Assembly (NCBI GenBank): GCA_905178155.1
Contig: CAJINV010000004.1
Span: 8,392,882-8,456,881, forward strand
DNA length: 64,000 nucleotides
Direction: 5' to 3'
Source of the DNA: Amoebophrya sp. A120
Taxonomy: Eukaryota > Protista > Dinoflagellata
A model generated the notes under the pieces. The model was not told where the DNA came from, ran no database searches, and was given only the letters and a program-made list of their open reading frames with translations. How positions within the stretch are numbered: position 1 is the stretch's first letter; every line of letters begins with the position of its first letter. Both the position numbers and the translations under genes were made by a program. Shown here one piece after another: positions 1 through 64,000 of the stretch.

Positions 1-130
1 CGGAATAGGCATCGCGAAGCCCTCAAAAAATCTGTGATGCTAGGGCATGCATCACAGACATCATGGCCAATGCAAAACATGCATGACAAGTCTCAGAATC
101 TTCCAGACCCAGACACTTTTACATTTGATA
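1..130. mobile_element. Introner family A, truncated by window start
   Basis: Right TIR TTCCAGACCCAGACACTTTTACATTTGATA; interior matches 380-644. Confidence 0.85.
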
Positions 131-1289
131 CCAGCATGCTGTTTGAGCTCCTTCCGAGATGAGCCCCCCGAATTGATGATCCCTGCAGGCCCATCGGCGT
201 ACTTCTACCGGAGAAAGAAGCTCCTGCGCCCGCGACGCCTTGCGCGGCCCAGGGCTGCTGGCTCTGGAAGAAGTTGTAGGTCGATGCCTGTGCAACTGCA
301 GGGTCGACCATTAGAGGCGCAGGAGCAATAAATTGTTGACCCGCGGGAAAAGGAACAGAGGAGCCGCGGCCGGAGCGCTTATGAAATGCAAAAGTGTCTG
401 GGTCTGGAAGAATGCAACTTGTGATGCTGAATTTGGATTCCAAAAACATCTGTATTGCATGAGCAGCAAAGGGAGCGTAATGCTTGCTACGCGGGGAGGG
501 CATTTGTCATGCGGAATAGGCATCAAGAAGCCCTCAAAAAATATGTGATGCTAGGGCATGCATCACAGACATCATGGCTCATGCAAAATGTGCATGACCA
601 CAAGTGTCAGAATGTTCCAGACCCAGACATTTTTACATTTGATAACGCTGCAGCGCCAGCAATTCCGCCTGGTTGACATCCAAGCTTGGGGGAGCTACAC
701 CGAGAAGTTCTCCCGATGATGAGCCAGGCGGCACAGAAACTCCCGCTTGATACATGAAAGCCGGCGCACCTGGTCCGCCCCGGGGGGACGCGGCGACCTG
801 CATGTTGCCACGGGGAGTGAAATATACATTGCAAATACCTCTGGGTTCTCTGGAAGTGTCTAAGGTTTGTCATGCAAGTTTTCCATGTTGACCCATGCTG
901 GCTCTGGAATGCAGCATCTAGCATGACAGATTCTTTCAGATCTTCATCATGCCTGTTCTGCATGAGAAACTCCATCTACTCACTGTGGTCAAAAGTGGAC
1001 AACTTTTGGCAATCATGCAACACAGATTTTAGATTTTTGTATCGTCCAGACTATGCATGACAGGTTTCAGCGTTCCAGACCGAGACGTATTTGCAATGCA
1101 TATGAAAGGCGGATCCCGAATCATGCCTGCGGTGATTGAGACGCCGAAAACACCAGGCGGGGCTCCTCCTGCAAGTAGACTAGAGAAATAAATTGTAGCT
1201 GCGACGGGAAACCGAAACCGAAACCGCCGGCAACGGGAAACCGCATTATCAGTTTGCTTACCGCGACTTCCTGCCACTCGTGCCGCCAT
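1..1289 (-). CDS. Hypothetical Gly/Ala/Pro/Gln-rich protein, 3' end runs off the window; exons about 1103-1289, 645-822, 131-379
   Basis: Removing 823-1102 and 380-644 plus one TSD each gives continuous ...IRDPPF|TPRGNMQ...ELLALQR|SGRGSSVP... Confidence 0.65.
380..644. mobile_element. Introner family A (265 bp)
   Basis: TIR TATGAAATGCAAAAGTGTCTGGGTCTGGAA; flanks gcgct/acgct. Confidence 0.9.
823..1102. mobile_element. Introner family A, opposite orientation (280 bp)
   Basis: TIR TAT(A/G)CATTGCAAATA; perfect TSD tgaaa. Confidence 0.85.
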
Positions 1290-3842
1290 CTTGATCTTGT
1301 TTCCACCAACGACCTTGGGAAGTTGTAGGGGTACAGGCTGATCGGACGAGCAAATCAAACAGACGACAAGCTTTTCAAGAAGAGCTGCAACTAGCACCGA
1401 GACGATGAACGATTTGCTGTGCTGGCGTTCTTTTTTATCCAGGATAGAAAGAAGAACTCGGGTTTCGCTGTCCACTTGTAGTACTTCTATGTGTTTATAA
1501 TTCTGCACTCTGTGATATAGAAGGATTTTGAGTTTTTAATATTGCCAGATATTAGAACTTACTGTTCGCGCGAAACAAACGGCAAGAAGGACTCCACAAA
1601 CATACGGGGAGGATGTACATAGCTGTGCCAAGAAACCAAACGAGAACTACAACAAAAAAAGCAAAGAAAATCAGGAAACCACCAACAAACAAACGGAACA
1701 GGGAAAATATCTGTCATGCGCAACAATCAATGCATCAAAATCGAGCGTCGTACCGATCCCCGATGGTTATTTTCAGCAATAAGTAGCACAACAAGTATTT
1801 CTTATTCTTTCTTAGCATGCCAGACATAAACTCCATCATATGCAAAATGTGCAAAAGCGTTGTGCTGATCGTGTTTTTGTTTTTCGCTCCTGGCGGTTAC
1901 CACCACGAACTGCAGTGCCAGCTGCTGCTGTGTCGTAAATTAGATGTAGAACAGTGGAGCACGTACGAAAAACAGTGGAGCACGTACGAGAAGCGCTGCA
2001 AGCAGCACATTCGTTTTTTCCTTTCCGGTTCTGATTAGTCTTATCGGAGGGGCGCTGCGAGTAGCAGTATCAGTAAAAGAATAAGTCCATTCAAGTCAAC
2101 ATTTTTGCGCACCGATGATCTAATGAATTATGTTTTGCAGTACATCATTGGTAAAAGCTGAAAAAGTTGTAAACAATAGGATGCAGGAGCAAGCACGCCT
2201 TGCTGCGTCGAAACAAATTTGGAAGATGGATTCAAGTCCGTAAGTACTGCTATATGAAGCTGGAATTTGAATCTTTCACTTGAGCGATTTTGTATGTGTA
2301 TCTATACTTGATCTTGAACTTGTCATGGTTCCTGCAACAATAATTTTAGTCGTGAAATAAGGAGCCTTCTTACCCGCCCCCTTTTTGTATTGGTGCGTGT
2401 GCCCTGTGTTGACACTAGAGCCTGCTGTATGAAATTGAAAACATAAATTCGTAGTGAAGATGAAATAAAAACTTGCACGAACTTCAACATGGAATAATTT
2501 TGATGTAACCTTCCACGAACAGAAACAGAAAACCATAACTGCCCGTCAAAATGCATTACGAAACATCAATTGCACTGGTTGCTTCGTGCGCCTTGAGAAA
2601 CCCTTGAAGTTGAATATCTTCAGACAATGCATGCTAGTAAAAGAAACAAATTGAAATTCAAATCATAAAATAAACTCGTCAGCACCAAAATGCGCAACGG
2701 TGTTGGTGATAAATGGAATAAAAGCATGGAAAATAAGTCAAATCGCAGTAAAATGTACTTATTGTAGAAGATGCATTGCACCAGACTGAAAGCAGCAAGA
2801 AATAACTTGCACCACCACTACTTAGGCGGCCTCACTCTCGTCCTCGCCCGCGCGCCCACCGCCGGTCCCCTTCGCGGCGTCCAACACCGACTGATTCGCC
2901 CCGTCGGCGCGGTCTGCACAAAAAAAAGGGGTGGTTTTTTCGGTCTCTTCTTCCTTGCAAAAGGGTCAAATCATGTCGACAAGAACATTAAACGAAAAGT
3001 CAATAGATTATTTTCAATTGCTGGCAAGGGCAACGACAAGAAACAATCACTCTCATCGCAATTTGCAAAAGGCGAGGGCAAAGGAAAAAGAAAAACAAAA
3101 AGAGAAACAAAGCAATGAGAATAAAATCAATACCATCATCTCCGTCTCCCGCCGGTTTTTTTCCCTCGCCCGCCGGGTGGGTTTTCGCCGCCTGACCCGC
3201 CCTGTCGGCGCGGTCTGCGAGTAAGTAGGTTATGTTTCGATCTCTTCTTCCTTGCAAAATAGCCCAAATGGCGACACCACCAAAACGAAAATAGATTTGC
3301 AATGGCTGGTACTTGAGGGGGGCAAGATGCAATCATTCTCAACGTAAGTTGCAAAGGGTGATGGCGGCAAAGGTAAAGGTAAAGGAACAAAGAGAAACAA
3401 TAACACAGCATTGATAAAAATTAATACCATCTCCCGCCAGTTTGTTTTCGTCGCCCGCCGGGTTGTTTTTCTCGTCCGGCTCCAGCGTGCGGCGCTGCAG
3501 AAAGCTTGGAGAGTATCCTCTTGGAAAGCGCCGCCTGCATCGCAGAACTACTTCTTATCTTCGAAGCAGTAGCACTTGCATTACAGTTCCTCATCGATCT
3601 CGCTGATAGAAACACAAACATTTCTGATGTCGTTCGTGCCACTAAAGCATTTTCTTGATGCAGGCTAACACAACTCTGTGTTGCCACCAGCGGAATGCGG
3701 TTCTGGACCGACAAGAGTCATCGTGCTTTCCTGCACAAGCAGCATCAAGAGTTTCGCATTCGCTTTTACCAAACTGAAATGCATCAGAAACTACACAAAC
3801 TACGCTGCAGTTCACGACCACAAGCGGGGGCATTTTTCAATT

Positions 3843-4750
3843 TCATAAAGACGGCGACGGCACCACGACGACGGGCTCCGTCGGCGGAACGACGACCGGA
3901 GCAGTGGTCCGCCGCTGCAGAAAACTCCGCGGGCGAGACGGCACGACGACAGGCGGCGGGGCAGCGGGAGCCGGGGGAGGCGCGCTCGCGTCGGGCGGGT
4001 CGCCAAAACGATTTTTGTTCACGTCGTTCGCGCCGACAAGGTCCTTCTCTTCCTCCGCTTGTTGATTCGCGCCGCGTTCCAGAAAGTCAGGCGGCTTCTC
4101 AACATCCCGTGGCAAAAGCTCCACGCCGGCGATCGTACGTCCTTCGCCACCGTCATCACCCGCTGCAAGTTTTTCGGTCGTGTCCCCTTCGGGAAGGCCG
4201 GGAGGAGTGCTGGTTTCGAGGTTCCGCGTTTATGGATTGCAAAAGTGTGTGGGTCGAGAAGATTGTAACTTGTCATGCTAAATCCGAATCATGCAAAAAT
4301 CTGTGTTGCAGTTGCATGAGTGCCAAAAGCTGTCCACTTTCGACCAAGTTGGAAGGGAGTCGCTCCTGCAGGAGAGGCATGACAGAGACCTCACAGACTC
4401 TATCACGCTAGGCCCAGCATTCCAGACCTCATGGGCCATGGAAAGCCTGCATGGCAGGTTTACACCCTTCCAGACCGAGACACATTTGCAGTTGATAGCG
4501 TTTCCGCGATCATGTCTCCGTCCGACTCAACGATGAAGGAGCTTGCTAACCCCGGCGGCTTGTCGGCTCTCATCCACTGGCGCCCCGGCGCCGGCGGGCG
4601 GGAGCGCTTGGCGGTGGGCGATGTCGGTTTCCGCCGTTTCGGTCCGCCGTCCGTGGCCCGGAGGTCCGCCTGTCCTGCTCCCAGTGCGGGGCCCAGAGGC
4701 CAAGCCGCGCTCACAAACGGATTGGCGGCCTTGTTGGCAGGTGTTTCAGT
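3843..4750 (-). CDS. Pro/Val-rich hypothetical protein segment, copy 1; 5' end unresolved
   Basis: Removing 4231-4497 joins SFIVESDGDMIAET|RNLETSTPPG...LLPRDVE...PSPSL*; paralog at 19580-20410. Confidence 0.55.
4231..4497. mobile_element. Introner family A (267 bp)
   Basis: Perfect TSD gcgtt; paralogous site near 20246 has a single gcgtt. Confidence 0.9.
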
Positions 4751-5128
4751 CTCTTCTTATCACGATCATGAAATTCCCCCCGATTGTTCCCTGTCACTGG
4801 TTCACACTACACAGAGGAGAAACGCCCAACAGCTTGAGACGTTGAGGGCCTCGAGTGAAGACAGGCTGGCTGTGGCCACAGAGTTCATCTCGTACTGGTA
4901 CAGCAGATCGAAAAATAATATATACTCTTTTGAAGAACTACGACTTTGATTGCAGTCTTGCAACATTTTTGTGGTTGCAGCTTTGCAAAACTTGGACGTA
5001 CATAGCTCGGGTTTCACAAAACGGACACCCTGGAACCCGAGTCAAAAGATTAATATGCTTAGATTTAGAATGCATTTGGATTTTCGCTTATTTGCCACTG
5101 GAGCTCATCAGGAACAGGGGCAACGGGA

Positions 5129-8100
5129 CTAAATCTTCGCTGTGATACGCCGTGTGCTCCCTTTGCCAGTTCCTCGAGTACCGCTTGTGCAGCCGGTGCA
5201 CCCGCTGTCAGTGTCAGATGGAAACTTTTTCTCACACCGCGGCGAAAACTTAAACTCTTCTGGGTGCTCGTACTGTTTCATGCAGAGTGAGATCATGCAG
5301 CTGCAATTATATTCAACGAAGCCAGATACAGACTCACTGCAGAAGCTGATAAAAATCACAGCACTTCTTCGGAGGACTCTCGTCCTGCAAGCGGAATAAG
5401 GGAAAGCACCTTCGTCCTGCAATCGCGGTGAGAAAAGGGTTGTCCACATGATACGCACCGCTTTTTGTTTCCGGAGGCCCAAAGTTTTTTCATTGTCCCG
5501 CGCACACTTGTGCTTGTAATTCTTTGGAAGTGCCTCCATTCTTGCCACAACCTTTTGGAAAAACTTCCTGATCCAGGGGAGCCACTTTCGCCTGTTCGTC
5601 CTGTCCCAAACCGTTGCCAAAAAGAGTGAGGCCATGGTATGTTTTTCTAGCGTCGCTTTCTCAATTTCAAAGCTTCTGCCGGTCTCTTTGTCCTGAACCT
5701 TCGTTCTTACCACGAGTCCTGGGTTGTTCGTTTGTTCCGGGGCGGGCACTTGGGGGGCAGGGTTTCCTCGGTAAAAACGTCCGCGCACCCCCCAAAGGGA
5801 ATTCTGCAAGACACACCCAGGACTTTTGGGACCCATGCATGATATAAACAACCTGTGCTGGTGCTACAGGAGTGAGTTAAAAAAATTTGGCTGCGCAGGT
5901 GCAGCATGATCGTGCCCAATTACAGTCTCTGGCGCATCACAAATCCACTCTGTTGTCCTGATTTAGCGACTTTCAAGTACGGTTACAAAAACACATCCCG
6001 CTCAGGAAGAGCCCCATGAGGAACATCATGAGCACTCAGATTTGCATGACAAATCTGGGGAGATGGAGGCATTTTTAGTCAGGATACGGCGCCATCAGGT
6101 TCTCCTGCCTTCTGCCGGGGGGACACCCCCTTGTAGTCCCGCCCTTGAATCACTGCAACGATATTATCGTCAGTGGACAGGTCGTCTAGCCGGATGGCTT
6201 TCTGAAAATTGAAAATGCCCCTACCGCACCACAGCCAAGTCGCGTGGCCTACTGTAGTTGTGCGAGTGCGCTAACTCTAAAAATTGCGAGAGCAGAGGAA
6301 ACCACAGCAGAGAATTATGTGTTGGGAAAAAAGGCAGCAACAGACATGCATGCTCATCCTTGTCCTGATGTCATCTTCAAGCTGCAACGTTAGCTTCAAA
6401 GCGTAATTTGCTGTGACTGTTGCCACCAAAACCATTCCTGATGTCATAGTCATTTGTTCTGTCGTATATTTCCGCGACGTGTTTGCCTCGGTGGCACTCT
6501 GCGCTCTCCTTACGAACTATTCAAAAATACCTCTTGAGCATGGAGCGAATGGGGTGACTTTCGATCATGATAGCTTTTCTCTACCTGCTCTTGTTGGGTT
6601 GACACTCGATCCCGGATTTCTGCATCATGCAGACCTGCGTCAACTAGAAGATTGGCGTATGGCCTGCCCGGTAGATTTTCCTCCTCCGTGCCTTGGTCAG
6701 CGGGCGTGCGTGGTGACACGAAACGAACCAGCGCTCCATCCGTCCTTCCTTCGAGAATGTAACTGGGTGTGGCTGCAATTTCCTGCTCAATTTTTTTCTT
6801 GCTTTGGTTTGTCTGCGAAGTGAGGATAGCATAGCCTTCATCATACTCCGCCCCATGTGTAGGAGCGTGCACGACCTCCCGCGTCGTGATCTCGTACAGC
6901 GACCAGACTTCCCGGCTCATCATCGCGAACTCTGCTCCCTTGAACCCCTTCACCGCATACCAAGCAGGCACCATGAAAGGCGGAAGGCGACAGTCTCCCG
7001 CGTTTCGTTCTTTGCCGTCGTGCAGGTTTTTCTTCTCGCAAGGCGTCAGAACGTGCATGTGGTCAACAATAACGCCATCCAGTTGTTCTCCCGACGCAGT
7101 TTCAGGCAAGCCAAAAATGAAAAACCCGATCCGCCCTTGGCTCATTTTGTCGTTGTCTGCTTCAATAACGTAAACTGGAGTCTCTATCCCAAAGAAAAAG
7201 ACAGGCAGGGCGCATTTTTCTTTATAATGCAAAAATCCTTAATCCACCCGAAAAGCGAAAATCTGTCACGCCCGAGCCCATGGCGTGCCTTTTGGAAAAT
7301 GCACTGGCTGGACTCCGGACAAACCTGCCGCGCTGAGTGGCTCCGGCCTCTTTCTACCTCAGAAGGCTGCCGGACCAGCTCAGTCGCTCAGCAGACAGGG
7401 CGAAGACCTCGGGCTGCGTTGGCTCCTGTGCAGATTCGCTCTTCAAGGTTCACCGCCGTCGCCTTCTTCCCTCATCTTTTCCTTCGTCGTTCCATCGTCT
7501 GGGCCTCTTGCGGAGTCTTGGGTCATTAAGATCCCTACAACATTGCGGGGACTACTCCCCGCTTCGCTGCTGGTGGATTTGATTCAGGGCGGGTTCCCGG
7601 ATGAAATTTCCACTCAGAACTGGGGATCTGGATGGAATTTTCTTTCAGGATCCTCAGGGCCTGACAGCAAAGAAGCTAGGTGAAGAGGACACGCTGTTCG
7701 CGCCCCTTCATCATCATCATCAGTACATGGAAGAGTGTCTGGGAGGGTGCTGAAAGCGACAAGAGCCGCAACGCCAAAGAGCGTGGCGGAGCGAATGCAA
7801 AAGACAACACATTTTTGACGCGCGTCTAGATTTAAGCTAGGAATTGAGCCCCGCGGCGCCAGCCGCCGGCAGGGAAAGGTAAATGCAAAAATGCCGAACG
7901 TCTGCACATAACGTGGGGGGGGGTGCAAAGATGAGCAGAGCGCAGTGGGACCAGAGCGCGCCGGCAGAACAAAGCGCCCGGCAGTTCACTCCTTCTCGCA
8001 ATCTTTGACACGACAGCAACACAGACCCCTTCGTATCACCAAACTGCACAGCTACACAGTGGGAGAAGGAGTAAGCCACACTCCACAGCCCCTGGGCTGG

Positions 8101-11100
8101 GTTTTCACTCAGGGCGCGGGACCTGAGTGAAATTTTCATGCAGGTTCTCGGGTCTGGATGAAATCTTCACTCAGGATCTTGGTCCTGAATTTCAGAGCGC
8201 GAAAACGTGAAGACACCTTTTGCGTTTGTGGGGAGCAGCGGGCGCATCGGGATCCCGTAGAAGCTTCAGGCGTGCGCGGCGGTAGGGTTTGGATCACATG
8301 ACCAACAGCAACACTGTGTATCTAAATCTACCTATTATCTGCAATGGAAGAATATTAATATGACATTTTTCCAGTACAAGAAATAAGTCTGGCCTACACC
8401 TGCCTTTCTTTCTCCGTGGGATAGTATCGTCCTTGTACACGGCGATCCGCTTTCTATACTCCGTGGTTTGTGGACACCCGTCCAAACTCCGTGGCCGCGA
8501 TAGGTATGCATTGCAAATATGTTTCTTGGGTCTAGAAAGTTGTGATGCCAAAAGTGCTCGAATGATATGAAGCCTGTGCTAGAGGCGGGCCACGCATGAC
8601 AAATTTCTGTGCAGCTATGTCTAGCGTGAACTGCATGACAAGCGAGAAGCACTGTAGGAGCGCAACAAACAAGAAAGAAATGGATTGACATACCAGGGTC
8701 TCAGCGTTCTTGTCTCAACGTTCTTGAGGCCGACGGGAAATCGTCTCAACGATCGCCCGGCGACCTCAAACAACGGTCGTTGGCAGTGGCGGAGAGGTAA
8801 GCCCGCCACCATTGATGCAAGGCGAGGGCGGGCGGTGACACACAAGAGGCGCAAGAACGCGGTAACACACACACGCGCAGGGGCGCGGGCGCGAAAGAAC
8901 CCAACACAAGCAGAGGGAAGACTCGTCGGCCAGGGTCGTCGGCGGCCGGCCGGCGGCGGGTTCCCTGGCCGGCGAGCAGGACCACAAACCCCAAACCCTA
9001 GACCCTGAGCCCTAAAACTAAACGGTGCTGAAGTTGAGATGCCGCGGTCAACGTTAGAGCATTTTGTCTCATAGTTGAGACAAATGGGCGTAGTTGAGAT
9101 TCTGGTTTGTCAATGGGCGTAGTTGAATGTCTGTCTTGTCGGCCAACCAGGATAAACTTGCATTCTTCCACGACACCCAGAAATATTTGCAATGCATATT
9201 TCATCCAGGTGGCCCTGTGCCGATTTTACGCCGAGTGCCATGGCCGCGTTTGGTATCAAAGGCAAGCAGTTTCGCCTCACCAAAAATCCTGATAAGTGTA
9301 CGGCTTTACACAAATAAAAATGCATCGTCCTGCGAGTAGACGTAGACCACGAAAGAAAACATACAAATCCCCCTAGATCTTCTTCCAGTCGCTCCATAGG
9401 AGCGAAAACACACAAAAACAGAGGCTGCTGAGGTATTGGGCAACGCAATGTGATCATGACCAGCAGCCACAGCCTCGGCTTACAAAACACACAGCACGCA
9501 ACCTCTTGCGCTAACGATACTTTATGCAACATTTCAGACGAGACCGCATGTCGACGTGGACGTGGTCCACTCGTTTATTACATCTCTGGCTCGTCTCTCA
9601 CATAGGAATTTGCCATCATGGCGATTTCAAATTACAAAGGCAGCGAGCTTGTTCACTAAAACATAGTACATTGATGCTTTCTACTTCAAACAACTTCCAA
9701 CGCAAGACTGCTTCTCTACAGCGTGCGAAATCTACCTGCGTTTGATACTTCTGACAACCGCTGCAAAAAAGCCTAAAAAAAGCCGCAACAGAAAAAGCGG
9801 ACATAGGTGGGGCGCCGGGTGATTTTTTGGCACCCATCTGTCCCCGTTGCCGGCCGCAAACGCAACGGCCCGGGCTGCGATCGAAAAATCACAGGAGGTA
9901 GGCCTCTAGGGGGGCTCACTCAACGGGCGCGGCGCCTGGTGGATACTTATAGGGCGCCCGCCCGCGCGTCGGGCCGGCGGCCTTGTCCTCGGCCCCCAAA
10001 GCCGAGGCCAAGACGCGGAGCACGCAGGTGGGGCGCCGGCGGGTTTCTTGGCAACTTCGCGACTGGAGGACGGATGGTTGGATCGCAAAGGCATCGGCCA
10101 GGGCTGCGAAAGAATGAATCCCAAGAAAACTAACAAGCGGACTCGGGTGCGGCGCCGGGTGGTTTTGGGGCACCCACCTCCTACTTTCTTGCTAACGGTC
10201 CAAAACGCCACGCCCTGCGGTTCTGAAAAGCGCAAGCAGGCGGGCGGGCCACGATGCGGCGCCACCCCCCCACGCACAGAGGGCCTGCCGGGGGGCGAGG
10301 GGCTGGGAATAAGACGAAGAACAAGCAGAAGCAGGCTCCGTGGGTGGACATGGACGGGTCGGCTAGCTTGCTTGGGGGCGCGCAAAGGCCTGGGCGTCGG
10401 GGCATTATTTTCCCCAGAAGCACCACGAAACCCGCCCGCGCTGTGCCGGCGGGCCACACCCCCTGTGTGGCGCCAGATGGCCAAAGGCCTCCAAGCGGGC
10501 GCGCCATACCGTGCGCCCCAAGCGTGGGCGCATGCCCATGCGTGCGCAAAGTTCTCTCGGGCACCGCAGCGGCTGCCGAGACGCGGGCGCGGCAATGAAT
10601 CGGCGCAACCCGCTGGCGCCGAAGATAGGGACACAGAATAAACCACAAGGCAGGCCACGGCCCAACGCGGGCAAGGGCAGCGGGGGGGACTACCTTCTGC
10701 GCCTACCATAATGCTCTGCCTCACACGAGATTTGTCTGAACGCGGCCACACTTTGAAACACGCAGAAAAAAAAACGCGAATCTTGACGGTATGATCGATT
10801 TTTCTTTGGGGTCGGCAACGGCCGGGAAGATCACTCGTTTGCCCTCTATACTACAGCGTGCGAAATCTACCTGCGTTTGATACTTCTGACAACCGCTGTC
10901 ACCGTCTTCGCGGCAAGGTCGAGAACGGTGTGCGCCACCGACGCCAAATGGTCCGCCACCGACGCGGCTACAGCAGAGCCGGCAATTGCGTGGGAGCTAA
11001 AGGAAATGGCGGGCACAACAACTTTGGCGGCCGCCGCGTAACCAGCGACGACAGCAAAAGCCGGCACAACGGTGTTTCGCACGAAATCAAGGAACGGCTT

Positions 11101-14100
11101 CTCGTATGCAATGCATACATGTCTGAGTTTGGGAATATTAGCACAAACATGCCAAGAACTTGCGATGATGATGAAGATCCTATCATGCTTACTAAAAACT
11201 CGTCATCATAACAAAACTGTCATGCCAGAACAGATGAACAGGCGCTTCGGCATTACTAGTCCTGCACAGAGGCTGTATGTCAGTGTGGTCATGTGCTGCG
11301 CATGCAGAGGCGCCCACCAGTACTCTGCAAACGTCGACACCTGGATCATTTTTGCTCCACTGGACAACTGTTTCCCCATAGTGCTCTTCGAGACGCAGAC
11401 ACATTTGCGATCTGTAATTCAATAAAGCCCTTTTCCCGCTTCACAAGCGCAACGTCAACTTATGCCTTGCTCAGCTGCAACTGGAACAACTGCAGGAGGA
11501 ACAATGTACTATTACAGCTTTATGCCTGAACCCTCTTTCCCCGAACAGCATGACCACCCGCGACCCAAAATTGGTCTTCGACGCTTTTGTGTCGTGCTCT
11601 GTTTTCCTGCTCGAGGACGAATCTCATGCGCACGTAGAGAAAGGCGCAGCCCACGGAGGCTTTTCGAAGCTTCAGGGAAGCGGGGTGCGCGAGCCTGACC
11701 CCGCAGGCACATAGTGCGGCAAATTGCGAAGCGGGGCCCTACTTTGTAAAACATAACAGATGCAGCATGCTCGGGACGAATCTTGCGTAAAAATGATTTT
11801 GCAAAGCAAGGAGGCTAGGGGCTAGCCCTGCAAAGCTCGGCCGTGCTATGTCTCCCTCCGCTCATTGCAGGGGCTAAGAAGCAGCATGCGTTCGCCCGTT
11901 GGATGTTGATCTTTCTCACGCGTACAATGCTAGCGCAGACAGGGTAAAAGAGAGAACAAAGCATCCTACGGTGCCCAAGGCCGCGAAGTCTTAAACTTTC
12001 ATTTACATCGGGGGCGAAAATCCGCGAACGCGAAGCTTCAAGATTTATAACTTCATATTGGACAGGAAGGGAAGGGGGCAGGTTGGTGGGGCGACAAGCA
12101 ATCGTCTCAACGATCGCCCGGCGCGGCAACCGGGGCGAAGGTGCGCAACACAGCCAAAGGAGAGAATCGCCCGCCAGGGCGTCTGCCCTGGCCGACGACC
12201 AGAACAAACCCTAGATCCTAACCCCGAAATCTGAACGGTGCTGAAGTTGAGACGTCGGGGTCAACGTTGGGGCGTTTTGTCTAAACGTCGAGACAAATGG
12301 GCGTAGTTGAGATTGAGTCTGAGGGAGGAGTACATTACAAGCTTTGTGCCGTGGGTAATTATTTCGTGTTACTTTCGATATCTTGATAGCTTCGAATATT
12401 CTATGTGCTAAAAATCACGAACATGACTGCGCATTCAATGATGATGTTCATCGTTATTCGGCATTGTCACAGCCCATTGTTCCAACCAACATTGATGATG
12501 CTCCAGCTCCAGGGCGTGCCGTACAACTTTCAGTCCGTTTAAGGATCCCACGTCAAAGTACACGCCCTTGTTATGCAAAGAAAAAAGTGCAGCTACAGCA
12601 ACAGCTGCACGTTGTGTTGCAGACCAAGCAACAGTGGCAAGCTCTGATGTCATACACAAAATGCTTTCGAGGAGCCTCGTTTCATACGTGTTTTTCCTTC
12701 TGGTCTCTGTATTGCATTTGCAAGTTTTATTCTTTCTCGCCATGCAGAGAAAATTTGTCCTCGTGTATGCTGAATCGACAACAAATGTGTCACTGTAAGA
12801 CTTTTTTCGTGGAATACAACTCGTTCACGCACCTCCAGTCTGGCCTTCGTAATCGCGTTTCCGGCAGCGGCGTGATATGAATTGCAAAAATGTCTGGGTC
12901 TGGAAGGTGCTGACACTTGTCATGCACGTTTTGCATGAGCCATGACGTCTGTGATGCATACCCTAGCAACACAGATTTTTTGAGGGCTTCTTGATGCCTA
13001 TTCCGCATGACAAATGCCTTCTCAGCGAAGCAAAAATTGCATTCCCTTTGCTACTCATGCAATACAGATTTTTTTGGAATCCACATGCCGCATCACAAGT
13101 TGCCATCTTCCAGACCCAGACATTTTTACATTTGATACGTGATGGGCAGGCATGTCCAATCTGGGTCTTCGCTCTCGATCATACGGAAAACAGCCACCAG
13201 TCCAAGATGTTTTTCAGAATAATATAAAATGCATTTGATTTTCGACGAGGACACGAAAAATAAGGCGTTCTTGTTCTTCCATGATCTGGAACGACAAATA
13301 TAAAGTGATCCTCTTGCCAGTACGTAGTTGTAGAGGCAGCTGCAGTGCGACCTCCAACTTGGGAGGTCGGGGGGCAGCACAGAAAAAAAAAACCTCCGCG
13401 CCACTACTGATTTCTATGGAGCTTTCCTTCTGCATCTAGCTGTTGTTCCACCCTTTCTTTAACTTTATAAGCTCATTAATTTTGTGGGACGTTCATCACC
13501 TCGCTCGACGTTGACACTCTGGTGGGCTAGCAAGCTTCCGTGTGATAATATTGAGAGGAAAAATCCCCCCCCTCCCCATATTGAAAACGCATTCGCCCGA
13601 AAATTTGTGACGCAGATTTGAGGGCACAAATCCTGTCTGTATTGCAAGAAGGCAAAGCCAGAGAGTCCGCCGCATTATGCAGGCGGTTTGTGATGCTGTT
13701 GGGCTTACAGAGCCGACATCTGTCACGCTGGCCCCCTACGTCAAAACCTCTCGACCCAGGCTTGGCATATGCCTGCAGTCCTCTCCAGCAAGACAGACCT
13801 GATTTGTGTACGCAAATCCAGCATCAGAAACTTCGTTTCGATATGGGGAGGGGGGATTTTTCCCTTTGATAGATAATGAGGTCTTGGACAGCAGCAGCAC
13901 TTGTAGCTTCGTGTCCGACTGCCACCAAGGCACGAGAGTCCTGGTCCCCCTGCACGGTTTGGCGTGGAGTTCCTGGGAAAACTTTGTTCTTCACCCACGT
14001 GAAGAGACCACCGACTCCTGCGCCCTTAGCGCGATTCCATAATGATGGTTGGCGATGATCCTGCACAGCGGGCGGTGCGGAAACTGGGGCTTGTTGAGGG

Positions 14101-14850
14101 CTTTGGGGCCCACTGTATGGAAGCGAAAAGGATCGTAATCGACAGAGTTGAAATGCTTCGTAATGCTATAAAATGGATGTGGATGCCAGTTCTTGGAAGC
14201 TCACTGTCACTTTATATTAAGCGGCGCGTGACAATAAATTTCCCGGCCATCGGAATCCAATTTACGTTGCTGTCTGGGCAAAAAAGAAGTGGTCCCTTGC
14301 CGTGCTACTTTAGTAGCTCTGTCTGCAACCCCAAACTAACACGCCTACAGTCGCCCTTACTTGCCTGCCCTGCGATACAGATATTTTGGGGGTTCTTGTA
14401 TTTCATGCATGACAAACTAATTGTTCAACTTTGTGGATTTCGATCACTGGTGCAGAGCGTTAACGAGGGGTCCAACCGTCCGCCAGTTTCAGTTTCCGCT
14501 TTCCATCATCACACAGAAAAAAGCTGGCACACCATATTCATACCCATACCAAACAGAGGATGAAAACCAAGCACAGAGGGCAGTATCATAAGCGAATCTT
14601 GAGCATCTGACTCAGACCCCCACGCAGCCTAAATTTTCCTTTTCATCCCTTTCGCTTTGGGTCGTGCATTCATTTTTCATTTACGCCGCACAACATGGCA
14701 TGCTAGCTTTTTTGTTCTAGGATAGCGATTCCTTCCGAACGGCCTGGACTTGGAGGACCGAAAATTCTCCTCGTGACACGAGCCCGGGAGGAGTCACGTG
14801 TAGTAAAGTTGAAAAAATCTCCCCCACTGGCGCCCCTACGGGTTTACTAT
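5129..14850 (-). CDS. Hypothetical protein, paralog A (motifs DWTCLPI, YRKRIAVY, MSQGRIGFFIFG, IVDHMHVL, EIAATPSYILEGRT); both ends uncertain
   Basis: Exons align in order with paralog B (about 21000-24680) after removing 11 introners and a GT-AG intron at 6202-6530; region 13215-13500 not resolved. Confidence 0.65.
5763..6086. mobile_element. Degenerate introner family C
   Basis: Left end TTTCCTCGGTAAAAACG, right end ATTTTTAGTCAGGATA; interior resembles 57782-58098; removal restores EPDGA|APQV. Confidence 0.7.
7185..8423. mobile_element. Large introner (1239 bp) with internal repeats
   Basis: 25-bp TIR TATCCCA(A/C)(A/G)GA(A/G)AAAGA(C/A)AGGCAGG; flanks gtctc/gtatc; removal gives AVYKDD|TPVYVIEAD, matching paralog B. 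Confidence 0.85.
8505..9198. mobile_element. Introner (family-A type) with nested insert at about 8684-9114
   Basis: TATGCATTGCAAATAT at both ends; outer parts resemble 28572-28835 reversed; TSD decayed but frame restored. Confidence 0.75.
9254..10882. mobile_element. Large introner (1629 bp) containing a duplicated right end and a 1087-bp insert
   Basis: TIR TATCAAAGGCAAGCAGTTTCGC vs TATCAAACGCAGGTAGATTTCGC; removal gives AVVR|NAAMALGVK. Confidence 0.7.
11105..11416. mobile_element. Degenerate introner family A
   Basis: Left end TATGCAATGCATACATGTCTGAGTTTGGG; removal gives GFIE|KPFLDFVRNT vs paralog GIIERPLLEFIRNT. Confidence 0.75.
11461..12523. mobile_element. Large degenerate introner (1063 bp) with nested repeat
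   Basis: Perfect TSD caact; weak TIR; removal gives GLKV|DVALVKRE vs paralog KLTVDVVIAERD. Confidence 0.75.
12572..12816. mobile_element. Degenerate introner family D
   Basis: Interior similar to 53340-53549; TSD decayed, frame restored. Confidence 0.7.
12876..13137. mobile_element. Introner family A (262 bp)
   Basis: Perfect TSD cgtga; removal gives CLPIT|PLPETR. Confidence 0.9.
13549..13871. mobile_element. Introner family E' (323 bp)
   Basis: TIR containing AAAAATCCCCCC(C)TCCCCATAT; perfect TSD gataa; related to 56105-56427. Confidence 0.9.
14116..14444. mobile_element. Degenerate introner
   Basis: Left end TATGGAAGCGAAA; TSD cactg; frame restored; right TIR poor. Confidence 0.55.
14507..14724. 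mobile_element. Old introner shared with paralogous site 24329-24564
   Basis: CATCACACAGAAAAAAGC...GCTTTTTTGTTCTAGGATA; flanks tccat/gcgat. Confidence 0.6.
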
Positions 14851-15627
14851 TCTCAAAGCACAAACAAGAAATGCAAAAAATCTCCTTACTAGTAATACAG
14901 GAAATTATAGTACAGTTTCAGTTTGAAATGTAAATCAAACAACGGCCATGAATTAGTATGTTTATAGTACTGGGTTTTTGCGCCGTTTGTTTTCCGCTTT
15001 TGTTCGCGGTGTTCTATACAGCGGCCACGGAACTGCTGCTGATGCTCTTGATGCAAAACAATCGGATACCACGTAGCTGAAAGTTCTTCCCGGCCTCGAG
15101 AGGGAGAGACTTACTTTTCACCGAATAAGCCGTGCGCGACCAGGACCAACTTGAGCGCCTTGACGGCAAGCTTCATCCTGATTTTATAATTTCCGGCGAA
15201 ATTTTTTCTCCACCCGGTCGCGCGGGTTCTTCGACAGGTCCAGTGTGCGTCTTCGTCTCTGTAGTTCTTCTCCTTTCGCACGTCGGTTGTAAATGTTCAC
15301 TCTATCTTCCACCGGTGTGGCACCGGTCGGTCTGTTGCAGAGTAGTTCGATATATATGCTTTCTGAATGTTGGAAAGGTTATGTCTAGACATTGTTGACA
15401 GCGAAAGAAGAAAAACCTCTTTTTCTCTCGGAACAAGGCATTCGTTACGTTGCTTTTTACTCAGAAACATATACACTCTCAGTTGTGATATTGCATCGAA
15501 TGACGCAAAAGTTTATCCCTACTTCTCAATATACCTTTTCTACTTCGGCGTCCTCGCTGTCCCCCCCGGTTTGGTGGATGAAGTAGCGCAGCTTCTGCAA
15601 GATTTTTTGTCCTCCCGGTGTGGCCTC

Positions 15628-16007
15628 TATCAACCGCAAAGAACTACCTCCCGACCGCTCTGGGTCTGGAAAGGCAAAGGAGTTGAATAATGGCAGAAAG
15701 CTCCTGCTGCATGAATCATGCAGTAGGCACGAGTTTTTGCGCTTGTCGGCAATTGCGTAGGTAGGTGCTACTTCTATTGGAAAGTAAAATTCTAATCCCT
15801 ATCCCAAAGGGAAGGTTGAAGATCAGCGCTGTAAGTAGCAGAGCTACGTGAAAACAATAAAATCCTACGAAACACTTTCGTTCACACCGAACGTGGTAGA
15901 ATCATGCCTCAAAATTTCTTTTAGGCTCAGGCAAAGGAAATAAGAACGTTCCAACTTTAGCTTCCAGACACAGAGGTGGTCGCGATCGAATTTATTTTCA
16001 TATGATA
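15628..16007. mobile_element. Old introner shared with 27214-27498
   Basis: TATCAACCGCAAA...CTTCCAGACACAGA...CATATGATA at the same position in both paralogs. Confidence 0.6.
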
Positions 16008-16061
16008 GCAGGTTCGTATCGCGTGGACGTGCTTGAGAAGCTGTGCTAGAATCGCATGTGC

Positions 16062-16323
16062 TATCAAATGTAAAAGTTTCTGGGTCTGGAAGATTCTGAG
16101 ACTTGTCATGCACGGTTTGCATGAGCCATGATGTCTGTGATGCATGCCCTAGCATCACAGATTTTTTGAGAGCTTCTTGATGCCTATTCCGCATGACAAA
16201 TGCCCTCTCCGCGTAGCAAAAGTTGCATTCTCTTTGGTACTCATGCAATACAGATTTTTTTGGAATCCAAATGCAGCATCACAAGTTGCATTCTTCCAGA
16301 CCCAGACATTTTTACATTTGATA
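16062..16323. mobile_element. Introner family A (262 bp), no matching TSD
   Basis: Near-perfect TIRs; highly similar to 12876-13137. Confidence 0.85.
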
Positions 16324-16404
16324 GACGCCGACTTGATCTTTCTTCTCGTGCTGGTTCTCGGGGTGGCCGGTCGTCCTGGACGTCTTTGGTCTTTGTTCCT
16401 CGCT

Positions 16405-16656
16405 TATTAAATGTAAAAATGTCTGGGTCTGGAAGAATGCAGGTTTGTCATGCTTGTCTGGCATAACTCTGAAATCTGTCATGCACGTCACCCAAGAGCT
16501 CCGCTTTTCTGTGATGCAGAAGCGCAGTTTGTCATGCAGAATAGGCAACACCTAGAAGCCCAGAAACTTGTCATGCTGAGCCAGCATTTGTGGCCTCATC
16601 ATGAGACGCCACCCAGCATCACAAGTTTCCAGACCCAGACATTTTTACATTTGATA
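16405..16656. mobile_element. Introner family A2 (252 bp) between two copies of an ~80-bp unit
   Basis: Highly similar to 22902-23153. Confidence 0.85.
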
Positions 16657-19579
16657 GACGTCGACTTGATCTTTCTTCTCGTGCTGGTTCTCGGGGCTGC
16701 CGATCGTCCTGGACGTCTTTGCCTTTGCCTCTCGCTGTGTTCGGTCCTTGGACACTTCGTCGAGAGGGTAATTCTATTCCGCGACGTCGAACAGGAAAGT
16801 CGTGAGCAGGCCTTTATTTTGTAGTAAAGTGAAAGTACTATAGTGCAAGAGCGCTTTCAAAAATATTCTTGGTGATGGCGCCTGATCAACATTGTTAGAA
16901 GCGCATAAAGAACTTCTGCCCCGGCTAACTTTGCACACGAACAAGATTTAGCAGATACACAGCTAAAACGACGTCAAGGTAATTGATTCTAGGAGCGTCT
17001 GTAGCTTCATTTCCGGAGAAGAACGATGATTTACGCCGTACCTAAGTATCAAACAAAAAAGTAAAATTTTAGTTTTCTGTTTCAAAAAACTACTCTTACA
17101 CTTCCATACACACTAATGAAGAGAGAGAAGGGGATAAGACGTAATCAGTCCCTGGGAAAGGAATTTATTATGTGGTAGAACTACAAGTACAAGAGGACTT
17201 TATGTAGTTACTACCCTTCTTGCCCCTAGCAACCGAGAACGTCTACTTCGGTGCTACGCGAGTCTCTTTCACGACCAAGAGAAACTTCTAAGACCGACGA
17301 GGGAAAAATATTATACCAACATGTTCATCATGGCCGACCGACCGAAGCGCTTCTTTGTACACGGTACTTGTTCACGACAAAGTGGAGGTGGCAAGGGCGT
17401 AACGACACGACAATGTCATCGCACGTACCGACGCACAGCACGCTATGCTACTCTCGCACGAGGACACCGATCAATTTCAATCGCATTTTTCGCAACAACT
17501 AAAGTAAGTAGTATCCGAGGAAACATAGGTCGTGTATAAACATTGGGTGCGCTTGCACAAAAACGCCGTGAGCCCAAAAATGCCCAGGTGCAGGACACGT
17601 ACGACATAGAACCGAAGCGAAGAACTCAGTGGAGAAATATATCCAAACCGACTTTCAAGAAGTACGCGGCTGGAAATTATTTCTCAGAAAACCGATCATG
17701 CTGTAATTTGGGAAGAGATGAAGTTGGCCGACTGATAGAACAATCCTCTCGGGATTATTGATTCCAACGTAAAATAAGCTGCATAGGGAACTCAAGCCAA
17801 ATTCGCAGAGAATTATAGAAGTCCGTAGCTTCCTCACGCTTCTTTCGCGACACCGGAAGCAAAAGCGCCAAGAAAGACGCTGGCGCAGAAGTGGCGGACT
17901 TCATGAGAACCACGCGCGGACTTCACCGAGCTTTTTTCGCAGGACTGCTCAACGCAGTCAAGAGCTGGCACCCTATCTGCTGCGGGGCTCAATTGATTGC
18001 AAACCCCTTCGCGGGTCTCGTGAGTGGAAGCCTTTACCTCTAGCCACGCAGCATGACGGGTGTGTTCTTAGTCCAACACCAACCGACGGCCCACATCGAA
18101 TAAATATAAAAGCTCATGATTTATATTTTTCATTAGTTCCCGTAAAGACCTGAATGCAGCGTCAGGCCTGCCTTCCTGCGTCGAAACAAATTTGTAAGAA
18201 CGCATATCCGACAAAAACGAAATGATATAGTACTGCTATGTAAAAATATACGTAGACGCAACTTGAGTTTTACGCTCGGACATGTCGCGATTTTGTGCGT
18301 AGATCTGTGTCCTCGTTGTTCCTGCAGCCATTTTCAATCGTGACGTCAGGAGCCTTCTCCCCCCCGTGGTCCCCTTTTTGTTTTGGGGCCGCGCCGATGC
18401 ATTTCGTTGACAATTAGAATTACTAGTACACCGAGCAGGTGTTGTTAAACGTCGGGATAAAAAAAAACATAAATTCGTTGTGAAGTAGAAATAAAAAACT
18501 TGTACGAACTTGAACATGATATTGTTGTTGTATTTCACTTTCGCCAAGACCCACTCAAACCTCATATAAAACATTTTCATCAATTGCACTAGCAATGGTT
18601 GTATCGTGCGCCTGTCGGCAATTGAGAAATCCTTGAAAGACAAAGATATCGTACAGTGCGTGCTAGTAAACGAAATTCAAAAAGGAAAATACACTCATTA
18701 GCATCAAAAAGCACAAGCACAACGGCCACGACATCTTGGTGATGGAATAAAAACATGAAAAATAATCAAGTAAAATGTATTGTAGAAGATGCATTTTAGC
18801 ATTTTCATTTCATCAGATTGAAAGCAGCAAGAAATAAACTTGCACGAACACTACTTCGGCGGCCACAATCTCGTCCTCGTGCTCACCGCCGGCCCCTCTC
18901 GCGGCGTCCTACACCGGCTGATTCGCCCCGTCGGCGCGGTCTGCGAGTAAGTATGTATATGCGTTTTTTTTTTCGATCGTTTCTTCCTTGCATGCAAAAG
19001 AGCCCAAGTGGCGACACCACTAAGAAAAATAGATTTGCAATGGCTGGTGCTTAACGGGGGCAAGAGACAACCATTCTCATCGTAAGTTGTAATAAAGGGT
19101 GATAGCTGCAAAGCCAAAGGTAAAGGAAAAAGAGAAACAATAGCAAAGCATTGATAATTAATACCATCTCCCGCCGGCTTGTTTTCCTCGCCCGCCGGGT
19201 TGTTTTTTCCGTCCGGCTCCGGCGTGCGGCGCTGCAGAAAGCTTCGAGAATATCCTGTTGGAAAGCGCCCCTAGTACTACCACAGAACTACTTAGAAGGA
19301 GCAGTAGCAATTGCATTGCAAAGTGGCCTCATCTCGCTAATGGAGACATTCCTGATCTTGCACCTGCGTCTAAAACATTTTCTTGAGGCAGGCTAACGAA
19401 ATTCTGTGTTGCCAGCAACGCAGTGTGGTTCTGTATCAACAAGACTCATCGACGTGCTCTCCTGCATAGCTCTAAGAGTTTCGCTTTTCGAAACCTGAAA
19501 TGCACGACCAGAAACTATACGTAAGTGTATACATTTACATCCTGTAGTTCAGCATTACATGCGGGGGGACTTTTCAATT

Positions 19580-20410
19580 TCATAAAGAACGTGACGGCAC
19601 CACGACGACGGGCTCCGCCGGCGGAACGACGACCGGAGCAGTGGTATCAACTGCAAATATGTCTGGGTCTGGAAGGATGCGAACTTGTGATGCTGCAGCT
19701 GGATTCTACAAAAATCTGTATTGCATGAACAGCAAAAGCGGTTCAGTTTTATTTTCCATTGCGAGAGGACATTTCTCATGCGGTATAGGCATCAGAAAGC
19801 CCTCACAAAATCTGTGATGCTAGGGCATGCATCAGAGAGGACATCAGGACTCATGCAAAATGTGCATGACAAACCTTGCATCCTTGCAGAATACCCAGAC
19901 ACTTTCACATTTGATAAGTGGTTTGCCGCTGCAGAAAGCTCCGCGGGCGAGACGGCACGACGACAGGCGGCGGCGCAGCGGGAGCAGGGGGAGGCGCGCT
20001 CGCGTCGAGGGGTGGGTCGCCAGAACGTTTTTCGCTCACGTCGTTCGCGCTGATAAGGTCCTTCTCGTCTTCCTCCGCTTGTTCAGTCGCGCCGCGTTCC
20101 AGAAAGTCAGGTTGCGTGGTCTCAACATCCCGCGGCAAAACTGCGGCATTCGTGACAGGACCTTCTTGTTCGCCAGCGGCCTCCACTGCAGGATCCGCGG
20201 TCGTGTCCTGTTCGGGTAGGCCGGGAGGGGTGCTGTCGCGGCTCAGCGTTTCCGCGATGTTGTCCCCGTCCGATTCAACGATGAAGGAGTTTCCAACCGG
20301 CGGTGTGACGGCGTCGTCAGACGCAGTGGCGGTCGGAGTAGAAAGGAAGGAGGACAGGGACAGTTTTGTCGAGGAACCACCACCGCTGGCGTCGGCGGTT
20401 TTTGTCTCGT
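19580..20410 (-). CDS. Pro/Val-rich hypothetical protein segment, copy 2; 5' end unresolved
   Basis: Removing 19645-19916 gives FLQRQT|TAPVVVPP, as in the uninterrupted copy 1. Confidence 0.55.
19645..19916. mobile_element. Introner family A (272 bp)
   Basis: Perfect TSD agtgg; empty paralogous site at about 3903. Confidence 0.9.
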
Positions 20411-20999
20411 GGTCTCATGATCATGAAATCATCCCCGATGCCCTGTAACTGATCCACATACAGACAGAGGAGAAACTTCTACGCCCAACAGCTTGAGACG
20501 TTGAGGGTCGTCTCGAGTGCAGAAAGGCCTGCTGTGGCCACAGAGTTCTCCGCGCACTGGTACAGGTACAGCAAGTCGAAATATGATTTATACTTTTTTG
20601 AAAAACGACTTTGATTGCAGTCTTGCAACTTTTTTTTGGTTGCAGCTTTGCAAAACTACGTATCTCGAGTTTCACAAAATGGACTACTTGGAACCCGAAT
20701 CAAAAGACTAATATGCTTAGAAGGCATTTCGATTTTCGCTTATTTACCACTGAAGCTCATCAGGAACAGGGGCTACGGGACTAAATTTTCGCTGTGATAC
20801 GTCTATTACCTCCTCCGCCAGTTCGGTGAGTGCCTTTCCAGCAGCCGGGTCAACCGCTGTCAGTGTCAGTTGGAAATTTTCTCCCACCCCGCGGTGAAAA
20901 CTTTTGTTCCGGGTGCTTGTACTGTTTCATGCAGGGTCAGATGCAACTGCTTTTAATATATTCAACGAACTCAGAATCAATCACTACAGGAGCTGATAA

Positions 21000-23900
21000 A
21001 CATCACAGCAGCTCCTCCTGCGAGGACGTAGACAAGGGAAACCACTGTCGTCCTGCAAGCGCGTCGTTTGGCGCGCTGCAGCGTGTAGTGCGACCGAGCA
21101 CTCGATTGCACTTTTATGTTTATGTATGCCTATGCGCAGCAGTATAACCAATTACACAAGGAGCGATGCGGTGTGAGAAAAGGCTTTTCTTGATGATACA
21201 CACCGTGTCCCGTTTGGGGAGGCCCAAATCTGCTTCATCTTCCGGCCTACACGAGTGCGTGTATGGAAGTGGCTTCATTTTTGCCCAAACGCGTCGGAAA
21301 AAATTCACGATGCCCGCTTGCCCGGACTTCTTCTTTCGTGAATTCGTCTTGTCCCAGACGGTTACCAGATTGATTGCGGCCTTGGTATGTTCTTCCAGCG
21401 TGTTTTGCGGAAAATTTTTTATTTTTACAAGGAGACCTGGGACAGGTTCTTGGCCTTGTTTTGTTTCCGGCAGGGACTTTGCATCGGCGCCAGCTTTGTC
21501 ATCCGTCATGGGATATCAACTGTAAAAGTGTCTGGGTCTGGAAGAGTCATGCTGTTTCTGCATGACACAGAAGGTCTGGCATGGAAGCTCTAGCATCACA
21601 GGTCTCGAGAAGCTTTCGCAATGCCGAACCCGCATGACAAATCCCACATTTTGGTGACAGAAAGTGAGTAGCTTTTGCTACCTATGCATGAGAGATTTTC
21701 GCGTGTTCTGAAATGCGCATCACAGGTTACATCCTTCCAGACCCAGACATTTTTGCAGTTGATATGGGACCCACCTCCGGAAAGTCGCGGCCCTGAAAGA
21801 CTGCAACCACATTTGCCTCATCGCTCAGGATATCAAATGTAAAAATGTCTGGGTCTGGAAGATTCTGAGATTTGTCATGCATATTTCGGATCACGCAAGT
21901 GGCGTCTGATGCAGGCAAAAGCATCACAGGTTTTGAGCACGCCTCATGATGCCTGTCCCGCATGAGAAACTTCCTACTTGCGTGCCAAGAAATGGACAGC
22001 TTTTGGCGCTCATGCAGCACAAATTTTTGTGTGTTCCAAAGTTTGCATCACAAGTTCCAACCCTTCCAGACCCAGACATTTTTGCATTTGGTACAGGAGT
22101 TTTGTAAGACGTGTGCGTAGCCAGGAGGTTTGTCGCAACGTTCTCCTTGTTTCGTCTAGCACTTTTTGGGCTTGATCGTCCTCCGGCCCGTTGCTTGATA
22201 CAGGAACCACACCTGAGTCCTCGTCCGGTGATACGTAGCGAACGAGCGCTCCATTCGTCCTTCCTTCAAGAATGTAACTGGGTGTGGCTGCGATTTCCTT
22301 TACGATAAGTCGCTCGCTTTGAGGTTTCGGCGCGTTGATGATGTCAGCGATGTCAACTTCTTCGTCAGCACGTTCTTTTTCGGGTTCTTGCTTTTGCTCC
22401 TCTTCCCGCATCGTGATCTTGTACAGCGAATAGACTTCCAAGTTCGTGAACACCTCCTTCGTTGCATACCAGACGGGCAACATGACTGGCACCCCAGTAC
22501 AACCGCCGGCGCCTCGTGCTTTTTGGTATTTTAAGTTTTCCCCTTCGCAATGCGCCAAAACGTGCATGTGGTCAACCATACTGCCCTCCCATGCGGGCCG
22601 CGTAACTTGTTCGTCAGCATTGCCGAAAATGAAAAACCCGATCCGCCCCTGGCTCATTTTGCTGTTGTCCGCTTCAATCACGTGGACTGGGACACCGTCG
22701 TTGTAAACGGCGATCCGCTTTCTGTATGTCCCGCTTTCAGATCCCAGTGTTTTGTCCAGATTTTTCTGCCCGACTTTGACGGCGATCCTCGTTCCCGTGG
22801 TTTTGACCAGATTACGTAGCCCCGTGTTTGCCGCCGTCGTGGCAAGAGCGGCAAGAGGTGCGAAGGGAAACACGGCAGTGCCGATCAGGGCGCCAACGCT
22901 ATATCAAATGTAAAAATGTCTGGGTCTGGAAGAATTCACGTTTGTCATGCTTGTCTGGCATGACTCTTAAATCTGTCATGCAGGTTACCCAAGAGCTCCG
23001 TTTTTCTGTGATGCAGAAGCGCAGTTTGTCATGCAGAATAGGCAATACCTAGGAGCTCAGAAACTTGTCATGCTGGAGCAGCATTTGTAGCCTCATCATG
23101 AGACGCCACCCAGCATCACAAGTTTCCAGATCCAGACATTTTTACTTTTGATACGCTAATGGCGGGAACAACAACGTGGGCGGCCGACGCGATGCCAACG
23201 TTAACAGCAGCCGGCAGAGTATCAAAGAAAAAAAGTTCGTCACGATCACTCATGCGCATTCTTGCAATACAAAATTGTTTGTCATGCGTAAAAATGCATC
23301 ACAGCCAAACTTCGTTAGGGATTTCCCTAGTGTTTCTGCAATACAAGAAAAGTTTGTGATGCTGAGAAGATTTGTAATGCAAAACCTGCAAGTTAGTGAC
23401 TGTGACAAACTTTTTTCTCTCCATACAGAGCGGTGTTTCGTATGAACTCGAGCAACGGCCTTTCAATAATGCCCGTGTCCCGCTCTGCAATCACGACGTC
23501 AACTGTCAGCTTGTTCCTGGATCCCACTTTAAGGTAGTTGCCCTCGTTCACGCGCGTCCAGTCTTTCTTCCGCATTCTCGTTATGTATTGCAAAAATATC
23601 TGGGTCTGGAAAGCTGGAACTTGTGATGCTACTTTTGGACTCTACATAAAATCTGTATTGCATGAACAGCATAAGAGGCGCAATTTGTGCTACGCGGAGA
23701 GGGCATTTCTCATGCGGTATGAGCATCAGAAAGCCCTCGCAGAGTCTCTGATGCTAGGGCATGCATCACAGACCTCATGGGTCCTGGAAAATCTGCATGA
23801 CAAGCTTCTGCATTCTTCCAGACCCAGACATATTTGCATTTGATACTCGTCGAAGGAAGAGGCTCGATGGGGAGGCAGGTCCAATCTTCGTGTGTGCTGA

Positions 23901-24680
23901 GGTCGTCGACCACCGGCACTAAGGCACGAGAAGAAGTGGCGGTCGCCATTTCCTCCTTCTGGTGCGATACACTTCCACCACCTCCCCTCAAAAAATTCTG
24001 TGCCCGCGAGAGCAAACCGCCCACTGTGGCTTTAGCGCGACCAAAAATAGAGCCCTGGTCGGCCTTAGCGGCCGGTGCGGATGCGGTACTACCATCGGTT
24101 TTTTGACGGTTTTTGGGTTCGTCGCTCTTGTGGTCCGTGCCAGACGAAAACCATGACCGTCTTGTGGGCCACCATCCGCCACCTTCAGTTTCTGTGGCTT
24201 TAGCTGGTTCAGTGGCTGGTAGTTTGGATGCGGAATCTACGGGTTTTTTTTTGGAGGACTCCTTCTCACTGCTGCTGCCACGCGAAAACCACGAAAACCA
24301 TCCGCCAGTTTCAGTTTCTGTTTTCCATCATCGCACAGAAAAAAAGCAGCTGGCGCACCATAATATTTATGCCATAATCATAATGCCAAAGAGAATATGC
24401 TGGAAAGGACAGCGCTTTATGCGGGAGGACTGGGCATGTTGTTCATGCTGTGCAACCCTGATGTCATTTCCTTTTCCATCTTCCCTTTGAGTTACGCTTT
24501 TACTTTTTCATACATAATTTGCATCAAAAAACACTACAGCGTGCTAGCATCGTTTTCTGCGATATCGATTCCTTCTCCTGGACGGCCTCGACTTGGAGAA
24601 TGGAAAATCCGCGGTGTGATACGAGACCGGGAGCCACGTGAAGTGAGGTTGAAAATCTTCCCTGCTGCCACGAAGTTCTT
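21000..24680 (-). CDS. Hypothetical protein, paralog B; both ends uncertain
   Basis: Six introners removed in frame: KES|KTET, PST|RMRKK, NTAL|PAAV, AIS|VGAL, KLL|SDEA, VGP|MTDD. Confidence 0.75.
21514..21764. mobile_element. Introner family A (251 bp)
   Basis: TIR TATCAACTG(T/C)AAAA; perfect TSD tggga. Confidence 0.9.
21831..22093. mobile_element. Introner family A (263 bp)
   Basis: Perfect TSD cagga. Confidence 0.9.
22902..23153. mobile_element. Introner family A2 (252 bp)
   Basis: Perfect TSD cgcta. Confidence 0.9.
23220..23425. mobile_element. Introner (206 bp), distinct family
   Basis: TATCAAAGAAAAAAAGTTCGTCAC...GTGACAAACTTTTTTCTCTCCATA; perfect TSD cagag; empty site near 11063. Confidence 0.9.
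23582..23845. mobile_element. Introner family A (264 bp)
   Basis: Perfect TSD ctcgt. Confidence 0.9.
24329..24564. mobile_element. Old introner shared with 14507-14724
   Basis: Flanks tccat/tcgat; removal eliminates an in-frame TGA. Confidence 0.65.
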
Positions 24681-24960
24681 CTTTGAGATCTCAAGAATTT
24701 GAATTTGAAGAACGGCGGGCCACCACGCGAGCTCTGTATACAAACTTTTCGCGTCGTCCTTTCTGTTTATATATATTTCGAACTGGTGTTCTACAATACT
24801 TACTACTGGCCGCGGTCACATTCTTTTGATGAAAAATCCCGGACCCGCGTGGCTGAGTCTCATCTTAAGGCCTCGAGCGGGGAACATTTTCCGCTGAATA
24901 AAAGGTGCGCGACCAGGACCAACTTGAGCGTTTGTGTGAGCTTCATCCTGCTTTCTCTGG

Positions 24961-25281
24961 TATCAAAATGAAAAAAGCCCCCACCCCATATCAGAAGCGG
25001 AAGCTGCGCGAATTTGTGATGCTGTATTTGAGCACACAAATCGACTTGTATTGCTAGAAGGCCAAGAGACGAAGCTGCGGCCTAAATTGCAGGCAATCTG
25101 TCATGCTGTTCCCCACTTCGAGTTCCCTCCTGTCATCCTGGAGCTGCAAGGCTTTCCCACGCTAGGCAGCACTACAGTCCGCATCTTTTGCCTTCTAGCA
25201 TCACAAAGCTGATTTGTGACCACAAATCTGCATCACAGATTTTCGGTTTGATATGGGGAGGGGGCATTTTTCATTGTAATA
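24961..25281. mobile_element. Introner family E (321 bp), upstream of paralog B, apparently non-coding
   Basis: Perfect TSD tctgg; nearly identical to 55733-56053; empty site near 15192. Confidence 0.9.
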
Positions 25282-26505
25282 TCTGGCGAAATTTCTTCAC
25301 CTGGTCCTCGCCCGGCTTGGAGATGCGGTTCGACAAATCGATAGTAGGTTTCAATATTTCGACCTCTTTTTCTCGTTTATTTGCACATCGTTGTACTGTT
25401 TCGACATTTCATTTTTCACCTGAGTTCTTATCCCTCGATCGCGATCCAATTGAAAAAGAAAAACAAAGTTCCATAAAGAGTTTAAAACCAGTCGGAATGG
25501 TTGGTATATGTGCCTACTTCTTGAAATTGTTTTGTCAGTGGTACTAGAGAGAAAACTGCAAGTATTTTTGATACGGCAATGTTAACATCATAAAGAGAGT
25601 ACTAGAGGGGATAAGACTTTCGTACAAATAATCCCTGGGAAAACATAAACCATCACGTCGTGGTCACGAACAAGAGAAATATGTACTAGCAAATCAACAT
25701 AGAGGAGCAAACTACAAACACGTCTTAGGTAGGCGAGTTTCAGTCACCGCGAAGAGTGGTTTCCAGGAGACCGACGAGGGAATATTTAAGTATATTATCC
25801 AACAGCGTTATTTTCAAGGACGACCAACCGAAGCGCTTCTGTACTGTACGGTGCTTCTAGTTCACGAGGAAGCCAGAGGTGCGGAACCACACGACAGCAT
25901 CATTCTCGATTGTGCCGACGCGCTAACATTTGACCTCCACTTGGGAACCGACAAATTATCGCAACAAATTAGTTAGTAGTAGTACTATCCGAGGCATAGC
26001 TGTGTTGAGTGCATATACAGGAGGACAGCGCGGCCAACACAAAAATGCTCACGACCAGGCGATGTACGACACGGAACCGATATATACTCAATGGAGAAAT
26101 AATCCAAACCGAGTTTCAAGTTGTACGCAGCTCGAATAAATTTGGCAAACCGATGAAGATATTGTCTCGGAAAAGAACTTAACCGACTGATAGAATTCTG
26201 CCGGGATTATTCATTCCAGCGTGAGTACAGGCCAAATCCGAAGACGCTCCGTTCTCGCATGGCGACACAGGAGGCAAAAGCGTCAGGAATAGAGCTGATC
26301 AATCCTTTATCTTTTTCTCTTTCAATATTTTCTTGAAAACAATCGAAAAAGTACAAGTTCGCGAATTATAGCGTCGTATTGCATTTACTATTTCGTTTCG
26401 AAGACCTGATAGATCTTGATATCAAGTGGAGTATTAAGTCGACATTTTGGTTCTGTTACTCGTTCAAACTACCTTCGTCAGCTCTTCTACCTCCGTCGCG
26501 GCTCC

Positions 26506-29500
26506 TCACGTGAAGTCCAAATCGTCGATATTTAAAGTTTTTGACCAAGCGATAAGATCATCCTCCCCACTTGTGCGCAGCGACCAGGGAGAGGCGGGCG
26601 TCAGCCGGGTGCTACGGCGAGACGGCGACGCGTGCCAGCGGGTCGGGCTCGTAGTTGAACTTGGGGAAGTAGACGACAGGCTCGAAGATACACCCAACTT
26701 CTTTTCCACGACCCGCCCAGCGTCACCTCCCTTCGGCGAGTTTGCTAGTGCTGGAGAAGCAGTTGTGGCAGCACCGGTGGTTGATGTAGACAACTTGTTT
26801 ATGATCTCGTGAGGTCGCCGGGATGATGAACTTGCAGCCTGGTCCTTCCTTACATCCGCTGGTACGTTCGCTTTGTTTTCAACCGGTGTGGCACCAGTGC
26901 GGGTACTGTAGAGTAGTTCGATAATTTCTTGAACGTTAGAAAGGTTATTTGTTCTAGACGTTGACAGCGAAAAAACGGCTTCTTCTCTCGGAATGAGGCA
27001 TTAGTTGCGTTGCTTTTTATGTACAAATACGAAATACGACCTCAGTGATATAAATTTCGTCGACAGAGACGCAAAACCAAAAGTTTCTTCGAATCCTGCT
27101 CAATATAAGTAGTACCTTTTCTTTTTCCTTGCTGCCCCGCCCGGTGACGATACCCCAACGCCAGTCTGGTGAAAGTAGTGCTTCTGCAAGATCTTTTGTC
27201 CCGGTGTGGGCTCTATCAACTGCAAACATGATCGCTCTGGCAGCTGTGGAAAGCCAACGGAGGTGCAGTATATGAAGCTGCTGCATTTTCGTCTTCGCAG
27301 CAGGCACGAGTCCATGCCCTTGTCGGCAATGCTTGGGGACTACTCATAGGTATCGAAGCACTCTACCTACTTAAAAAAATCCCGAGCATAGTTGTAGAAT
27401 CATGCCTCAGTTAATCTTTTTAAGCTCAGTACCCTGTAGGAAACTTTCCAACTTCAGCTTCCAGACACAGAGGCGATCGACTTGATTTGCATTTGATAGG
27501 TTCGTATCGCGTGTAGCGCTGTTCCTTGAGATATGCAAAGAAAAAACCAGTTTCACTGTGATGATGTTGCAAGATCTGCATCACAAGTTTGGTACACATG
27601 AGACTAAAAACCTGTTATGCGCGTTTACCAAGGGAAAACACGCTTGAAATTCCAATGCCTTGCAGGTGTAGCAAGACAAATACTTCTGTGTTCCATTTTC
27701 TGCATCACAAGTTCACAGTGAAACAGTTTTTTCTTGCGATAGGAGAAGCTGTGCTATCGCGTCATCGACGACGTCGACTTCTCGTGCTGGTTGCGACCAC
27801 CCGGGCTCTTGCCGGTCCTCGTCCTGGGCGCGATCATGATCTGCCAGCGGCAAGGGTTCTTCCTCCCTCTCGTCCGTGGAGCCGGCTCGTCGGTCAAAAA
27901 CAGGAGCCTGGGCACCATGGGGTAGTTGTAGTTCTGTTGGTGTTGTTCCATGATGATCCTGCTGTGGCTGCCGTGGGTCGTGCTTCTGCTGCAGAGGCAA
28001 CATTTGTGTAGTTTCTGCTGTTCGTGTTTCCCGGCGTGGGTCGGAGGCCGTGGGGTTGTCAGGAGCGCCGGGCGTTTGTCGGTTTTGTTTCGACGGACCA
28101 CGCACTTCCTCTTCATGAGCTTTCCCTTTTCTTTCTTTTTCTGTCTCCGACATCGAAGAAGCAGCACCACTAGTGCTGTCGGCTTTAATATTAGTACTGG
28201 TCCACACAGGAGGAGGAGGTCGTGGACCTTCTTGTATTACGCTGCTGGCGCCAGATGAACTTGCGGTCCTTTCCGGGAGGAGGTGTTGGTGGCTTTCCTC
28301 CGGTTTTTTATTACCTGACATTGCGACTTTCGACGGCGTGAGCTGCTCGACCACTTGCAGCATGTTGTTCTGAAACTTCGCAAAAATGTCCTCCACGGCG
28401 GCGCTGCTGATAATTCCTGTAGTTGTGAGGGGCGAGGTATTTGACGGCGGTGTAGTTATTCTCCCCGTAGTTTCGATGTCTACCGCTTGTCGTGGCAAGA
28501 AATACTTTTCTTGTCCGCGATCCTGCTGAAGATCGTGGTCCGGAAGCGCAGCCCCGGTGTCGTCGTCCTCGTATCAAATGCAAATATGTTTGGGTCTGGG
28601 AAATTGCAAGACTTGTATATGCTCTGCTGACAGGAGACAAAGATCTGTGAAGTAGATGCACGTTCCGCTACCGCGCTGCTTTTTAGTATATGCAAAAACG
28701 CAGCTTTTCATGCAGTCTACGCAAGAACTAGTCCCTCAGAAACTTGTCATGCGTGTCCCCGCCATATTGGATGTTGCTTGTGATCCGCAGACTAGCATCA
28801 CAACTTTCCAGACCCAGACATGTTTGCAATGCATACCTCGAGACAGACGTCCAAAGTTTGGCTGTCAGTGGACAGCCCGTACAACTTTTTCATGCTCTCG
28901 ATCCGCAGGAGGCGTCGCTTCTTGTGCGTCAGGTTGGTTGTGGTGGCAAGATTGGTGGTTGTAGATAATGCTGCTCCGCTGCCAGCGCCACCTCCTCGTC
29001 GGTGGAGAGCGGCCATGCCGCTGCTCGCGCGCGGTCTCGAAGAAGGAAGACCGGAGGAGGTAGTTCTTCTCGCGAACTGAGACAGTCCAACTTCCGCGTG
29101 CCTGCCCTGGTCCGCGAGAAACTGTGCCAGCGCATCCTGTTGTTCAGCGGCCTCCTGCTGTTTCCCCGCCGCGGGAGAGGAAGATGAAATGGGCCCGGTG
29201 CGGAAATTGTAGTCGGGTAGCAGCTCCCGGGCTGCTGTCGTGCCATCCGCTTCTGAGAGCCGCTTTTCCGGGTGTAGCAAGCTGTTCGAGTACTTGCGGG
29301 TAGACGTAGGAAAGGCCTGGAGACTGTTGCTGGCGCGCTCCCAGTATCGGTGGTATTCGGTCAGTTGGTCCGATTGCGTGCGTCGCGACGAGGTACCATT
29401 TCCAACCGTACTCGAAATGTTTCCCCCGGCACGACGGTGGTCGCCGTGCTGCGCGAACTCGCTGACCTTGGCGTGGTTCGCGATCACCTGCGCCAGCCGG

Positions 29501-29532
29501 TACTCCTGCCACGGACCGATGTAAAGTGGCAT
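26506..29532 (-). CDS. Hypothetical protein (N-terminus MPLYIGPWQEYRLAQVI, C-terminus DDLIAWSKTLNIDDLDFT)
   Basis: In frame after removing introners 28572-28835, 27532-27741, 27214-27498 and GT-AG intron 26906-27115. Confidence 0.75.
27214..27498. mobile_element. Old degenerate introner
   Basis: TATCAACTGCAAA...TTTGCATTTGATA; flanks ggctc/ggttc; removal gives RYEP|TPGQK. Confidence 0.75.
27532..27741. mobile_element. Introner family B (210 bp)
   Basis: Similar to 39678-39886; flanks tgaga/ggaga; empty site near 16034. Confidence 0.9.
28572..28835. mobile_element. Introner family A (264 bp)
   Basis: Perfect TSD cctcg; removal gives VCLE|DDDTG. Confidence 0.9.
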
Positions 29533-30548
29533 AGTACGGCAAAAGTTTGGTAGGCGTTGGTGCCCGCGGGCGCTGGGTCGCAAGCACTACTCCAGCAGGA
29601 TTGGATTTCTCTTTCCAGTTCTATTTCCTCTTCGAAGCGGTTTTCAACTGTCACTACGTGAAGTTGGAGATCCGCTGCCGCACCATTCAGGCTTTCGACA
29701 ATCCCGGCAACGCGAGAGGCGGGGGGCATCTTGCGCTCGCCCTGGTAATACCGGCCATGTTTGTGTTCGTAAACAAAAAAAATCGTCTCAGGCTACTTGC
29801 TGTAGCTACGGAAGTTCGTTTCTGTTTCTGAATGAACAAGTTAGTAGCATAAACATCGTACAAGTTCGTTGACTTATTTCCAGACGACCCAGATCGATAA
29901 GCATTTGCATTTGATGATGTGATTGTATTGGTCGTCATCTAGCGTGGCAGAGGCAGACAACGAAAGCTACAAGATGATCCCATAGGACGATAACGAGGAC
30001 CACGACAACGACCACTCTTTGATGCAATTGACATGATGTTTTCGTACGTTCTGCAGAGTGAGGCGGCCGAGCCGAAGTAAGGAGCCCTCTGGCTCCTACT
30101 AAGGTTTCTATCACCACTATTTCTGCGTGTTTCCAGCACTTAGCGTGTCTAGTCTCCACTCAACACGCTTTCTAGTCTTTCACTTTCTCTACTGCTCAAT
30201 CGCTCGGTCTGCTCTCGTCGTCATCCGTCGAGATCATGTTGAACCTTTCGGAACGACCAGGCTCTCGCGTGCAGAACGCTAGCCGCTCAAGGCTCCCGCC
30301 AGGAGAACATGTTGCGCTGGCAATCAAGGGCTCGTCAACCGTTTCGAGTTTTTTTTCAAGGACAATTTTTGAGAGCAGAAATGATGTAGTAAGCATCGTC
30401 GTGCTATTGCATCTCGACAAAAGACTTTTGTTTACCGTATGTGCCCCGTGTCGTGCGGCTGAGCGGTTGAAACCGCAAAGACAACCGCGGTGTCATAAAG
30501 AAAAAATGATTCTTGTGGTTCCTCGTGTAGTTCTACCGGCATCTGCCT

Positions 30549-33500
30549 TTACACCAGGCCCATGACTTCTGGCGGTGAGCGGGGTCTTGTTCCAGCTGCT
30601 GCCTCGCCAAAAACTTTTGAATTGCCTCCGGAACAAACAAGACCGACCGTTTCAAAATCCTCTTCCACGTGCAACCGCAGCGTGTCGTCCGGCACCAATC
30701 TTCGTAGGTCGATTGGCAACCCCGTCCGGCCCACGTAGCCCGCGGTTACGGAAAATTTCACCGCGTCCCAACTTGTCAGCACTTTTCCGTTTGCAAAGAG
30801 TTTTAGTGGCGGGTACTGCAGATCGAGGGAAGTAGGGTCGTCGTTGTTGTCGCGGACATGGTCGCTATTAGGGTGTATATCCTGATGTAGAAATTCTTCT
30901 TCATCGTTTGAGGGAGACGAAGAGGACATAATTCCCGTGTTTTTTTCCACCGTGGCCGAAACATCAGTGATCCAAACCTGCAGCAGGTCCTGCTGGTCAG
31001 GGTCATCGAGGGGATCTGGTGCCTGTAGGTGCTTCTTGTTGATGCCCGAAGAGGAGGAGGAGGAGGAGGAGGACGACGTGGCAGGGGCAGAATTGAAGAT
31101 CACTTCCTGCTGTTGACCACTACCCTGGTTATTCGCTGTCGTGGTTTTTTCATTTATCGTGGTGTTCTTGACCACCTTGCTCTTTGACTTTCGTTTTCGC
31201 ATGCCGAGCCGGAACTGGAAATACCTCTGTCTGCCACCCAAGAACTGGGAGATGGTCGGAGAGCTGTAGAGGTCGAGGTCGTGCTGACACCAAGCCAGCT
31301 TTTTCCGCACGTTTCCGACCACCCACACGGCGGGGGAAAGAACCACTTTGTTGTCCAAAGACTTGACCTCCTCCTCCACGTGCATCACTGCTGGGTACTC
31401 GAGAATTTCGATTCCGACTGTGTCGGGCAAGGCGTACGGGGCGTCCAGCTTTCTTTTATAGTCGGCTGGAAGGTCCGGGAGGCGCCGGTAGGGGTGGAAT
31501 GTATTCGGCGCGAACGTCGCCTCGCCCCACATCTCCCCCTCCGCGAGCTCCCGGGAGTACACAAACCGCACCTGATGCAGGTCCTGGATTGGTTTCAGTG
31601 CGGCGGGGGCAACATGCGTCACATCGTCTTCGAGAGCAGCCGTGGCAGTGGTAGATGAGGACTGTGCTTGTAGTTGCATCAGTGTTTGTAGTTCTCCTCT
31701 TCCCCCTCGTCGTGCCGCGTTAGCATCCAAGATGGTAGCCTCGGGCACCGGCGTGTCCGCGAAAAGAGCAAAGGTGATCATCGAGGACTTCGGTCTACAA
31801 CTTGTACTTGTCGCGCTGGACAAGGTCATCTTATATTGCGGAAGCATCCTCCCGTCTTCCGTTTTTTGTGCACTACGAGAATCAAGCCGATTAGAAGTTT
31901 TCCCATCCACCTGGACGCCTACCAACTTGCTTCCACGCTGTCCAAGACCCTTCTGCTCCTTCACCGCCTGAAGCTTCTGGGCAAAGTAGGGCGAGACTTT
32001 GCTTCTCGCCACGGCAACCGGGTCAAGGTTGCTTTCATAGTAAAAGTAATCCGCCGGGGGAGTAGGAGGTTCTGCGGCAGCTGGTGGTGCTGTTGACAAC
32101 AGATTTGTATCCGAACAAACCATGCCCTGCTGTGGTCCCCCAGGCACCTCCGGATCTGCTGCGTGGTCTTTGGACGATCCAGCTGGCATTACGACAGGTT
32201 GGTCCTCGCCCGAGCTGCCATCCTCAGTTCCACGAAGTAGAACTTCCTCAATTTTGCACCGCAGTACGTAGAACGAGAAGCAGTCGTCCCGCCTACACAG
32301 GTCGTTGCCCTCGCGGTAAAATCGAAATTTCAAAGCCATGTTGGCGAGAAAGAAAACCTCGGAGTCGACGTAGTCTTGCTGAAGGACGGCGGAACCGGAA
32401 GTAGGATTTGCATTTTCATCTACAAGAACTGAATCTTCGGAATCAGAACTGACGTCTTGGGCCCTTCTGTTGACCTCGTCCCCCGGGAAGGAAACGAGGA
32501 GTCTGGGTTTTTGGTTTTGCAGCTTGTTTACAATTGGGTCAAGAGCTGCAGGTGCCTTCTTGTCATCGTAATTCGAATTCCCCGCAAGCAGCTGCAGCTT
32601 CGACGCGTTATTATTTGCACCAGTTGCATAATGTTCATGTTGGTTCTTCTCCTTCCCGCGCAGATTCACCAAGCCGGTGAGGTATTCGATGCGCCGGGGG
32701 GTCGCTTGGCCCTTCACTTTCCCTGACGTCGCAGTGATCTCCATCTGGAAGGGGGGCGTTGTGGTAGTAGAAGTGGGCGCAGGAGCATGAGTAGACACGA
32801 CTGCGCTTGTTCCAGATGTTGTGCCATGCGTGTAGTTCTGCTGTATCATTTTCACCTGTTCCTTCTCGTTTGTCCGGTCCATTCGGTTCTCCACTTGAGT
32901 TGCCGCAGTATCCGTTTTCAGCAAAGTCTGTTGCTGTTCCTGCGATTGATTCTTCCAATGAACAGTTCTGCCGCCGACCTTCCACCGGACTATGCGCGCA
33001 TTGGGAAAGAGCATCTCCGCTTCGATTTTGCCGTCCGTGCGTGTTCCAGCACCCCTCTTCGCTACCACGGGGTTTGCTTGTTTCATGTTCAACATCTTTG
33101 CGGGGTCTGGCCCCCGACAAGTGCCATTTTTAATGTGAAAGATATCATTTCCTCGGGAAAGAACAAGCCGTACTTCATCCTCGTACCCCCTCATTCCCTG
33201 AACGTAATAGCTCGTCACCGCGTTCCGGTGCAGAAAATGCTGCAGAAACTCTATGGCCAAAGCCGTTTTGGAGGAGAGTCGGTGTAGTGGTCCTTGTAGC
33301 AGTGCAAAGTGGACCATCGCCCCGCTGCTGTCCTGCTTCATCTGCATTACCTCTTCTTCACATGATGCTGCACCGTTCGGAGCTGCAAGAGGGGGAGAAG
33401 CTTGTTCTGCGCGATCACTCCCTGGCAGCTGCACCGTCTGCCGTTCAGAAGTATCACGACCACGAGACGGCGAGACGGGTGCTCTCACTTCATCCAGTAA

Positions 33501-35862
33501 AAAGTCGGGAGGCAACACCAATTCAGGACCCACCTCTATCGCAGCAAGATCCGCAGTGGGTGTAACAGCAGTTTCAGTTGCTGTGGCTGTGGCAGAAAAT
33601 GGGAAAGCGGTTGCAGTGGCCGAAAAAGATTGCTTTGCGCCGGTATTTATCGTCACCACTTGGTCGTAGTTGCTCTGTGGTAAACAATCAATTTGGTCTT
33701 GCAACATTGTCGCACCAACATCCACGTCGTTCTTGCTCGTCCCATGACGTACTTCAAAATCCGCAGGAACTACTACACCAGTCGCAACATGACGTTTTGG
33801 TGAAGACCAGTCAACAAAGTCCGTCAAGAACACGTGCGGCGGCAGGTGCGGCACCAGCAGTAGGGTTTCGCTGTGCAGACTCACCAAGATTTTCCCGTTC
33901 GTCAACTGCAAATCGCAAATTTCCTTGGCCGTCAGCCAACCATTGTGCGCGACAAGGGAGAACACCTCGGCGGCAAGATGGATGGCGGATGATGAAAAAC
34001 GTCGGGTGGACTGGCTGTCACCAGAGGGCTTGTCGTCGTTGTTTTTTGCACAGATGTTGAGCTGTGCTGTGTTCATTCCTTGTTGCTCGCCGCCGCTTTG
34101 CTGGTGAACGCTTTTGCTGCTGGTCATCTCATCTCCCCTAGCTTTGTTGTTCGTTCCTTTTGCGTTGTAATTCGCCTGCAGCTGGTGCCCACCTTTGGAA
34201 TAATTTGTGCTGTCATGAGTACTACTAGTTATGGTGCCGTTTTTCTGTGTTCCACGCGGAGGACCTCCATCTTTACCTTTTACGAAGGAGCCCTTGAAAG
34301 GATGAACAAAGCCTCCCTTGGCTGGAAAGAAGTTGAGGCCCATCTTCGGCCTGCCTTGCGGGACAAATTGAGAAAAAAAACCTCCGGTTGTTGCTTGTTC
34401 CGTGCTTTTGTCGTAGCTGCCTTTTTTTCCAAGAAACCCGCTAAAGATTATTCTTCCACCTTGCCAAAAACTCGTAGATTGCGGTCGGCTGATGGTCCGC
34501 GTGGGTGCTGGAGGTTCTTGTTCTTTCTTATTGGCATTTACAATGCTGTTGGCAACATCGTTAACGACAGGCGAAGCAGATTTATTCTTGTCGCCACCTT
34601 GACCTTTTGATATTCCCTTTCCGCCGACTAGATTATATCGTTGCTCCACCAGCACCTTCGGGGGTAGAATTGTATCCGGGCTTTGTCGCAGCTCTTCAGC
34701 CAGGCGGTCTACCTCACTCTCGCAGCTGTTGAGGGGGTCATCGAAATCAGACGGTACGCCAGTAGCTGGGGTGGTGAGCAAGGAGCCGTTCTTTGACAGC
34801 AGCTTCTCTATCGCTCCTGGAACCCCGCCTGTAAAAGTTCTTGAACCGCCCCTACTAATATCTGCTGTGGTCTTGTAGTTTCTTCCACAGGTGGCGGCCT
34901 CCACAGCTGTAGTTGCCGGGGATTTATTTTGTTGCTTTTCTTTCTCAACAACATCCGAAAATGATCTTCCTGCAGCATGAGCCACACCTTCTGGACCTCC
35001 TTGTTGTCCTTCGCGAGCAAGGAGCGCAATCAGGTCAGTTATGGCGTTCTCAACTGTTACATTCCCAACTGTTACATGAAATTGTGATGCAAGAATGGCA
35101 AAATTGAAAGGGATGACCTTCTGCGTCTTGCATGACAGATTTGGCACAGATTCTCCGCCTGTTTGGCACTTCGAGCATTTGTCATGCGAAGCAGCTAGGT
35201 CGTGTCGATTCTGAAGGTAGTTTTGCATGACAAATCATGTAAACAGTTGAGAATGTTGTAACGATTGAGAGCCCCATATCAATAAGGCCTTGGATTTCTT
35301 TCTCCTTCTCTTTCTTCAGCTGCTCTGCTTCCTTCGTCTGCTCGTCTTGCTGTTGGTCATTTGTGCCGGTTTTAACACTGCAGGGCTCCACAGTAGAAGC
35401 AGCTCTAGCTCTAGAATCAAGGACTCCCAGCTCCGCGTACGCGTCTTGCAACCTCTTCACCAGGTACAATTCGCGTTCCGCCTGCACTAACTTCTCCACC
35501 TTCTCGGCGTGGCACTTTCTTACCCGCTGTAGCACCGCGCCGGCCTCGCCGAAATGACGCTGGGATGTTGACCAGGCGGCTCCTTTTGCGGCCTGGTGCT
35601 GGGCCCGCTTGCAGGAAACGAGGAATGCGGAAACGGGAAAATGGTTCAATTGCGAAGATGTTGTTGTGCAAGGAGTTGTGAGTACATCTTTCAGGGGCAC
35701 GGCGGCGCCAGCATTTTCGCTTTTGCTTTTCTTCGTCTCTTTACTATTCTCTGCGACCTCTTCGACCTGTAGTTCTTGTTCGCTTGCAAGAATTTGTTCG
35801 TGGCGCAACAAGTTCGACGGAAGTTCTTGAACCGGGGCGCTGCGACGTTTTGTCGTTGACAT
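30549..35862 (-). CDS. Large hypothetical protein (about 1690 aa, two exons), low complexity
   Basis: ORFs 35182-35862 and 30549-35228 join in frame (IDMGL|LAREGQQ) on removing 35026-35268 plus one repeat. Confidence 0.75.
35026..35268. mobile_element. Atypical introner-like element (243 bp), non-TAT ends
   Basis: Inverted ends (G/T)CAATC...TTCTCAACTGTT(T)ACA; 4-bp repeat gagc; several GCATGACA/TGTGATGC motifs. Confidence 0.65.
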
Positions 35863-36625
35863 GTTGATTTATCGATTTATTTTTCTTTATTTCGCAGCTC
35901 AGCCTCAGACTAGTTCTCGTTCTTGAGGGAATTATGATTCCCAGCTTCCTTAATGCCGTGCATAAATGGGGCCGTCGGAACAAGGATGACGGCGAACCTA
36001 CTTCGCCCTTTGTTTTATGGAAAAAGAACATTTTCATTGTTCTCTTCGTTTTGTATAGGAAGTTCTTTTCTCGAAAACACAGGACGAAAAAAAAGCTCGA
36101 CCACTGTAGGTATTCTATTGTTGTCTTTTTGAGGTCCTGAGTCGTAGTGGTCGCGCAGGCAGGATGGGCAAAGTTGTAGTCCTTGCCATGATTAGCGTAT
36201 GAAGTTGCAGCTTGCTACATACCAAGAAAACCAATGGGGTTCCTGAGTGTCTTAGGCCGTCGATCTGTAACGGCAAGAGATGATCGATAACAGACCTGGA
36301 CGGCCATCGCAATGACATTGCGGATGATCCATATTTACAGGGCTAGTGCGTTTGAATTGACATCGTACAGCCTGCATCTGGCAGAGTTAAGCATATATTT
36401 TCTGGTGCTGCTGGTTTGTGATTGTCCGGAACACTGATAATTCCTTTCGGTGGCTGCTGTCCTCGCATCCCTGTACGCTTCGTGCTTCATATACTTAAAC
36501 TCAAATCGGCTCCAAAACTTAAAATCTTGGTTTTCGTGTAAATCCGATAGAAAAAATATAGCAAAATGTCGCCAACTTTGTCTTTGGCGTCAGCATTGAC
36601 GTCTCCAAAACACGTATACAAAACG

Positions 36626-39600
36626 TCAAATTTGTGCCTTCGTGTGCAGTATGAGTTGCTCGAGCTGTGTGCAGCACTTCGCCAAGTTGATTTCGCCCAC
36701 GCCAGGAGCAGTACCTCCCTCGCTATAATTCTCGTGTTCCACTAAGTAGTGGTGCTTCACAAATTTTAACAGCAATAAATTGCTTTCCAGCTTCGCCGCT
36801 AGCTGGAACTTGTTCATGATCTCCGTGCCGGGTTTGATGTTGTTTGAGAACCCTGTCATCTGCTGCTGGTAACCACCACCGCCTCCTCCTCCGCCACTCT
36901 TGCTGTTGTTTCGACTCGAAGCGTTGTAGTGTACTATACCCGAGTTGCTATTTTTGCACAGATCCGTCGAGGCTTTCAGGGCGTACTTCGTCAACAGCTT
37001 TCCCGGGTGGTGACGCTGGAGGGAAAGCGACTCCAAATTTGGATACTTTTTCTGAAACAACTGGAGCGCTTTCTGCTTTGCTAGATCCGTGGTGTTGGTA
37101 CTAGTAGAGTCGCGGGGGGAGCAGGGGGAAATCAGCATGTTTCCATTTGGAGCAGATGATGCCAGACTGTGCTGGCTCCGTTCCTTCAGCTGCTCCAATA
37201 AGCTGCAGCACTCTACCAGACAGCACGCGCTCTCGGCGGGCTGGTGCGATTCCGCGTATTTCTCTGCCAAAAAGGCAAACTGCTCCGCGACGCGCCGTTG
37301 GTCCTGGAACGAGGGGAAAGAAGGTGGCGGGGCCATCGGGGCCACTCCTGCGGCTGGAGTCGAAGTTGGGAGTGTCAGTGGGGTCGCTGTACTAGTGGCT
37401 TGTTCTTCGTTGCATCGTGACGCATTTTTTGGTGCCGTCGTCAGTGCGGGCGGAACTTCTAGCTGGAAGTCAGTAACAGCAATCTTTGGTTCGCTTGGGG
37501 TATTACTTCCCTGTACAGGATCTGGTTTTACTTTGGCGGTTGTGCCGAGATCTACTGCTTCCTGGGGGCGCTGCAATGGTCCTCGCGATTCTACTCCTTC
37601 CATCATCCCAGGTGTAGTAGACCCGTGTCGCAGCTGCGCTGTGGACGATACTTCTTCGATAAGCGGCTTTTTTGGAGATGATGAGGAGGTTCTTTGATCC
37701 GACGTATTGAGCTCTACCACTCCTTGACCGGTTAGTTCCCGAGCAGGTTCCGGCTTCCCCCGGGGTTCCACGACCCTAGACGCAGGGGAGAAGATTTTCA
37801 ACTCCTCTGCAGTACTGTTAGAAGATGTAGTTCCACTCCCACCGTGGAGGTCAACATCTCCTGATTTCGTTTTCACGGGACTCGGCAACCGGATTTCGTC
37901 CAGGGGCGGCTGTACTGGTGGCGCACGACTGCTCTGCGTGTGGTCGTCGTGTTTAATCTTCGTGGAGGACTTTAGCTCCTCTATCTCTTCAGGATGAACT
38001 GAGGGCGCTGGTGGTGCTTCGTTTTTCTTTTTATCCTTCAGCCCCAAAGCTTCGGTTGTACTAGTAGTGGCAGGATCAGCAGCGGTGGCGAGTTTCTTCT
38101 CCGGAGTTGTTCCTGCAAGATGTTGTTGAAGAGCAGCCGCTTCTTCACCCCGCTCGAAGTTTTCTTTCTCCTGTTCCTGGCTGACCATGACAAACGACAG
38201 GTTTCCGATCCCACCACTTGTGATGTTTGAATTTTGTCCGTCAGAAGTATGCATTGCAAACCAAGCATCGTTTCAAAGTAGTCTGAATCAAGAACTGTAT
38301 TTGTAATGCGGTACCCGAGCGGTGTGCGAATGCATGCTGTCATGTAAAATCGCATCAAGATCGTCAATCTAAGTACTTGTACTTTTTCAATATAGTGCTT
38401 TCTACGATGCGCTTGTTGCATGGAATAGTTTCCGTTTTTCGAGGCGGAGCCTCCTTCTTCGTCATCTGCTTTCTCCACCCCGACGTACAATTTATGAATT
38501 GCAAAAGCATCGTACTAGGGTAGTATGAATTGCATTACAAATTTCCTCAGCATGAGAACTCGAGTTTGTAGTGCTGAATGACCTTAAGAAAAAGATTTGT
38601 AATGCGTAGCTGCAATTACTACGAGTACGATACTTTTGCACTGGATACAATTCTCCGTCGGACAATTCCTTGACGGAAAATTTGCACTCTTTCAAATCCT
38701 ATCAAATGCTAATATGTCTGGGTGTGGAAGAATGCAATTTGTGATGCTGTCTCTGCATTCTAAAAAAAAATCTGTATTGCATGACCAGCAAGAAGAGTTC
38801 ACTTTGTCCCACATGGAGACGGTATTTCTCATGCGGAAGAGGCATCAGGAAGCCCTCTAAAAATCTGTGATGCTAGGTTATGCATTACAGCCGTCATGGG
38901 TCATGTAAAGTTTGCATGACAAGTCTTGCATTCTTCCAGACGCGGACATTTTTGCATTTGATAAATCCAAGTCCCCCGCGACGTACTCGTGGTGCATGAA
39001 CGCGTTGGCCGGCAGTCGCTTCGCGGGATCCTTTTCCAGCAAGAGCGACAAAAATTTCTTCCCGTTGTCGCTCAATCTGCAGCTTTCCGGGAACGCGGGC
39101 CCGTTCGCCTGCTCGATGTTGGCCAGGAGCTGCATCGGAGTATGGATTTGCAAAAAATTCTTGCTTTATTCTTGTTCCGTACTTTACACGACGACGACGA
39201 CACGTAGCCATGAGATTCAAGTTGCATCACAAAATGTTGATTTTCCAGCTGTGTTCATCTTGATCTTGTACGGTGCAAATATAAGAATTTTTCGCTTCTG
39301 ATACGGATTCGGCCCCGTGAAAGGCGTTTTCCCGACGAAGCACTCGAAAAGAATGGCGCCGACCGACCACAGGTCCGCCCGGGAGTCGTACTTTTGGTGT
39401 TGCAAAATTTCCGGCGCCATGTACAGTGGCGAACCGCACACCGTCGCCGCCATGTCCTGGGGAAGCAACGCGCGGGAGAAGCCAAAATCCGCGATCCGCA
39501 GCACCGGGTTGTTTTCGCTGTCTTGGATGAGCAAGATGTTCTGCGGCTTCAAATCCCGGTGGATCACGTTGTGTCGGTGTAAAACGTTCAGACCCGAGGC

Positions 39601-42600
39601 GAGCTGGCGGAGAAACAACCGCCCCAGCGACTCGGAGATCGATCCACCGTGGGTGGCGATGTAGGAGGAAAGGTCGCTATCCCACGAAAAAACTGTTTCA
39701 CTGTGATGGTTTTGCAAGATCTGCATCACAAGTTTGTTACACATGACACAGAAAATTTGCCATGCGCGTTTCCCAAGGGAAAACACGCTTAAAAATCCAT
39801 TATGTTGCAGGTGTAGCAAGACAAACACTTTGGTGTTTCGTTCTCTGCATCACAGGTTCGCAGTGAAACAGTTTTTTCTTGCGATAGTCGCCGCCGTTGC
39901 AGTACTCGAGGATGAGGTAGAAGTGGCTCGTATCCTGAGTAAAAATGTCCCCACACCAGAGTCAAGATGGGAAATCCGCTAGACAAATCCATAAGCTTTG
40001 GCTGTTTCGCATGACAAATTTGGACGCGTAGTGTAGTGCTGTTTGAGCTAGCTAAGCAGCATTACAGATCTAGTATCTCATGCTGATTGGCGCATGACAT
40101 CGGTGGTCTACGGGCAGGCTGTCCCGGTGGCGCTTTGGCCAATCGTACAGAGAAAAAACAAAAAATACAAGTTAGGTAGGAATACATTTGAAGGTTATGA
40201 ATGAAGTCAAAAGTCGTAGAGACAGTATTAAAGTAGTTCCTACGGGCATGGTCACGATTGGGCAACAGAGGGTAGAGTCACGATTGGGCAACAGAGGGTA
40301 GAGCAACGAATTGTTACGCATCTATCCGCTGGTCAAGTACGAGGAAAACGAGAGCAGCATCGAAGAAGAGAAAGGCGCGCAAGCAGGGCAGCCCAGCAGC
40401 AGCAAAAATATCAAGACAAGAAGCAGACTACCGCCACCCGGGGTCCTACCCGACCGAGAACTGTACTGGTATGGGCCAACATACCATAAAAGGTACAGAA
40501 GAAGGGTAGGTGCTCGCGTAAAGAGAAAGATGACCAAACCTACAGCGCCCGAGGGTGCATGCTCACCACTGTAGGATAATCTCTTTACCGTCTGCCAGCA
40601 GACAAGCCACTGAAAAACAAGGCAGAGCAAAGTAAACAACCAGGTTGGAGCCAGCAGGCCAACCGCAACAAGACCGCGAAGCAAGAGATTGGAACCCGCA
40701 GGTCAATCAGAGCGAAGCGACAAAGGGCAGGCGTAGCGGCCAGAGCAAGCATAACGAGAAAAAATATCTACTACCGTTGGTAGGTCGTGCAGCGAGAGTA
40801 TTTCAACGAAGTTTTTCAGAGGATAGTTTGACGTAGTTCAACGCATTCACACGAAAGACGTACCGAGTGATAGCGTGCACTTCTCATCACGAGATCGTAG
40901 AACTATTCATTGAGTGTTTACTTTTTTTCTTGCAACGACTACTACAAATTATACCTCTATAAGTTCAACTCCATACTTTTGTACTACACTACTGCGCGCT
41001 TTCAGTCACGAGAAGCTTTTTGCTTGTACGCATCTCGGTCACAGACGAAGTGTATAAAGACCGAGACCCGAAGCAAACCATAGATTCATCATTGTGCGCT
41101 AATTTTTTAAAAAAATATGTAGTCTTGCGTAGTTCTAAGTTCCTGGTGATGTTTGGAAAAGAACATGATTGCACGTACACGATACCTCGCGTGTACATAA
41201 AGACCGTTTTCTTACCTGCCCTGGAGAATAGAGATCATAGATTTTTGAACTTTGGGCCGCAAGCCAAAAAGGGCTCCGTCAAGAACGACAGTGGAGACCC
41301 AAGCGCAGCAGGAAACCTTGCTTTGTTGGGGACATGAGGGAAGGAGGAGACGGAGAGAAAAAGCAGGACCAGCAAAAGCAGAGCAAGAGTAAGATGCCGG
41401 GGACACGAGGAGAAGAAGCGAAGCCAGCACCAGAGGAACCAAAGACCTACAACCGTCATGGCATCCGCGAAACAGAACAACGGGCCGAAGGAAAGGACCC
41501 TCAGCCCCGCCACCCGCGGAGGGAGAACGGGACCCACAAACAACCCGGCCCCCCACGAAGCCCGAAAGGCCGAGGTGAAAAAGGGTACCTCCCGGGAGGG
41601 GACCCGGGAAACACGCAAGAGACGAAGCCGAGCGACCGCCGCCGAAGGAGAACCACCCGAGGAAGGTAGAAACCTACAACCGTCGGAGCACGGAAAAGAA
41701 GCGGTGTTGGGGACCAAACCCAGATGAGTCACGGGGCGCGTGCCCAGGCGACACATCCGACAGTGAAGGCCCAGTCGGGTAAAAAACCGAAACCCGCCAG
41801 CCACACCACCGGGACGAACATGCGTAGAGACCTACCGTAGAACCGCTAGGAACGGCAACGCAGAAAGGCCCGCCGTAGAACCGCTATGAACGGCAACGCA
41901 GAAAGACCCGTCAGTGACCTAAGGGCCAGCGGAGATGGTACCCCAAAGAAAACCACCGGTGACCAAAGGGCCAGCGGAGATGGTACCCCAAAGAAAACCG
42001 CCGGGCGCGAACATTCTGACTTTAGAATGAAAATTCTCATGCTCTGATCTCTATTGTCTCTTGTCGTTGTTCTTCTTCGTTGTTTTACGTCGTTGTTCCT
42101 CGTCGTTGTTCGGTTCTCCAAAAAATTGTACAGATGACTGTTTTTCGCGGTTCATTATCTTGTTCATTATCTTGTTCGTTAATTTGTTCATTCTTTGCGC
42201 CTTGTGTCACCAGGTTGGTATTCTTGTTCGTGTCGGTTAGTAGTGGTAGGAGGAGGACTATGGGCAGCACGGTGTAATTCTTTGGCTCTAGTACCAGTCT
42301 GGTTGCCGGTACGAGGATGGTCGCGGGCAGCTGAACGGGCCCAGTAGTCCATCTAGTTCCATCTGCAGCACCTCGGCATTTGCTCGATCAACGGAGTCTT
42401 CCATAGCCCATCCGTATCCGGGCACGAAGTGCCAGCGGATGGAAAACTCCCAGTAGTCGCGTGTTGTGTCCCAGGGTGAAGCTGGGGAGCCAGTGGAGTT
42501 GCTGGTAGACATGGACTCAGTTTCCGGACGTGACGACGAAGGAGCAGAAAATGAGGAGGGTGCGGAACTTGCTATTCGCTGCGTGGGGTCGTCCGTAGAG

Positions 42601-44676
42601 TTCGCGCGCGTCAGCAGCAATCGCTCGATTTGGAATATTGTAGATTCCTGGGTAAGTCCGAGATCGTATGAAGGTGTTTCAGGGAGCTGGACGAACGGAT
42701 TAGCCGGCATATGGTTCTGCTCCGTGCACGCCTGGACCGATGTCGTCCAGCTTCCCTCTTCACCACACGGTGGCGCGTCATCTTGGACCTGGAGCGGGCT
42801 GTCTTGTGGGGAATCGAAGCACAGACGTACCCGCTGCAGCGGGCTACTGTTCTCGTCTGACATCGTCAGTGCTGTTCTACTGTCCTCGGCGTCTAGATGT
42901 GTGGGTAGGCACTTTGGTAGGCCTTGTCAGGAGGGGTGTCAGATTCGTGCGCAGAACTACCGCCGTCTTCCCGGCTATCTACGTCGAGCTCCACTCCCCT
43001 CGTAGCGCTGCTCACGTCACGATCGCACTACTTCGAAGCGAAACTTGTGGGATAGGCCCTCGCCAGGTCTACTTCTACTTGACTGCGTTGCGACTTGCAC
43101 TGCCTGAGAAGATAAAGGATAAACAAACCCGAGCAATAGCAAGCTTTCCATAAAAGTTCGGGCGTCTTATATCTTAATTGAAAAGGCTGAAAACCAGTAT
43201 AGCTCCGCGTCATACACTAACAGCCCCTTCCCTTTATACCAGGCCTCGAGTCCGTCGGGGGTCGTCACTGTCTCTCGTGGCGTCTTACTGTTTTTTATTT
43301 TTTTTTTTTTTTAGAAAAACCACTGCAACAGCAGTGCGCGCCTACAGTGCTAGTCCCGCGGAAGATCTTAGTCTAGCTGGTGCTTTTGATGCTGCATAAA
43401 GAACGAAGGAAGAGCCTTTGCTCAGCTGTTGCTAAAATGTGGCTAAACCGAGGAAGTCGAGTTCAAAGAAAAGCTCTGCGCGACAAAATACTAGATAGAT
43501 ACGAGAAGACAGTCACGAAGTTAACAAAATGAAGTCGAAAATTGAAAAGGGAAGAAAATGAAAGCTACTATAATCTACTACTTTAAATTGTTTATTGAGC
43601 AAGCACACTCCCGTGCTGTTTCCTGTAAATGTTTTCGTTTTATTGGAATGCTTGATGTAAACTGGCGAGGTCTACCTACTACACACAATGCAGCCACTCT
43701 TGCAGTGTCTGCGGGCTGCTGGGTCTGGAGTGGATGGGTGGAGTGAAGCTGTTACTGCGTGGTCGGCGGTAAGCTGTAGGGAGCCTCTGTACTCGCTGCA
43801 GGGTGGGAGTCCAAAATCGGAAGAAGCTTTCTAGCTGGTCCTCCCTCGCCTCGATCTCAGCAATTGTCTTAGCCGGGACCATCAGCATGGGGCTGATATC
43901 AAGGAACGGGTTGGGCTGGGGCATGTGGAGCCACGCCTCCGTCTCATTTTGCTTCTCCCGCTGTAGTCGCTCACACTTCAATCTGCGTCGCTGCGGTGTG
44001 GTCGCAGGTGTGCGGGGAGTAAAGATTTCACGCGCAGGGTCGCGATGCATCTTACGGAACTGTCGGCCCCACGACTTCATGACAGATTTCCAAACCGCAT
44101 TAGAAAATGCTTCTCATGGGGCTCCGCATGAGAAACATTTTAAGCATGCAGAGTAGCATGACAACTATGGTGTGGGTACGTTTTTACACAGGATAGCTCG
44201 CGGATTTTTTCAAATCCCGGAACCGAACAATGTGGGGGGATTGGAGCTTTTTCAACACCGCCACCTCCTGCTTCAGCTGCGCGGTCTCTTGCACGGTCTG
44301 CCGGGAAATTACTTTCACCGCAACTAATTCCCCAGTTTGCTCCACGCGGCCCTTCCAAACTTCCGCAAAGCTGCCCTTCCCGATCTTTTTGTCGAGGATG
44401 TAACCGCCAGCCATGACAATGCACAACTCCCCCTTCCCCTCGTTTGTCATGCAAAATACCAAGTCCCCCCTTTTCATTTCTCTTTGGCACATCTTGCATT
44501 ACAGATTTCGGAAGCCGAAACAGCACTAGACTGGGTCGCGAGTAGTTTGTCATGCAAAGCTGCATTTTTACCAGCACTTGCGTTGCTGTTTATGCCATTC
44601 AAATGAGGGGGGAGGGGGAGATGTGCACTCTCATACCAACCTGCTTCTTGCTCGAGGTTGTCGTGGAGGAAGACAT
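36626..44676 (-). CDS. ATG1: ATG1/ULK-family Ser/Thr kinase, 8 exons separated by 7 introners; 3' end may extend further
   Basis: Reconstructed MSSSTTTSSKKQVGGYILDKKIGKGSFAEVWK...AVK...KKSAS|HFYLILEYCNGGD|LSSY...HRDLKPQN...DFGFSR...CGSPLYMAPE...KYDSRADLWSVG...GPNP|MQLL. Confidence 0.85.
38248..38427. mobile_element. Degenerate short introner family F
   Basis: TATGCATTGCAAACCAAGCATCG...CGATGCGCTTGTTGCATGGAATA; TSD lost; frame restored. Confidence 0.6.
38493..38647. mobile_element. Short introner family F (155 bp)
   Basis: TIR containing TGCAAAAG(C/T)ATCGTACT; perfect TSD caatt. Confidence 0.85.
38700..38963. mobile_element. Introner family A (264 bp)
   Basis: Perfect TSD aatcc. Confidence 0.9.
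39141..39303. mobile_element. Short introner (163 bp)
   Basis: TIR containing GC(A/G)AAAAATTCTT; flanks cggag/cggat; splits the kinase C-lobe. Confidence 0.85.
39678..39886. mobile_element. Introner family B (209 bp)
   Basis: TIR TATC(C/G)CA(C/A)GAAAAAACTGTTTCACTG; perfect TSD gtcgc. Confidence 0.92.
40100..44077. mobile_element. Unclassified 3978-bp insertion flanked by a 7-bp direct repeat CATGACA
   Basis: CATGACA at 40093-40099 and 44078-44084; absent from the intact family copy; contains short tandem repeats, a T-tract and small ORFs. Confidence 0.8.
42288..42863 (-). CDS. Putative 191-aa cargo ORF of the nested insertion
   Basis: ATG-started ORF; no recognisable domain. Confidence 0.35.
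   Translation of the reverse strand: MSDENSSPLQRVRLCFDSPQDSPLQVQDDAPPCGEEGSWTTSVQACTEQNHMPANPFVQLPETPSYDLGLTQESTIFQIERLLLTRANSTDDPTQRIASSAPSSFSAPSSSRPETESMSTSNSTGSPASPWDTTRDYWEFSIRWHFVPGYGWAMEDSVDRANAEVLQMELDGLLGPFSCPRPSSYRQPDWY
44412..44635. mobile_element. Introner family G (224 bp)
   Basis: TIR (C/T)ATGA(C/G)A(A/G)TGCACA(A/T)CTCCCC; flanks ccagc/ccaac. Confidence 0.85.
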
Positions 44677-45288
44677 CTTGACTTTCGCTCGTCAGGTGTA
44701 TGTATGCTCGTTCTTGCAAAACTTCAACCCTCACGGACTATGTGATGCCATGAAAATAAGAACAACGGTTTCGCTCGATGAGGAGGCGCATATTAAAACG
44801 GATACGAGTATAACGGGGCGGTTTGATACCGTGGGAACTGTGTATTAAACATTTAGAAGATCCGATTGACAGATTTGACGAAAGAGTGCAGCACAGTCAG
44901 CAGTCGGTAGTAGACCAGGCGTAATTCCAAACAAAAGCAAAATGAGTGCCTAGCATTGGCAAAGCTTAGGCTAGAGGAAGCTTCGTCGCTTGTCGTCCTG
45001 ATACCTTTTGTTATATCAGGTGCTATAACGATACGAACGTGAACATCAAAAAAAAAAAAAATGCTCAGAAGGTCAGACCCGTTGCGGAGGCGCGTGCGTC
45101 GCAACATGGTCGGTGAAGTTCAACAAATGGGGAAAATTTCAGTACGGCTACCACATATGAATACCTCAATGGTTTGTCCCACTACGTTTGATGCTGCTGG
45201 TATTCAAGTCGTCGGATATAATCACATACGACTACTTCATGCTCACTTGAAGTTTCCAGAAGTGAATTCCAGGATTATCAGTCTTGCA

Positions 45289-46845
45289 CTACAGAATCGT
45301 CATCTTAATTGTGATATCATTTATCGACCCTCCGTTAAATCGGTGCTCTGCCTCAGCTGCGTCCTTCTTGTCGTCGAAAACTATCCACGCAATCAGCCGA
45401 GACCCGTCGTCGGCGATGGCCAGCGTCGTGATGGGTCCAACCTCACTAAATACTTTTTTCAGCTCTTCTTCTGCTATGTTGGGGGGAACGCGCTCGAAGC
45501 AGATCATCCTGTTCTGGCCAGTGTACTGCTGAACGGCGGGCGGAGGTGGTGGGCACGCAGCAGGAGGATAGGCATGCGCCTTGCCTTTTGCAAAATCCTT
45601 TCCGTTCCACTTTCCCTGTTCCTTTGGTCCACCGGCGTAGGCATGAAACTTCCATCCCTTTTCGTATTTAGCAAAAGCACCAGGTGGCGGAAACTTGCCG
45701 CAGCCCTTACCTTTCTTGAAACCTTTATCGAAACTGAACGCCGACGCTTCAGCCAGCTTTCTTTCAGCCGCTTCGGCCCGTTCTTGCATCGCACACAGGT
45801 CGCTTTGAAACTGTACACGCTCCTTCTGCTGCCTCACTTCCTGCAACTCCGCTTCTAGTGCGCGCGCCTCCTTGTCATGTGCGTCAAGCATCCTTCGCGT
45901 CTCTGCGTCCTCCTCAAGTTCGGACAGAACTACTTTTTCCTTTAAAACAACGACCTTCTCCTGGAGGCGGTCGTTCTCCTTTTGCAGCTTCTCAACCTTT
46001 CTCCGACTTTCCTGCCTAGCTTGTTTTTCCGCCTCGACCTCTTCCCGCAAATCCTTGTTTTCTCGCCTCAGCTTCCTTTTCTCCGCTCGCACCTCAGCTA
46101 GTGAACGTTCTGCGGCTTTCACGCACTCTCGCAGCTTCTCGATTTCATCTTCTTCTGGCACGACCGCTGATTCTTGCTCCACCGAGGGCAGCACACTAGA
46201 CGAAGTCGCAGAACCGGTTGCAGGTGCGCTGCCAAATAACTGGAGCAGCGATTCTTGGATGGCGTCCTGCGGTTCACCTTCATCTTCGGTGACCGATTCT
46301 CCTTGCGCAGCTTGTTTTCCGGATCCGTCTCCGTGCTTCTCCTTCAACAGCGTGACGCACTCATCCCCGCCACCATCTTCGTCGGCTCCGTTGGTCTTTT
46401 CTACCGGATGAACTTCCGTCCCGCCAGCGGAAGCAGACATGCCAGCACTTTGCAAACCATCCCAGGCGGTTTCCAGCGGAACTTCCTGATACCAGGTGTA
46501 GTCCGATCCGTATACGGTGTCTGGATGCCCGACAAAAGCGTGCTCAGATTGCCCCAACTGCGTAAATGAGCCCGCCGACTGGTAGTTGCCGGCGTAACTG
46601 GGCCCAGCGGATGCAGTGTTCGGGAGGGTCACGTGGTAATGAGCATTGCACTGCAGTACGTAATGCACCTGCTGTGTTGCAGTTGAAAATTGTGGTTGTG
46701 GTGCAGTTCCGCTCATTTGCGCATGGTCCTGCTCATTTTTCAAGTCGCGGTTGCGCAGCTGCTGCGCAGTCTCCACCAAGTTCACATCAGAGGCGTCGTA
46801 GGGAGAAAAAAAGTTCGCGCTCCGCTTCTGCTGCTCATCAACCAT
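45289..46845 (-). CDS. 518-aa coiled-coil protein with C-terminal RRM-like domain, intronless
   Basis: Long ORF; C-terminus ICFERVPPNIAEEELKKVFSEVGPI...AWIVFDDKKDAAEAEHRFNG fits the RRM pattern. Confidence 0.8.
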   Translation of the reverse strand: MVDEQQKRSANFFSPYDASDVNLVETAQQLRNRDLKNEQDHAQMSGTAPQPQFSTATQQVHYVLQCNAHYHVTLPNTASAGPSYAGNYQSAGSFTQLGQSEHAFVGHPDTVYGSDYTWYQEVPLETAWDGLQSAGMSASAGGTEVHPVEKTNGADEDGGGDECVTLLKEKHGDGSGKQAAQGESVTEDEGEPQDAIQESLLQLFGSAPATGSATSSSVLPSVEQESAVVPEEDEIEKLRECVKAAERSLAEVRAEKRKLRRENKDLREEVEAEKQARQESRRKVEKLQKENDRLQEKVVVLKEKVVLSELEEDAETRRMLDAHDKEARALEAELQEVRQQKERVQFQSDLCAMQERAEAAERKLAEASAFSFDKGFKKGKGCGKFPPPGAFAKYEKGWKFHAYAGGPKEQGKWNGKDFAKGKAHAYPPAACPPPPPAVQQYTGQNRMICFERVPPNIAEEELKKVFSEVGPITTLAIADDGSRLIAWIVFDDKKDAAEAEHRFNGGSINDITIKMTIL

Positions 46846-47594
46846 TTTCGCTGAATTTTTCTTTTTTCAACTTTATAATTGTGACCAAGTCATGGGAGGT
46901 TTTTGCGTTAGAATCACATCAACAACGTCGATTTTATGATAACATAAGGAAAAACAACAGCACAGTTCGTCATCGTTTGACTCAACATCGGCGCATTCAC
47001 TCTTGAAGCTTGCAGCTTCAGTTGTAGAAAATTTTCGTTGGTGTACTGCCACTTAAAGAAAATTCATCCGTGCTCAGAAACCGGACTACAACAAGCAATT
47101 ACAGCCCAGAAGGAGAAGCAGCCTCTGCAGGTGAGAGGAGTGGGGAGCAGAAGTGGAATGGAAGACCGCGCTCTCCACCTTCGCTTCTTTCACTCGGTCA
47201 ATAAATTTGCTTCCTTTCCAGCACGGCGAAGCTTATACTCTCGAACAGAACTGCTACAGCCGCCTATTCATTGGCTGAAAGAAAAAGAATCGAAAGCAAG
47301 GACGCACAATGGTCTTTCTCCTGCTGGCTTTTTTTGCTTTTTTTTGTACTAGGCGCGCATCAATGGTGAGTGTCGTGAACAACAAAAGCTTTGTATTTTC
47401 TCGTATTCCAGCGGATAAAGAACTGTATCTATGTGGCTGCGTCAAGCGGTAAAAATAAACACAGCGGATTTTTTAATAAAATCGTGCTTTTGCGCGGTAA
47501 AATAAAATCGTGCTTTTGCGCGGTAAAGCTCTTTTGCTAATGCCGGTATCTTGTTCGATTTTGCACATCCTACTTCTCAACTGGCTCCAAACTA

Positions 47595-49478
47595 CTACAA
47601 ACCTCGAAGCGGTGTTATTTCTGCTATTTCTTCCTGGTCGCCCGCTCGTCCTCCTCCGTCAGACCCAGCAGAGGACGCTCGTGTAGAAGCAGATGCTGCT
47701 ATGTGCGCGTCGCCGCTTGCTCCGCTTGGCTCCGCTCCTCCGGTTGCAGAGGGTGCTGGGGTCTGCGTCGCGATTAGCATTTTCGTTTTCCGTTCCTCGG
47801 CTTGCTTGGAAAATTGTGTGAGCCAGGTCTTCAATTCAGTTACGATGTCTTTTGGTCGTTCTGGATAGAACCTTCCACGTAAAACGGCCGGCTCGCGACG
47901 CTTCTCTTCGCCGGCTTCGAACTCCCTGTGGTTTTGTCCGGCCTTCTCCTTTGACCTGATGGCAGGCGGAGGCTTTTTCGCCTGCGGAGGACGTGACGTT
48001 GCAGTTTTGCATTTCCCCTCCGGGGCCAGTACAGTTTTGAAACCGGAGGGGCCGCGCTTTTGCGCTTCTTCTTTCTCTCTCAGGTCGCGGCGAAACTTCG
48101 CCAGTATTAGCAAGCGCGTTTGCTCCTTTGCAGCGGTGCTTTGTTCTCCTGTGCTTCTGTTTCTGCGAGCAGTAGAAGGTAGCGGCGGGCCGTGCCACTG
48201 ATTTCTGCTGTCGACGCGATCAGATACTGGATCTAGAGCCAGTAATTGCGCCGTAAGCTGGTTCTTTTCCTGCTCCAGTCGTAACGATTCAGACAACAGC
48301 TTAGCGGTGCTGGTTTCACCACCCAAATTAGAATTCACGTAGCCAGCTGGATTCCAAGATTTTCCCTTCAACCCTGCGCTAGTGCATTGCCTGTTCTTGT
48401 TTTTGCCCGCTAATACTGCTGTGACATTGTTCGTGCTTCTTTTACCGCCATTAAAGACATCCCAGTTAACTGCCTTGCCCTTCCCGTGTCCGGGTTTGCC
48501 GTCTTCCAAAGCCTTCGCACGCTCACCGCCCTTTCTCCCTTCCTGGAAGCAGTTCTCCGCTGCCGCTGGCAGCGTTGTTCGCATCAGAAACGGCTCGGCT
48601 TGTGTTCTCTCGGCCGTGTTCACGTGATGTTCCTGGGCTCGCAATCTGTCGGTAATTTCATACCAGGGTGAGTCACTGCTTGATGTTGCTCCTTTCACGT
48701 AGGCAGCCAGATCCACTTCCAAGCGCCCGACGCGGGCCAGTAGTTCATCGTTTCTTCTGCTAAGGTCCTCATTCTTTTCGCGGAGCGTCTGGTTTTCTTC
48801 CCGCAGGTTCTGATTAGTGTCCTCTGGTGAACTGTAGTTCAAACATCCTTGCATGAACAGTTCCGAAACGGCAGACGAGTCATCTGCGGTGGCGACCTTC
48901 GATTCTTGCCCTTGCGCAAGGGGATATTTTTCTCCCTGCGGCGTGGTCCGCCCGACAGCGCCCTCCCCACCCTCGCCAACTCCATCTGCATCATTTTTCT
49001 TGCCACTATCTGCCGCTTCTACTTCAGGTCCGCATACAGTTGCCGCAGTGGCAACGGCAGTTTGTAAATCATTCCAGGCACGGTCCATCGGCACTTCCTC
49101 ATACCAGGTGTTGCCCGACGTCGCGTACCCATCGTCTGGATGTCCGACAAAAGCATGCTCAGATTGTCCCAATTGCGTAAAGAAGCCCGACTGGTAGTCG
49201 TTCTTGCCGCCACAACTAGGCGCACCGGACGCAGTGCTCGGAATGGTCACGTGGTAATGCGTGTTGCACTGCAGCACGTAGTGCACGACCTGTTGTGCTG
49301 CTGTAGTTGACTGCGGTGTTGCTTCTGTTTCGCGATTCATTTTCGCGTGTTGGTCGTGATTATTGTTCCATTCGCGCTCCTCAAATAGCTGCCGCGCAGT
49401 GGTTTCCACCAGTTTCACATCCGAGGAATCGTATGAAGATAGGAAGTTTGCGCCCTGCTTCTGCTGCTCACCAGCCAT
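47595..49478 (-). CDS. 627-aa protein, tandem paralog of 45289-46845 in its N-terminus
   Basis: Shared HYVLQCNxHYHVT, FTQLGQSEHAFVGHPD and TWYxEVP motifs; upstream non-coding DNA also conserved. Confidence 0.8.
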   Translation of the reverse strand: MAGEQQKQGANFLSSYDSSDVKLVETTARQLFEEREWNNNHDQHAKMNRETEATPQSTTAAQQVVHYVLQCNTHYHVTIPSTASGAPSCGGKNDYQSGFFTQLGQSEHAFVGHPDDGYATSGNTWYEEVPMDRAWNDLQTAVATAATVCGPEVEAADSGKKNDADGVGEGGEGAVGRTTPQGEKYPLAQGQESKVATADDSSAVSELFMQGCLNYSSPEDTNQNLREENQTLREKNEDLSRRNDELLARVGRLEVDLAAYVKGATSSSDSPWYEITDRLRAQEHHVNTAERTQAEPFLMRTTLPAAAENCFQEGRKGGERAKALEDGKPGHGKGKAVNWDVFNGGKRSTNNVTAVLAGKNKNRQCTSAGLKGKSWNPAGYVNSNLGGETSTAKLLSESLRLEQEKNQLTAQLLALDPVSDRVDSRNQWHGPPLPSTARRNRSTGEQSTAAKEQTRLLILAKFRRDLREKEEAQKRGPSGFKTVLAPEGKCKTATSRPPQAKKPPPAIRSKEKAGQNHREFEAGEEKRREPAVLRGRFYPERPKDIVTELKTWLTQFSKQAEERKTKMLIATQTPAPSATGGAEPSGASGDAHIAASASTRASSAGSDGGGRAGDQEEIAEITPLRGL

Positions 49479-50705
49479 TTTCGCTTATATCTGTTTTCCA
49501 GCAATAACTACGAGCGAGTAAACAGCAGTTTCAGTTTTTTCATTAAAACCTCATCAGCGTCGATTTTACCCTATACGCATCGAGGAAAAGCAGCAGCGCA
49601 ATTCATTTGACAACTTGTCGGCGTATTCATCTCAACAACCAGAAACGAAAGACTGGAGGTTCACAGTCGTTTATGCAAAGTCTAAAGAAAAATTGTCCTT
49701 TGCATAAAAAAGAACGGGCAAGTGCAGCAAACAATATATAGTTTTGATCCTGTGCCAAGTGAAGCGACCGTAGAAAATGGAAGGAGTGATGAGCAGAACT
49801 CGCGTTTTCGAATCGCGTATCGCAACTCACTTTGGTTAGTATTGGTCGGTCAACCTGCTTCAATCTCACAGGGACGAAGCGAGTATTCTCGAACAGAACT
49901 GCTACCACCGCCTATTCAGTGGCTAGAAGAAAAAGCATAGAGAGCAAGGACGACGTACAATGGTCTTGCTCCTGCTGACTTTTTTCGATAATTTTTCTTA
50001 TACTAGGGCGCGCATCATCAAATGTGAGTGTCGTGAACAATGTAAAGCTTTGTATTGTCTCGTATTCCAGCGGATAAAGAACTGTATCTATGTGGCTGCG
50101 TCGAGGGGTAAAACTAAACACAGCGGATTTTTGAATAAATTCGTGCTTTTGCGCGGTAAAAAAAATCTTCTAAAAAAGTCTGTTTTTTGCTCAAAAAATT
50201 AATATCACGACCTGGCGTGGTCTCTTATTTTCTGTAAAAAATGGGTTGCGTTGCTTTTTTTCATTTGCATTTGCTGGCACTTCGCCTTGTCGTAAGTAAA
50301 ATAAACTTCAAAAAGTTTTGTTTCGCTACACCTCGTTGTGCAGCATCTTCTCGTTGTTCCTCCAGCGAAAATAAATGCATAAAATCAAAGTTGTATTCTC
50401 AGTTGCAGCTAGCTTGAGCTTTGGTTATGATGTTTCGTTCTTGTCACTTATGAAGTCGCGGTCGTTGTTTTTGGTGCTGTTGATTACTGCACAAAAGAAC
50501 CCGTGTGGAGGTCCCTGTTCCGTACTATAGGAGATTCTTGCAAGTATTTTTGTCAAGAACAAGAAAACTCGATGTCATTCCTGCGCTCCATCCTCGACGA
50601 TGTTATCGACGAGAACTACCTGCATTCCATATTGTTCGGTGCTATTGCTATAAACAAGAACGACAAATGAAAACCTGCTAGTACATACCTCTGCTGAAAA
50701 AACGC

Positions 50706-53700
50706 TTATTTCAACGCCATCAGCTTGGTGAAAAACAGCCCCACAGTGTTCGTCGCAATAAAGGTTTCGTCGATGATTCCCTTGACTGCCATGCCGTTCG
50801 CCTTTATGATCGTCACCTCTTCCTTGGATGCAAAAAAGTTCGCCACGTCCTCGTTTCCAATCGCATCCTGGTCGCCGGAAGTTGTACTAGATGGCAGAAG
50901 TTGCGTACTGTTCGTCGTCCCCACTCCTGCTGCAGCATCAGCCGGATTTTTCGCACGATTCACGCCTCGGTTGGCTATCACCGTGTTCAGCGTCTCCAGC
51001 AGGTGTGGGGGCAATTGCGGTGCAACGATCTTGTAGATCTCGTCTTCGTGCTGGTTGTCCTTCTGCTTGTTTTGCTGCTCGTAGTTCATCCTCGAGGAGG
51101 GCTGTTCAGGAGCCATCTGCTTCTGCTCCATGTAGCTGCTGTAGGTGGTGGGAACGGCGCCCCCTCCGGAAGAGGAAACGCGCCTGCGCTTGTTCTGGTG
51201 CTGCGCACCACTTCTTTCGAACCCGTCGTGGTCGTGGTGCCTTTCGTAATTTTTGTCACGCCCACCGCGCATCGTGGCGGCCGATGAGTTGTTATCTTGA
51301 ATTTGATCCGAAAGAACCTCGTCGGGCTCCGGGATAATGTCATTCCGGCGCTCCTCACGGTGCTGGCGGTACGAACCAGCACCTGGTTCGCGGCCTCCGC
51401 GCCGGCGGCTGCTCGTACCTCGTGGGCCCGAGGCGGCGGGTGGTTGGGTTTTAGTACTACGTGCATCTACGGCTCCTCGGAGGTTGTTGTTGGCGTTGTT
51501 ACCTGTTCTTCCCCGGCTGTGGTCTCTACTGGGATGTTGTTGCCCTCTTCCTCTCGAGTCGGTCATATTTCTACTATTCTGTGCGGTATTCATCTTGGTC
51601 GTGTGCCGGCGTTGTTCTCTAGAAGACGAGAAGTCCTTCTTTTTCTCGTTGTTTTGAACGATATCTCTATCCCGAGAAGAAGCTCTGGTATGATTATTTT
51701 TGTTCACAGCGTAGTTCTTATTGTAGTCTCTACTCTCCCTGTCCCTCCGCCGTCGTAGTTCCTCTTCTTCTTCGCGCTGTTTCTCCCTTGTTTCCGCCCG
51801 CTCGCGCTCCTCCCGCTCTCGTCGCACCCGCCGCTCCTCCCGCTCTACCCGCGCCTGCTCTTGCTCTGCCCACTCCTGCCGCGCGCGCTGCAGCTCCTCC
51901 GCCCGGTCCCGTTCTTCCTGCGCCCGCCGCATTCGCATTTGTTCCAACTCGCGCTCCACCCGTTCGCGCTCCACCCGTTCGCGCTCCGCCCGTTCGCGCT
52001 CCGCCCGCTCGCGCTCCGCCCGCTCGCGCTCCGCCCGCTCGCGCTCCTCCTTTTGCTCACGGACGCGCTGTGCCTCCCGTTCCCTCGCGGCCCGGTCCCG
52101 TTCTTGCTGGATCCGCAACTCCTCGCGCTGCCGAGCTTCCTGTTCTGCCTCACGCTGCGCTTTTTTCGCAAGTTCTTCTTGTTCCCGCAGCTTCTTCAGC
52201 CGCGCCTCCTGCTGCGCGGCCCACAGCGCGTTCTGCTCGTCGCGCTCCGCCTGCTCCTGCCGTTGTAGTCGTTCTTCCCGTTCTCGTCTCTGTTCCGCCT
52301 CCTGGTCGACGTGGCGGTTGCCCCGATAATTATTGTCTCGGCCGCGGCTGGTGTGGTTCTTTCGCGTAGTAGTGCCTTGGACGGATTGGGATTCGTGATC
52401 TCTAGTACTGCGGGCAGGGGCCGCACGGTGGCGGTCATAATTTTCCCGACGGTCAGCATGATCTCCGTGATGCGACTGTTGTTCCCGACGACCACCTCGT
52501 CCGCGGCTGCGACTGTTGTTCCTCGCCGCACGATAGTTGTTTGACGTAGTTTCTCGTGCGCTGCCACGGTCGTTGTGCTGTCTCCGGTCGTCCGTCCTGC
52601 TCCGGGGCGTCCTGCGGCGGTGGTGGTTTTCGTCTTGGTTTGGATGGTTAGTTTCCATTTGTTCGTCTCCTCGGGGCAGGTTCATAGAAACAGTACTGGG
52701 TATAGAAAAAGTACCAATACTTCCATCGGGGTTCATGATCAAAGCCTCGCCGGTGCGGACCGCGTATGTCGTCTGCACTTCTAAGGGTATGAGTTCTTCG
52801 GGGGGACAAGTGAACGTCTGCGACGCCGGGGGGAGATCCCGGGCAATGCGCTGGGCGGCGGGAGTTGTAGTTCTGTGCGTTGGCAAAAGTTCTTCCGCAG
52901 GTGGATTTTGTACAGCTTGATTTTGGTCCACCACGACGGGCGGCGGCGCGGCCGCTTTGATCGAGGATGCTTTCGCCGGTACAATCTCGCCCTTCGGAAC
53001 CCGCACGAGGCTTTCAGCATTGTCAGTCTGTTGCTGCTGTTCGCTGCCTTCCTTCGACCCCGGAACGCTTTTTGGCGGAGGCAACCGCCACCCGGTGCTT
53101 CGGCAATGTTGCGCGATCAGGGCCGCCAGCTTGGGGTTTTTCTGCACCTGCTGCTGCAATGCTGGGTTGTCCATCGGGTGAACAATCGCCGGCGGGGCTA
53201 CTTTGCTAACCGCGGGGGGTGCGGGGTTTGAGTGGTTAATATCTTCGTTCTGGTCAACTACACCTGGCGCTGCGCCTCCGCTGTTCTTCGGGGGCCGCAG
53301 ATCCTGGTCAACTACCCGTTTCGAGTTCGACAGGTCTGGCATCGCAGGAAAAAAGCGTTACAGTTACACACTGTGTTGCAGGCCAAGCAAGACAGACAAG
53401 CTCTGTCATGCCGGATATGCATAGGATCCTCGTTTCACAGGTGGTTTCCCGTAGGATTTCTCCATTACAAGTTTTCTCTCTCATGCAGAGAAATTTGTGT
53501 TGCTGAATTCACTACAAATGTGTAACTGTAACACTTTTTTCGTGGGATATCCGGGTACTGAAAAGCAGTAGAACCACGACCGCTATTTGCAGCGGGCGTT
53601 TGGTTCTGCTTTGGGTTTTTATCTTGCTGTTGTTCACGGTCTACTTGATCATGCTCGTCCCACCTCGGTCCTCTGATATTAGCCTCGGGCTCCTGGTGCA

Positions 53701-53897
53701 TATCATCCTCGTGGAAAGGGTTAGAAGCTGGCGCACCCGCGGCCCTTGGAGGCGTAATATCACTCACTGACGTCCGTTTCGGAATGGGCTTTGCCGTCAT
53801 GAGCTCTGCCGGGGCGGAGGTTCTACTCGGAGGGCCCGCTTTGGAGGCGGCTTTCTTGATCGCGTGGCTGGTGGGGAGGGCGGGAATGGAATCAGGC
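50706..53897 (-). CDS. Arg/Glu-rich low-complexity coiled-coil protein; further 5' exon likely near 54030-54250
   Basis: 878-aa ORF extends upstream (FQYP|DLSNSK) after removing 53340-53549. Confidence 0.75.
51948..52046. repeat. 15-bp coding tandem repeat encoding ER(A/V)ER
   Basis: Repeated CGCTCC(G/A)CCCG(T/C)TCG. Confidence 0.9.
53340..53549. mobile_element. Introner family D (210 bp)
   Basis: TIR containing GAAAAAAG(C/T)GTTACAGTTACACA; flanks tctgg/tccgg. Confidence 0.88.
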
Positions 53898-55653
53898 CTG
53901 TGTTAAATTTATGAGTTGATGTGTACTACTAGTTTAATATTTTTGGAATGAAGTTAAAGCGGTATTACAGTTTTTGTTTTTGTGCCTGTAACGCGCTGCA
54001 TGAACAGAACAAATAAATGAATACTGTGCCGTCCCAGCCTGCGGAGAGTCGTTTTCTTCGGTCATCTTCTGCGTGCTGCGGTTGTCCACCTCCGTAAGCA
54101 GCTGCTACAATGGGTGGTGATTGAAGACAGCCTAGTATCAAGGTTGATAGACGCGTCCTGTTTTTTTGATGTACTTTATTTGGGAAGATGTTCATGTTGA
54201 CGAAATTGGGATCGGGATTGGGGGCTCGGGCTGAAGAAGATTGCTGCATGAAAAGAAGCGAACCTGAAATAGAGATGAAAATTGTCGTACAGCAAAATAA
54301 AAGATGCAAGTCGCAATTGTAGTACAAGTAGTACCTGCTGAAGTGATAGCAGCTCAGCACTTCATTGACCACTTTTCCAGCCTAAATCAGACGTCGCTCA
54401 CGTAGTTCTTCTCTGGGCTCACCAAAATGTCGCCAGTTGTGCCGGATGCGTCGAGGAGAAAACAGTTGCGTGAAGTAGATTGGGTGCTTTCCCGGGTGCT
54501 GGTTCTCGTCGTCGCAATATGTTGATGTTATTTTGCTTGTTCTGGAAAACTTTCTAAAATTCCTCGTATATTGCTTGAAAGGTCAGTATTTGAAATGCGG
54601 TGTTCCAAGAAACACGGCTGATTCGTCTAGAGAAATGTGTATTTCTAGGGTCAGAAGACGAAGAGAGCGAGTGCGAGGGTGACCATGTTGGAGAAAAAAT
54701 CACAAATCGGGAGGGGTATCGCAAGTCAAAACAAGTCTGATAAAGCCGAATTGCGGGTACTTATTTGTCGTACGGCTACGGGTTGACAATCAGAGTTGAT
54801 GTGGTTACTAGATTTGTACGGCCAACAAACTTCTGCGGGTGGAACAGGAACATACGCAGTGAATAAATTTTCGAATACAAATTCTGAATCTTCTAGAAAT
54901 AAACTTTAGTACAAGAAACAGGTACTACTTTACAATCGAAATTGACAGGAGTGTCCAAAAGCAGGAGAGGTGGCCTGTGGAAATTCATTTTGTACTGAAC
55001 ATTGATTGTAAAATGATGTCGAAATCTTCGAATCACACTCTGGTGCTGACACAATACCTATTTTTATCTTGTTCACATCGTACAATGAATTGCGAATTTT
55101 AATAAATGCTCAAGAACAAAATTTAAGCCAAGACCATCCGCAAGTGTTTTCCTTTTGTAACTCGGAAAAAAATTTCGATCTCTTTGCTTACGTCACTCGA
55201 AGGAAATCCCCATTTGGAGATTTGTATTTTTGCACGCCACCAGCGCCCATTTGGAGGGAACAATTTCAATCTACGATTTCAGCCTCGTAAGCCAGATAGT
55301 TTGCACAGCCGCAAGATCTTCACATTTACTATTGTGGGAACTTCATGATCATCACTCATTTCGTGTTTGCGTACTAGTATCAAAAGATTCAGATTCAAGA
55401 TCATACACAGCATCAGGCGATGAAGCTTCTAGAATGACCGCATGCAGTTCTCGCATCATGATTGCCAGCTGCACATCACAGGTGCCGAGTCTTCTATCCA
55501 GGCTACCAATGTCGCGTCATTAGGCTTAGGATCTTGATTTCTTGAGTTAAACATGCTGTGAGTGGCTCTTTCGCTTTTCTTTTTCAACACCTCGTCTAGA
55601 AGAGCAACAGACTGGTAAAAAGACGGGTCCTGCTGGAAGATGTAGGTTTGGTT

Positions 55654-58600
55654 TTATGCAATAAAAACCGGTAGCTTCTGGTGAATTACGCGACGGCACA
55701 CGGGGCAGTGCTGCAGCTGCGTGGAGCATTCGTATCAAAGTGAAAAAAGCCCCCACTCCATATCGGAAACGGAGGATGCGCGAATTTGTGATGCTGTATT
55801 TGAGTACACAAATCGACTTGTATTGCTAGAAGGCCAAGAGACGAAGCTGCGGCCTAAATTGCAGGCAATCTGTCATGCTGTTTCCCACTTCCAGTTGCCT
55901 CCTGTCATCCTGGAGCTGCAAGGCTTTCCCACGCTAGACAGCACTACAGTCCGCATCTTTTGCCTTCTAGCATCACAAAGCTGATTTGTGACCACAAATC
56001 TGCATCACAGATTTCCGTTTTGATATGGGGAGGGGGCATTTTTCATTGTAATAGTTCGGGACAGCAAACCAGGTGGCAGCACGGGTAGAAGACGACCTGA
56101 CTGGTACCGTGAGGAAAGATCCCCCCTCCCCATATTGAAAACGTATGTTCCTAAAAATTTGTGATGCTGATTTGTGACCACAAATCCTGTCTCTCTTGCA
56201 AGAAGGCAAGTCCAAAGAATTCGCAGCCTTATTGAGGCGATTTGTATATGCTGTCTCACGTAGATGGCGGGCCTCTGTCATGCTAAGTGCCTACAACAAA
56301 ACACCCCTACGCAGGCTGAGGCTTTGCTTGTAGTGCCTCACTGCAAGACAGGGCTGATTTGTCTACACAAATCCAGCAACAGAAGTTTCCGTAACAATAT
56401 GGGGAAGGGGGATTTTTCACTTTGATAACTGGGCTTGTCCAGACACACACTGCACATCCGATCGGAGGAGAGAATTTCCTGAGAATTTGTCATGCTGAAA
56501 ATTTTTGCCTCCCAAACAAAACTTTATTTGGCACGCATGATAGAGCCGCTCGGAAACGGAATAAAGTAGACTCGAATAGCAGAGCATCAGAATCACCATG
56601 TGGTTATCATACATGATAATCGTACTCTGGTACAACATATTTGACACCTGCAGTTCCGATTTCTGCTGTTCGACCGCTTGGTTTTGCGCGAAAAGCTCCT
56701 CTTTGATCTTCTTCAGCGCCTCAATTTGCTGTTGGTATTCGTGCTGGTCCAGGGCCGACATTCGGCGAAACATGTGCTGCTGCCGCAACAGAATCTCGTC
56801 CGTGTTATGCTTTTTCCCCTCGAGCCAGTCATACCTGCGCTGCAACGCCGCGGCCCGGGCCTCGGAAATGGCACAGCGCTCCTTCCAGGATAAAGTGTCC
56901 AACTCCTCCTGTGATTATTTCGTTTCAAATTTATTGTATTTGGGCATGAAAACAAGTTCTCGGTTGTTACGTGCTGGGGACCATTGTCATCCTGTACGAA
57001 CAAAGCATAATGCACAGTAGGATTAAGATGTTCTTTACATCGGGCTGGGTCCATCTTCGCGTGGGCACGAAAGACAGCGATAATCATGTCGTAAAAACCT
57101 GACTTGGTTCCGGCCAGGGGGGCGGCGGCTCATCGGGGTCTACGAGTTCGGAGGACATGGCAGGAGCTTTGCTTCCAGCCATGAAACCACCTGCGTTCTT
57201 GCTGGAGGAAGATGATGAGCTGTACATCAAGTCCCGTCCTGTTGGCGCTGGACTCAAGACCGACTGCACAAACTGCGACACGTTCCTGGCCGCCTAGTCT
57301 ATGGAAGCGTCAGGATTGAAATCGTTAAAGCTGATATAGTACTATAGTTTGTGATGCATAAAATGCTAGTCGCAAAGTGCCTGTCTTGCAGACCAGGCAA
57401 CTGCGGCCGATTACAAGCCTCCTTGGGGTGTGAGATAGAGCTGCTAAAATAGCATGACAAAAGCAGTCATCTTCTCTGCTCAAACAGCATGACAAATTGG
57501 ATTTTCCATGCTGCCTTTTTTGTCATGCGCCACTTGCAAACTGGGCTCCAGCTGGTATCGCTTTTTTGCATTACAGATTATTGCAACTTTGATGATTTCG
57601 GTCCTGACACTCCCATATGGTCGAAAAGCTCCGTAAACGTGTTCGCGTTCGCGTTGTTCGCGTCGTCGGCGAATAACCTATTGGACGACCCGGTGGTGTT
57701 GCGTGGGTAGTCGTACTGAATTCTCGGTATCGCCGGGTCGAACGGGGGCCGGGCGGCACTGCTAGAGGAGGAAGAGGACGCTATCCTGAGTAAAAACGTA
57801 CCCACACCAGAGTCGGGATGGGGATTTTGCAACACAAACCTAGGAGTTTTGTGAGTCACGCATGACATAAACAGACTGTGCTACTGCGGTGAGTCACGCA
57901 TGACAAGTTTCAGTCCGTAAGGTAGTGCAAGTTAGCAAGGAAAGCCGCATCACGAATCGATCTGCTGATCCTGTTTACAGCATTACAAGTTCCCAAACAC
58001 GATTGAAAATGCCTGTCATGGGATTGCGCATCACAAATGTTCCTGTCATGGCAAATCTGCATGACAACTCTGGTGTGGGTACGTTTTTACTCAGGATAGA
58101 CGCACCAGCGGCAGCACCCGTAGTAGTTGTACTACCCGGCAGCAGCGAAAAGTATCCTGTGTAAAAACGTACCCACACGACCATAGTTGTCATGCTACTC
58201 TGCATGCTTAAAATGTTTCTCATGCGGAGCCCCATGAGAAGCATTTTCTAATGCGGTTTGGAAATCTGTAATGCGCCAATCAGCATGAGATACTAGATCT
58301 GTAATGCTGCTTAGCTAGCTCAAACAGCACTACACTACGCGTCCAAATTTGTCATGCGAAACAGCCACAGCTTATGGATTTGTCTAGCGGATTTCCTATC
58401 TTGACTCTGGTGTGGGGACATTTTTACTCAGGATAAAAAGGGCTGGATAATGGGATTCGGGCGTGGAAGATTTTGGTCCCGATGATCCCGTGGCGTCTCC
58501 GGCAAACTCCGCAGTCGCTGCCGGGCCACCGCATCGCGCTCCCGGACGATGGCCGCTGGGTCCGGTGGAATTTGCCGTGCCGAGTTGGTGTCCGATGTGG

Positions 58601-59648
58601 AATCCTCGCGGGCGGTGGAGCTCGCATATGAACTGCAAATATGTCTGGGTCTGGAAGAGTGTAAAATTGTCATGCAGATTTTCCATGGCCCATGAGATCT
58701 GGAATGGGAGACCTAGCATGACAGACTCTGTGAGGTCTCTGTCATGGCTATCCTGCAATGAGAAATTCCCTCCCAGCTTGGTCGAAAGGGGGCAGCTTTT
58801 GGCACTCATGCAACACAAACCTTTGCATGATACGGATTTAGCATGACAAGTTGCAACCTTCCAGACCCAGACATATTTGCAATGCATAGCGCACTTACCT
58901 CCGCCATGTCGTCGGAAGGAAGCTGCTGCTGCGAGGGAACTCCCGTCACACCAGTACTAGCGACATTTCTCGCCCTGCTGCTGCTACTGGATGCTTGCTG
59001 AACTGTTTGTAACTGATTCGGGAGCTGCACACCCGATGATCCCCCTCGCGAGGGCGGCGGAGCGGCCTGGCCAGTATTATTTCTACTGCCAGACGAGCTC
59101 GAAGATGGACCCCCTGCTCTACCCCCGAAAGGCGTCGAGTTTGCCAGCGCCGCGTTCAGAAATGGCTGCTGCAGTCGGGGCGCGGCGCCCAGGCCGCGAG
59201 TTTGATGATGCATCGTTGATGAACTCGAGCTGCTGGCGCTCGCTTGCTGCTGCTGTGTCCTCTGCACTTCTTGTTGCAGCTCTGCCGGAGGTGGCGGTGG
59301 TGGGGGCGGCTGCGGCTGGGCACCCTCTACTGTACCAGCGGATTGTTGTTCAAAGCCCCTCCGCCCTCGGGTACTACTCCTCGACCCTCGGCTGTAGGAA
59401 AACATGGAGCTGCTCCTGCGCCGGATGGTTGTCGTCGACGGTAGAAGCCTGCGGAATAAAGATCCAATCGCAGCAGAGGTCCTCGTCCCGGTAGTCCGGC
59501 CCCTTGCTAGCACTGCCGTCTGTTGTTCCTCTGATGTCGCTGTTGATGCCTCGGTCGTTCTACTTGTGACCGCATGTACTACAGAAGCTCCTCGTCGTGC
59601 TGTTTCGCTCCCCTCGTGTTGCGCGCTTGCCTGGTGGGGGGTCGACAT
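55654..59648 (-). CDS. C-terminal C3HC4 RING finger protein with coiled coil (putative E3 ligase)
   Basis: Reconstructed CSVCLDKPS|QVVFYPCCHLVCCPE|CSTQLQHCPVCRRVIHQKLPVFIA*; upstream exons join in frame across 4 more introners and a probable GT-AG intron near 56910-57098; junction near 56460-56644 uncertain. Confidence 0.8.
55733..56053. mobile_element. Introner family E (321 bp)
   Basis: Flanks attcg/gttcg; nearly identical to 24961-25281. Confidence 0.92.
56105..56427. mobile_element. Introner family E' (323 bp)
   Basis: Perfect TSD actgg. Confidence 0.9.
57300..57617. mobile_element. Introner family H (318 bp)
   Basis: TIR TATGG(A/G)AG(C/T)GTCAGGA..GAAATC; flanks tagtc/tggtc. Confidence 0.85.
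57782..58098. mobile_element. Introner family C (317 bp)
   Basis: Perfect TIR TATCCTGAGTAAAAACGTACCCACACCAGAGT; TSD gacgc. Confidence 0.92.
58153..58435. mobile_element. Introner family C (283 bp), intact
   Basis: Perfect TSD aaaag. Confidence 0.92.
58627..58888. mobile_element. Introner family A (262 bp)
   Basis: Flanks tcgca/gcgca; reverse-complement relative of 4231-4497. Confidence 0.9.
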
Positions 59649-61999
59649 TCGTTATTTCTTCTACTGTGCATTTATTTGTTCACCTCGGTGTACTGTGGTG
59701 TCCGTCACGCTGACGCTTTAATATTTGGAAGAAGTACAATTTCCACTCACGACCGCGATGAAGTAATAGTAAACAAACTGGAAAATAAACCATGCAGTGT
59801 CGGAGAGCTGCTGTGCCCAGGACCAGGACGAGTGAAACCAAACAGAAGACTCTAATATTAACTACGCTGATAGAAGACCACTCTCAGAGCAGGCAGACGG
59901 GAAAAGGCTTTTACTTTTGCTGAACAGGAGAACACACGAAGTGCAAGAACATCGTTGCCCCAATGCGATGAGATGCTGTCGTTCATTTTTGCCGAAAAAA
60001 TTGGAACTTCGTTCTCCCTTCTCGGTAGTCGTACATTTGTAAAAATGAGAATAGTCCCAGTCCCTCTACTGCGTTCAGAAGCACCAAACAATGTTGGTTA
60101 CAACTCGTGGATGCATATGCAGCAATGCGCGTCGGTAGAAAAAAAATCATGCGGGGAAAAACGATAAAAGTCGAAGTCGCGTTGGAAAGCCGACGTATCG
60201 GTCGCTGTGCTAATACAGCCTCCCTGCTAGTAGAAGATGTAGAAGATGTAATATTCGCCTGTCGCTAGTACCTCTACGGAGTTGATGGAGTGGTTCCGAC
60301 TCTCAAATCTATACTTGAATTTGCAACTACAAGGTTGCGGCGTCTGCTTGCTAACACCAGTAGATTCCGAACAACATCTTCCGAACTTGCAGGGCGCGCG
60401 CATCCGAAAATGAGCGAGAGCTACCGGTGAAGCTGGAAATAAACGCATGTTGCAAAATAATAAATCACTACAAGCAGCCAGCTACTACTGCAGCGCAATT
60501 GTTGTACTGATCAAATCTTCCAATCGCTATGTTTCCGTTGTGCGGTCTGATATCGTGGTGGGGCGGACCACGTTCTTGCTTACTGTCGGTCGAGGTGTCT
60601 CTCTGTAGTAGTGGTCTTGATGATTTTTTTAGTGTTAGTTTTGCCGCAGCGGTTATCTACTTTCGCGGCGACAAAACCAGCGCTGTTTCAAGGTTGTTTT
60701 CATTTTACTTCAGCCTAAGAAGACCGAGACAGTACTATGAGGAAGCTCTACGTAGTGCAGGTAGATTTTTTACATGTTCGATTTTTATTTACTCAAGAAG
60801 TTCATAGAAGAAGTACTTGGTTTAGGTTTTACTACAAGAATCTTATAAATGTTGTGAGAAGTACTTAGCAAAGCTGCACTGGGGTCTTGTTTCGCCGGAG
60901 AAATATTGTAGAAGTAGCAGCACATTGACATTTCCCGTTGTGAGCGGTGTCTCGACGGCGCTACAATATTGACTACGAGGTCAAGGAAAAAAGGACAGAA
61001 AAAATGAAGATACATCGTACACTTGCCGGCCGCGACCGTCCGAAAGGCGAAACTGTTCTTTCCACCCTAGAGATAGAGTACAGCTAGAGCAAATTTATAA
61101 CTCGTCTTGCCGAATCTGCTACAAAAAGAACTCCACTCCGTTCTAGGGTGGTGGTAATATGCCTTGTGATTCTGTCTCTTGTTAATTTTTTCTGCGGGTC
61201 CTTAAGTCTGTTTCTATTAATGTAACAAGAAGTGGCAGTTATGGTGTACGCCTAGTGTACAGTGGTCATAATCTTCCAGAGGCAAGTGTAAGTATCATCT
61301 GTGAGTGTCTTTGTCGTTTTTTTTTTGTACAAATATGGAGAAAAAAAATGAATATCATACTGACCCCGGCGTGATCCTGTCTCGGAGCCCACGCAACCTG
61401 CCGCGCGGTAGCAGAGCCTTGCGATTTATTGGCTACATACAGGAATAATTTCCGCATGGGTCGTCGTGATATGTTGTCAGCATCAAGAAGCAAGCCGTGA
61501 ATGATAACCTACACAACACAAGAAAAACCAATGCGTTTAGTATGTCTGAGTTGCGTATCATGTGTCTTGGAGTCTTTCGAGTGTTTACGCAACAGAAGAC
61601 TTTCTTGGTTTCAGTGAAGATGCAGGATAATTTTTCAAGACCATCACCATTCTTTACTCTTCACGAACTTACAAAAAATCTTGATGCGACGTGACTATAC
61701 TGTGACTATAGATGAGATTCTGGATGTGTTTCGTCTAAGCTGCTGCAGCGCAACGAACGAGCAACTGCTGGGAACTACTGTAAAAACTGTGACTATAGAA
61801 TGAGATTCTGGCGCGCGCGCGTGCGCTCCTTTTGCTAAAATTTTTGTGACTATATCGAGAAAAAGCGTCGAGTGACTTTTGCTTGCTAATAATATTTATG
61901 GGGGTTCTTGTTGTTATAGAGCCTCTGTTGTGACTTTTTTTTTGCTGAAAATTGAAATACTTCGGAGTGTTTCTTCAATTTGGTTTTGGGAGTAGTAAA

Positions 62000-63859
62000 C
62001 GGGCACAGCACGCGGGTCTTGCGTTGGTCGTGTTTTTTTGCGAAATAAAATCATTGCGCCTCTGGCACGAGGTTCTGGTAGCAGACCGCATCGGCCGCAA
62101 CGCCTTCGAACTTTATAACTGCCGTGATGAAGCCCATGTCGAGCTTGCCTCTTGCAAATTGCGGAAAGCAGTCGCCGTAGTAGAAGACCTGTAGTGGTTG
62201 TGGAAGTAGTTATTCTTATTTTCATCGCGATTACCTCCATTTCTCATGCAAAAAATCTATGTATTGGCTTCGGCTGAACTACACACATCGATGTTCACAT
62301 GAATCCACAACTCCTGCACCTTCACCTTCACAACAATACGGAAATACCTTCTCTTGCGGCGGCCCGTTCGTGTACCCTTCCGTCTCCGGTCCCTCGACCC
62401 AAAAGGCCGCGGTTCCCATCGTTAAATCGATCTCGCACCAGATGAAATCACCGTGTTCAAAGGGTCGCACGACGAACTCTTTGCACCGGGTCACATCGGC
62501 CTTGCGCCGGACGCACACAATCCCCTTCCGGGACACGAAAATGGACTGGATGCGCTGGATGTTCTTCGCGCAGGGAAGTTTATTGGAGAAGACGAACCCG
62601 ATGCCGTCCGCCATACTAAACCCTTCCTCATTGTCGCCGTCGGTTTTTTCTGTTTGATAGTTCTTGGGATGCTATTTTCATAGTACAGTTTCCAATGTGC
62701 TGTGCTGCTGGCCAGCACGCAGGAGAACAATAATTCTCCAGTGTACTAAAAGTAGAAATAAGTATTCCTGTCGTGGTCGACCAGCCGCGCATGTGGAAAA
62801 AACCAGCAAATAAACCCTCTTTATATATTTTTACCTCGGAACCGTATGCAGTAGCGGTGTCTGCCCTGGTGGCGTATTCGGTCTTCGGACAAGGTTGATA
62901 GCAGGTCGTTGTACGCTTTGCCCTTGATGAAAATCGTCGAGTCGCCGTCCAGCCGACCCATCCGGAGCGACTCGCCGTGCCAGATCAACTGCTCTCGGGT
63001 CCACCGGTACCCCGGCGGGGTTTTCATTTCGGCGCGCCGCACGTGGCGGTCGCAGGGACCCGTGATGGGCCAGATGGCGGTGCCTGGAATGGATTTGTTG
63101 TTGCAGGTAGAAGTTGTAATGTTGTCATGACGCCGGAGCAAACCGAGGACGCGAATGGGATCTTGCATAAATTTGATGATGAGCTGTATCGCAAACACGA
63201 AAAACTGTCAAAATTGTTTTCTACTTCTGTAAAAAAAGTACCATCTCAAAATAGGAAAGTATTATACTGTCTTTCCCGCCTTTCGCATTTTTCCCGGCGC
63301 CTTTCTGGACGCTTGGCGTGTACTGCTGCCTTGGCGGCTCGTGGTGCTGGTTGCGGTAGGCTGCGGCACCGTCTTGCTGCGTCGTCGGGGAGGATTTGCC
63401 ACTGGGCGCCCGGGTCGTCTTCGTGCCCGAAGCTGCGGAGCTGGAGGACGAGGAAGTTGGCCGCTTGTCAACCTGTTGTGGTACCTGCTGCGCCGGCTTG
63501 TTTGGATAGAGGGGAGACGGAAAATGTTGAACTTGATGTGTAGTCCTTGTTCCCCCGAAGTGCTGTTTTTCCAGCGCTCTACGCTGCGCCGCGGTCAGGC
63601 CGCTTGCGTCGATAGTGGTATCGTCGTCCTCCTCTCCGGTCGTGGCCGCAGGGTCTAATTGTTCGAAGGGGTCCTGGACTACATGTTGGTCCGCAGCAGC
63701 GAAGTGGTGCATTTGCTGCTGCGCCGCTTGAATCTGGGCCATCATGTAGGGATCCAGCGCAAACTGGTGCGCATGATGTGCAGCTGCACTCGGGTCCAGG
63801 TGGGCCGTAGCGTGTTGATCCTGTTTTCGATTCACAGAAAATAAATTGCGTCGTGACAA
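62000..63859 (-). CDS. Multi-exon hypothetical protein with Gln/Ser-rich N-terminus and a beta-rich C-terminal domain (ADGIGFVFSNKLPCAKNIQRIQSIFV)
   Basis: Three consecutive protein-like ORF segments; possible decayed introner at 63088-63266 (GKD|STAIW); other junctions unresolved. Confidence 0.55.
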
Positions 63860-64000
63860 CTCGGATCATTTCTTGGCAGCATCAAGCAACATCTCCGCAT
63901 GGGATAGAAAGGCAGCGAAAGTTTTTTAATAAAAATATCTGCACGCACAAAAAGAAAATCCTATCTGTCCGCCAAGTTCATATCTACACAGTACGATGTT

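What the first reader, a model, noticed from the sequence alone, without database searches (positions are those of the whole stretch)
1..58888. About 45 TIR-bounded non-GT-AG introners from many unrelated families sharing one architecture
Seen: elements start TAT-N7-AAA (most families), end in the inverted copy, and are flanked by a 5-bp direct repeat of arbitrary sequence. Removing element plus one repeat restores conserved proteins (ULK kinase, RING). Known: inverted/direct-repeat non-canonical introners have been reported in Amoebophrya genomes, so their existence is not new; to my knowledge the excision mechanism is unresolved. Inference: one structure-guided removal system acts on all families.
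Basis: partly seen in the sequence, partly recalled or inferred. Interest (0 to 1): 0.8.

Follow-up and report, generated by a model that had tools for sequence, protein, structure and literature searches.

The report
Amoebophrya hairpin introners, already described

Summary
I count 47 elements in 1-58888. They typically start TAT-N7-AAA, end in the inverted copy, and carry a 5-bp target duplication.

For 38 of 47 there is transcript-level evidence (RNA contigs or public A120 protein models) that exactly element plus 5 nt is absent from mRNA. DNA contigs keep the elements at single-copy depth. Removal restores a ULK-type kinase motif and a C3HC4 RING.

It is not new. Farhat et al. 2021 (PMC7789003) describe these A120 introner elements, including the TAT-N7-AAA motif and 5-bp direct repeats. 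Gozashti et al. 2025 list 58 A120 families as TIR DNA transposons. The scan has also noted similar hairpin-bounded introns in other dinoflagellate genomes.

What I add:
- **Fixed splice register.** Imperfect duplications and decayed repeats place the cuts at exon..N1-N4 | N5-TAT...ATA-N1-N4 | N5..exon. That is 1 nt before and 4 nt after the element, the same 5' register as the canonical G|TAY introns here.
- **Orientation.** Both element orientations are spliced from one transcript.
- **Insertion.** A tandem paralogue supplies uninterrupted empty sites.

The enzyme remains unknown. One DNA contig lacking one element is unexplained.

The parts
1..130 (.). Right end of a family-a element, cut by the window start
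   Evidence: TIR ..TTTACATTTGATA at 99-130; no transcript evidence
380..644 (-). Family-a element, TSD GCGCT/ACGCT
   Evidence: a 295-aa ORF crosses it after removal; no RNA laid
823..1102 (-). Family-a element, TSD TGAAA
3510..3848 (-). Older element-type intron of the P0003 gene, shared with the paralogue
4227..4498 (-). Intron = family-a element 4231-4497 plus 5 nt, TSD GCGTT
   Evidence: paralogue empty site
4754..5148 (-). Older element-type intron, shared with the paralogue
5208..5454 (-). Older element-type intron G|TATCATG..ACA-CTGA|, boundaries unambiguous
   Evidence: no allowed shift, x=1
5759..6087 (-). Older element-type intron
6197..6573 (-). Older element-type intron, x in {1,0}
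7181..8424 (-). Intron = 1239-nt element 7185-8423 plus 5 nt, TSD GTCTC/GTATC
   Evidence: P0003 carries the residue of the 5' copy
8501..9199 (-). Intron = element 8505-9198 plus 5 nt, repeats decayed, x in {2,1}
9250..10883 (-). 1634-nt element-type intron, x in {3,2,1}
11101..11417 (-). Element-type intron (TAC start)
11457..12524 (-). 1063-nt element (TAC..ATA) plus 5 nt, TSD AGTTG on the gene strand
12568..12817 (-). Element 12572-12816, repeats decayed; x in {1,0}, y in {4,5}
12872..13138 (-). Intron = family-a element 12876-13137 plus 5 nt, TSD CGTGA
13173..13876 (-). Composite 704-nt intron holding family-b element 13549-13871 (TSD GATAA)
14503..14725 (-). Older element-type intron, shared with the paralogue
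14798..15128 (-). Older element-type intron, shared with the paralogue
16062..16323 (.). Family-a copy without matching TSD
   Evidence: no transcript evidence
16405..16656 (.). Related copy in tandem, without matching TSD
19247..19585 (-). Older element-type intron of the P0004 gene, TSD TTCTT/TTCTC on the gene strand
19641..19917 (-). Intron = family-a element 19645-19916 plus 5 nt, TSD AGTGG
   Evidence: RNA joint 19639>19917; paralogue empty site; one DNA contig also lacks it
20412..20800 (-). Degenerate element 20416-20799 (CAT..ATA), TSD GGTCT/CGTCT
   Evidence: RNA joint 20411>20801
20860..21199 (-). Older element-type intron G|TATCATC..ACA-CTGA|, boundaries unambiguous
   Evidence: RNA joint with no ambiguity
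21510..21765 (-). Intron = family-a element 21514-21764 plus 5 nt, TSD TGGGA
   Evidence: RNA joint
21827..22094 (-). Intron = family-a element 21831-22093 plus 5 nt, TSD CAGGA
   Evidence: RNA joint; internal orientation opposite to that of 23582
22898..23154 (-). Intron = element 22902-23153 plus 5 nt, TSD CGCTA
   Evidence: RNA contig sum check
23216..23426 (-). Intron = singleton element 23220-23425 plus 5 nt, TSD CAGAG
23578..23846 (-). Intron = family-a element 23582-23845 plus 5 nt, TSD CTCGT
24325..24565 (-). Older element-type intron, shared with the paralogue
24638..24901 (-). Older element-type intron, shared with the paralogue
24961..25281 (.). Family-b element, TSD TCTGG, 15 nt upstream of the P0004 start codon
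   Evidence: no transcript evidence
27210..27499 (-). Intron = singleton element 27214-27498 plus 5 nt, TSD GGCTC/GGTTC
   Evidence: Whole in DNA contig X5 rec 14, absent from RNA contig
27528..27742 (-). Intron = family-c element 27532-27741 plus 5 nt, TSD TGAGA/GGAGA
28568..28836 (-). Intron = element 28572-28835 plus 5 nt; TSD CGAGG on the gene strand makes it GT..AG in this register
   Evidence: RNA join 28566>28836
35036..35279 (-). Intron = singleton element 35040-35278 (no AAA) plus 5 nt, TSD TCAGT/TCAAT
   Evidence: RNA join 35034>35279
38493..38647 (-). Singleton element, TSD CAATT
   Evidence: ORF support only
38700..38963 (-). Family-a element, TSD AATCC
   Evidence: ORF support only
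39678..39886 (-). Family-c element, TSD GTCGC, splitting the ULK-type kinase domain
53336..53550 (-). Intron = element 53340-53549 (CAT..ATA) plus 5 nt, TSD TCTGG/TCCGG
   Evidence: RNA join 53334>53550 in X1 and X4
55729..56054 (-). Intron = family-b element 55733-56053 plus 5 nt, TSD ATTCG/GTTCG, inside the RING
56101..56428 (-). Intron = family-b element 56105-56427 plus 5 nt, TSD ACTGG, inside the RING
57296..57618 (-). Intron = singleton element 57300-57617 plus 5 nt, TSD TAGTC/TGGTC
57778..58099 (-). Intron = family-d element 57782-58098 plus 5 nt, TSD GACGC
58149..58436 (-). Intron = family-d element 58153-58435 plus 5 nt, TSD AAAAG
58623..58889 (-). Intron = family-a element 58627-58888 plus 5 nt, TSD TCGCA/GCGCA
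   Evidence: RNA join 58622>58890

Best explanation
These are non-autonomous foldback/TIR transposon copies (the published 'introner elements' of Amoebophrya sp. A120) that inserted into genes with a 5-bp target duplication and are removed from the transcript as introns, likely in one fixed register: one nucleotide before the TAT terminus and four after the ATA terminus.

Shown here:
- The elements are in genomic DNA and absent from RNA.
- The amount removed is element plus 5 nt.
- The pre-insertion coding sequence is restored.
- Both orientations are removed.
- The cut register holds in this window.

Inferred:
- Because 1 + 4 equals the length of the duplication, any new insertion would be silent in the mRNA.
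- The long terminal hairpin would bring the two cut sites together.
- The 5' cut (N|UAU) is likely read by the same U1-less spliceosome that cuts the canonical G|UAY introns of this genome, with no requirement for GU or AG.
- A separate endonuclease-ligase machine is the main alternative.
For: Organism. Window exons are 100% identical to proteins named 'unnamed protein product [Amoebophrya sp. A120]'.

Present in DNA, absent from RNA.
- RNA-like contigs (X1, X4) join 19639>19917 (277 nt), 21507>21764 (256), 21825>22094 (268), 28566>28836 (269), 35034>35279 (244), 53334>53550 (215) and 58622>58890 (267). Each equals element plus 5 nt.
- 22896-23845 loses exactly 257+211+269 nt, and 57295-58435 loses exactly 323+322+288 nt.
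- DNA contigs (X5, X6; even depth near 45 and 27) carry 27214-27498 whole and many flank/element junctions.

Reading frames. ORFs cross 5, 3, 4, 2 and 2 junctions in frame after removal.

Insertion. The tandem paralogue has uninterrupted exons with one copy of the target at 4231, 19645 and 23220. Of the introns compared between the paralogues, 5 positions are shared and all 5 are degenerate copies. The 6 introns specific to P0004 all have perfect duplications.

Register from RNA contigs. Seven imperfect duplications are informative.
- Four keep the left (+ strand) letter at position 1: 20416, 27532, 55733, 58627.
- Three keep the right letter at positions 2, 3 and 4: 57300, 53340, 35040.

Register from protein models. 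For all 34 element-type introns, x=1 is allowed. 14 exclude x=0 and 5 exclude x of 2 or more.

Register from function. At 57300 any cut with k of 3 or less gives an in-frame TAG. At 55733, k=5 turns a RING Cys into Arg.

Link to canonical introns. 4 of 7 canonical introns here start G|TAY, and a duplication reading NNAGG makes 28572 a GT..AG intron in the same register.

Hairpins.
- 26 of 27 elements have a fold z of -3.1 or lower, and the terminal T pairs with the terminal A in 20 of 27.
- The 19 older element-type introns have end-to-end duplex energies of -16.8 to -41.7 kcal/mol, against -5.7 to -14.0 for 7 canonical introns.

Orientation. 21831 and 23582 have opposite internal orientation and are both spliced from one transcript.
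Against: - All informative genes lie on the minus strand of one 64-kb window, so the register rests on about 20 constraining introns of one locus.
- The lower bound k of 4 or more rests on five introns: 57300, 12568, 6197, and 5208 with its paralogous twin 20860.
- No sense-strand G.U bias in arm mismatches (131 against 133 overall; 31 against 27 in the terminal 25 nt). Selection on the RNA hairpin is therefore not shown.
- Two old introns (20416, 20860) fold weakly as wholes (z -1.3 and -1.5) yet are spliced.
- Arbitrary first and last intron bases (A, C, G or T at +1; AG in 2 of 34) are hard to reconcile with known spliceosome chemistry.
- X1 and X4 are labelled RNA only by guess; I infer it from uneven depth and missing introns.
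- One DNA contig (X5) also shows the empty form of 19645-19916.
- In one search, four of the seven canonical control windows were offset by 1-2 nt from the true boundaries.
Confidence: 0.8

Rival explanations
1. A dedicated non-spliceosomal machine removes the elements: a structure-specific endonuclease measures from the base of the hairpin, and an RNA ligase joins the exons. This is what has been proposed for the nonconventional introns of Euglena.
For: - The cuts lie at fixed distances from the stem (1 nt 5', 4 nt 3').
- The terminal dinucleotides are arbitrary.
- Hairpins are strong, and end pairing is kept even in old copies.
- Removal does not depend on orientation.
- Euglena has an experimentally defined stem-plus-spacer code, N3-CAG..CTG-N5(6), whose authors suggest factors distinct from the spliceosome.
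Against: - The 5' register coincides with that of the canonical G|TAY introns.
- One element with an NNAGG target is a perfect GT-AG intron in the same register.
- G is the commonest first base, 14 of 34.
- No candidate enzyme is known, and nothing in this window bears on it.
Confidence: 0.3
2. The elements are cut out of the DNA of transcriptionally active nuclei, like ciliate internal eliminated sequences, so the RNA never contains them.
For: One contig of DNA run X5 joins 19639 to 19917, lacking element 19645-19916 plus one repeat. Removal restores the target exactly, as precise DNA excision would.
Against: - DNA contigs of X5 and X6 carry flank/element junctions, and one whole element, at the same depth as unique DNA.
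- The other four RNA joints shown beside X5 have DNA depth 0.
- The cut register follows the gene strand asymmetrically (1 and 4 nt), which a transcript-level process explains more simply.
Confidence: 0.03
3. The apparent splicing is an artefact of reverse transcriptase jumping between the direct repeats across the hairpin during cDNA synthesis.
For: A direct repeat flanking a stable hairpin is the classic setting for template switching (own knowledge, not from a call).
Against: - Reading frames, a ULK kinase motif and a RING are intact only after removal, through up to five junctions per gene. Removal must therefore happen in the cell.
- Template switching would keep the letters of the 3' repeat copy, but letters 2-4 come from the 5' copy.
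- Old introns without any direct repeat are removed as precisely.
Confidence: 0.02

Closest known systems
Introner elements (IEs) among the non-canonical introns of Amoebophrya sp. A120 (Farhat et al. 2021, PMC7789003; I read sections 10-12 and 16, other passages, and supplement figure legends)
   Same: Same organism and same elements. The paper reports inverted repeats at the intron ends and 3-5 nt direct repeats (5 bp in the legend of Fig. S19). It reports IR motifs starting TAT, seven variable bases, then at least three As. It also reports hairpins, strain-specific families, no transposase in A120, and an unresolved splicing mechanism with no U1 snRNA found.
   Different: Nothing in kind. 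The paper states that the intron border position relative to the hairpin 'remains unknown' or is variable. This window gives one register (N|TAT..ATA-NNNN|), orientation independence within one transcript, and paralogue empty sites.
A120 introner families in Gozashti et al. 2025 (PMC12130899; passages and Dataset rows for 21 of the 58 A120 families seen)
   Same: 58 A120 families. The 21 rows I saw were mostly classed 'TIR DNA, Unknown', with a few 'Unknown' or 'non-LTR'. Many are 150-350 bp, palindromic, and have mostly non-canonical annotated splice sites. One TIR family carries an integrase-like ORF, which would fit a 5-bp duplication.
   Different: In the rows seen, their automated duplication lengths vary from 2 to 5 and no splice register is given. 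No autonomous copy lies in this window: 123 ORFs had no transposase or integrase Pfam hit.
Nonconventional introns of Euglena (Nomura et al. 2025, PMC12501133; abstract and sections 8 and 12 read)
   Same: No GT-AG ends. Terminal inverted repeats pair the intron ends. A MITE origin is suspected. Spacers between the stem and the cuts are fixed and asymmetric, longer on the 3' side. The machinery is unknown.
   Different: The Euglena code is N3-CAG..CTG-N5(6) followed by a purine, with a short stem. Here it is N1-TAT..ATA-N4, with a foldback stem of tens of base pairs and no CAG/CTG motif. The lineages are unrelated. The Euglena code was tested by knock-ins; this one is inferred from sequence.
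Introners of Micromonas and Aureococcus (Huff et al. 2016; as described in Farhat's discussion and from my own knowledge, paper not read here)
   Same: Non-autonomous DNA transposons with TIRs and target duplications that become introns on insertion, in either orientation.
   Different: Those use canonical splice sites, partly co-opted from the duplication. Here 32 of 34 are not GT-AG in the mapped register.

Membership tests
Amoebophrya A120 introner elements (Farhat 2021) | Inverted repeats of 8-20 nt or more at the two intron ends | tested here: met
Amoebophrya A120 introner elements (Farhat 2021) | IR starts TAT, then 7 variable bases, then at least 3 As | tested here: met
   logo over 46 termini; TAT in 32 and TAC in 2 of 34
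Amoebophrya A120 introner elements (Farhat 2021) | Short direct repeat (3-5 nt) overlapping the exon/intron borders | tested here: met
   18 elements with an exact 5-bp repeat (17 of them by the scan, 56105-56427), a further 10 with 4 of 5; decayed in older copies
Amoebophrya A120 introner elements (Farhat 2021) | Absent from RNA-seq-supported mRNA | tested here: met
   38 of 47 elements by RNA contigs or RNA-based protein models
Amoebophrya A120 introner elements (Farhat 2021) | Organism is strain A120 | tested here: met
   source names of proteins 100% identical to the exons
Non-autonomous TIR DNA transposon (MITE / foldback) | TIRs, a target duplication of fixed length, and multi-copy families | tested here: met
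Non-autonomous TIR DNA transposon (MITE / foldback) | Empty site with a single copy of the target | tested here: met
   paralogue exons at the sites of 4231, 19645 and 23220
Non-autonomous TIR DNA transposon (MITE / foldback) | A cognate autonomous element with a transposase | not testable with these tools
   None among 123 ORFs of the window. The whole genome was not available to search. Gozashti 2025 report an integrase-like TIR family in A120.
U2-type GT-AG spliceosomal introns | GT at the 5' end and AG at the 3' end | tested here: not met
   No GT-AG placement is allowed for 33 of 34 element introns. In the mapped register GT occurs in 14 of 34 and AG in 2 of 34.
U2-type GT-AG spliceosomal introns | Lariat formation at a branch point, spliceosome dependence | not testable with these tools
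   Contigs cannot show lariats. The raw RNA run X8 did not cover the genes.
Euglenid nonconventional introns | 5'-N3-CAG ... CTG-N5(6)|R signature | tested here: not met
   Termini are N1-TAT..ATA-N4. The logic is alike, but this is not a member.
Ciliate-type internal eliminated sequences (DNA-level) | Absent from the DNA of expressing nuclei | tested here: not met
   Elements sit at single-copy depth in DNA contigs. One exception is unexplained (19645-19916).

The most novel reading that the evidence does not exclude
Amoebophrya A120 splices its transposon-derived introns by a fixed, non-GT-AG 'stem plus spacer' code: cut 1 nt before TAT and 4 nt after ATA. The two spacers add up to the 5-bp target duplication of the transposon, so every new insertion is erased exactly from the mRNA. 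This is the same logic as the N3-CAG..CTG-N5 code recently defined by experiment in Euglena. Two distant protist lineages would then have arrived at, or share, a ruler-type intron removal that reads a hairpin rather than splice-site dinucleotides.
Probability: 0.5. Interest if true: 0.65.

Novelty: already known. Interest (0 to 1): 0.35.

Why it matters
The elements are a striking case of transposons that can invade coding sequence at no cost because the cell removes them exactly from the RNA. How they are removed has been open since 2021.

The finding as written adds nothing to the published description. The register worked out here turns the open question into concrete tests:
- It predicts the exact intron ends for tens of thousands of A120 introns, which would improve gene models. 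One model in this window misses its RING domain.
- It predicts which letters of imperfect repeats appear in the RNA.
- It predicts that spacer changes of one base would break splicing.
- It argues against a reverse-transcription artefact.
- It links the 5' cut to the canonical 5' splice site, and it offers a direct comparison with the Euglena code.

Tried and rejected
- **RNA holders.** The look-up of sequencing runs listed no holder on record as RNA. X1-X4 are RNA by guess only.
- **Raw RNA run X8** (same species label): it laid only on a 35-nt TIR and on no gene, so it gave no read-level starts, lariats or strand information.
- **Second lay.** The joint table was filled by DNA repeat joints, so I could not check further loci for DNA empty forms. 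RNA joins there come from the piece table only.
- **ORF-continuity test with shifted deletions.** Too noisy to be decisive for most single elements, because of dense introns and many chance ORFs. Replaced by multi-junction ORFs.
- **Sense-strand G.U bias.** None found.
- **Conservation of intron termini between paralogues.** Termini 69-70%, middle 63%, exons 62%; no conclusion.
- **P0002 for the 27214 repeat mismatch.** The two variants are synonymous, so it is uninformative (and my reading of the codons).
- **Pfam on P0002-P0005.** No family. The RING is not in the public model, and I did not send the joined ORF to Pfam, so the RING rests on the C-x2-C-x11-C-x-H-x3-C-x2-C-x6-C-x2-C pattern.
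- **In-window paralogue as the source of the DNA empty-site contig.** Rejected: only 81% identical there.
- **The search of earlier findings.** Nothing on this genome. Similar notes exist on other dinoflagellate genomes.
- **Print search for a resolved mechanism or register.** Searches 'Amoebophrya'+'introner', 'Amoebophrya'+'non-canonical introns'+'splicing' from 2021 and 'introner'+'hairpin'+'non-canonical'+'dinoflagellate' from 2021 found none. Roy et al. 2023 (Curr Biol) is not in the library and was not read.

Full report
**What is there**

The window is 64 kb of Amoebophrya sp. A120. Exons at 27743-28564, 6513-7178 and 58890-59651 (minus strand) are 99-100% identical to proteins that NCBI names 'unnamed protein product [Amoebophrya sp. 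A120]', on a contig of 11.76 Mb.

Inverted-repeat scans show many 150-320-nt elements whose ends are inverted copies of each other. A scan with no motif assumption (5-bp flush direct repeat plus at least 14/20 complementary termini) gave 30 hits, against 0-5 in 20 shuffles; 17 of the 30 start TAT. A scan requiring the TAT/TAC-N7-AAA motif at both ends gave 22 hits, one spurious. 26 of 30 shuffles gave 0 and four gave 1 or 2.

Over 46 termini of 23 elements, positions 1-3 are T 44, A 46, T 44, and positions 11-13 are A 40, 42, 46. BLAST puts 31 elements into 13 clusters (11, 4, 4, 2, 2 and 8 singletons) that share only the termini. The elements are foldbacks over their whole length: 2006 of 2724 aligned arm positions are Watson-Crick.

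**How many**

Sequence scans alone gave about 30. Exact mapping of four public A120 proteins onto the window (P0002 680 aa, P0003 971 aa, P0004 961 aa, P0005 613 aa) gave 38 introns. Four are plain canonical GT-AG introns; the other 34 are of the element type, of which one (28572) also allows a GT-AG placement. The 34 include decayed copies that I had missed.

**Removed from RNA, present in DNA**

The run search returned contig sets of two kinds.
- X1-X4 have very uneven depth and lack introns, canonical ones included. I treat them as transcript assemblies, although the tool labels them RNA only by guess.
- X5-X7 have even depth and break at repeats, as genomic DNA does.

RNA contigs skip exactly element plus 5 nt at 19645, 21514, 21831, 28572, 35040, 53340 and 58627. 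By arithmetic on contig coordinates the same holds at 22902, 23220, 23582, 57300, 57782 and 58153.

DNA contigs hold 27214-27498 whole, and they hold the flank/element junctions of 35040, 38493, 53340, 55733, 56105, 57300 and 58627 at the depth of unique DNA. Counting the protein models, which were built from RNA-seq according to Farhat et al. (methods passage), 38 of 47 elements have transcript-level evidence.

**Proteins restored**

After in-silico removal, ORFs run through 5 junctions (648 aa), 3 (570 aa), 4 (385 aa), 2 (237 aa) and 2 (295 aa).

The kinase exon downstream of 39678-39886 matches Pfam Pkinase from profile position 84, starting exactly at the element edge. Its best solved relatives are ULK1 and ULK2 (E 4e-37); the next non-ULK hit is at 7e-26. 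The upstream exon ends ..EYCNG, the junction codon is GGC, and the downstream exon starts DLSSY, a continuous kinase subdomain.

No RING pattern exists in any raw frame. The exon chain given by RNA contig X4 record 8 yields a 593-aa ORF ending in C-x2-C-x11-C-x-H-x3-C-x2-C-x6-C-x2-C, which two elements interrupt. I did not run Pfam on that joined ORF.

**They are insertions**

P0003 and P0004 are tandem paralogues, identical at 438 of 1072 alignment columns.
- Five intron positions are shared, and all five are decayed elements.
- 13 are P0003-only.
- 6 are P0004-only, and all six have perfect 5-bp duplications.

At the sites of 4231, 19645 and 23220 the other paralogue has an uninterrupted exon with one copy of the target. 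No transposase or integrase family was found in 123 ORFs, so the copies here are non-autonomous.

**Where the cuts fall**

With a perfect duplication the cut is ambiguous over six positions, which is why the literature leaves it open. Three lines of evidence resolve it here.

1. *Seven imperfect duplications with RNA contigs*. On + strand coordinates, letter 1 in the RNA comes from the left copy at 20416, 27532, 55733 and 58627. Letters 2, 3 and 4 come from the right copy at 57300, 53340 and 35040. All these genes are on the minus strand. On the transcript, therefore, letters 1-4 come from the upstream copy and letter 5 from the downstream copy.
2. *Protein models*. For each of the 34 element introns I listed all cut positions that reproduce the public protein. 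A start one base before TAT/TAC is allowed in all 34. Fourteen exclude a start at the T. Five exclude a start two or more bases before it (12568, 6197, 5208, 20860, 57300). P0003 also carries the residue coded by the upstream copy at 7185.
3. *Function*. At 57300 any cut that takes letter 4 from the downstream copy makes an in-frame TAG. At 55733, taking letter 5 from the upstream copy replaces a RING cysteine by arginine.

Where the 3' ATA, or a one-letter variant, can be seen in decayed copies, it lies four bases before the 3' cut. This holds at 12568, 8502, 9252, 4755, 7182, 3514, 19251, 11105 and 20416, and plausibly at 5208 and 20860.

The intron is therefore N-TAT...ATA-NNNN, and 1 + 4 equals the duplication length. 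In this register the first base is G 14, C 8, T 8, A 4, and the last two bases are AG in only 2 of 34.

**Mechanism**

*Shown:* removal at the RNA level, exact restoration, orientation independence (21831 and 23582 are opposite in orientation and lie in one transcript), and a single register across families a, b, c and several singletons.

*Consistent with a structural role:*
- 26 of 27 elements fold far better than shuffles, with z of -3.1 or lower.
- All 19 older element introns keep end-to-end duplexes of -16.8 to -41.7 kcal/mol, against -5.7 to -14.0 for 7 canonical introns. Four of the control windows were 1-2 nt off register.

*Pointing to the ordinary 5' splice-site reader:*
- 4 of 7 canonical introns here begin G|TAY.
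- The element with target NNAGG (28572) is GT..AG in the same register.
- G is the commonest first base.

*Against a simple story:* there is no G.U bias on the sense strand (131 against 133), and arbitrary first and last bases do not fit known spliceosome chemistry.

I therefore commit to hairpin-assisted splicing in a fixed register. I hold the U1-less spliceosome as the more likely catalyst (about even odds) and a dedicated endonuclease-ligase route as the main rival. DNA-level excision and reverse-transcriptase template switching are unlikely. The DNA keeps the elements, and template switching would keep the downstream repeat letters, which is not what is seen.

**Comparison with what is known**

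- *Farhat et al. 2021* describe exactly these elements in A120. They report IRs of 8-20 nt and DRs of 3-5 nt, with 5 bp in the legend of Fig. S19. [quoted passage not shown] They count 29,850 copies making up 17% of the genome, and they found hairpins, no U1 and no transposase. The legend of their Fig. 3 says the border position 'remains unknown'.
- *Gozashti et al. 2025* list 58 A120 introner families. In the 21 rows I saw, most are 'TIR DNA, Unknown' and automated duplication lengths run from 2 to 5. They also describe a TIR family with an integrase-like ORF. An integrase-type enzyme would fit a 5-bp duplication; this is my inference.
- *Euglena* is the closest system outside the genus. Its nonconventional introns have an experimentally defined code, N3-CAG..CTG-N5(6). 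The logic is the same, the motif and spacers differ, and this is not a member.
- *Searches.* My three searches for a resolved mechanism or register found nothing. Roy et al. 2023 was not available to read.

**Unexplained**

One contig of DNA run X5 joins 19639 to 19917, so it lacks element 19645-19916. The in-window paralogue is only 81% identical there. Polymorphism in the culture, slippage loss between the repeats, or a hairpin-skipping artefact are all possible. I could not follow it up.

**Verdict**

The finding itself is already known. The fixed register is a modest, testable addition that rests on one locus.

Noticed in passing
window 55325-59648 (minus strand): The public A120 gene model P0005 (613 aa) reads through 56647-56420 and ends without a RING. 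RNA contig X4 record 8 instead splices a canonical 169-nt GT-AG intron (56478-56646) and two elements, giving a 593-aa ORF with a C-terminal C3HC4 RING. The published model is probably wrong at its 3' end.
   Followed up: partly
window 19639/19917: One contig of DNA run X5 (mean depth 42.9) lacks element 19645-19916 plus one repeat copy, although the assembly carries the element. The other four RNA joints listed beside it have no DNA support.
   Followed up: partly
window 3003-15176 and 18953-24946 (minus strand): Two tandem paralogous genes of unknown function (P0003, P0004; identical at 438 of 1072 alignment columns; no Pfam family). They share 5 intron positions and differ in 19. They make a small natural experiment on intron gain.
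   Followed up: yes
window 21830-21864: Raw RNA run X8 (same species label) laid only on this 35-nt TIR (96 reads, all partial) and on no gene of the 20 kb. It is probably another strain or a host-dominated library that carries a related element copy.
   Followed up: no
window 16062-16656: Two related element copies in tandem without matching target duplications. Their right flanks are alike (GACGC and GACGT), which suggests a local duplication rather than two insertions.
   Followed up: no
window 13173-13876: A composite 704-nt intron. A young family-b element (13549-13871, perfect TSD) sits at the 5' end of a longer, older intron. The 5' cut falls one base before a TAT that lies in the element's own target duplication.
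   Followed up: partly
window 45292-46866 (minus strand); 62282-62671 (minus strand): An ORF with an RRM_1 domain (E 1e-8) and an ORF with a weak SPRY match (E 5e-4, below the Pfam cut-off). The genes at 41-53 kb carry few or no elements.
   Followed up: no
all mapped genes: Every gene mapped in the window is on the minus strand. This fits the unidirectional gene clusters reported for Amoebophrya, but it means the cut register could not be tested on plus-strand genes.
   Followed up: no

Follow-up and report, generated by a model that had tools for sequence, protein, structure and literature searches.

The window analysed here, a 64,000-nt stretch of Amoebophrya sp. A120 (contig CAJINV010000004.1), contains two tandem paralogous genes, an unrelated third gene and a fragment of the latter. 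The predicted genes are a 100% match to annotated Amoebophrya A120 proteins.

2300–15176 (span to start codon), minus strand: gene A, which encodes the annotated 971-aa protein P0002 (gene model and six RNA joints)
18004–25636, minus strand: gene B, tandem paralog of gene A, annotated protein P0001 (RNA-like contig)
26315–29532, minus strand: gene B2, unrelated to A and B, home of site 5, P0005, 680 aa
15271–16400, minus strand: frameshifted gene B2 fragment with both exons and introns, located upstream of gene A and containing empty site 5 (sequence matches)

The gene A model has 17 terminal inverted repeat (TIR) introns, cut in the register described below, and one canonical intron. It yields 971/971 residues of P0002, with three places (the right-hand boundary of the 14116 intron, the phase of the canonical intron and a 41-nt exon) set from P0002 itself. 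A 41-nt exon at 13504–13544 is contradicted by P0002 and was rejected. At least six RNA joints of gene A are found among the matches listed, and 11 further introns come from annotation. Gene B is spanned from 19944 to 25636 by a single RNA-like contig of 2876 nt. The term “RNA-like” is a computational guess at the RNA status of X3–X6 (two samples of one study). Related RNA may underlie the annotated proteins, which are not an independent line of evidence. Pfam gave no family for P0001, P0002 or the gene B2 exons tried, the sole match being a kinase exon.

Proteins A and B are identical at 440/816 aligned residues (54%), with a dS of about 0.37. With 0.51 in the middle and 0.17 in the 3' third, this divergence is uneven, and gene conversion has therefore also shaped the pair. 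Matching blocks join A 2323–15228 and 17116–17770 to B 18313–25318 and 25590–26222. The initial annotation took the whole region as one collinear segmental duplication, which does not hold: 15271–16356 matches 26843–27792, out of order, and this partner region is the gene for P0005. Judged by these matches, the block combines a tandem duplication of one gene with a separately captured fragment of gene B2, which may lie within the gene A 5' UTR. Since the counterpart of 15271–16356 belongs to a different gene, site 5 stems from a separate event. The region is repeat-rich and no single contig crosses both copies, as would be expected of an assembly artefact or of two haplotypes joined in tandem. 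Such an error is extremely improbable, given the low identity of the two proteins, each with its own RNA contigs and annotated entry, and DNA contigs that match both copies at 37–47x with no differing letters.

Filled and empty insertion sites

The five filled/empty pairs first proposed for this locus are real. All five elements are TAT…ATA inverted-repeat sequences of 206–321 bp with a 5-nt target site duplication (TSD).

4231–4497, minus strand: site 1, introner in A only, coding exon; TSD GCGTT twice; intron 4227–4498; empty at 20246
19645–19916, minus strand: site 2, introner in B only, coding; TSD AGTGG twice; empty at 3903
23220–23425, minus strand: site 3, introner in B only, coding; TSD CAGAG twice; empty at 11065
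24961–25281, minus strand: site 4, introner in B only, 5' UTR; TSD TCTGG twice; empty at 15192
27532–27741, minus strand: site 5, introner in gene B2; TSD TGAGA/GGAGA; empty at 16034

With the element and one 5-mer removed, the flanks of sites 1 to 5 align to their empty sites with scores of 115, 154, 75, 69 and 61, against a maximum of 27–31 reached at 500 random window positions each. One copy of the 5-mer stands at each empty site, as had been described, exact in three (GCGTT, AGTGG, TGAGA) and diverged in two (CACAA vs CAGAG, starting at 11065, and TCCGG vs TCTGG). The TSD copies of sites 1 to 5 agree at 5, 5, 5, 5 and 4 of 5 positions. The key TIR positions (TAT-N7-AAA) are found at 12/12 in four sites and at 11/12 in site 2. 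The closest in-window relatives are 83, 79, 60, 96 and 86% identical, in the same order, which leaves the repetition of site 3 weakly supported. Sites 1 and 2, the two covered by the depth data, fall in DNA-contig depth bins of 18,000–40,000x, against about 45x for single copy. Site 4 precedes the start codon by about 10 nt, and its 96% copy is at 55733–56053.

Splicing is seen in RNA-like contigs for four of the five, at joints 19639>19917 (277 = 272+5), 23214>23426 (211 = 206+5), 24955>25282 (326 = 321+5) and 27527>27743 (215 = 210+5). For site 1, with no RNA joint among the matches listed, it is supported by continuity of the reading frame and by P0002. The spliced product of site 5 bears TGAGA, as does its empty site.

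The 5-nt repeat is perfect in 16/49 TAT..ATA pairs with a TIR of at least 15/25, against 9/2913 with a TIR below 12, and is not due to chance. These elements are the introners already described from Amoebophrya A120. The available text of Farhat et al. (2021, PMC7789003) describes them as non-canonical introns of about 240 nt with TAT, seven loose bases and AAA, a direct repeat of 3–5 nt where exon and intron meet and no internal transposase. As in MITEs (non-autonomous TIR DNA transposons), they have TIRs, a TSD of fixed length, an empty related site and no coding capacity. A 4.27-kb element with the same ends (39931–44195) holds eight ORFs, and a Pfam search of these gave no match and no transposase.

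The five sites are not the full set of differences, and A and B share more than the single introner position initially reported. Five TIR-intron positions and one canonical intron are common to their coding sequences. By alignment, the A-upstream fragment and gene B2 have a further TIR intron in common, together with a canonical intron. Unshared TIR positions comprise 12 in A only and seven in B only (six coding and one in the 5' UTR).

3514–3847, minus strand: old shared introner; paralog 19251–19584
4758–5147, minus strand: old shared introner; paralog 20416–20799
5212–5453, minus strand: old shared introner; paralog 20864–21198; register pinned exactly by both junctions
14507–14724, minus strand: old shared introner; paralog 24329–24564
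14802–15127, minus strand: old shared introner; paralog 24642–24900, whose junction pins the register
15628–16007, minus strand: old introner common to the A-upstream fragment and gene B2; B2 copy 27214–27498
5763–14462, minus strand: block of ten old A-only TIR introns, at 5763, 6201, 7185, 8505, 9254, 11105, 11461, 12572, 13177 and 14116 (RNA joints and annotation)
12876–13137, minus strand: young A-only introner inside this block
21514–21764, 21831–22093, 22902–23153 and 23582–23845, minus strand: further young B-only introners, all with 5/5 TSD and RNA joints

Within the block, the old element at 11461 has a 5/5 TSD.

Probable gain and loss between the copies

A perfect TSD is found in none of the 12 shared (pre-duplication) copies, and the five sites differ from these (Mann-Whitney p=0.003). 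It is kept in 7/7 B-only elements, against the shared ones (p=2e-5) and against 3/12 of the A-only ones (p=0.003). As the five elements look young, insertion after divergence of the two copies is their likely origin.

The single 5-mer at each empty site was initially taken to show an insertion-made TSD, but it is no proof of gain by itself. Splicing excises the element and one 5-mer, so cDNA-mediated loss would leave an identical scar. The insertion origin is instead supported by the youth of the elements and their near-perfect duplications. Precise loss of pre-duplication introns would explain the same empty sites, and loss probably did happen in this pair. For the five sites it is nevertheless very improbable: their near-perfect TSDs and intact TIRs are unlike 12/12 pre-duplication copies, and the relatives of four of them are 79–96% identical, against 51–80% between shared paralogous introns (site 3 reaches only 60%).

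The TSDs of A-only elements are no different in decay from shared ones (p=0.88), with 9/12 as decayed as these. Gain is supported for the five sites, and rapid independent gain, as first claimed, is incomplete. The ten old A-only positions form one contiguous run between shared positions (runs test p=0.005), a post-hoc pattern. This contiguity favours loss, and the ten introns were probably lost from copy B. We doubt the extension of the initial reading in which nothing was lost and every one of the 19 unshared positions was gained independently once the gene had duplicated. The elements are active and numerous by DNA-contig depth, the middle of the pair, at a dS of about 0.5, has had time for its TSDs to decay, and conversion at the 3' end could have made some of the shared introns. 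Against this, B has no old private element while A has ten, the A-only TSD mismatches (26/50) exceed an estimated ceiling of 33% (p=0.004), and the old positions lie in that one run. An outgroup was sought in metagenome contigs, where none of 219 pattern matches for a B exon and none of 303 for the A/B alignment was confirmed.

The pair thus gives a rough picture of turnover, with young coding gains beside a probable block loss. The gain rate, proposed at the outset as an estimate from A/B synonymous divergence, comes to about 8 per kb per unit dS (eight young coding gains, about 2.8 kb, dS 0.37), a rough hand calculation.

Excision register at the RNA joints

We found 21 joints in RNA-like contigs, of which 20 excise a TIR element plus 5 nt and one is canonical GT-AG. 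One register fits 20/20, with the cut 1 nt before the 5' inverted-repeat arm and 4 nt after the 3' arm (1+4). Paralogs with decayed TSDs break the usual junction ambiguity, and therefore a specific rule (1+4; T+2, A+3, A-7) is readable here. Three junctions permit only 1+4, including 5207>5455 and 20859>21200, which have zero ambiguity, and two fully anchored elements permit {1,2} and {0,1}. With element ends placed by the inner TIR positions alone, placement is unique in 19/20, with one tie, and all 19 include k=1. With the tie and one paralogous pair discounted by hand, this agreement would arise by chance with a probability of about 2.5e-5 at k=1, or of no more than about 1.5e-4 if any shared register is counted. 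At each joint TA at +2/+3 singles out exactly one of the permitted registers, which has A-7 in 20/20.

T+2, A+3 and A-7 are invariant, the last in 31/31. Mismatches at these positions amount to 0/60, against 9/60 at the palindromic partners -5/-6/+4 (p=0.003), and to 0/78 against 12/78 in 26 non-paralogous introns (p=0.0003). The register also fits 8/8 TIR introns in P0003/P0004 and the one new intron in P0005, nine young introns that are a weak test of decay asymmetry. Its ends have G at +1 in 9/20, AG in 0/20 and GT-AG in 0/20, so the GT/GC donor and AG acceptor of U2-type introns are not those of these introners. Canonical introns have A at -7 in 1/5, the others at -8/-9 or none, and one further intron is GT-AG. 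Elements of the main family are spliced in both orientations. In Table S4 of Farhat et al., as available, T is at +2 in 9/9 predominant A120 non-canonical motifs (PMC7789003).

In the DNA-like run X1, which was compared for the gene A joints, all six have a depth of 0. Only 60 partial reads of the raw RNA run X9 matched, nearly all of them within repeats; the run is uninformative and probably comes from another strain. All genes examined are on the minus strand, and a scan for decayed introners found no plus-strand gene with such introns.

The same elements and register could result from an RNA hairpin of the inverted repeats that places the cut, possibly for a non-spliceosomal endonuclease and ligase. 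Hairpin positioning is drawn by Farhat et al. (PMC7789003) and proposed for euglenid non-conventional introns (PMC11282704), in the text available. It would suit the constant offsets to the stem and the inner AAA/TTT positions, conserved on both arms. Folding over 250–400 nt, which is weak evidence, predicts a long terminal stem in young elements (z=-5.2) and 8–15 of 15 pairable terminal positions in all 19 introns folded, but a terminal-pair probability of at most 0.08 in 7/19 spliced introns, including two of the three register-pinning junctions, and z=-0.69 for 20860–21199. Moreover, a pure stem would keep both pair partners, whereas only T+2, A+3 and A-7 are invariant. We regard the hairpin as unlikely.

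Possible reading of the element ends

Our preferred account, at a probability of roughly 0.7, is that TIR elements are spliced out together with one TSD copy, with five young gains and an older block lost from B. Insertion would be made by a DNA transposase in trans with a 5-nt staggered cut, and the non-autonomous elements leave transcripts together with one copy of the target duplication. In either orientation, the palindromic end may act on one side as a donor motif, N-U-A-Y, and on the other as a branch motif (TTG-A or TGC-A in most cases). The spliceosome would then cut at a distance of 7 nt past the branch A, irrespective of the bases at the acceptor. With such ends and this fixed distance, insertions would be traceless in mRNA and thus tolerated in coding exons. 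The loss from copy B may have occurred via recombination with cDNA.

The base pattern suggests that the repeat supplies the donor motif and the branch adenosine, with the acceptor chosen by distance and not by AG. For A-7 as the branch adenosine it is suggestive only, and this base could instead be contacted by a protein or an RNA without being the branch point. To a second splicing code in A120, taken from a transposon end (donor N-U-A, a branch A, the seventh base after it as acceptor, with no GU, AG or U1), we would give slightly less than an even chance. If true, insertions with a 5-nt TSD would be removed without trace, in either orientation and from any target, which would explain both how the elements invaded the whole genome and why its non-canonical introns appear to have no signature.

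The elements themselves are already published, and the register rule and paralog turnover are added here. Both bear on questions left in the available text of PMC7789003, which reports no U1 snRNA found in A120: how ends are recognised with no detectable U1 or signature, and whether presence/absence reflects gain or loss. The fixed cut position relative to the element ends likely reveals how A120 introns are spliced with no normal signals. Our elements agree with that description (Farhat et al. 2021) in the inverted-repeat start, non-canonical ends and 5-bp direct repeats. Beyond it, as available, are the 5-nt repeat at 20/20 junctions, the single register, the three invariant positions and the empty paralogous sites. 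The 1+4 rule was not found in the available text of the literature searched, and Fig. 3 and the logos S19–S25 of PMC7789003 may already display part of the pattern.

Introners of Micromonas, Aureococcus and Polarella are likewise MITE-like TIR and TSD elements that become introns (PMC11282704, bioRxiv 2020.10.14.339549, PMC12130899). As here, some classes work in both orientations, with splice boundaries inside the TSD. According to the same available accounts, they recruit recognisable GT/GC/GA and AG dinucleotides, which restricts the targets that can be tolerated, while in A120 the +1 position and the final four bases are free. In Fritillaria borealis, too, non-GT-AG introns derive from TIR/TSD elements, and the U2 spliceosome removes them; their ends are predominantly AG-AC/AG-AT, and the available literature gave no fixed-distance branch rule (PMC11282704, bioRxiv 2025.08.15.670264). 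Euglenid non-conventional introns resemble those of A120 in non-canonical ends, TIR pairing at fixed offsets (+4..6 with -8..-6) and TSD-like repeats (PMC11282704). They are thought, in the text available, to be defined by structure, whereas the asymmetric decay and poor predicted stems of old A120 copies favour recognition by sequence.

The duplicated genes and their introners

A query with one exon matched two proteins that carry the label Amoebophrya sp. A120: P0001, the product of gene B, at 100%, and P0002, that of its tandem paralog gene A. Compared with itself, the window shows paralogy of the stretch at about 2.3-17.8 kb with that at 18.3-27.8 kb. One minus-strand gene, together with its upstream region, has been duplicated in tandem:

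2.3-15.2 kb and 17.1-17.8 kb, minus strand: copy A of the tandem duplication
18.0-26.2 kb, minus strand: copy B of the tandem duplication
26.3-29.5 kb: B2 (P0005), a third gene
15271-16400: frameshifted B2 fragment within the A region

The initial annotation had drawn a single segmental duplication over five introner sites (4231-4497, 19645-19916, 23220-23425, 24961-25281 and 27532-27741; sites 1 to 5). This fails, as 15271-16400 matches B2 and site 5 is a separate event. The A and B proteins are 54% identical. Over 547 codons dS is 0.37, with a higher value in the middle (0.51) and a lower one in the 3' third (0.17), an unevenness that suggests partial conversion. All five mapped annotated proteins and the longest ORFs of the window are on the minus strand, in agreement with earlier reports of unidirectional gene clusters in the genus.

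The self-comparison also shows many copies of 200-330 bp repeats, which start with TAT, end with ATA and carry terminal inverted repeats (TIRs), with a 5-nt direct repeat on the outer side of these. Of 49 end pairs whose TIRs are good, 16 have a perfect flanking 5-mer, compared with 9 of 2913 whose TIRs are poor. Farhat et al. 2021 (PMC7789003) describes A120 introners with inverted repeats beginning TAT-N7-AAA and direct repeats of 3-5 nt, and reports neither U1 snRNA nor transposase as detected. The elements match these introners and are therefore of a known kind; what is added here is a splice rule and a probable block loss.

The earlier observation was largely correct, with two errors. Its five filled/empty pairs all hold: flanks without the element, keeping one 5-mer, align to the named empty site with scores of 61-154 (null maxima 27-31). 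An exact copy of the 5-mer stands at the empty counterparts of sites 1, 2 and 5, and a diverged copy at those of sites 3 and 4; three exact and two diverged cases had been noted.

Splice register

Splicing was read from RNA-like contigs (RNA kind guessed by the tool; two samples, one study). Gene A has at least six joints among the matches listed, with depth 0 at these in a DNA-like run, and B and B2 have 15. Twenty of the 21 joints excise the TIR element together with exactly 5 nt; the remaining one is a canonical GT-AG intron. Sites 2-5 are spliced in these contigs, site 4 in the 5' UTR; for site 1, support for splicing comes from the continuity of the ORF and from P0002.

Because TSDs (target-site duplications) have decayed, the usual junction ambiguity is gone. 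Three joints permit only an intron running from 1 nt before the 5' arm to 4 nt after the 3' arm (the 1+4 register), with which all 20 are compatible. Element ends placed from inner TIR positions alone are the same in 19/20, with one tie. A single-register model of gene A, with three boundaries adjusted from annotation, yields P0002 (971/971 residues). Nine more TIR introns, all young, from three annotated proteins fit as well.

In this register T+2, A+3 and A-7 are invariant in 20/20 RNA introns (31/31 with annotation-derived introns added), a rule derived from minus-strand genes, while +1 and -4 to -1 are unconstrained. These three positions show 0/60 mismatches against 9/60 at their palindromic partners (p=0.003), or 0/78 against 12/78 with paralogous duplicates excluded. 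A candidate A at -7 is present in just 1 of the 5 canonical introns compared.

The branch consensus is YTRAY, and N-UAU resembles a donor core. The palindrome at the far end reads mostly TTG-A-T or TGC-A-T, the former fitting YTRAY, and elements are spliced in both orientations. We infer that the palindromic element ends supply both the donor and a putative branch adenosine. Judging by sequence, the palindrome would act as donor core (N-UAU) when read forward and, at the other end, as a branch motif around A-7. The spliceosome would anchor on both motifs and cut 7 nt beyond the adenosine, which would remove the element plus 5 nt at any target, in either orientation. Alternatively, the hairpin formed by the inverted repeats may guide the cut. 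One young intron does have a strong predicted fold; however, the predicted terminal stem is absent in 7 of 19 spliced introns, including two that pin the register.

In Farhat et al. 2021 (PMC7789003), T is at +2 in 9/9 predominant A120 non-canonical motifs (Table S4), and splice sites are described as variable relative to the hairpin. Within its main text, "lariat" is absent and "branch" occurs solely in "branched-chain". No statement of the 1+4 register or branch A was found in the portions searched of the literature, including PMC12130899, PMC11282704, PMC12005148, PMC11453091, bioRxiv 2020.10.14.339549 and bioRxiv 2025.08.15.670264; the search covered text, and Farhat Fig. 3 and S19-S25 could display part of the pattern.

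Intron gain and loss between the paralogs

Contrary to the claim that the paralogs share just one introner position, A and B have five TIR introns in common, as well as one canonical intron. Private TIR positions number 12 in A and 7 in B. An empty-site scar alone cannot tell gain from cDNA-mediated loss, since mRNA retains one 5-mer, and Farhat et al. 2021 (PMC7789003) treats gain and loss as indistinguishable. No outgroup to polarise them was found among the metagenome contigs searched.

TSDs are perfect in 7/7 B-only introns, 0/12 shared copies (p=2e-5) and 3/12 A-only introns (p=0.003 against B-only); the five reported sites also differ from the shared ones (p=0.003). DNA-contig depth, which sums short pieces and gives no copy number, is 18,000-220,000 in young-element bins, 45-210 in shared-element bins and about 45 for single copy. 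Given this TSD state and depth, gain is the best reading of the five sites.

Rapid independent gain, as initially proposed, probably does not extend to ten A-only introns, which appear old and point to loss from B. Their TSDs carry 26/50 mismatches and are imperfect in 9/10, and their close-family depth is scant. They form a single run, codons 54-542, with introns common to both copies on either side (post hoc runs test, p=0.005), and B has no old private introns. A block of introns would thus have been lost from B, probably by cDNA recombination, with new insertions following.

Other features of the window

A 4.27-kb element with a perfect TSD (GCTCG) lies at 39931-44195, with exons of a protein kinase gene on either side. 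Taken together, its ends match the 283-bp introner at 58153-58435 with 97-98% identity, and the additional 3.98 kb is flanked by two CATGACA copies. It is either a longer form parental to the short element or the product of a secondary insertion; a Pfam search of its 8 ORFs gave no match. Within 39304-44412, the kinase, P0003, has its annotated start at 39453. N-lobe-like kinase coding sequence is found upstream at 44200-44412, past the element, so the annotation looks truncated.

At 13173-13876, an older introner that begins at 13177 carries a young element (13549-13871, TSD GATAA) in its donor end, and annotation excises both as one intron. Excising the inner element in the 1+4 register would restore the outer donor, in a twintron-like manner. 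Two young elements, 16062-16323 and 16405-16656, are 91-93% identical to other copies and lack TSDs. They have a common right flank, within a locally duplicated segment of about 340 bp, and arose perhaps by recombination between elements.

Within a gene A intron, an exact 48-bp duplication of an introner end and flank (9716-9763 and 10851-10898) brackets a 1.1-kb GC-rich insert. Gene A carries a tandem duplication of an exon and canonical intron at its 3' end (2887-3471); the B counterpart, 18941-19164, is spliced in RNA contigs and read through in annotated proteins. Finally, between 3188-5427 and 18914-21063 the 3' shared introns show 81-89% identity in their aligned bases, a level of conservation much like that of adjacent exons, and dN is close to dS (0.145 vs 0.166).

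Follow-up and report, generated by a model that had tools for sequence, protein, structure and literature searches.

At which nucleotides the introner elements of Amoebophrya sp. A120 are cut out of the message is the question raised by this locus. In Farhat et al. 2021 (PMC7789003), about 65% of the A120 introns are non-canonical, the splice position at introner elements is described as "variable" and the border as "unknown", and the legend to Fig. 3 states that the junction varies within the direct repeat. The window, a stretch of 64,000 nt of contig CAJINV010000004.1, holds TAT…ATA elements with 5-bp target duplications (TSDs), which are the introners of that report. Proteins encoded by the window are on file under Amoebophrya sp. 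A120.

The likeness extends to inverted repeats of TAT followed by AAA, direct repeats over the boundary and strain-wide families, as described in PMC7789003; no splice signature is listed there, whereas a fixed N/TA…ATA NNNN/ was found here. Position counts over 54 element ends gave TAT, seven looser nucleotides and then at least three A. The 3-5 nt direct repeat of A120 introners is present as 5 bp with the junction inside it, and the window elements form repeated families, are removed from RNA and have non-GT-AG ends. Perfect 5-bp repeats flank 236 of 288 elements at loci of assembly JACKZZ01 picked without using the TSD, and other repeat lengths gave only the background identity of 0.24-0.30 in the same elements. 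The elements are hairpin transposons, non-coding and flanked by a 5-bp target duplication, and they have the terminal inverted repeats, fixed-length TSD, shortness, high copy number and double orientation (7/7 families) of MITE-like DNA transposons. Farhat et al. report no cognate autonomous transposase in A120, and viral contigs gave no match to the terminal pattern. TSD composition showed no drift toward GT or AG. Signs of displaced TSDs are weak: in the eight elements that have at least three mismatches, three 3-nt offsets (12572, 15628 and L047) and two chance-like matches were seen.

Where the two TSD copies differ, the junction can be described by k, the number of TSD nucleotides supplied by the upstream copy; the 4/1 register is k=4. 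Contigs of runs X1 and X2 were taken as cDNA because they skip GT-AG introns. At all 11 element joints listed from these contigs, the skip equals the element length plus 5 nt. Element 38248-38427 differs at all five TSD positions, and its junction is uniquely k=4 with zero ambiguity in both runs. Among 18 mismatched elements constrained by RNA and annotated proteins, k=4 was excluded by none, and k=0, 1, 2, 3 and 5 were excluded by 13, 12, 11, 5 and 10 elements, respectively; a 19th informative element also allows k=4. The chance of this tally is 1.3e-6 if registers are independent and uniform, or 0.013 for the joint table alone, and the gene models behind the combined figure are possibly not independent of X1 and X2. 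Single placements at k=4 come from two RNA and two protein cases, the latter being one paralogous pair, and the other constraints are ranges. The tally leaves out the elements at 15628, 16062 and 16405, for which no junction was found in proteins and RNA, and those at 380 and 58627, which are uncovered. Four X1 contig ends were usable in a poorly covered stretch, and the raw-read runs yielded 0 reads (X9) and 22 reads with no joints (X10). When 35 frame-called JACKZZ01 elements with differing TSD copies were examined for stop codons, one stop was obtained, for k=3 and in a doubtful element, which is too weak a signal to be of use. The register is fixed: removal begins 1 nt before the element and ends 4 nt after it, and the message is restored exactly (Table 1).

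Table 1. Introns and elements of the window, with element limits, TSD copies (upstream/downstream), allowed k and cDNA joints
Feature	Position	Strand	Details
Intron	38244-38428	-	element 38248-38427, GAAAC/CTTCT, ends CT…TC; joint 38243>38429, X1 and X2
Two introns	38489-38964	-	elements 38493-38647, 38700-38963, perfect TSDs; skips 160, 269 = length+5
Intron	39137-39304	-	element 39141-39303, ATCCG/CTCCG; joint 39135>39304
Intron	39674-39887	-	element 39678-39886, perfect TSD; skip 214 = 209+5
Intron, protein kinase gene	44408-44636	-	element 44412-44635, GTTGG/GCTGG, 3' end ATG; joint 44406>44636
Intron	53336-53550	-	element 53340-53549, CCGGA/CCAGA, 3' end ATG; joint 53334>53550, k3-5
Intron	55729-56054	-	element 55733-56053, CGAAC/CGAAT; joint 55728>56055
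Intron	56101-56428	-	element 56105-56427, perfect TSD, 3' end GTA; skip 328 = 323+5
Intron	57296-57618	-	element 57300-57617, GACCA/GACTA; joint 57294>57618, 1 nt ambiguity, X2
Intron	57778-58099	-	element 57782-58098, perfect TSD; skip 322 = 317+5
Two elements, gene of 57782-58098	58149-58889	-	58153-58435 perfect TSD; 58627-58888 mismatch at nt 5; DNA only
Predicted 4.27-kb intron	39927-44196	-	element 39931-44195, perfect TSD, 3985-bp nested insertion; family of 58153-58435
Intron	35036-35279	-	element 35040-35278, ATTGA/ACTGA; P0004 junction k2-5
Three introns of P0001	27210-28836	-	27214-27498, 27532-27741, 28572-28835
Elements of P0003 gene	19247-24565	-	19251-19584 (k0-4), 19645-19916, 21514-21764, 21831-22093, 22902-23153, 23220-23425, 23582-23845, 24329-24564 (k3-5)
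Elements, rearranged paralogous stretch	15624-16657	-	15628-16007, 16062-16323, 16405-16656; strongly mismatched flanks
Introns	14112-14725	-	14507-14724 (k3-4); 14116-14462 (starts TAA; k 0, 1, 3, 4)
Introns	12568-13138	-	12876-13137 perfect TSD; 12572-12816 k4-5
Intron	11457-12524	-	element 11461-12523, starts TAC, perfect TSD, 1063 bp
Intron	11101-11417	-	element 11105-11416; X1 contig end 11100, depth 2
Three long introns	7181-10883	-	9254-10882 (k2-4), 8505-9198 (k3-4), 7185-8423 (k3-5); X1 contigs ending at 8500 and 7181
Intron	within 5759-6573	-	element 5763-6086, 3' end AAA; k4-5 by RNA
Introns	3510-4498	-	elements 3514-3847 (k0-4), 4231-4497; protein
Elements	376-1103	-	380-644 (mismatch at nt 5), 823-1102; DNA only
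Decayed intron	24638-24901	-	T/TATTC…ACT+4 nt; P0003 junction, 2 placements; paralog of 14798-15128
Decayed intron	14798-15128	-	T/TATTC…ACT+4 nt; P0002 junction, 2 placements; residual terminal repeat
Decayed intron	20860-21199	-	G/TATCA…ACA+4 nt; single placement; paralog of 5208-5454
Decayed intron	20412-20800	-	G/TATCA…ATG+4 nt; paralog of 4754-5148
Decayed intron	6197-6573	-	C/TATCA…AGA+4 nt
Decayed introns	4754-5454	-	5208-5454 (G/TATCA, single placement), 4754-5148
Old intron	13173-13876	-	first five bases duplicated by younger element 13549-13871 (intron inside donor)

A sequence-only reading of the window had derived this register from six elements with differing TSD copies, all of which were reproduced with the gene sense on the minus strand. 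Its stop-codon arguments agree with the transcripts and proteins: at 57300-57617, TAG arises for k≤3 and the cDNA joint is k4-5, and at 11105-11416 (TGAAT/CGAGA), TAG arises for k=5, the protein gives k0-4 and a weak X1 contig end gives k=4, while the empty paralog site, TGAAA, equals the 4/1 product. At 55733-56053, which is 96% identical to 24961-25281, the expected Cys is encoded for k≤4 and replaced by Arg for k=5, and the cDNA joint is k0-4; the RING label of this gene is presumed from motifs. The empty paralog site invoked for 27532-27741 is TCTCA, and the annotated protein gives k0-4. The preferences for V over A at 44412-44635 and for N over T at 39141-39303 were likewise recovered, with cDNA joints at k2-5 and k1-5. 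The former element lies in a gene with a Pkinase domain (Pfam), which is putatively ULK-like by its motifs; the proteins P0001-P0004 gave no Pfam family. All six inferences of that reading hold. Its premise that a single register serves all families is borne out in the sampled families and in the decayed introns, and no cDNA junction excludes k=4.

An alternative, stated in the Fig. 3 legend of Farhat et al., is that families or molecules differ in the TSD position at which they are joined, 4/1 being the commonest outcome; it would be compatible with the many ranges, with contigs, which lose rare variants and may hide minor alternative junctions, and with the three elements that gave no junction. 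As k=4 was excluded by 0/19 elements and each other k 5-13 times, this is improbable; an apparent spread of read alignments would arise because of the ambiguity inside identical repeats. Still far less credible is the proposal that the joined forms stem from DNA lacking the element, through empty alleles or excision. None of the listed runs is on record as RNA and the RNA nature of X1 and X2 is a guess, but GT-AG introns are skipped too, in X1 record 5 and at the joints 56477 and 56907, these two at depths equal to those of element joints, and a single X2 contig passes over two elements and runs into the next. Furthermore, X5 contigs cross elements unchanged, with no length+5 skip in the 15 listed of 67 joints, which connect repeat copies. 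The fixed register contrasts with the published "variable" position and "unknown" border; a literature search, which covered the text of Farhat et al., found no paper that fixes it.

Older introns extend the rule beyond recognizable elements. N/TA is admitted by 32/32 non-GT-AG introns of four annotated proteins, among which five independent decayed introns were found without a repeat search (chance 3.4e-5); the decayed introns obey the same 4/1 rule. At 12572-12816, three extra nucleotides beside the 5' end are exon and supply a Leu codon without counterpart in the paralog. Together with 38248-38427, where 0/5 TSD positions match, this shows that the element end, and not the TSD, sets where the cut falls.

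The sequence-only reading had taken the register as a ruler measured from the stem. Its anchoring on the element end stands, but the ruler is only part of the rule, because the 5' cut seems to need U+2 as a base. Position +1 is free (A 71, C 56, G 82 and T 45 of 254) and T+2 alone is fixed, being kept in all 45 window elements and in 209/209 JACKZZ01 elements whose strand was called by a codon model that was right in 27/28 window cases at threshold, window genes being in its training set. U+2 changed in 0 events versus 11 at its partner -5 (p about 0.001, with events tallied by hand; partly circular, since the N/TA placement was chosen for old introns with several placements); restricted to young elements, the counts are 0 versus 5 (p 0.043). 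The pair +4/-7 changed in 7 and 2 events (Fisher 0.0005 against U+2/-5). Four of the 11 changes at -5 break pairing, and the other seven, all A>G, leave a U.G pair in place; within element interiors, strand bias is absent (A>G 145, T>C 141). A+3 changed in two JACKZZ01 elements and A-7 twice, and 56105-56427 is spliced with G at -7. Position +5 is mostly C, not G, and -2/-1 showed no bias toward AG, as in 38244-38428. G+1, the 3' AG and positions -4 to -1 are free, and elements occur in both orientations. Because U+2 never changes while -5 changed repeatedly, a ruler based on the stem alone is the poorer fit, and the data point to a donor read by sequence. A seeming C+2 exception at 35060-35255 came from wrong element limits. 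An internal GCATNAC motif gained no support as branch point; it is symmetric, with no stronger conservation close to the 3' end.

In Table S4 of PMC7789003, the top nine intron types are all NT-NN in A120 and all TT-NN in strain A25, counts possibly shaped by aligner preferences. As A25 repeats begin with TTA according to the same source, both strains would have U+2 and A+3.

The U2-type ends, GT/GC at +1/+2 (n=254) and AG at -2/-1, were not found as a rule. U12-type donors have the consensus RTATCCT; only some families start with TATCCT, with +1 free, so a U12-type assignment does not apply. A divergent U2-type spliceosome that reads U+2 and needs neither G+1 nor a 3' AG is, by a cautious judgement, the probable remover. 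In the proposed mechanism, base pairing between the terminal repeats, predicted by folding, would juxtapose the two cut sites in the pre-mRNA, the first T-A of the element would serve as donor +2/+3, and the 3' site would be set by the distance from the mirrored repeat, with A-7 as candidate branch point. For Amoebophrya, PMC7789003 reports 83/89 spliceosomal proteins, absent minor snRNAs and no U1. The protein set speaks for a spliceosome; the lack of U1, and a stem that would hide the donor, speak against one.

A less probable but serious competitor keeps the same register and assigns the cuts to a structure-guided endonuclease, 1 and 4 nt from the stem base, followed by an RNA ligase. This would account for the freedom at G+1 and AG, the two orientations, the wobble pairs kept by most -5 changes and the missing U1. 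Repeat positions have an average predicted pairing of 0.5-0.8 in 40 elements, which also suits it, and fixed stem registers in euglenids (PMC4770533) and the route proposed for diplonemids (PMC12621601) offer parallels. However, U+2 is invariant although mismatches are tolerated at its partner (4 events) and also at pairs 2 and 3, and in 4/8 decayed introns N/TAT persists although fewer than three base pairs are predicted to join the two ends. The 3-nt stagger also differs from the 2-nt overhang of RNase III.

The non-conventional introns of euglenids (Milanowski et al. 2016, PMC4770533) share non-GT-AG ends, frequent direct repeats, an end-joining stem and cuts that lie a constant number of bases away from conserved triplets that pair with each other. 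Such a stem is predicted for the A120 elements: in 27/40, pairing averages more than 0.5 across repeat positions 1-12. In euglenids, however, CAG/CTG at +4 to +6 pairs with -8 to -6, complementarity is kept and +1 is biased to purines, features not found in A120 elements, where TAT at +2 to +4 mirrors -7 to -5, U+2 is kept as a base and +1 is free; the two belong to different supergroups. Canonical introners of Micromonas, Aureococcus, Symbiodinium and Florenciella (Gozashti et al. 2022, PMC9860276; PMC11282704) are also MITE-like in TIR and TSD and leave the mRNA unchanged, but their GT/GC and AG, carried or co-opted, come from the element or the TSD, so that they need particular target sites; A120 elements need neither. 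Genome-wide transposon-like introns outside GT-AG occur in hemistasiid diplonemids and Fritillaria, and in the parts of PMC12621601 and PMC11282704 considered their mechanism is left open or ascribed to an adapted spliceosome. Fritillaria retains AG-AC/AT ends, and diplonemids have G/C-rich repeat ends, with no N/TA…+4 rule described in those parts.

The fixed register reduces many dinucleotides to one rule, by which the non-canonical introns of A120 can be re-annotated, and it pinpoints which bases to mutate and where a lariat or circle should be sought. Whether U+2 suffices as the sole fixed end base for a working spliceosome becomes directly testable. The rule also explains how elements without GT or AG can fill genes harmlessly. 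Because the 1+4 offset equals the 5-bp TSD and the signal is shared by the two ends, an element inserted into whatever sequence and in whichever orientation would leave the message intact, and this seamless restoration would explain the spread of the elements. It is conceivable, though short of probable, that the spliceosome defines most A120 introns in this way, with the transposon supplying U+2 and the 3' site lying four bases beyond the mirrored end, seven from the candidate branch A, and requiring neither G+1 nor AG, so that every insertion becomes a seamless intron.

Inverted repeats of the TAT…ATA type delimit 45 elements in the window, and a further eight decayed elements were located via the proteins. 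In three protein searches with single exons, window exons matched proteins labelled Amoebophrya sp. A120 at 99-100% identity; the host genes examined in the window all lie on the minus strand. The same element families occur at 172 loci of the metagenome assembly JACKZZ01, where a contig scan gave best copies 72-98% identical. Among 288 JACKZZ01 elements, picked without use of their flanks, 236 carry a perfect 5-bp TSD, with other lengths at background. Both orientations were found in all seven families having at least five copies. Insertions are not spread evenly over the reading frame: in 104 of 201 frame-called JACKZZ01 elements the TSD begins at codon position 3, and in 52 and 45 at the other positions.

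Copies 24961-25281 and 55733-56053, 31 kb apart, are 96% identical, a sign of recent transposition; 39931-40099 and 58267-58435 are 98% identical. The motifs GCATGAC, GCATCAC, and GCATTAC and their reverse complements recur within families unrelated to each other, pointing inward at either end, and are possible transposase binding sites. The tandem paralogous blocks 2400-17800 and 18400-27800 (genes of the annotated proteins P0002 and P0003; 51% identical over the query exon) have some elements in common and differ in others, which is useful for dating insertions. At 16062-16656 (minus strand), two elements lie within a tandem repeat of exon-like sequence, and their mismatched flanks probably stem from rearrangement; neither RNA nor protein yielded a junction for them.

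The sequence-only reading had proposed a fixed 4|1 register within the TSD, i.e., an intron of 1 nt + element + 4 nt. Its six elements and their TSD pairs are present as described, and each of its DNA arguments was reproduced. With k as the count of TSD bases supplied by the upstream copy, this register corresponds to k=4. The sequencing runs X1 and X2 are cDNA, since their contigs skip GT-AG introns too. Among the 15 listed of 22 joints, 11 fall at elements, and each of these skips the element length+5; three others are GT-AG introns, and one links element halves across a nested insertion. Mismatched TSD copies make six listed joints informative on the register (probability for these six alone, 0.013 under independent and uniform registers), and at 38248 both runs give k=4 with zero ambiguity. 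Four further X1 constraints, inferred from where a contig piece stops in a low-coverage stretch, are weaker than joints. Contigs of run X5 continue through the elements unaltered.

Registers allowed at elements with mismatched TSD copies (window coordinates or element start)
Element	Allowed k	Evidence
57300	4-5	cDNA joint
55733	0-4	cDNA joint
53340	3-5	cDNA joint
44412	2-5	cDNA joint
39141	1-5	cDNA joint
5763	4-5	X1 piece end
7185	3-5	X1 piece end
8505	3-4	X1 piece end; same range from junction peptide
11105	4	X1 piece end, depth 2, three unplaced letters
12572	4-5	junction peptide
14507	3-4	junction peptide
9254	2-4	junction peptide
35040-35278	2-5	P0004 junction; beyond the 18 tallied

Junction peptides of P0001-P0003 constrain 12 mismatched elements, and cut pairs searched within 12 nt gave totals of 5 only; gene prediction would discard stop-producing registers anyway. 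When RNA and protein are combined for 18 elements, k=0, 1, 2, 3, and 5 are excluded 13, 12, 11, 5, and 10 times and k=4 never, a pattern of probability 1.3e-6 if registers are independent and uniform, in a tally that pools RNA with gene models which may not be independent of X1/X2. The register is very probably 4|1.

P0001-P0004 contain 34 introns, of which two are GT-AG and 32 admit the donor N|TA (any base at +1, then the leading T-A of the element). Young elements are uninformative on this donor because the repeat itself supplies it, so decayed introns are the real test. Five independent decayed introns, seen only via the protein, have 1, 2, 2, 3, and 3 possible placements, all N|TAT (chance of TA in all five, 3.4e-5); for the pair 5208-5454 / 20860-21199 a single placement is possible. 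As TSDs of decayed introns are mostly lost, and three bases beside the 5' repeat of 12572 are translated as a Leu missing from the paralog, the cut tracks the element end and not the duplicated sequence.

The young element 13549-13871 (minus) lies within the first five bases of the older non-canonical intron 13173-13876; its removal in 4|1 would restore the old donor T|TATC in a twintron-like manner, and both are skipped in the annotated protein. Element 9254-10882 (minus) holds, near 9747, a second copy of its own 5' end together with about 15 nt of the exon upstream. Two donors are thus possible, and the upstream donor is the one used in the annotated protein. In a kinase gene, element 39931-44195 (minus) is interrupted by 3985 bp of inserted sequence (about 40093-44077) with a 7-nt flanking repeat and several ORFs. 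An X1 contig ends at 44196 with 25 letters unplaced, consistent with splicing of the predicted 4.27-kb intron, and 22 reads of run X10 have loose ends resembling poly(A) around 42083-42138. The GT-AG intron 56478-56646 (minus) may derive from an element, as GCATGAC, a motif of the introners, lies about 10 nt ahead of its AG.

Under 4|1, the repeat TAT occupies intron positions +2..+4 and its mirror -7..-5, and folding prediction pairs the intron ends. Element composition shows no GT or AG bias at +1 and -4..-1, and no strand bias in the interiors. T+2 is intact in 209/209 strand-called elements (of the 288 in JACKZZ01) and 45/45 window elements; events tallied by hand comprise 11 independent changes at its partner (-5), four of them breaking pairing, and 7 and 2 at the pair +4/-7. 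Old introns bring some circularity into the T+2/partner comparison; young elements alone give 0 vs 5 changes (p 0.043). The comparison is further limited in that 7/11 partner changes retain a U.G pair, A+3 changed twice, and 56105 is spliced despite G at -7. The two intron sides are not equivalent: T+2 is held and its partner is variable.

U+2 and A+3 are the two bases after G in the spliceosomal donor. In Farhat et al. 2021 (PMC7789003), Table S4, which may be shaped by aligner preferences, gives nine top types for A120 and nine types for A25; every A120 type is NT-NN and every A25 type TT-NN. A25 repeats begin TTA, and read with the repeats these types have U+2 and A+3 in both A120 and A25. 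Because of this agreement, and because T+2 is held while its partner changes, a divergent U2-type spliceosome is, given the register, slightly favoured over a nuclease and ligase. It would retain U+2 as donor signal and locate the 3' site by its spacing from the mirrored repeat. That a stem-measuring nuclease makes the cut and a ligase the join is a tentative alternative of lower probability.

The window elements belong to the known A120 introner class, for which PMC7789003 describes repeats that begin with TAT and direct repeats of 3-5 nt. They do not follow the GT and AG rules of U2 introns. With euglenid non-conventional introns, as described in excerpts of PMC4770533, they share cuts at a constant spacing from paired triplets; the CAG/CTG pairing at +4..+6/-8..-6 is not shared. 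In the sections consulted of Gozashti 2022, Gozashti 2025, and a Mob DNA review (PMC9860276, PMC12130899, PMC11282704), introners bear or co-opt canonical sites, or the Amoebophrya junction is left undefined; the comparison literature also includes parts of PMC11453091, PMC12787238, PMC11170887, and PMC12621601. The earlier observation is confirmed, and its interpretation is supported and extended. The fixed register answers a published unknown, and the splicing mechanism becomes testable.

Follow-up and report, generated by a model that had tools for sequence, protein, structure and literature searches.

A 4-kb insert at the motif core of a family-C introner is retained in RNA assemblies of a ULK/ATG1-type kinase gene of Amoebophrya sp. 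A120

A minus-strand ULK/ATG1-type kinase gene of Amoebophrya sp. A120 contains a family-C introner that is split by 3,978 bp at 40100–44077 (coordinates refer to the window, i.e. the whole 64-kb stretch of DNA that was analysed). The locus raises the questions of what this DNA is, how it came to lie between two copies of an introner motif, and whether the interrupted introner is still removed from the transcript. The split introner, its insert and the two related copies in the window comprise the following features:

39926..39930, unstranded: left 5-bp target-site duplication, GCTCG on the plus strand, read from the sequence
39931..40099, minus strand: left half of the split introner of family C, the 3' half with respect to the gene, its inverted end starting with TATCCTG at 39931
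40093..40099, unstranded: left CATGACA copy, read from the sequence and lying within GCATGACA at 40092–40099
40100..44077, unstranded: insert of 3,978 bp, transcribed, without inverted or long terminal repeats, poly-A end or recognisable mobile-element protein
44078..44084, unstranded: right CATGACA copy, read from the sequence
44078..44195, minus strand: right half of the split introner, the 5' half with respect to the gene, with its inverted end reaching to 44195
44196..44200, unstranded: right 5-bp duplication, GCTCG, read from the sequence
57782..58098, plus strand: diverged relative, about 70% identical and colinear across the breakpoint by alignment
58153..58435, plus strand: intact 283-bp family-C introner with duplication AAAAG, the reference copy

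Both halves align in reverse orientation to the intact copy at 58153–58435, the left (39931–40099) with 98.2% identity over 169 bp and the right (44078–44195) with 96.7% over 121 bp, in agreement with the initial annotation, which had described one family-C introner split by 3,978 bp that have CATGACA, the shared motif's core, on either side. Its inverted ends and target-site duplication are intact, as had also been claimed: the ends comprise 18 nt, TATCCTG begins both at 39931 and at 44195, the end match extends over about 26 nt, and GCTCG stands on both sides. Farhat et al. 2021 (PMC7789003) describe Amoebophrya-type introners as many-copy elements with inverted ends of 8–20 nt and a direct repeat of 3–5 nt over the exon/intron border, with hairpin-forming RNA and a non-GT-AG removal that restores the exon. 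The host element matches this description in its inverted ends, its direct repeats (GCTCG at the split introner, AAAAG at the intact copy) and its copies, three of which are found within the window, and the RNA of the intact copy folds into a long hairpin with paired ends (z = -5.39). Summed DNA depth over both introner halves reaches thousands of times the single-copy value, and a contig from a DNA run joins 40092 to 44078 with seven shared letters at a depth of 438, compared with about 44 for single-copy DNA, so intact genomic copies with CATGACA are common. One point of the initial annotation needs correction: in the intact window copy, the reference, the motif at the target position has decayed to CATTACA. 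The diverged copy also reads CATTACA at this site.

Short-read contigs cross the left junction of the insert (X1 40017–40136, X3 40022–40136, X5 40022–40417) as well as the right (X1 41970–44130, X3 to 44121, X5 43324–44127, X6 to 44116, X4 to 44111). The misassembly that had been raised as a possibility is therefore unlikely, given contigs of three samples that hold both junctions, of which X1 and X3 represent the same sample and one may be the source of the assembly itself. DNA depth does not differ between the insert and the unique flanks (43.6–44.2 over 40937–44077 in X4, vs 42–51), so no allele lacking the insert, for which the initial annotation had suggested a check, is evident from X4 and X6. 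Because sequences of the diverged introner family align colinearly across the breakpoint, the 4 kb represent a later insertion and not an ancestral long form.

The fate of the introner in RNA was read against two neighbouring introners and the exons between them:

39673..39886, minus strand: neighbouring introner from a different family, with GTCGC as its 5-bp duplication, spliced out of RNA (positive control)
39887..39930, minus strand: 44-nt micro-exon HFYLILEYCNGGD between two introners, joined to 39672 in RNA
44196..44406, minus strand: upstream kinase exon from the glycine loop to the KKSAS end (Pkinase E 2.6e-12), from which RNA continues into the introner
44407..44635, minus strand: upstream neighbouring introner, removed in RNA (second positive control)

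The gene has Pkinase matches with E-values of 1.2e-37 and 2.6e-12, and its kinase is closest to ULK1/ULK2 among solved structures (5e-37; next family 2e-26). A downstream 548-aa ORF (36629–38272), possibly part of the same gene, has no Pfam match and thus none to the C-terminal ATG1-type domain (tMIT). Gene layout in the window is mostly one-directional, with 10 of 13 ORFs of at least 250 aa on the minus strand, which is likewise a feature of the description by Farhat et al. Taking out the element together with one GCTCG copy yields one open kinase-domain frame across KKSAS|HFYL, and the claimed restoration of the frame on removal thus stands. If the introner is retained, a stop follows after KKSASYPV, i.e. 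three codons past KKSAS, and retention would cut the kinase short.

Runs X1, X3 and X5 were called RNA only through their exon–exon joints; X4 and X6 provided the DNA comparison. The joint from 39672 to 39887 (five shared letters) has depths of 190, 226 and 26 in X1, X3 and X5, respectively, and that from 44406 to 44636 (three shared letters) of 170, 120 and 18, with both at 0 in X6. Across 39931–44195 there is no joint in the contigs of X1, X3 and X5, which drop rare variants, so that a minor spliced form is possible. These RNA-like contigs instead continue across both exon/introner borders and span the entire insert with a depth resembling that of the exons: contigs 44112–44406 (X3 and X5) and 44158–44406 (X1) are each joined to 44636, the micro-exon HFYLILEYCNGGD runs on into the split introner in X3 and X5, and contigs 40229–41950 and 41970–44130 have no mismatches to the insert. 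RNA depth over the insert is 86–171 (X1), 86–144 (X3) and 6–18 (X5), that over the exons 170–190, 120–226 and 18–26. DNA carry-over in the RNA runs is negligible, since the interior of the neighbouring introner has a depth of 0 in X3 and 1.3 in X5, compared with about 25,000 in the DNA run. The split introner is hence kept while both neighbours are removed, which contradicts the proposal that the insert occupies a spliced-out safe site and that splicing pairs inverted ends 4.2 kb apart. Further family-C copies also appear to stay unspliced, to judge from loose ends that the RNA runs show at 39931 and 44195; the insert is therefore a presumed cause of the retention.

The insert itself carries the following features:

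40092..40670, unstranded: multi-copy left part of the insert, about 3–5 times single-copy depth in contigs of X4 and X6
41250..42000, plus strand: T-poor block (T 3.5–9% on the plus strand) with tandem repeats of 38 and 45 bp, from composition and repeat analysis
42083..42138, minus strand: probable 3' terminus of a polyadenylated RNA from the minus strand (X10 reads), with poly-A joined at 42083
42288..42863, minus strand: ORF-B, an orphan of 191 aa from the first Met, with codon use like the kinase exons
43679..44080, minus strand: ORF-A, an orphan of 133 aa, with its first ATG inside the right CATGACA copy

ORF-A and ORF-B have no Pfam match, no homologue and no Atlas hit, and their codon scores exceed those of the other frames (0.065 vs -0.29 and -0.29 for ORF-A; 0.116 vs -0.23 and -0.26 for ORF-B). 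ORFs in the block at 41250–42000 carry no weight because all three plus-strand frames are open there. About 205 nt past the ORF-B stop, a minus-strand poly-A end at 42083 is likely: all 22 placed X10 reads lie within 42083–42138, 11 of them with a poly-T run before 42083 and 20 with adapter-like letters after 42138, and with only four starts they derive from few molecules. RNA contig depth about halves left of ~41960. Hallmarks of mobile elements were lacking. The insert ends show no terminal inverted repeats (best end-to-end local score 11 vs 12.8 ± 2.2 after shuffling, with 871 of 1000 shuffles as high), and none of the 78 ORFs of at least 35 aa encodes a transposase, reverse transcriptase, recombinase or endonuclease domain; the only domain matches (YhiY, VirB3, Extensin_1) fall below curated cut-offs. 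The insert therefore does not match a TIR DNA transposon, for which a family sharing both ends (of at least 31 nt) is missing as well, nor an LTR retrotransposon, as neither long terminal direct repeats nor gag/pol domains were found in it. Helitrons have 5'-TC ... CTRR-3' ends, insert between A and T, and leave no duplication. The insert does not match these either: inspection by eye of either strand in every register of the 7-bp repeat revealed no A|TC...CTRR|T termini, and no Rep/helicase domain is encoded. There is no A or T run, and thus no poly-A or simple-repeat tail, at either insert end, and no tyrosine or serine recombinase gene in the insert. A short direct repeat that equals the target core, in combination with the absence of inverted ends, is a Crypton-type feature.

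At 95% identity or above, the insert is single-copy except for its left 0.55 kb, which occurs in about three to five copies; copies below 95% identity, or termini shared over less than 31 nt, would escape detection. In X4, contig depth summed over bins of 267 bp forms a gradient, from 142.6, 152.9 and 77 in the three bins across 40136–40936 to 44 beyond, and contig 40138–40258 alone reaches a depth of 195 in X4 and 155 in X6. This gradient (143/153/77/44) would be compatible with 5'-truncated copies that share the 3' end, although it is summed over contigs and the flanks of the other copies are not seen. Contig 41970–44111 (X4) stays at single-copy depth through the right junction, with the same pattern in X6, and the right end has no other copy at k = 31 in X4 and X6 contigs. 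No second insert copy is present within the window. The tetranucleotide correlation of the insert (0.72) lies within the window range of 0.67–0.9.

The 64 kb contain 68 sites with CATGACA or its complement (about 0.1% of positions), so that a 7-bp duplication placed at random would match the motif in about 0.1% of cases. The longer GCATGACA occurs 57 times in the window, compared with 2.39 expected, and none of 100 shuffles reached this number. The left end of the insert has another expressed copy that likewise adjoins GCATGACA but is flanked differently, as a loose end at 40092 in X1 and X3 shows: 119 nt of unrelated sequence, absent from the window, are followed by GCATGACA and the left end from 40092 rightwards. 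The motif association is thus based on two junctions instead of one, the second being a single contig from one sample. Motif-directed integration is plausible on these two junctions; the second fits equally well if GCATGACA is merely part of the left-end repeat.

We tentatively favour, at slightly less than even confidence, a single non-replicative integration directed to the GCATGACA core of the introner by an enzyme supplied in trans. The 3,978-bp segment would have integrated once, and the flanking repeat would stem from a crossover of 7 bp or from a cut staggered by 7 bp at the edges of the motif. The interior would be single-copy because the segment was moved instead of being copied, and the extra left-end copies may be incomplete remains or truncated relatives that lie at further motif sites. 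The transcript reads from the KKSAS exon into the introner, where translation would stop after three more codons, and part of the transcripts would end at the poly-A site within the insert. In this kinase gene the insertion thus acts like an ordinary disruptive insertion and not like a silently spliced passenger. Against mobility stands the lack of an enzyme, a terminal signature or a second full copy.

Of the alternatives, capture during break repair fares best, albeit as an unlikely one. A staggered break at the motif, e.g. by the introner-moving enzyme, would have been closed by end joining that trapped an unrelated, non-mobile 4-kb fragment, with fill-in of a 7-nt overhang as the source of the repeat. 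The lack of terminal repeats, mobility genes and a terminal signature, the unique right end and single-copy interior, a tetranucleotide composition like that of ordinary local DNA, two orphan ORFs whose codon use resembles that of the host, and a likely poly-A site are all consistent with such a fragment. A copied fragment should, however, leave its source and hence double depth, which was not seen, and the second left-end copy beside GCATGACA needs its own explanation.

Rather improbable is homology-guided recombination, in which GCATGACA belongs to the left-end repeat and the segment entered by crossover or template switching at 7–8-bp motif copies, for instance by integration of a circle that was cut out between two motif copies at another locus (Crypton-like or att-like). 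Such an entry would account for a direct 7-bp repeat without inverted ends, for shared sequence in the second copy that begins exactly at the G of GCATGACA, for the abundance of the motif in the window and, through excision and re-integration, for the single-copy interior, yet the insert has no tyrosine/serine recombinase domain, neither a circle nor a donor scar was seen, and the left-end gradient is left unexplained.

The full model of the initial annotation, a second-tier parasite family that targets introner motifs as harmless sites because the introner is spliced out, is very doubtful. Its targeting component retains the 7-bp repeat equal to the motif core and the second left-end junction at the motif, and the inverted ends, duplication and restorable frame would suit it; but a parasite family is not apparent (at ≥95% identity, no family has several copies with both ends), three RNA-like runs have no joint over 39931–44195 while the neighbours are spliced in the same contigs, and the depth of the upstream exon matches that of the insert and thus allows for no sizeable spliced fraction.

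Target-primed reverse transcription, for which a duplication of 7 bp is within the usual range, has an equally small probability. A non-autonomous RNA-derived element with minus-strand sense and its 3' end at 40100 would explain the 7-bp duplication, the fall in depth away from one end (as 5'-truncated progeny) and the shared sense of ORFs and poly-A hint, co-transcribed with the host gene, and introners derived from non-LTR retrotransposons are reported for Amoebophrya sp. A120 by Gozashti et al. 2025 (PMC12130899). However, 40100 carries no poly-A or simple-repeat tail, the insert has no reverse transcriptase or endonuclease, and copy-and-paste should leave a source, yet the interior is single-copy. 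Finally, it is highly improbable that the 4.26-kb form is an ancestral, possibly autonomous element from which 283-bp introners arose by deletion between CATGACA repeats, or else an assembly error: such a deletion would look identical and miniature-element families typically have a single master copy, but the ~70% identical relative is colinear across the same point, no insert ORF encodes a transposase, and both junctions recur in contigs of three samples.

Nested transposon insertions, in which a later insertion lies within an earlier mobile element inside a gene, and insertional gene disruption resemble this locus in read-through, a premature stop and likely premature polyadenylation, whereas the DNA inserted here fits no recognised class and is flanked by a motif with roughly 24-fold over-representation. 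Some mobile elements are specific for multicopy sequences, e.g. R1/R2 for rDNA and Dada DNA transposons, with duplications of 6–7 bp, for small-RNA genes. The insert resembles them in its short, defined target with many copies, its 7-bp flanking repeat and its joint transcription with that target; in contrast, it lacks reverse transcriptase, endonuclease, DDE transposase and inverted ends, and is represented by just two junctions with no visible family. Cryptons and att-type integration leave no inverted ends and a short direct repeat equal to the target core, as found here, but the insert has no tyrosine recombinase and no circle was seen. The two neighbouring introners show the exon-restoring removal described by Farhat et al. 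2021, with TA..AC ends (gene strand; five or three ambiguous letters); the family-C copy differs in holding 4 kb of foreign sequence that is unremoved in RNA assemblies. The intron set is restricted there to 40–1000 bp (PMC7789003), so a 4-kb-interrupted introner falls outside it. Long ORF-bearing introners, e.g. family 38 of Amoebophrya sp. A120, are functional introns with integrase-like ORFs according to Gozashti et al. 2025 (PMC12130899); the present locus likewise has kilobase-scale sequence between introner-type inverted ends inside a gene, but its interior is a secondary insertion, is retained and has no integrase-like ORF.

A wider reading, which we consider unlikely, is that GCATGACA, the core of all local introner families, also serves second-tier mobile DNA as an integration site, where a 4-kb element without TIRs or an enzyme of its own, together with shorter relatives, would enter with a 7-bp repeat. 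The single full-length copy, which is co-transcribed with its host gene, would then indicate that intact inverted ends and direct repeats are insufficient for non-canonical introner removal, and that a short distance between the ends or an intact interior is required.

The family-C introner at 39931–44195 (introners being small intron-forming transposons) is split by a 3,978-bp insert, as the initial annotation had described. In alignment, the intact 283-bp copy at 58153–58435, in reverse orientation, is 98.2% identical over 169 bp to 39931–40099 and 96.7% identical over 121 bp to 44078–44195, and the split is real. The inverted ends and the target duplication, also reported there, were recovered unchanged. 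The split copy is flanked by GCTCG and the intact copy by AAAAG; family C therefore makes a 5-bp duplication.

Features of the split introner and its insert
39926–39930 and 44196–44200: GCTCG duplication flanking the split introner
39931 and 44195: starts of its inverted ends, each TATCCTG
40093–40099 and 44078–44084: CATGACA copies on either side of the insert
40100–44077: insert between the introner halves, 3,978 bp
42288–42863, minus strand: ORF-B, codon use like that of the kinase exons
43679–44080, minus strand: ORF-A, codon use like that of the kinase exons

The exons of the minus-strand host gene encode a protein-kinase domain whose nearest solved relatives are ULK1/ULK2 (E 5e-37; next family 2e-26). 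Removal of the element with one GCTCG, together with the RNA-supported neighbouring introner, restores one open kinase-domain frame, which runs across the KKSAS/HFYL junction as initially predicted. The gene (38640–44636, minus strand) holds at least four introners in ~6 kb, at ~38647–38963 (a boundary drawn from DNA contig breaks only), 39673–39886, 39931–44195, and 44407–44635, and a 44-nt micro-exon (39887–39930) is wedged between two of them. The host element has the structure that defines published Amoebophrya introner elements, but this copy fails to be removed. Family C was not matched to a published family: supplementary files 1–12 of the 14 of PMC12130899 contain family tables without a consensus matching either the end motifs or the core motif, and both motifs are absent from the main text of PMC7789003.

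At 57782–58098, a related copy of ~70% identity aligns with the short form in unbroken colinearity through the breakpoint. The short architecture is therefore older than the divergence of these families, and the 4 kb arrived later. Misassembly, a concern raised with the initial annotation, was checked against contigs of coded public sequencing runs (X4 and X6 DNA-like; X1, X3, and X5 RNA-like). Both junctions are crossed in three samples from two studies, one possibly the assembly's own source, and these short-read contigs support the join.

Contigs crossing the junctions of the insert
Left junction: X1, 40017–40136; X3, 40022–40136; X5, 40022–40417
Right junction: X1, 41970–44130; X3, to 44121; X5, 43324–44127; X6, to 44116; X4, to 44111

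Insert depth equals that of the unique flanks in the DNA-like runs (43.6–44.2 versus 42–51 in X4; 24.5–29.8 versus 18–31 in X6). The haplotype lacking the insert, which had been proposed as a check, thus left no sign in the DNA depth of these two runs.

The insertion site is the introner motif and not a chance match. The window contains 68 occurrences of CATGACA on either strand; GCATGACA, the motif of which it is the core, is present 57 times against 2.39 expected, a ~24-fold over-representation whose count was reached in 0 of 100 shuffles. Both window copies (58153–58435 and 57782–58098) carry CATTACA at the target site. Single-copy sequence has a depth of ~44, whereas a DNA-run contig linking 40092 to 44078, with seven shared letters, reaches 438; many intact copies thus have CATGACA at the target position, and the insert entered a good instance of the motif. 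Inside introners of several families, GCATGACA is spaced every 30–40 bp (e.g. 16446–16576, 22943–23073, and 57452–58357), and their interiors look like arrays of this core motif, for which an enzyme binding site or a splicing signal are candidate roles. The right CATGACA copy forms the first ATG of ORF-A (44078–44080, minus strand), an in-frame start of a 133-aa ORF; the second methionine lies 10 codons further in, and the ATG within the flanking repeat may be accidental.

Within the window the insert occurs once. It lacks inverted and long terminal repeats (end-to-end alignment score under the shuffle mean), and neither of its ends carries an A or T run. Among its 13 ORFs of at least 100 aa and 65 ORFs of 35–99 aa, none matched transposase, reverse transcriptase, integrase, recombinase, or Rep families. 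Neither ORF-A nor ORF-B had homologues of near length, to which the search was limited, or in the Atlas, and ORF-B returned no locus in viral contigs (two candidate stretches counted). The Rfam scan gave two weak rows far under gathering scores, the tRNA scan none; blastn against phage and plasmid records and a 28-nt left-end pattern against metagenome contigs gave no match. The insert lacks the terminal structures or genes tested as defining features of a TIR transposon, an LTR or non-LTR retrotransposon, a Helitron, and a recombinase element. In tetranucleotide use, taken as a measure of possible foreign origin, it falls at the low end of normal for the window. T makes up only 3.5–9% of 41250–42000, which leaves all plus-strand frames open. 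Tandem repeats at 40251–40309, 41828–41910, 41914–42004, and 42054–42192, with units of 26, 38, and 45 bp in ~2 copies each and of 12–13 bp in ~4 copies, cluster around the switch from T-poor to T-rich strand at ~42020. Elsewhere, 50709–53357 (minus strand) is an 883-codon open frame whose predicted protein is extremely rich in R and E, with repeats of the ERERAERER type, and its coding sequence leaves the plus strand A-depleted (4–9% A) over 51350–52700, a block comparable to the T-poor one of the insert; skewed composition alone is thus not unusual in the window. Ten of the 13 ORFs of at least 250 aa in the window lie on the minus strand, a one-directional layout like that described for Amoebophrya genomes (PMC7789003).

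Copy number differs along the insert. Summed X4 depth is 142.6, 152.9, and 77 in three 267-bp bins over 40136–40936, and 43.6–46.5 from 40937 to the right junction, except for 57.7 in the tandem-repeat bin 41738–42004; a 121-bp contig (40138–40258) has depths of 195 (X4) and 155 (X6), and the contig reaching the right junction holds single-copy depth. At an identity of at least 95%, the left 0.55–0.85 kb is therefore present in ~2–5 genome copies and the remainder once. A second left-end contig (X1/X3, one sample) matches from 40092 rightwards, through GCATGACA into the left end, and carries, ahead of this match, 119 unrelated nt absent from the window, so that two of two known left-end junctions lie at the motif. 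These positions fit the motif targeting proposed initially, and equally well a motif that belongs to the repeat. Within the multi-copy left part, position 40187 is A in samples S2 and S3 versus T in the window and S1, and 40626 is T in S2, while the listed contigs of the single-copy part (40853–44111) show no difference; these differences may be between copies rather than strains.

Runs X1, X3, and X5 carry the label RNA as a guess and behave accordingly, with exon–exon joints. All three contain the joints 39672 to 39887 (214 skipped, five shared, ambiguous letters) and 44406 to 44636 (229 skipped, three shared, ambiguous letters), which X6 lacks and which do not appear in the 15 joints listed from X4 (another 61 exist). 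Both introns have non-canonical ends, TA..AC on the gene strand for the first, and the element is removed together with one duplication copy, as reported for Amoebophrya introner elements by Farhat et al. (2021, PMC7789003). Depth inside the first introner (39673–39886) is 0 in X3 and 1.3 in X5 versus ~25,000 in a DNA run, so DNA carry-over is negligible. Contigs read on from the micro-exon into the split introner, reaching 40025 (X3), 40022 (X5), and 39976 (X1), and likewise from the upstream exon on the other side (contigs 44112–44406), and RNA-like contigs tile the insert with no mismatch and no internal joint.

Depth of RNA-like contigs
40229–41950: X1, 86.6; X3, 85.7; X5, ~6
41970–44130: X1, 171.5; X3, 144.1; X5, 15–18
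Upstream exon: X1, 169.9; X3, 120.2; X5, 18

No joint across 39931–44195 is listed in X1, X3, or X5, and the upstream exon is as deep as the right part of the insert, so that any spliced population should be small, with the caveat that contigs lose rare variants and that each depth value averages a contig along its full length. The split introner is thus retained, with both borders read through, contrary to its initial interpretation as a spliced-out safe site. The retained transcript meets a stop after KKSASYPV. A canonical GT...AG pair within the inverted ends (+15 nt in frame) had no such joint in the RNA contigs. Raw RNA runs X9 and X11 yielded no mapped reads and carry no weight either way. 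All 22 mapped reads of the small raw-read run X10 fall on 42083–42138, 11 of them with a poly-T run before 42083, but have only four starts and so represent few molecules; in 20, the letters after 42138 resemble what we take to be adapter. Such reads suggest that a minus-strand RNA is polyadenylated ~205 nt past the stop of ORF-B, and contig depth, in agreement with a putative poly-A end at 42083, halves left of ~41960. Loose ends at 39931 and 44195 in the RNA-like runs show that other family-C copies also look unspliced. We infer that the insert causes the retention; length alone may not explain it, since Gozashti et al. (2025, PMC12130899) describe long ORF-bearing introners as functional introns of Amoebophrya sp. 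A120.

The flanking repeat that is the motif, and the second junction at the motif, we take to mean that the event was probably motif-directed. The single-copy interior, the signature-less ends, and the lack of an encoded enzyme favour non-replicative integration in trans. Our leading, still tentative reading is that an enzyme supplied in trans integrated the insert at the motif, either by cutting its edges with a 7-bp stagger or through a crossover of 7 bp; further copies of the left end would then be relics or truncated relatives. That a break in the motif captured a non-mobile fragment is unlikely, and homology-guided or att-like recombination somewhat more so; with Crypton-like or att-type integration the insert shares only the short direct repeat, and with elements specific to multicopy sequences only the target logic. 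A parasite exploiting the introner as a spliced safe site is contradicted by the RNA assemblies and is very improbable, to the same degree as retroposition, against which stands the lack of an A or T run at either end. Least probable of all is that the long form is ancestral, which the colinear copy at 57782–58098 opposes, or that the assembly is in error, which the junction contigs from three samples oppose.

Should neither of two points hold, the locus would be no more than a disruptive insertion of the ordinary kind into a kinase gene of autophagy type. The first concerns the removal mechanism of hairpin-ended, non-GT-AG introners, which Farhat et al. (2021, PMC7789003) treat as an open question and for which the locus is a natural test: ends and duplication are untouched, 4 kb is added at the apex, and the split element is kept in RNA while the same transcript loses the introners on both sides. 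Confirmation by targeted RNA work would tie the removal mechanism to distance, interior sequence, or competition with a poly-A site. The second is the possible motif-directed integration: that the flanking repeat coincides, at two junctions, with so over-represented a motif also suggests that DNA is cut or exchanged there, which would bear on how introners themselves move.
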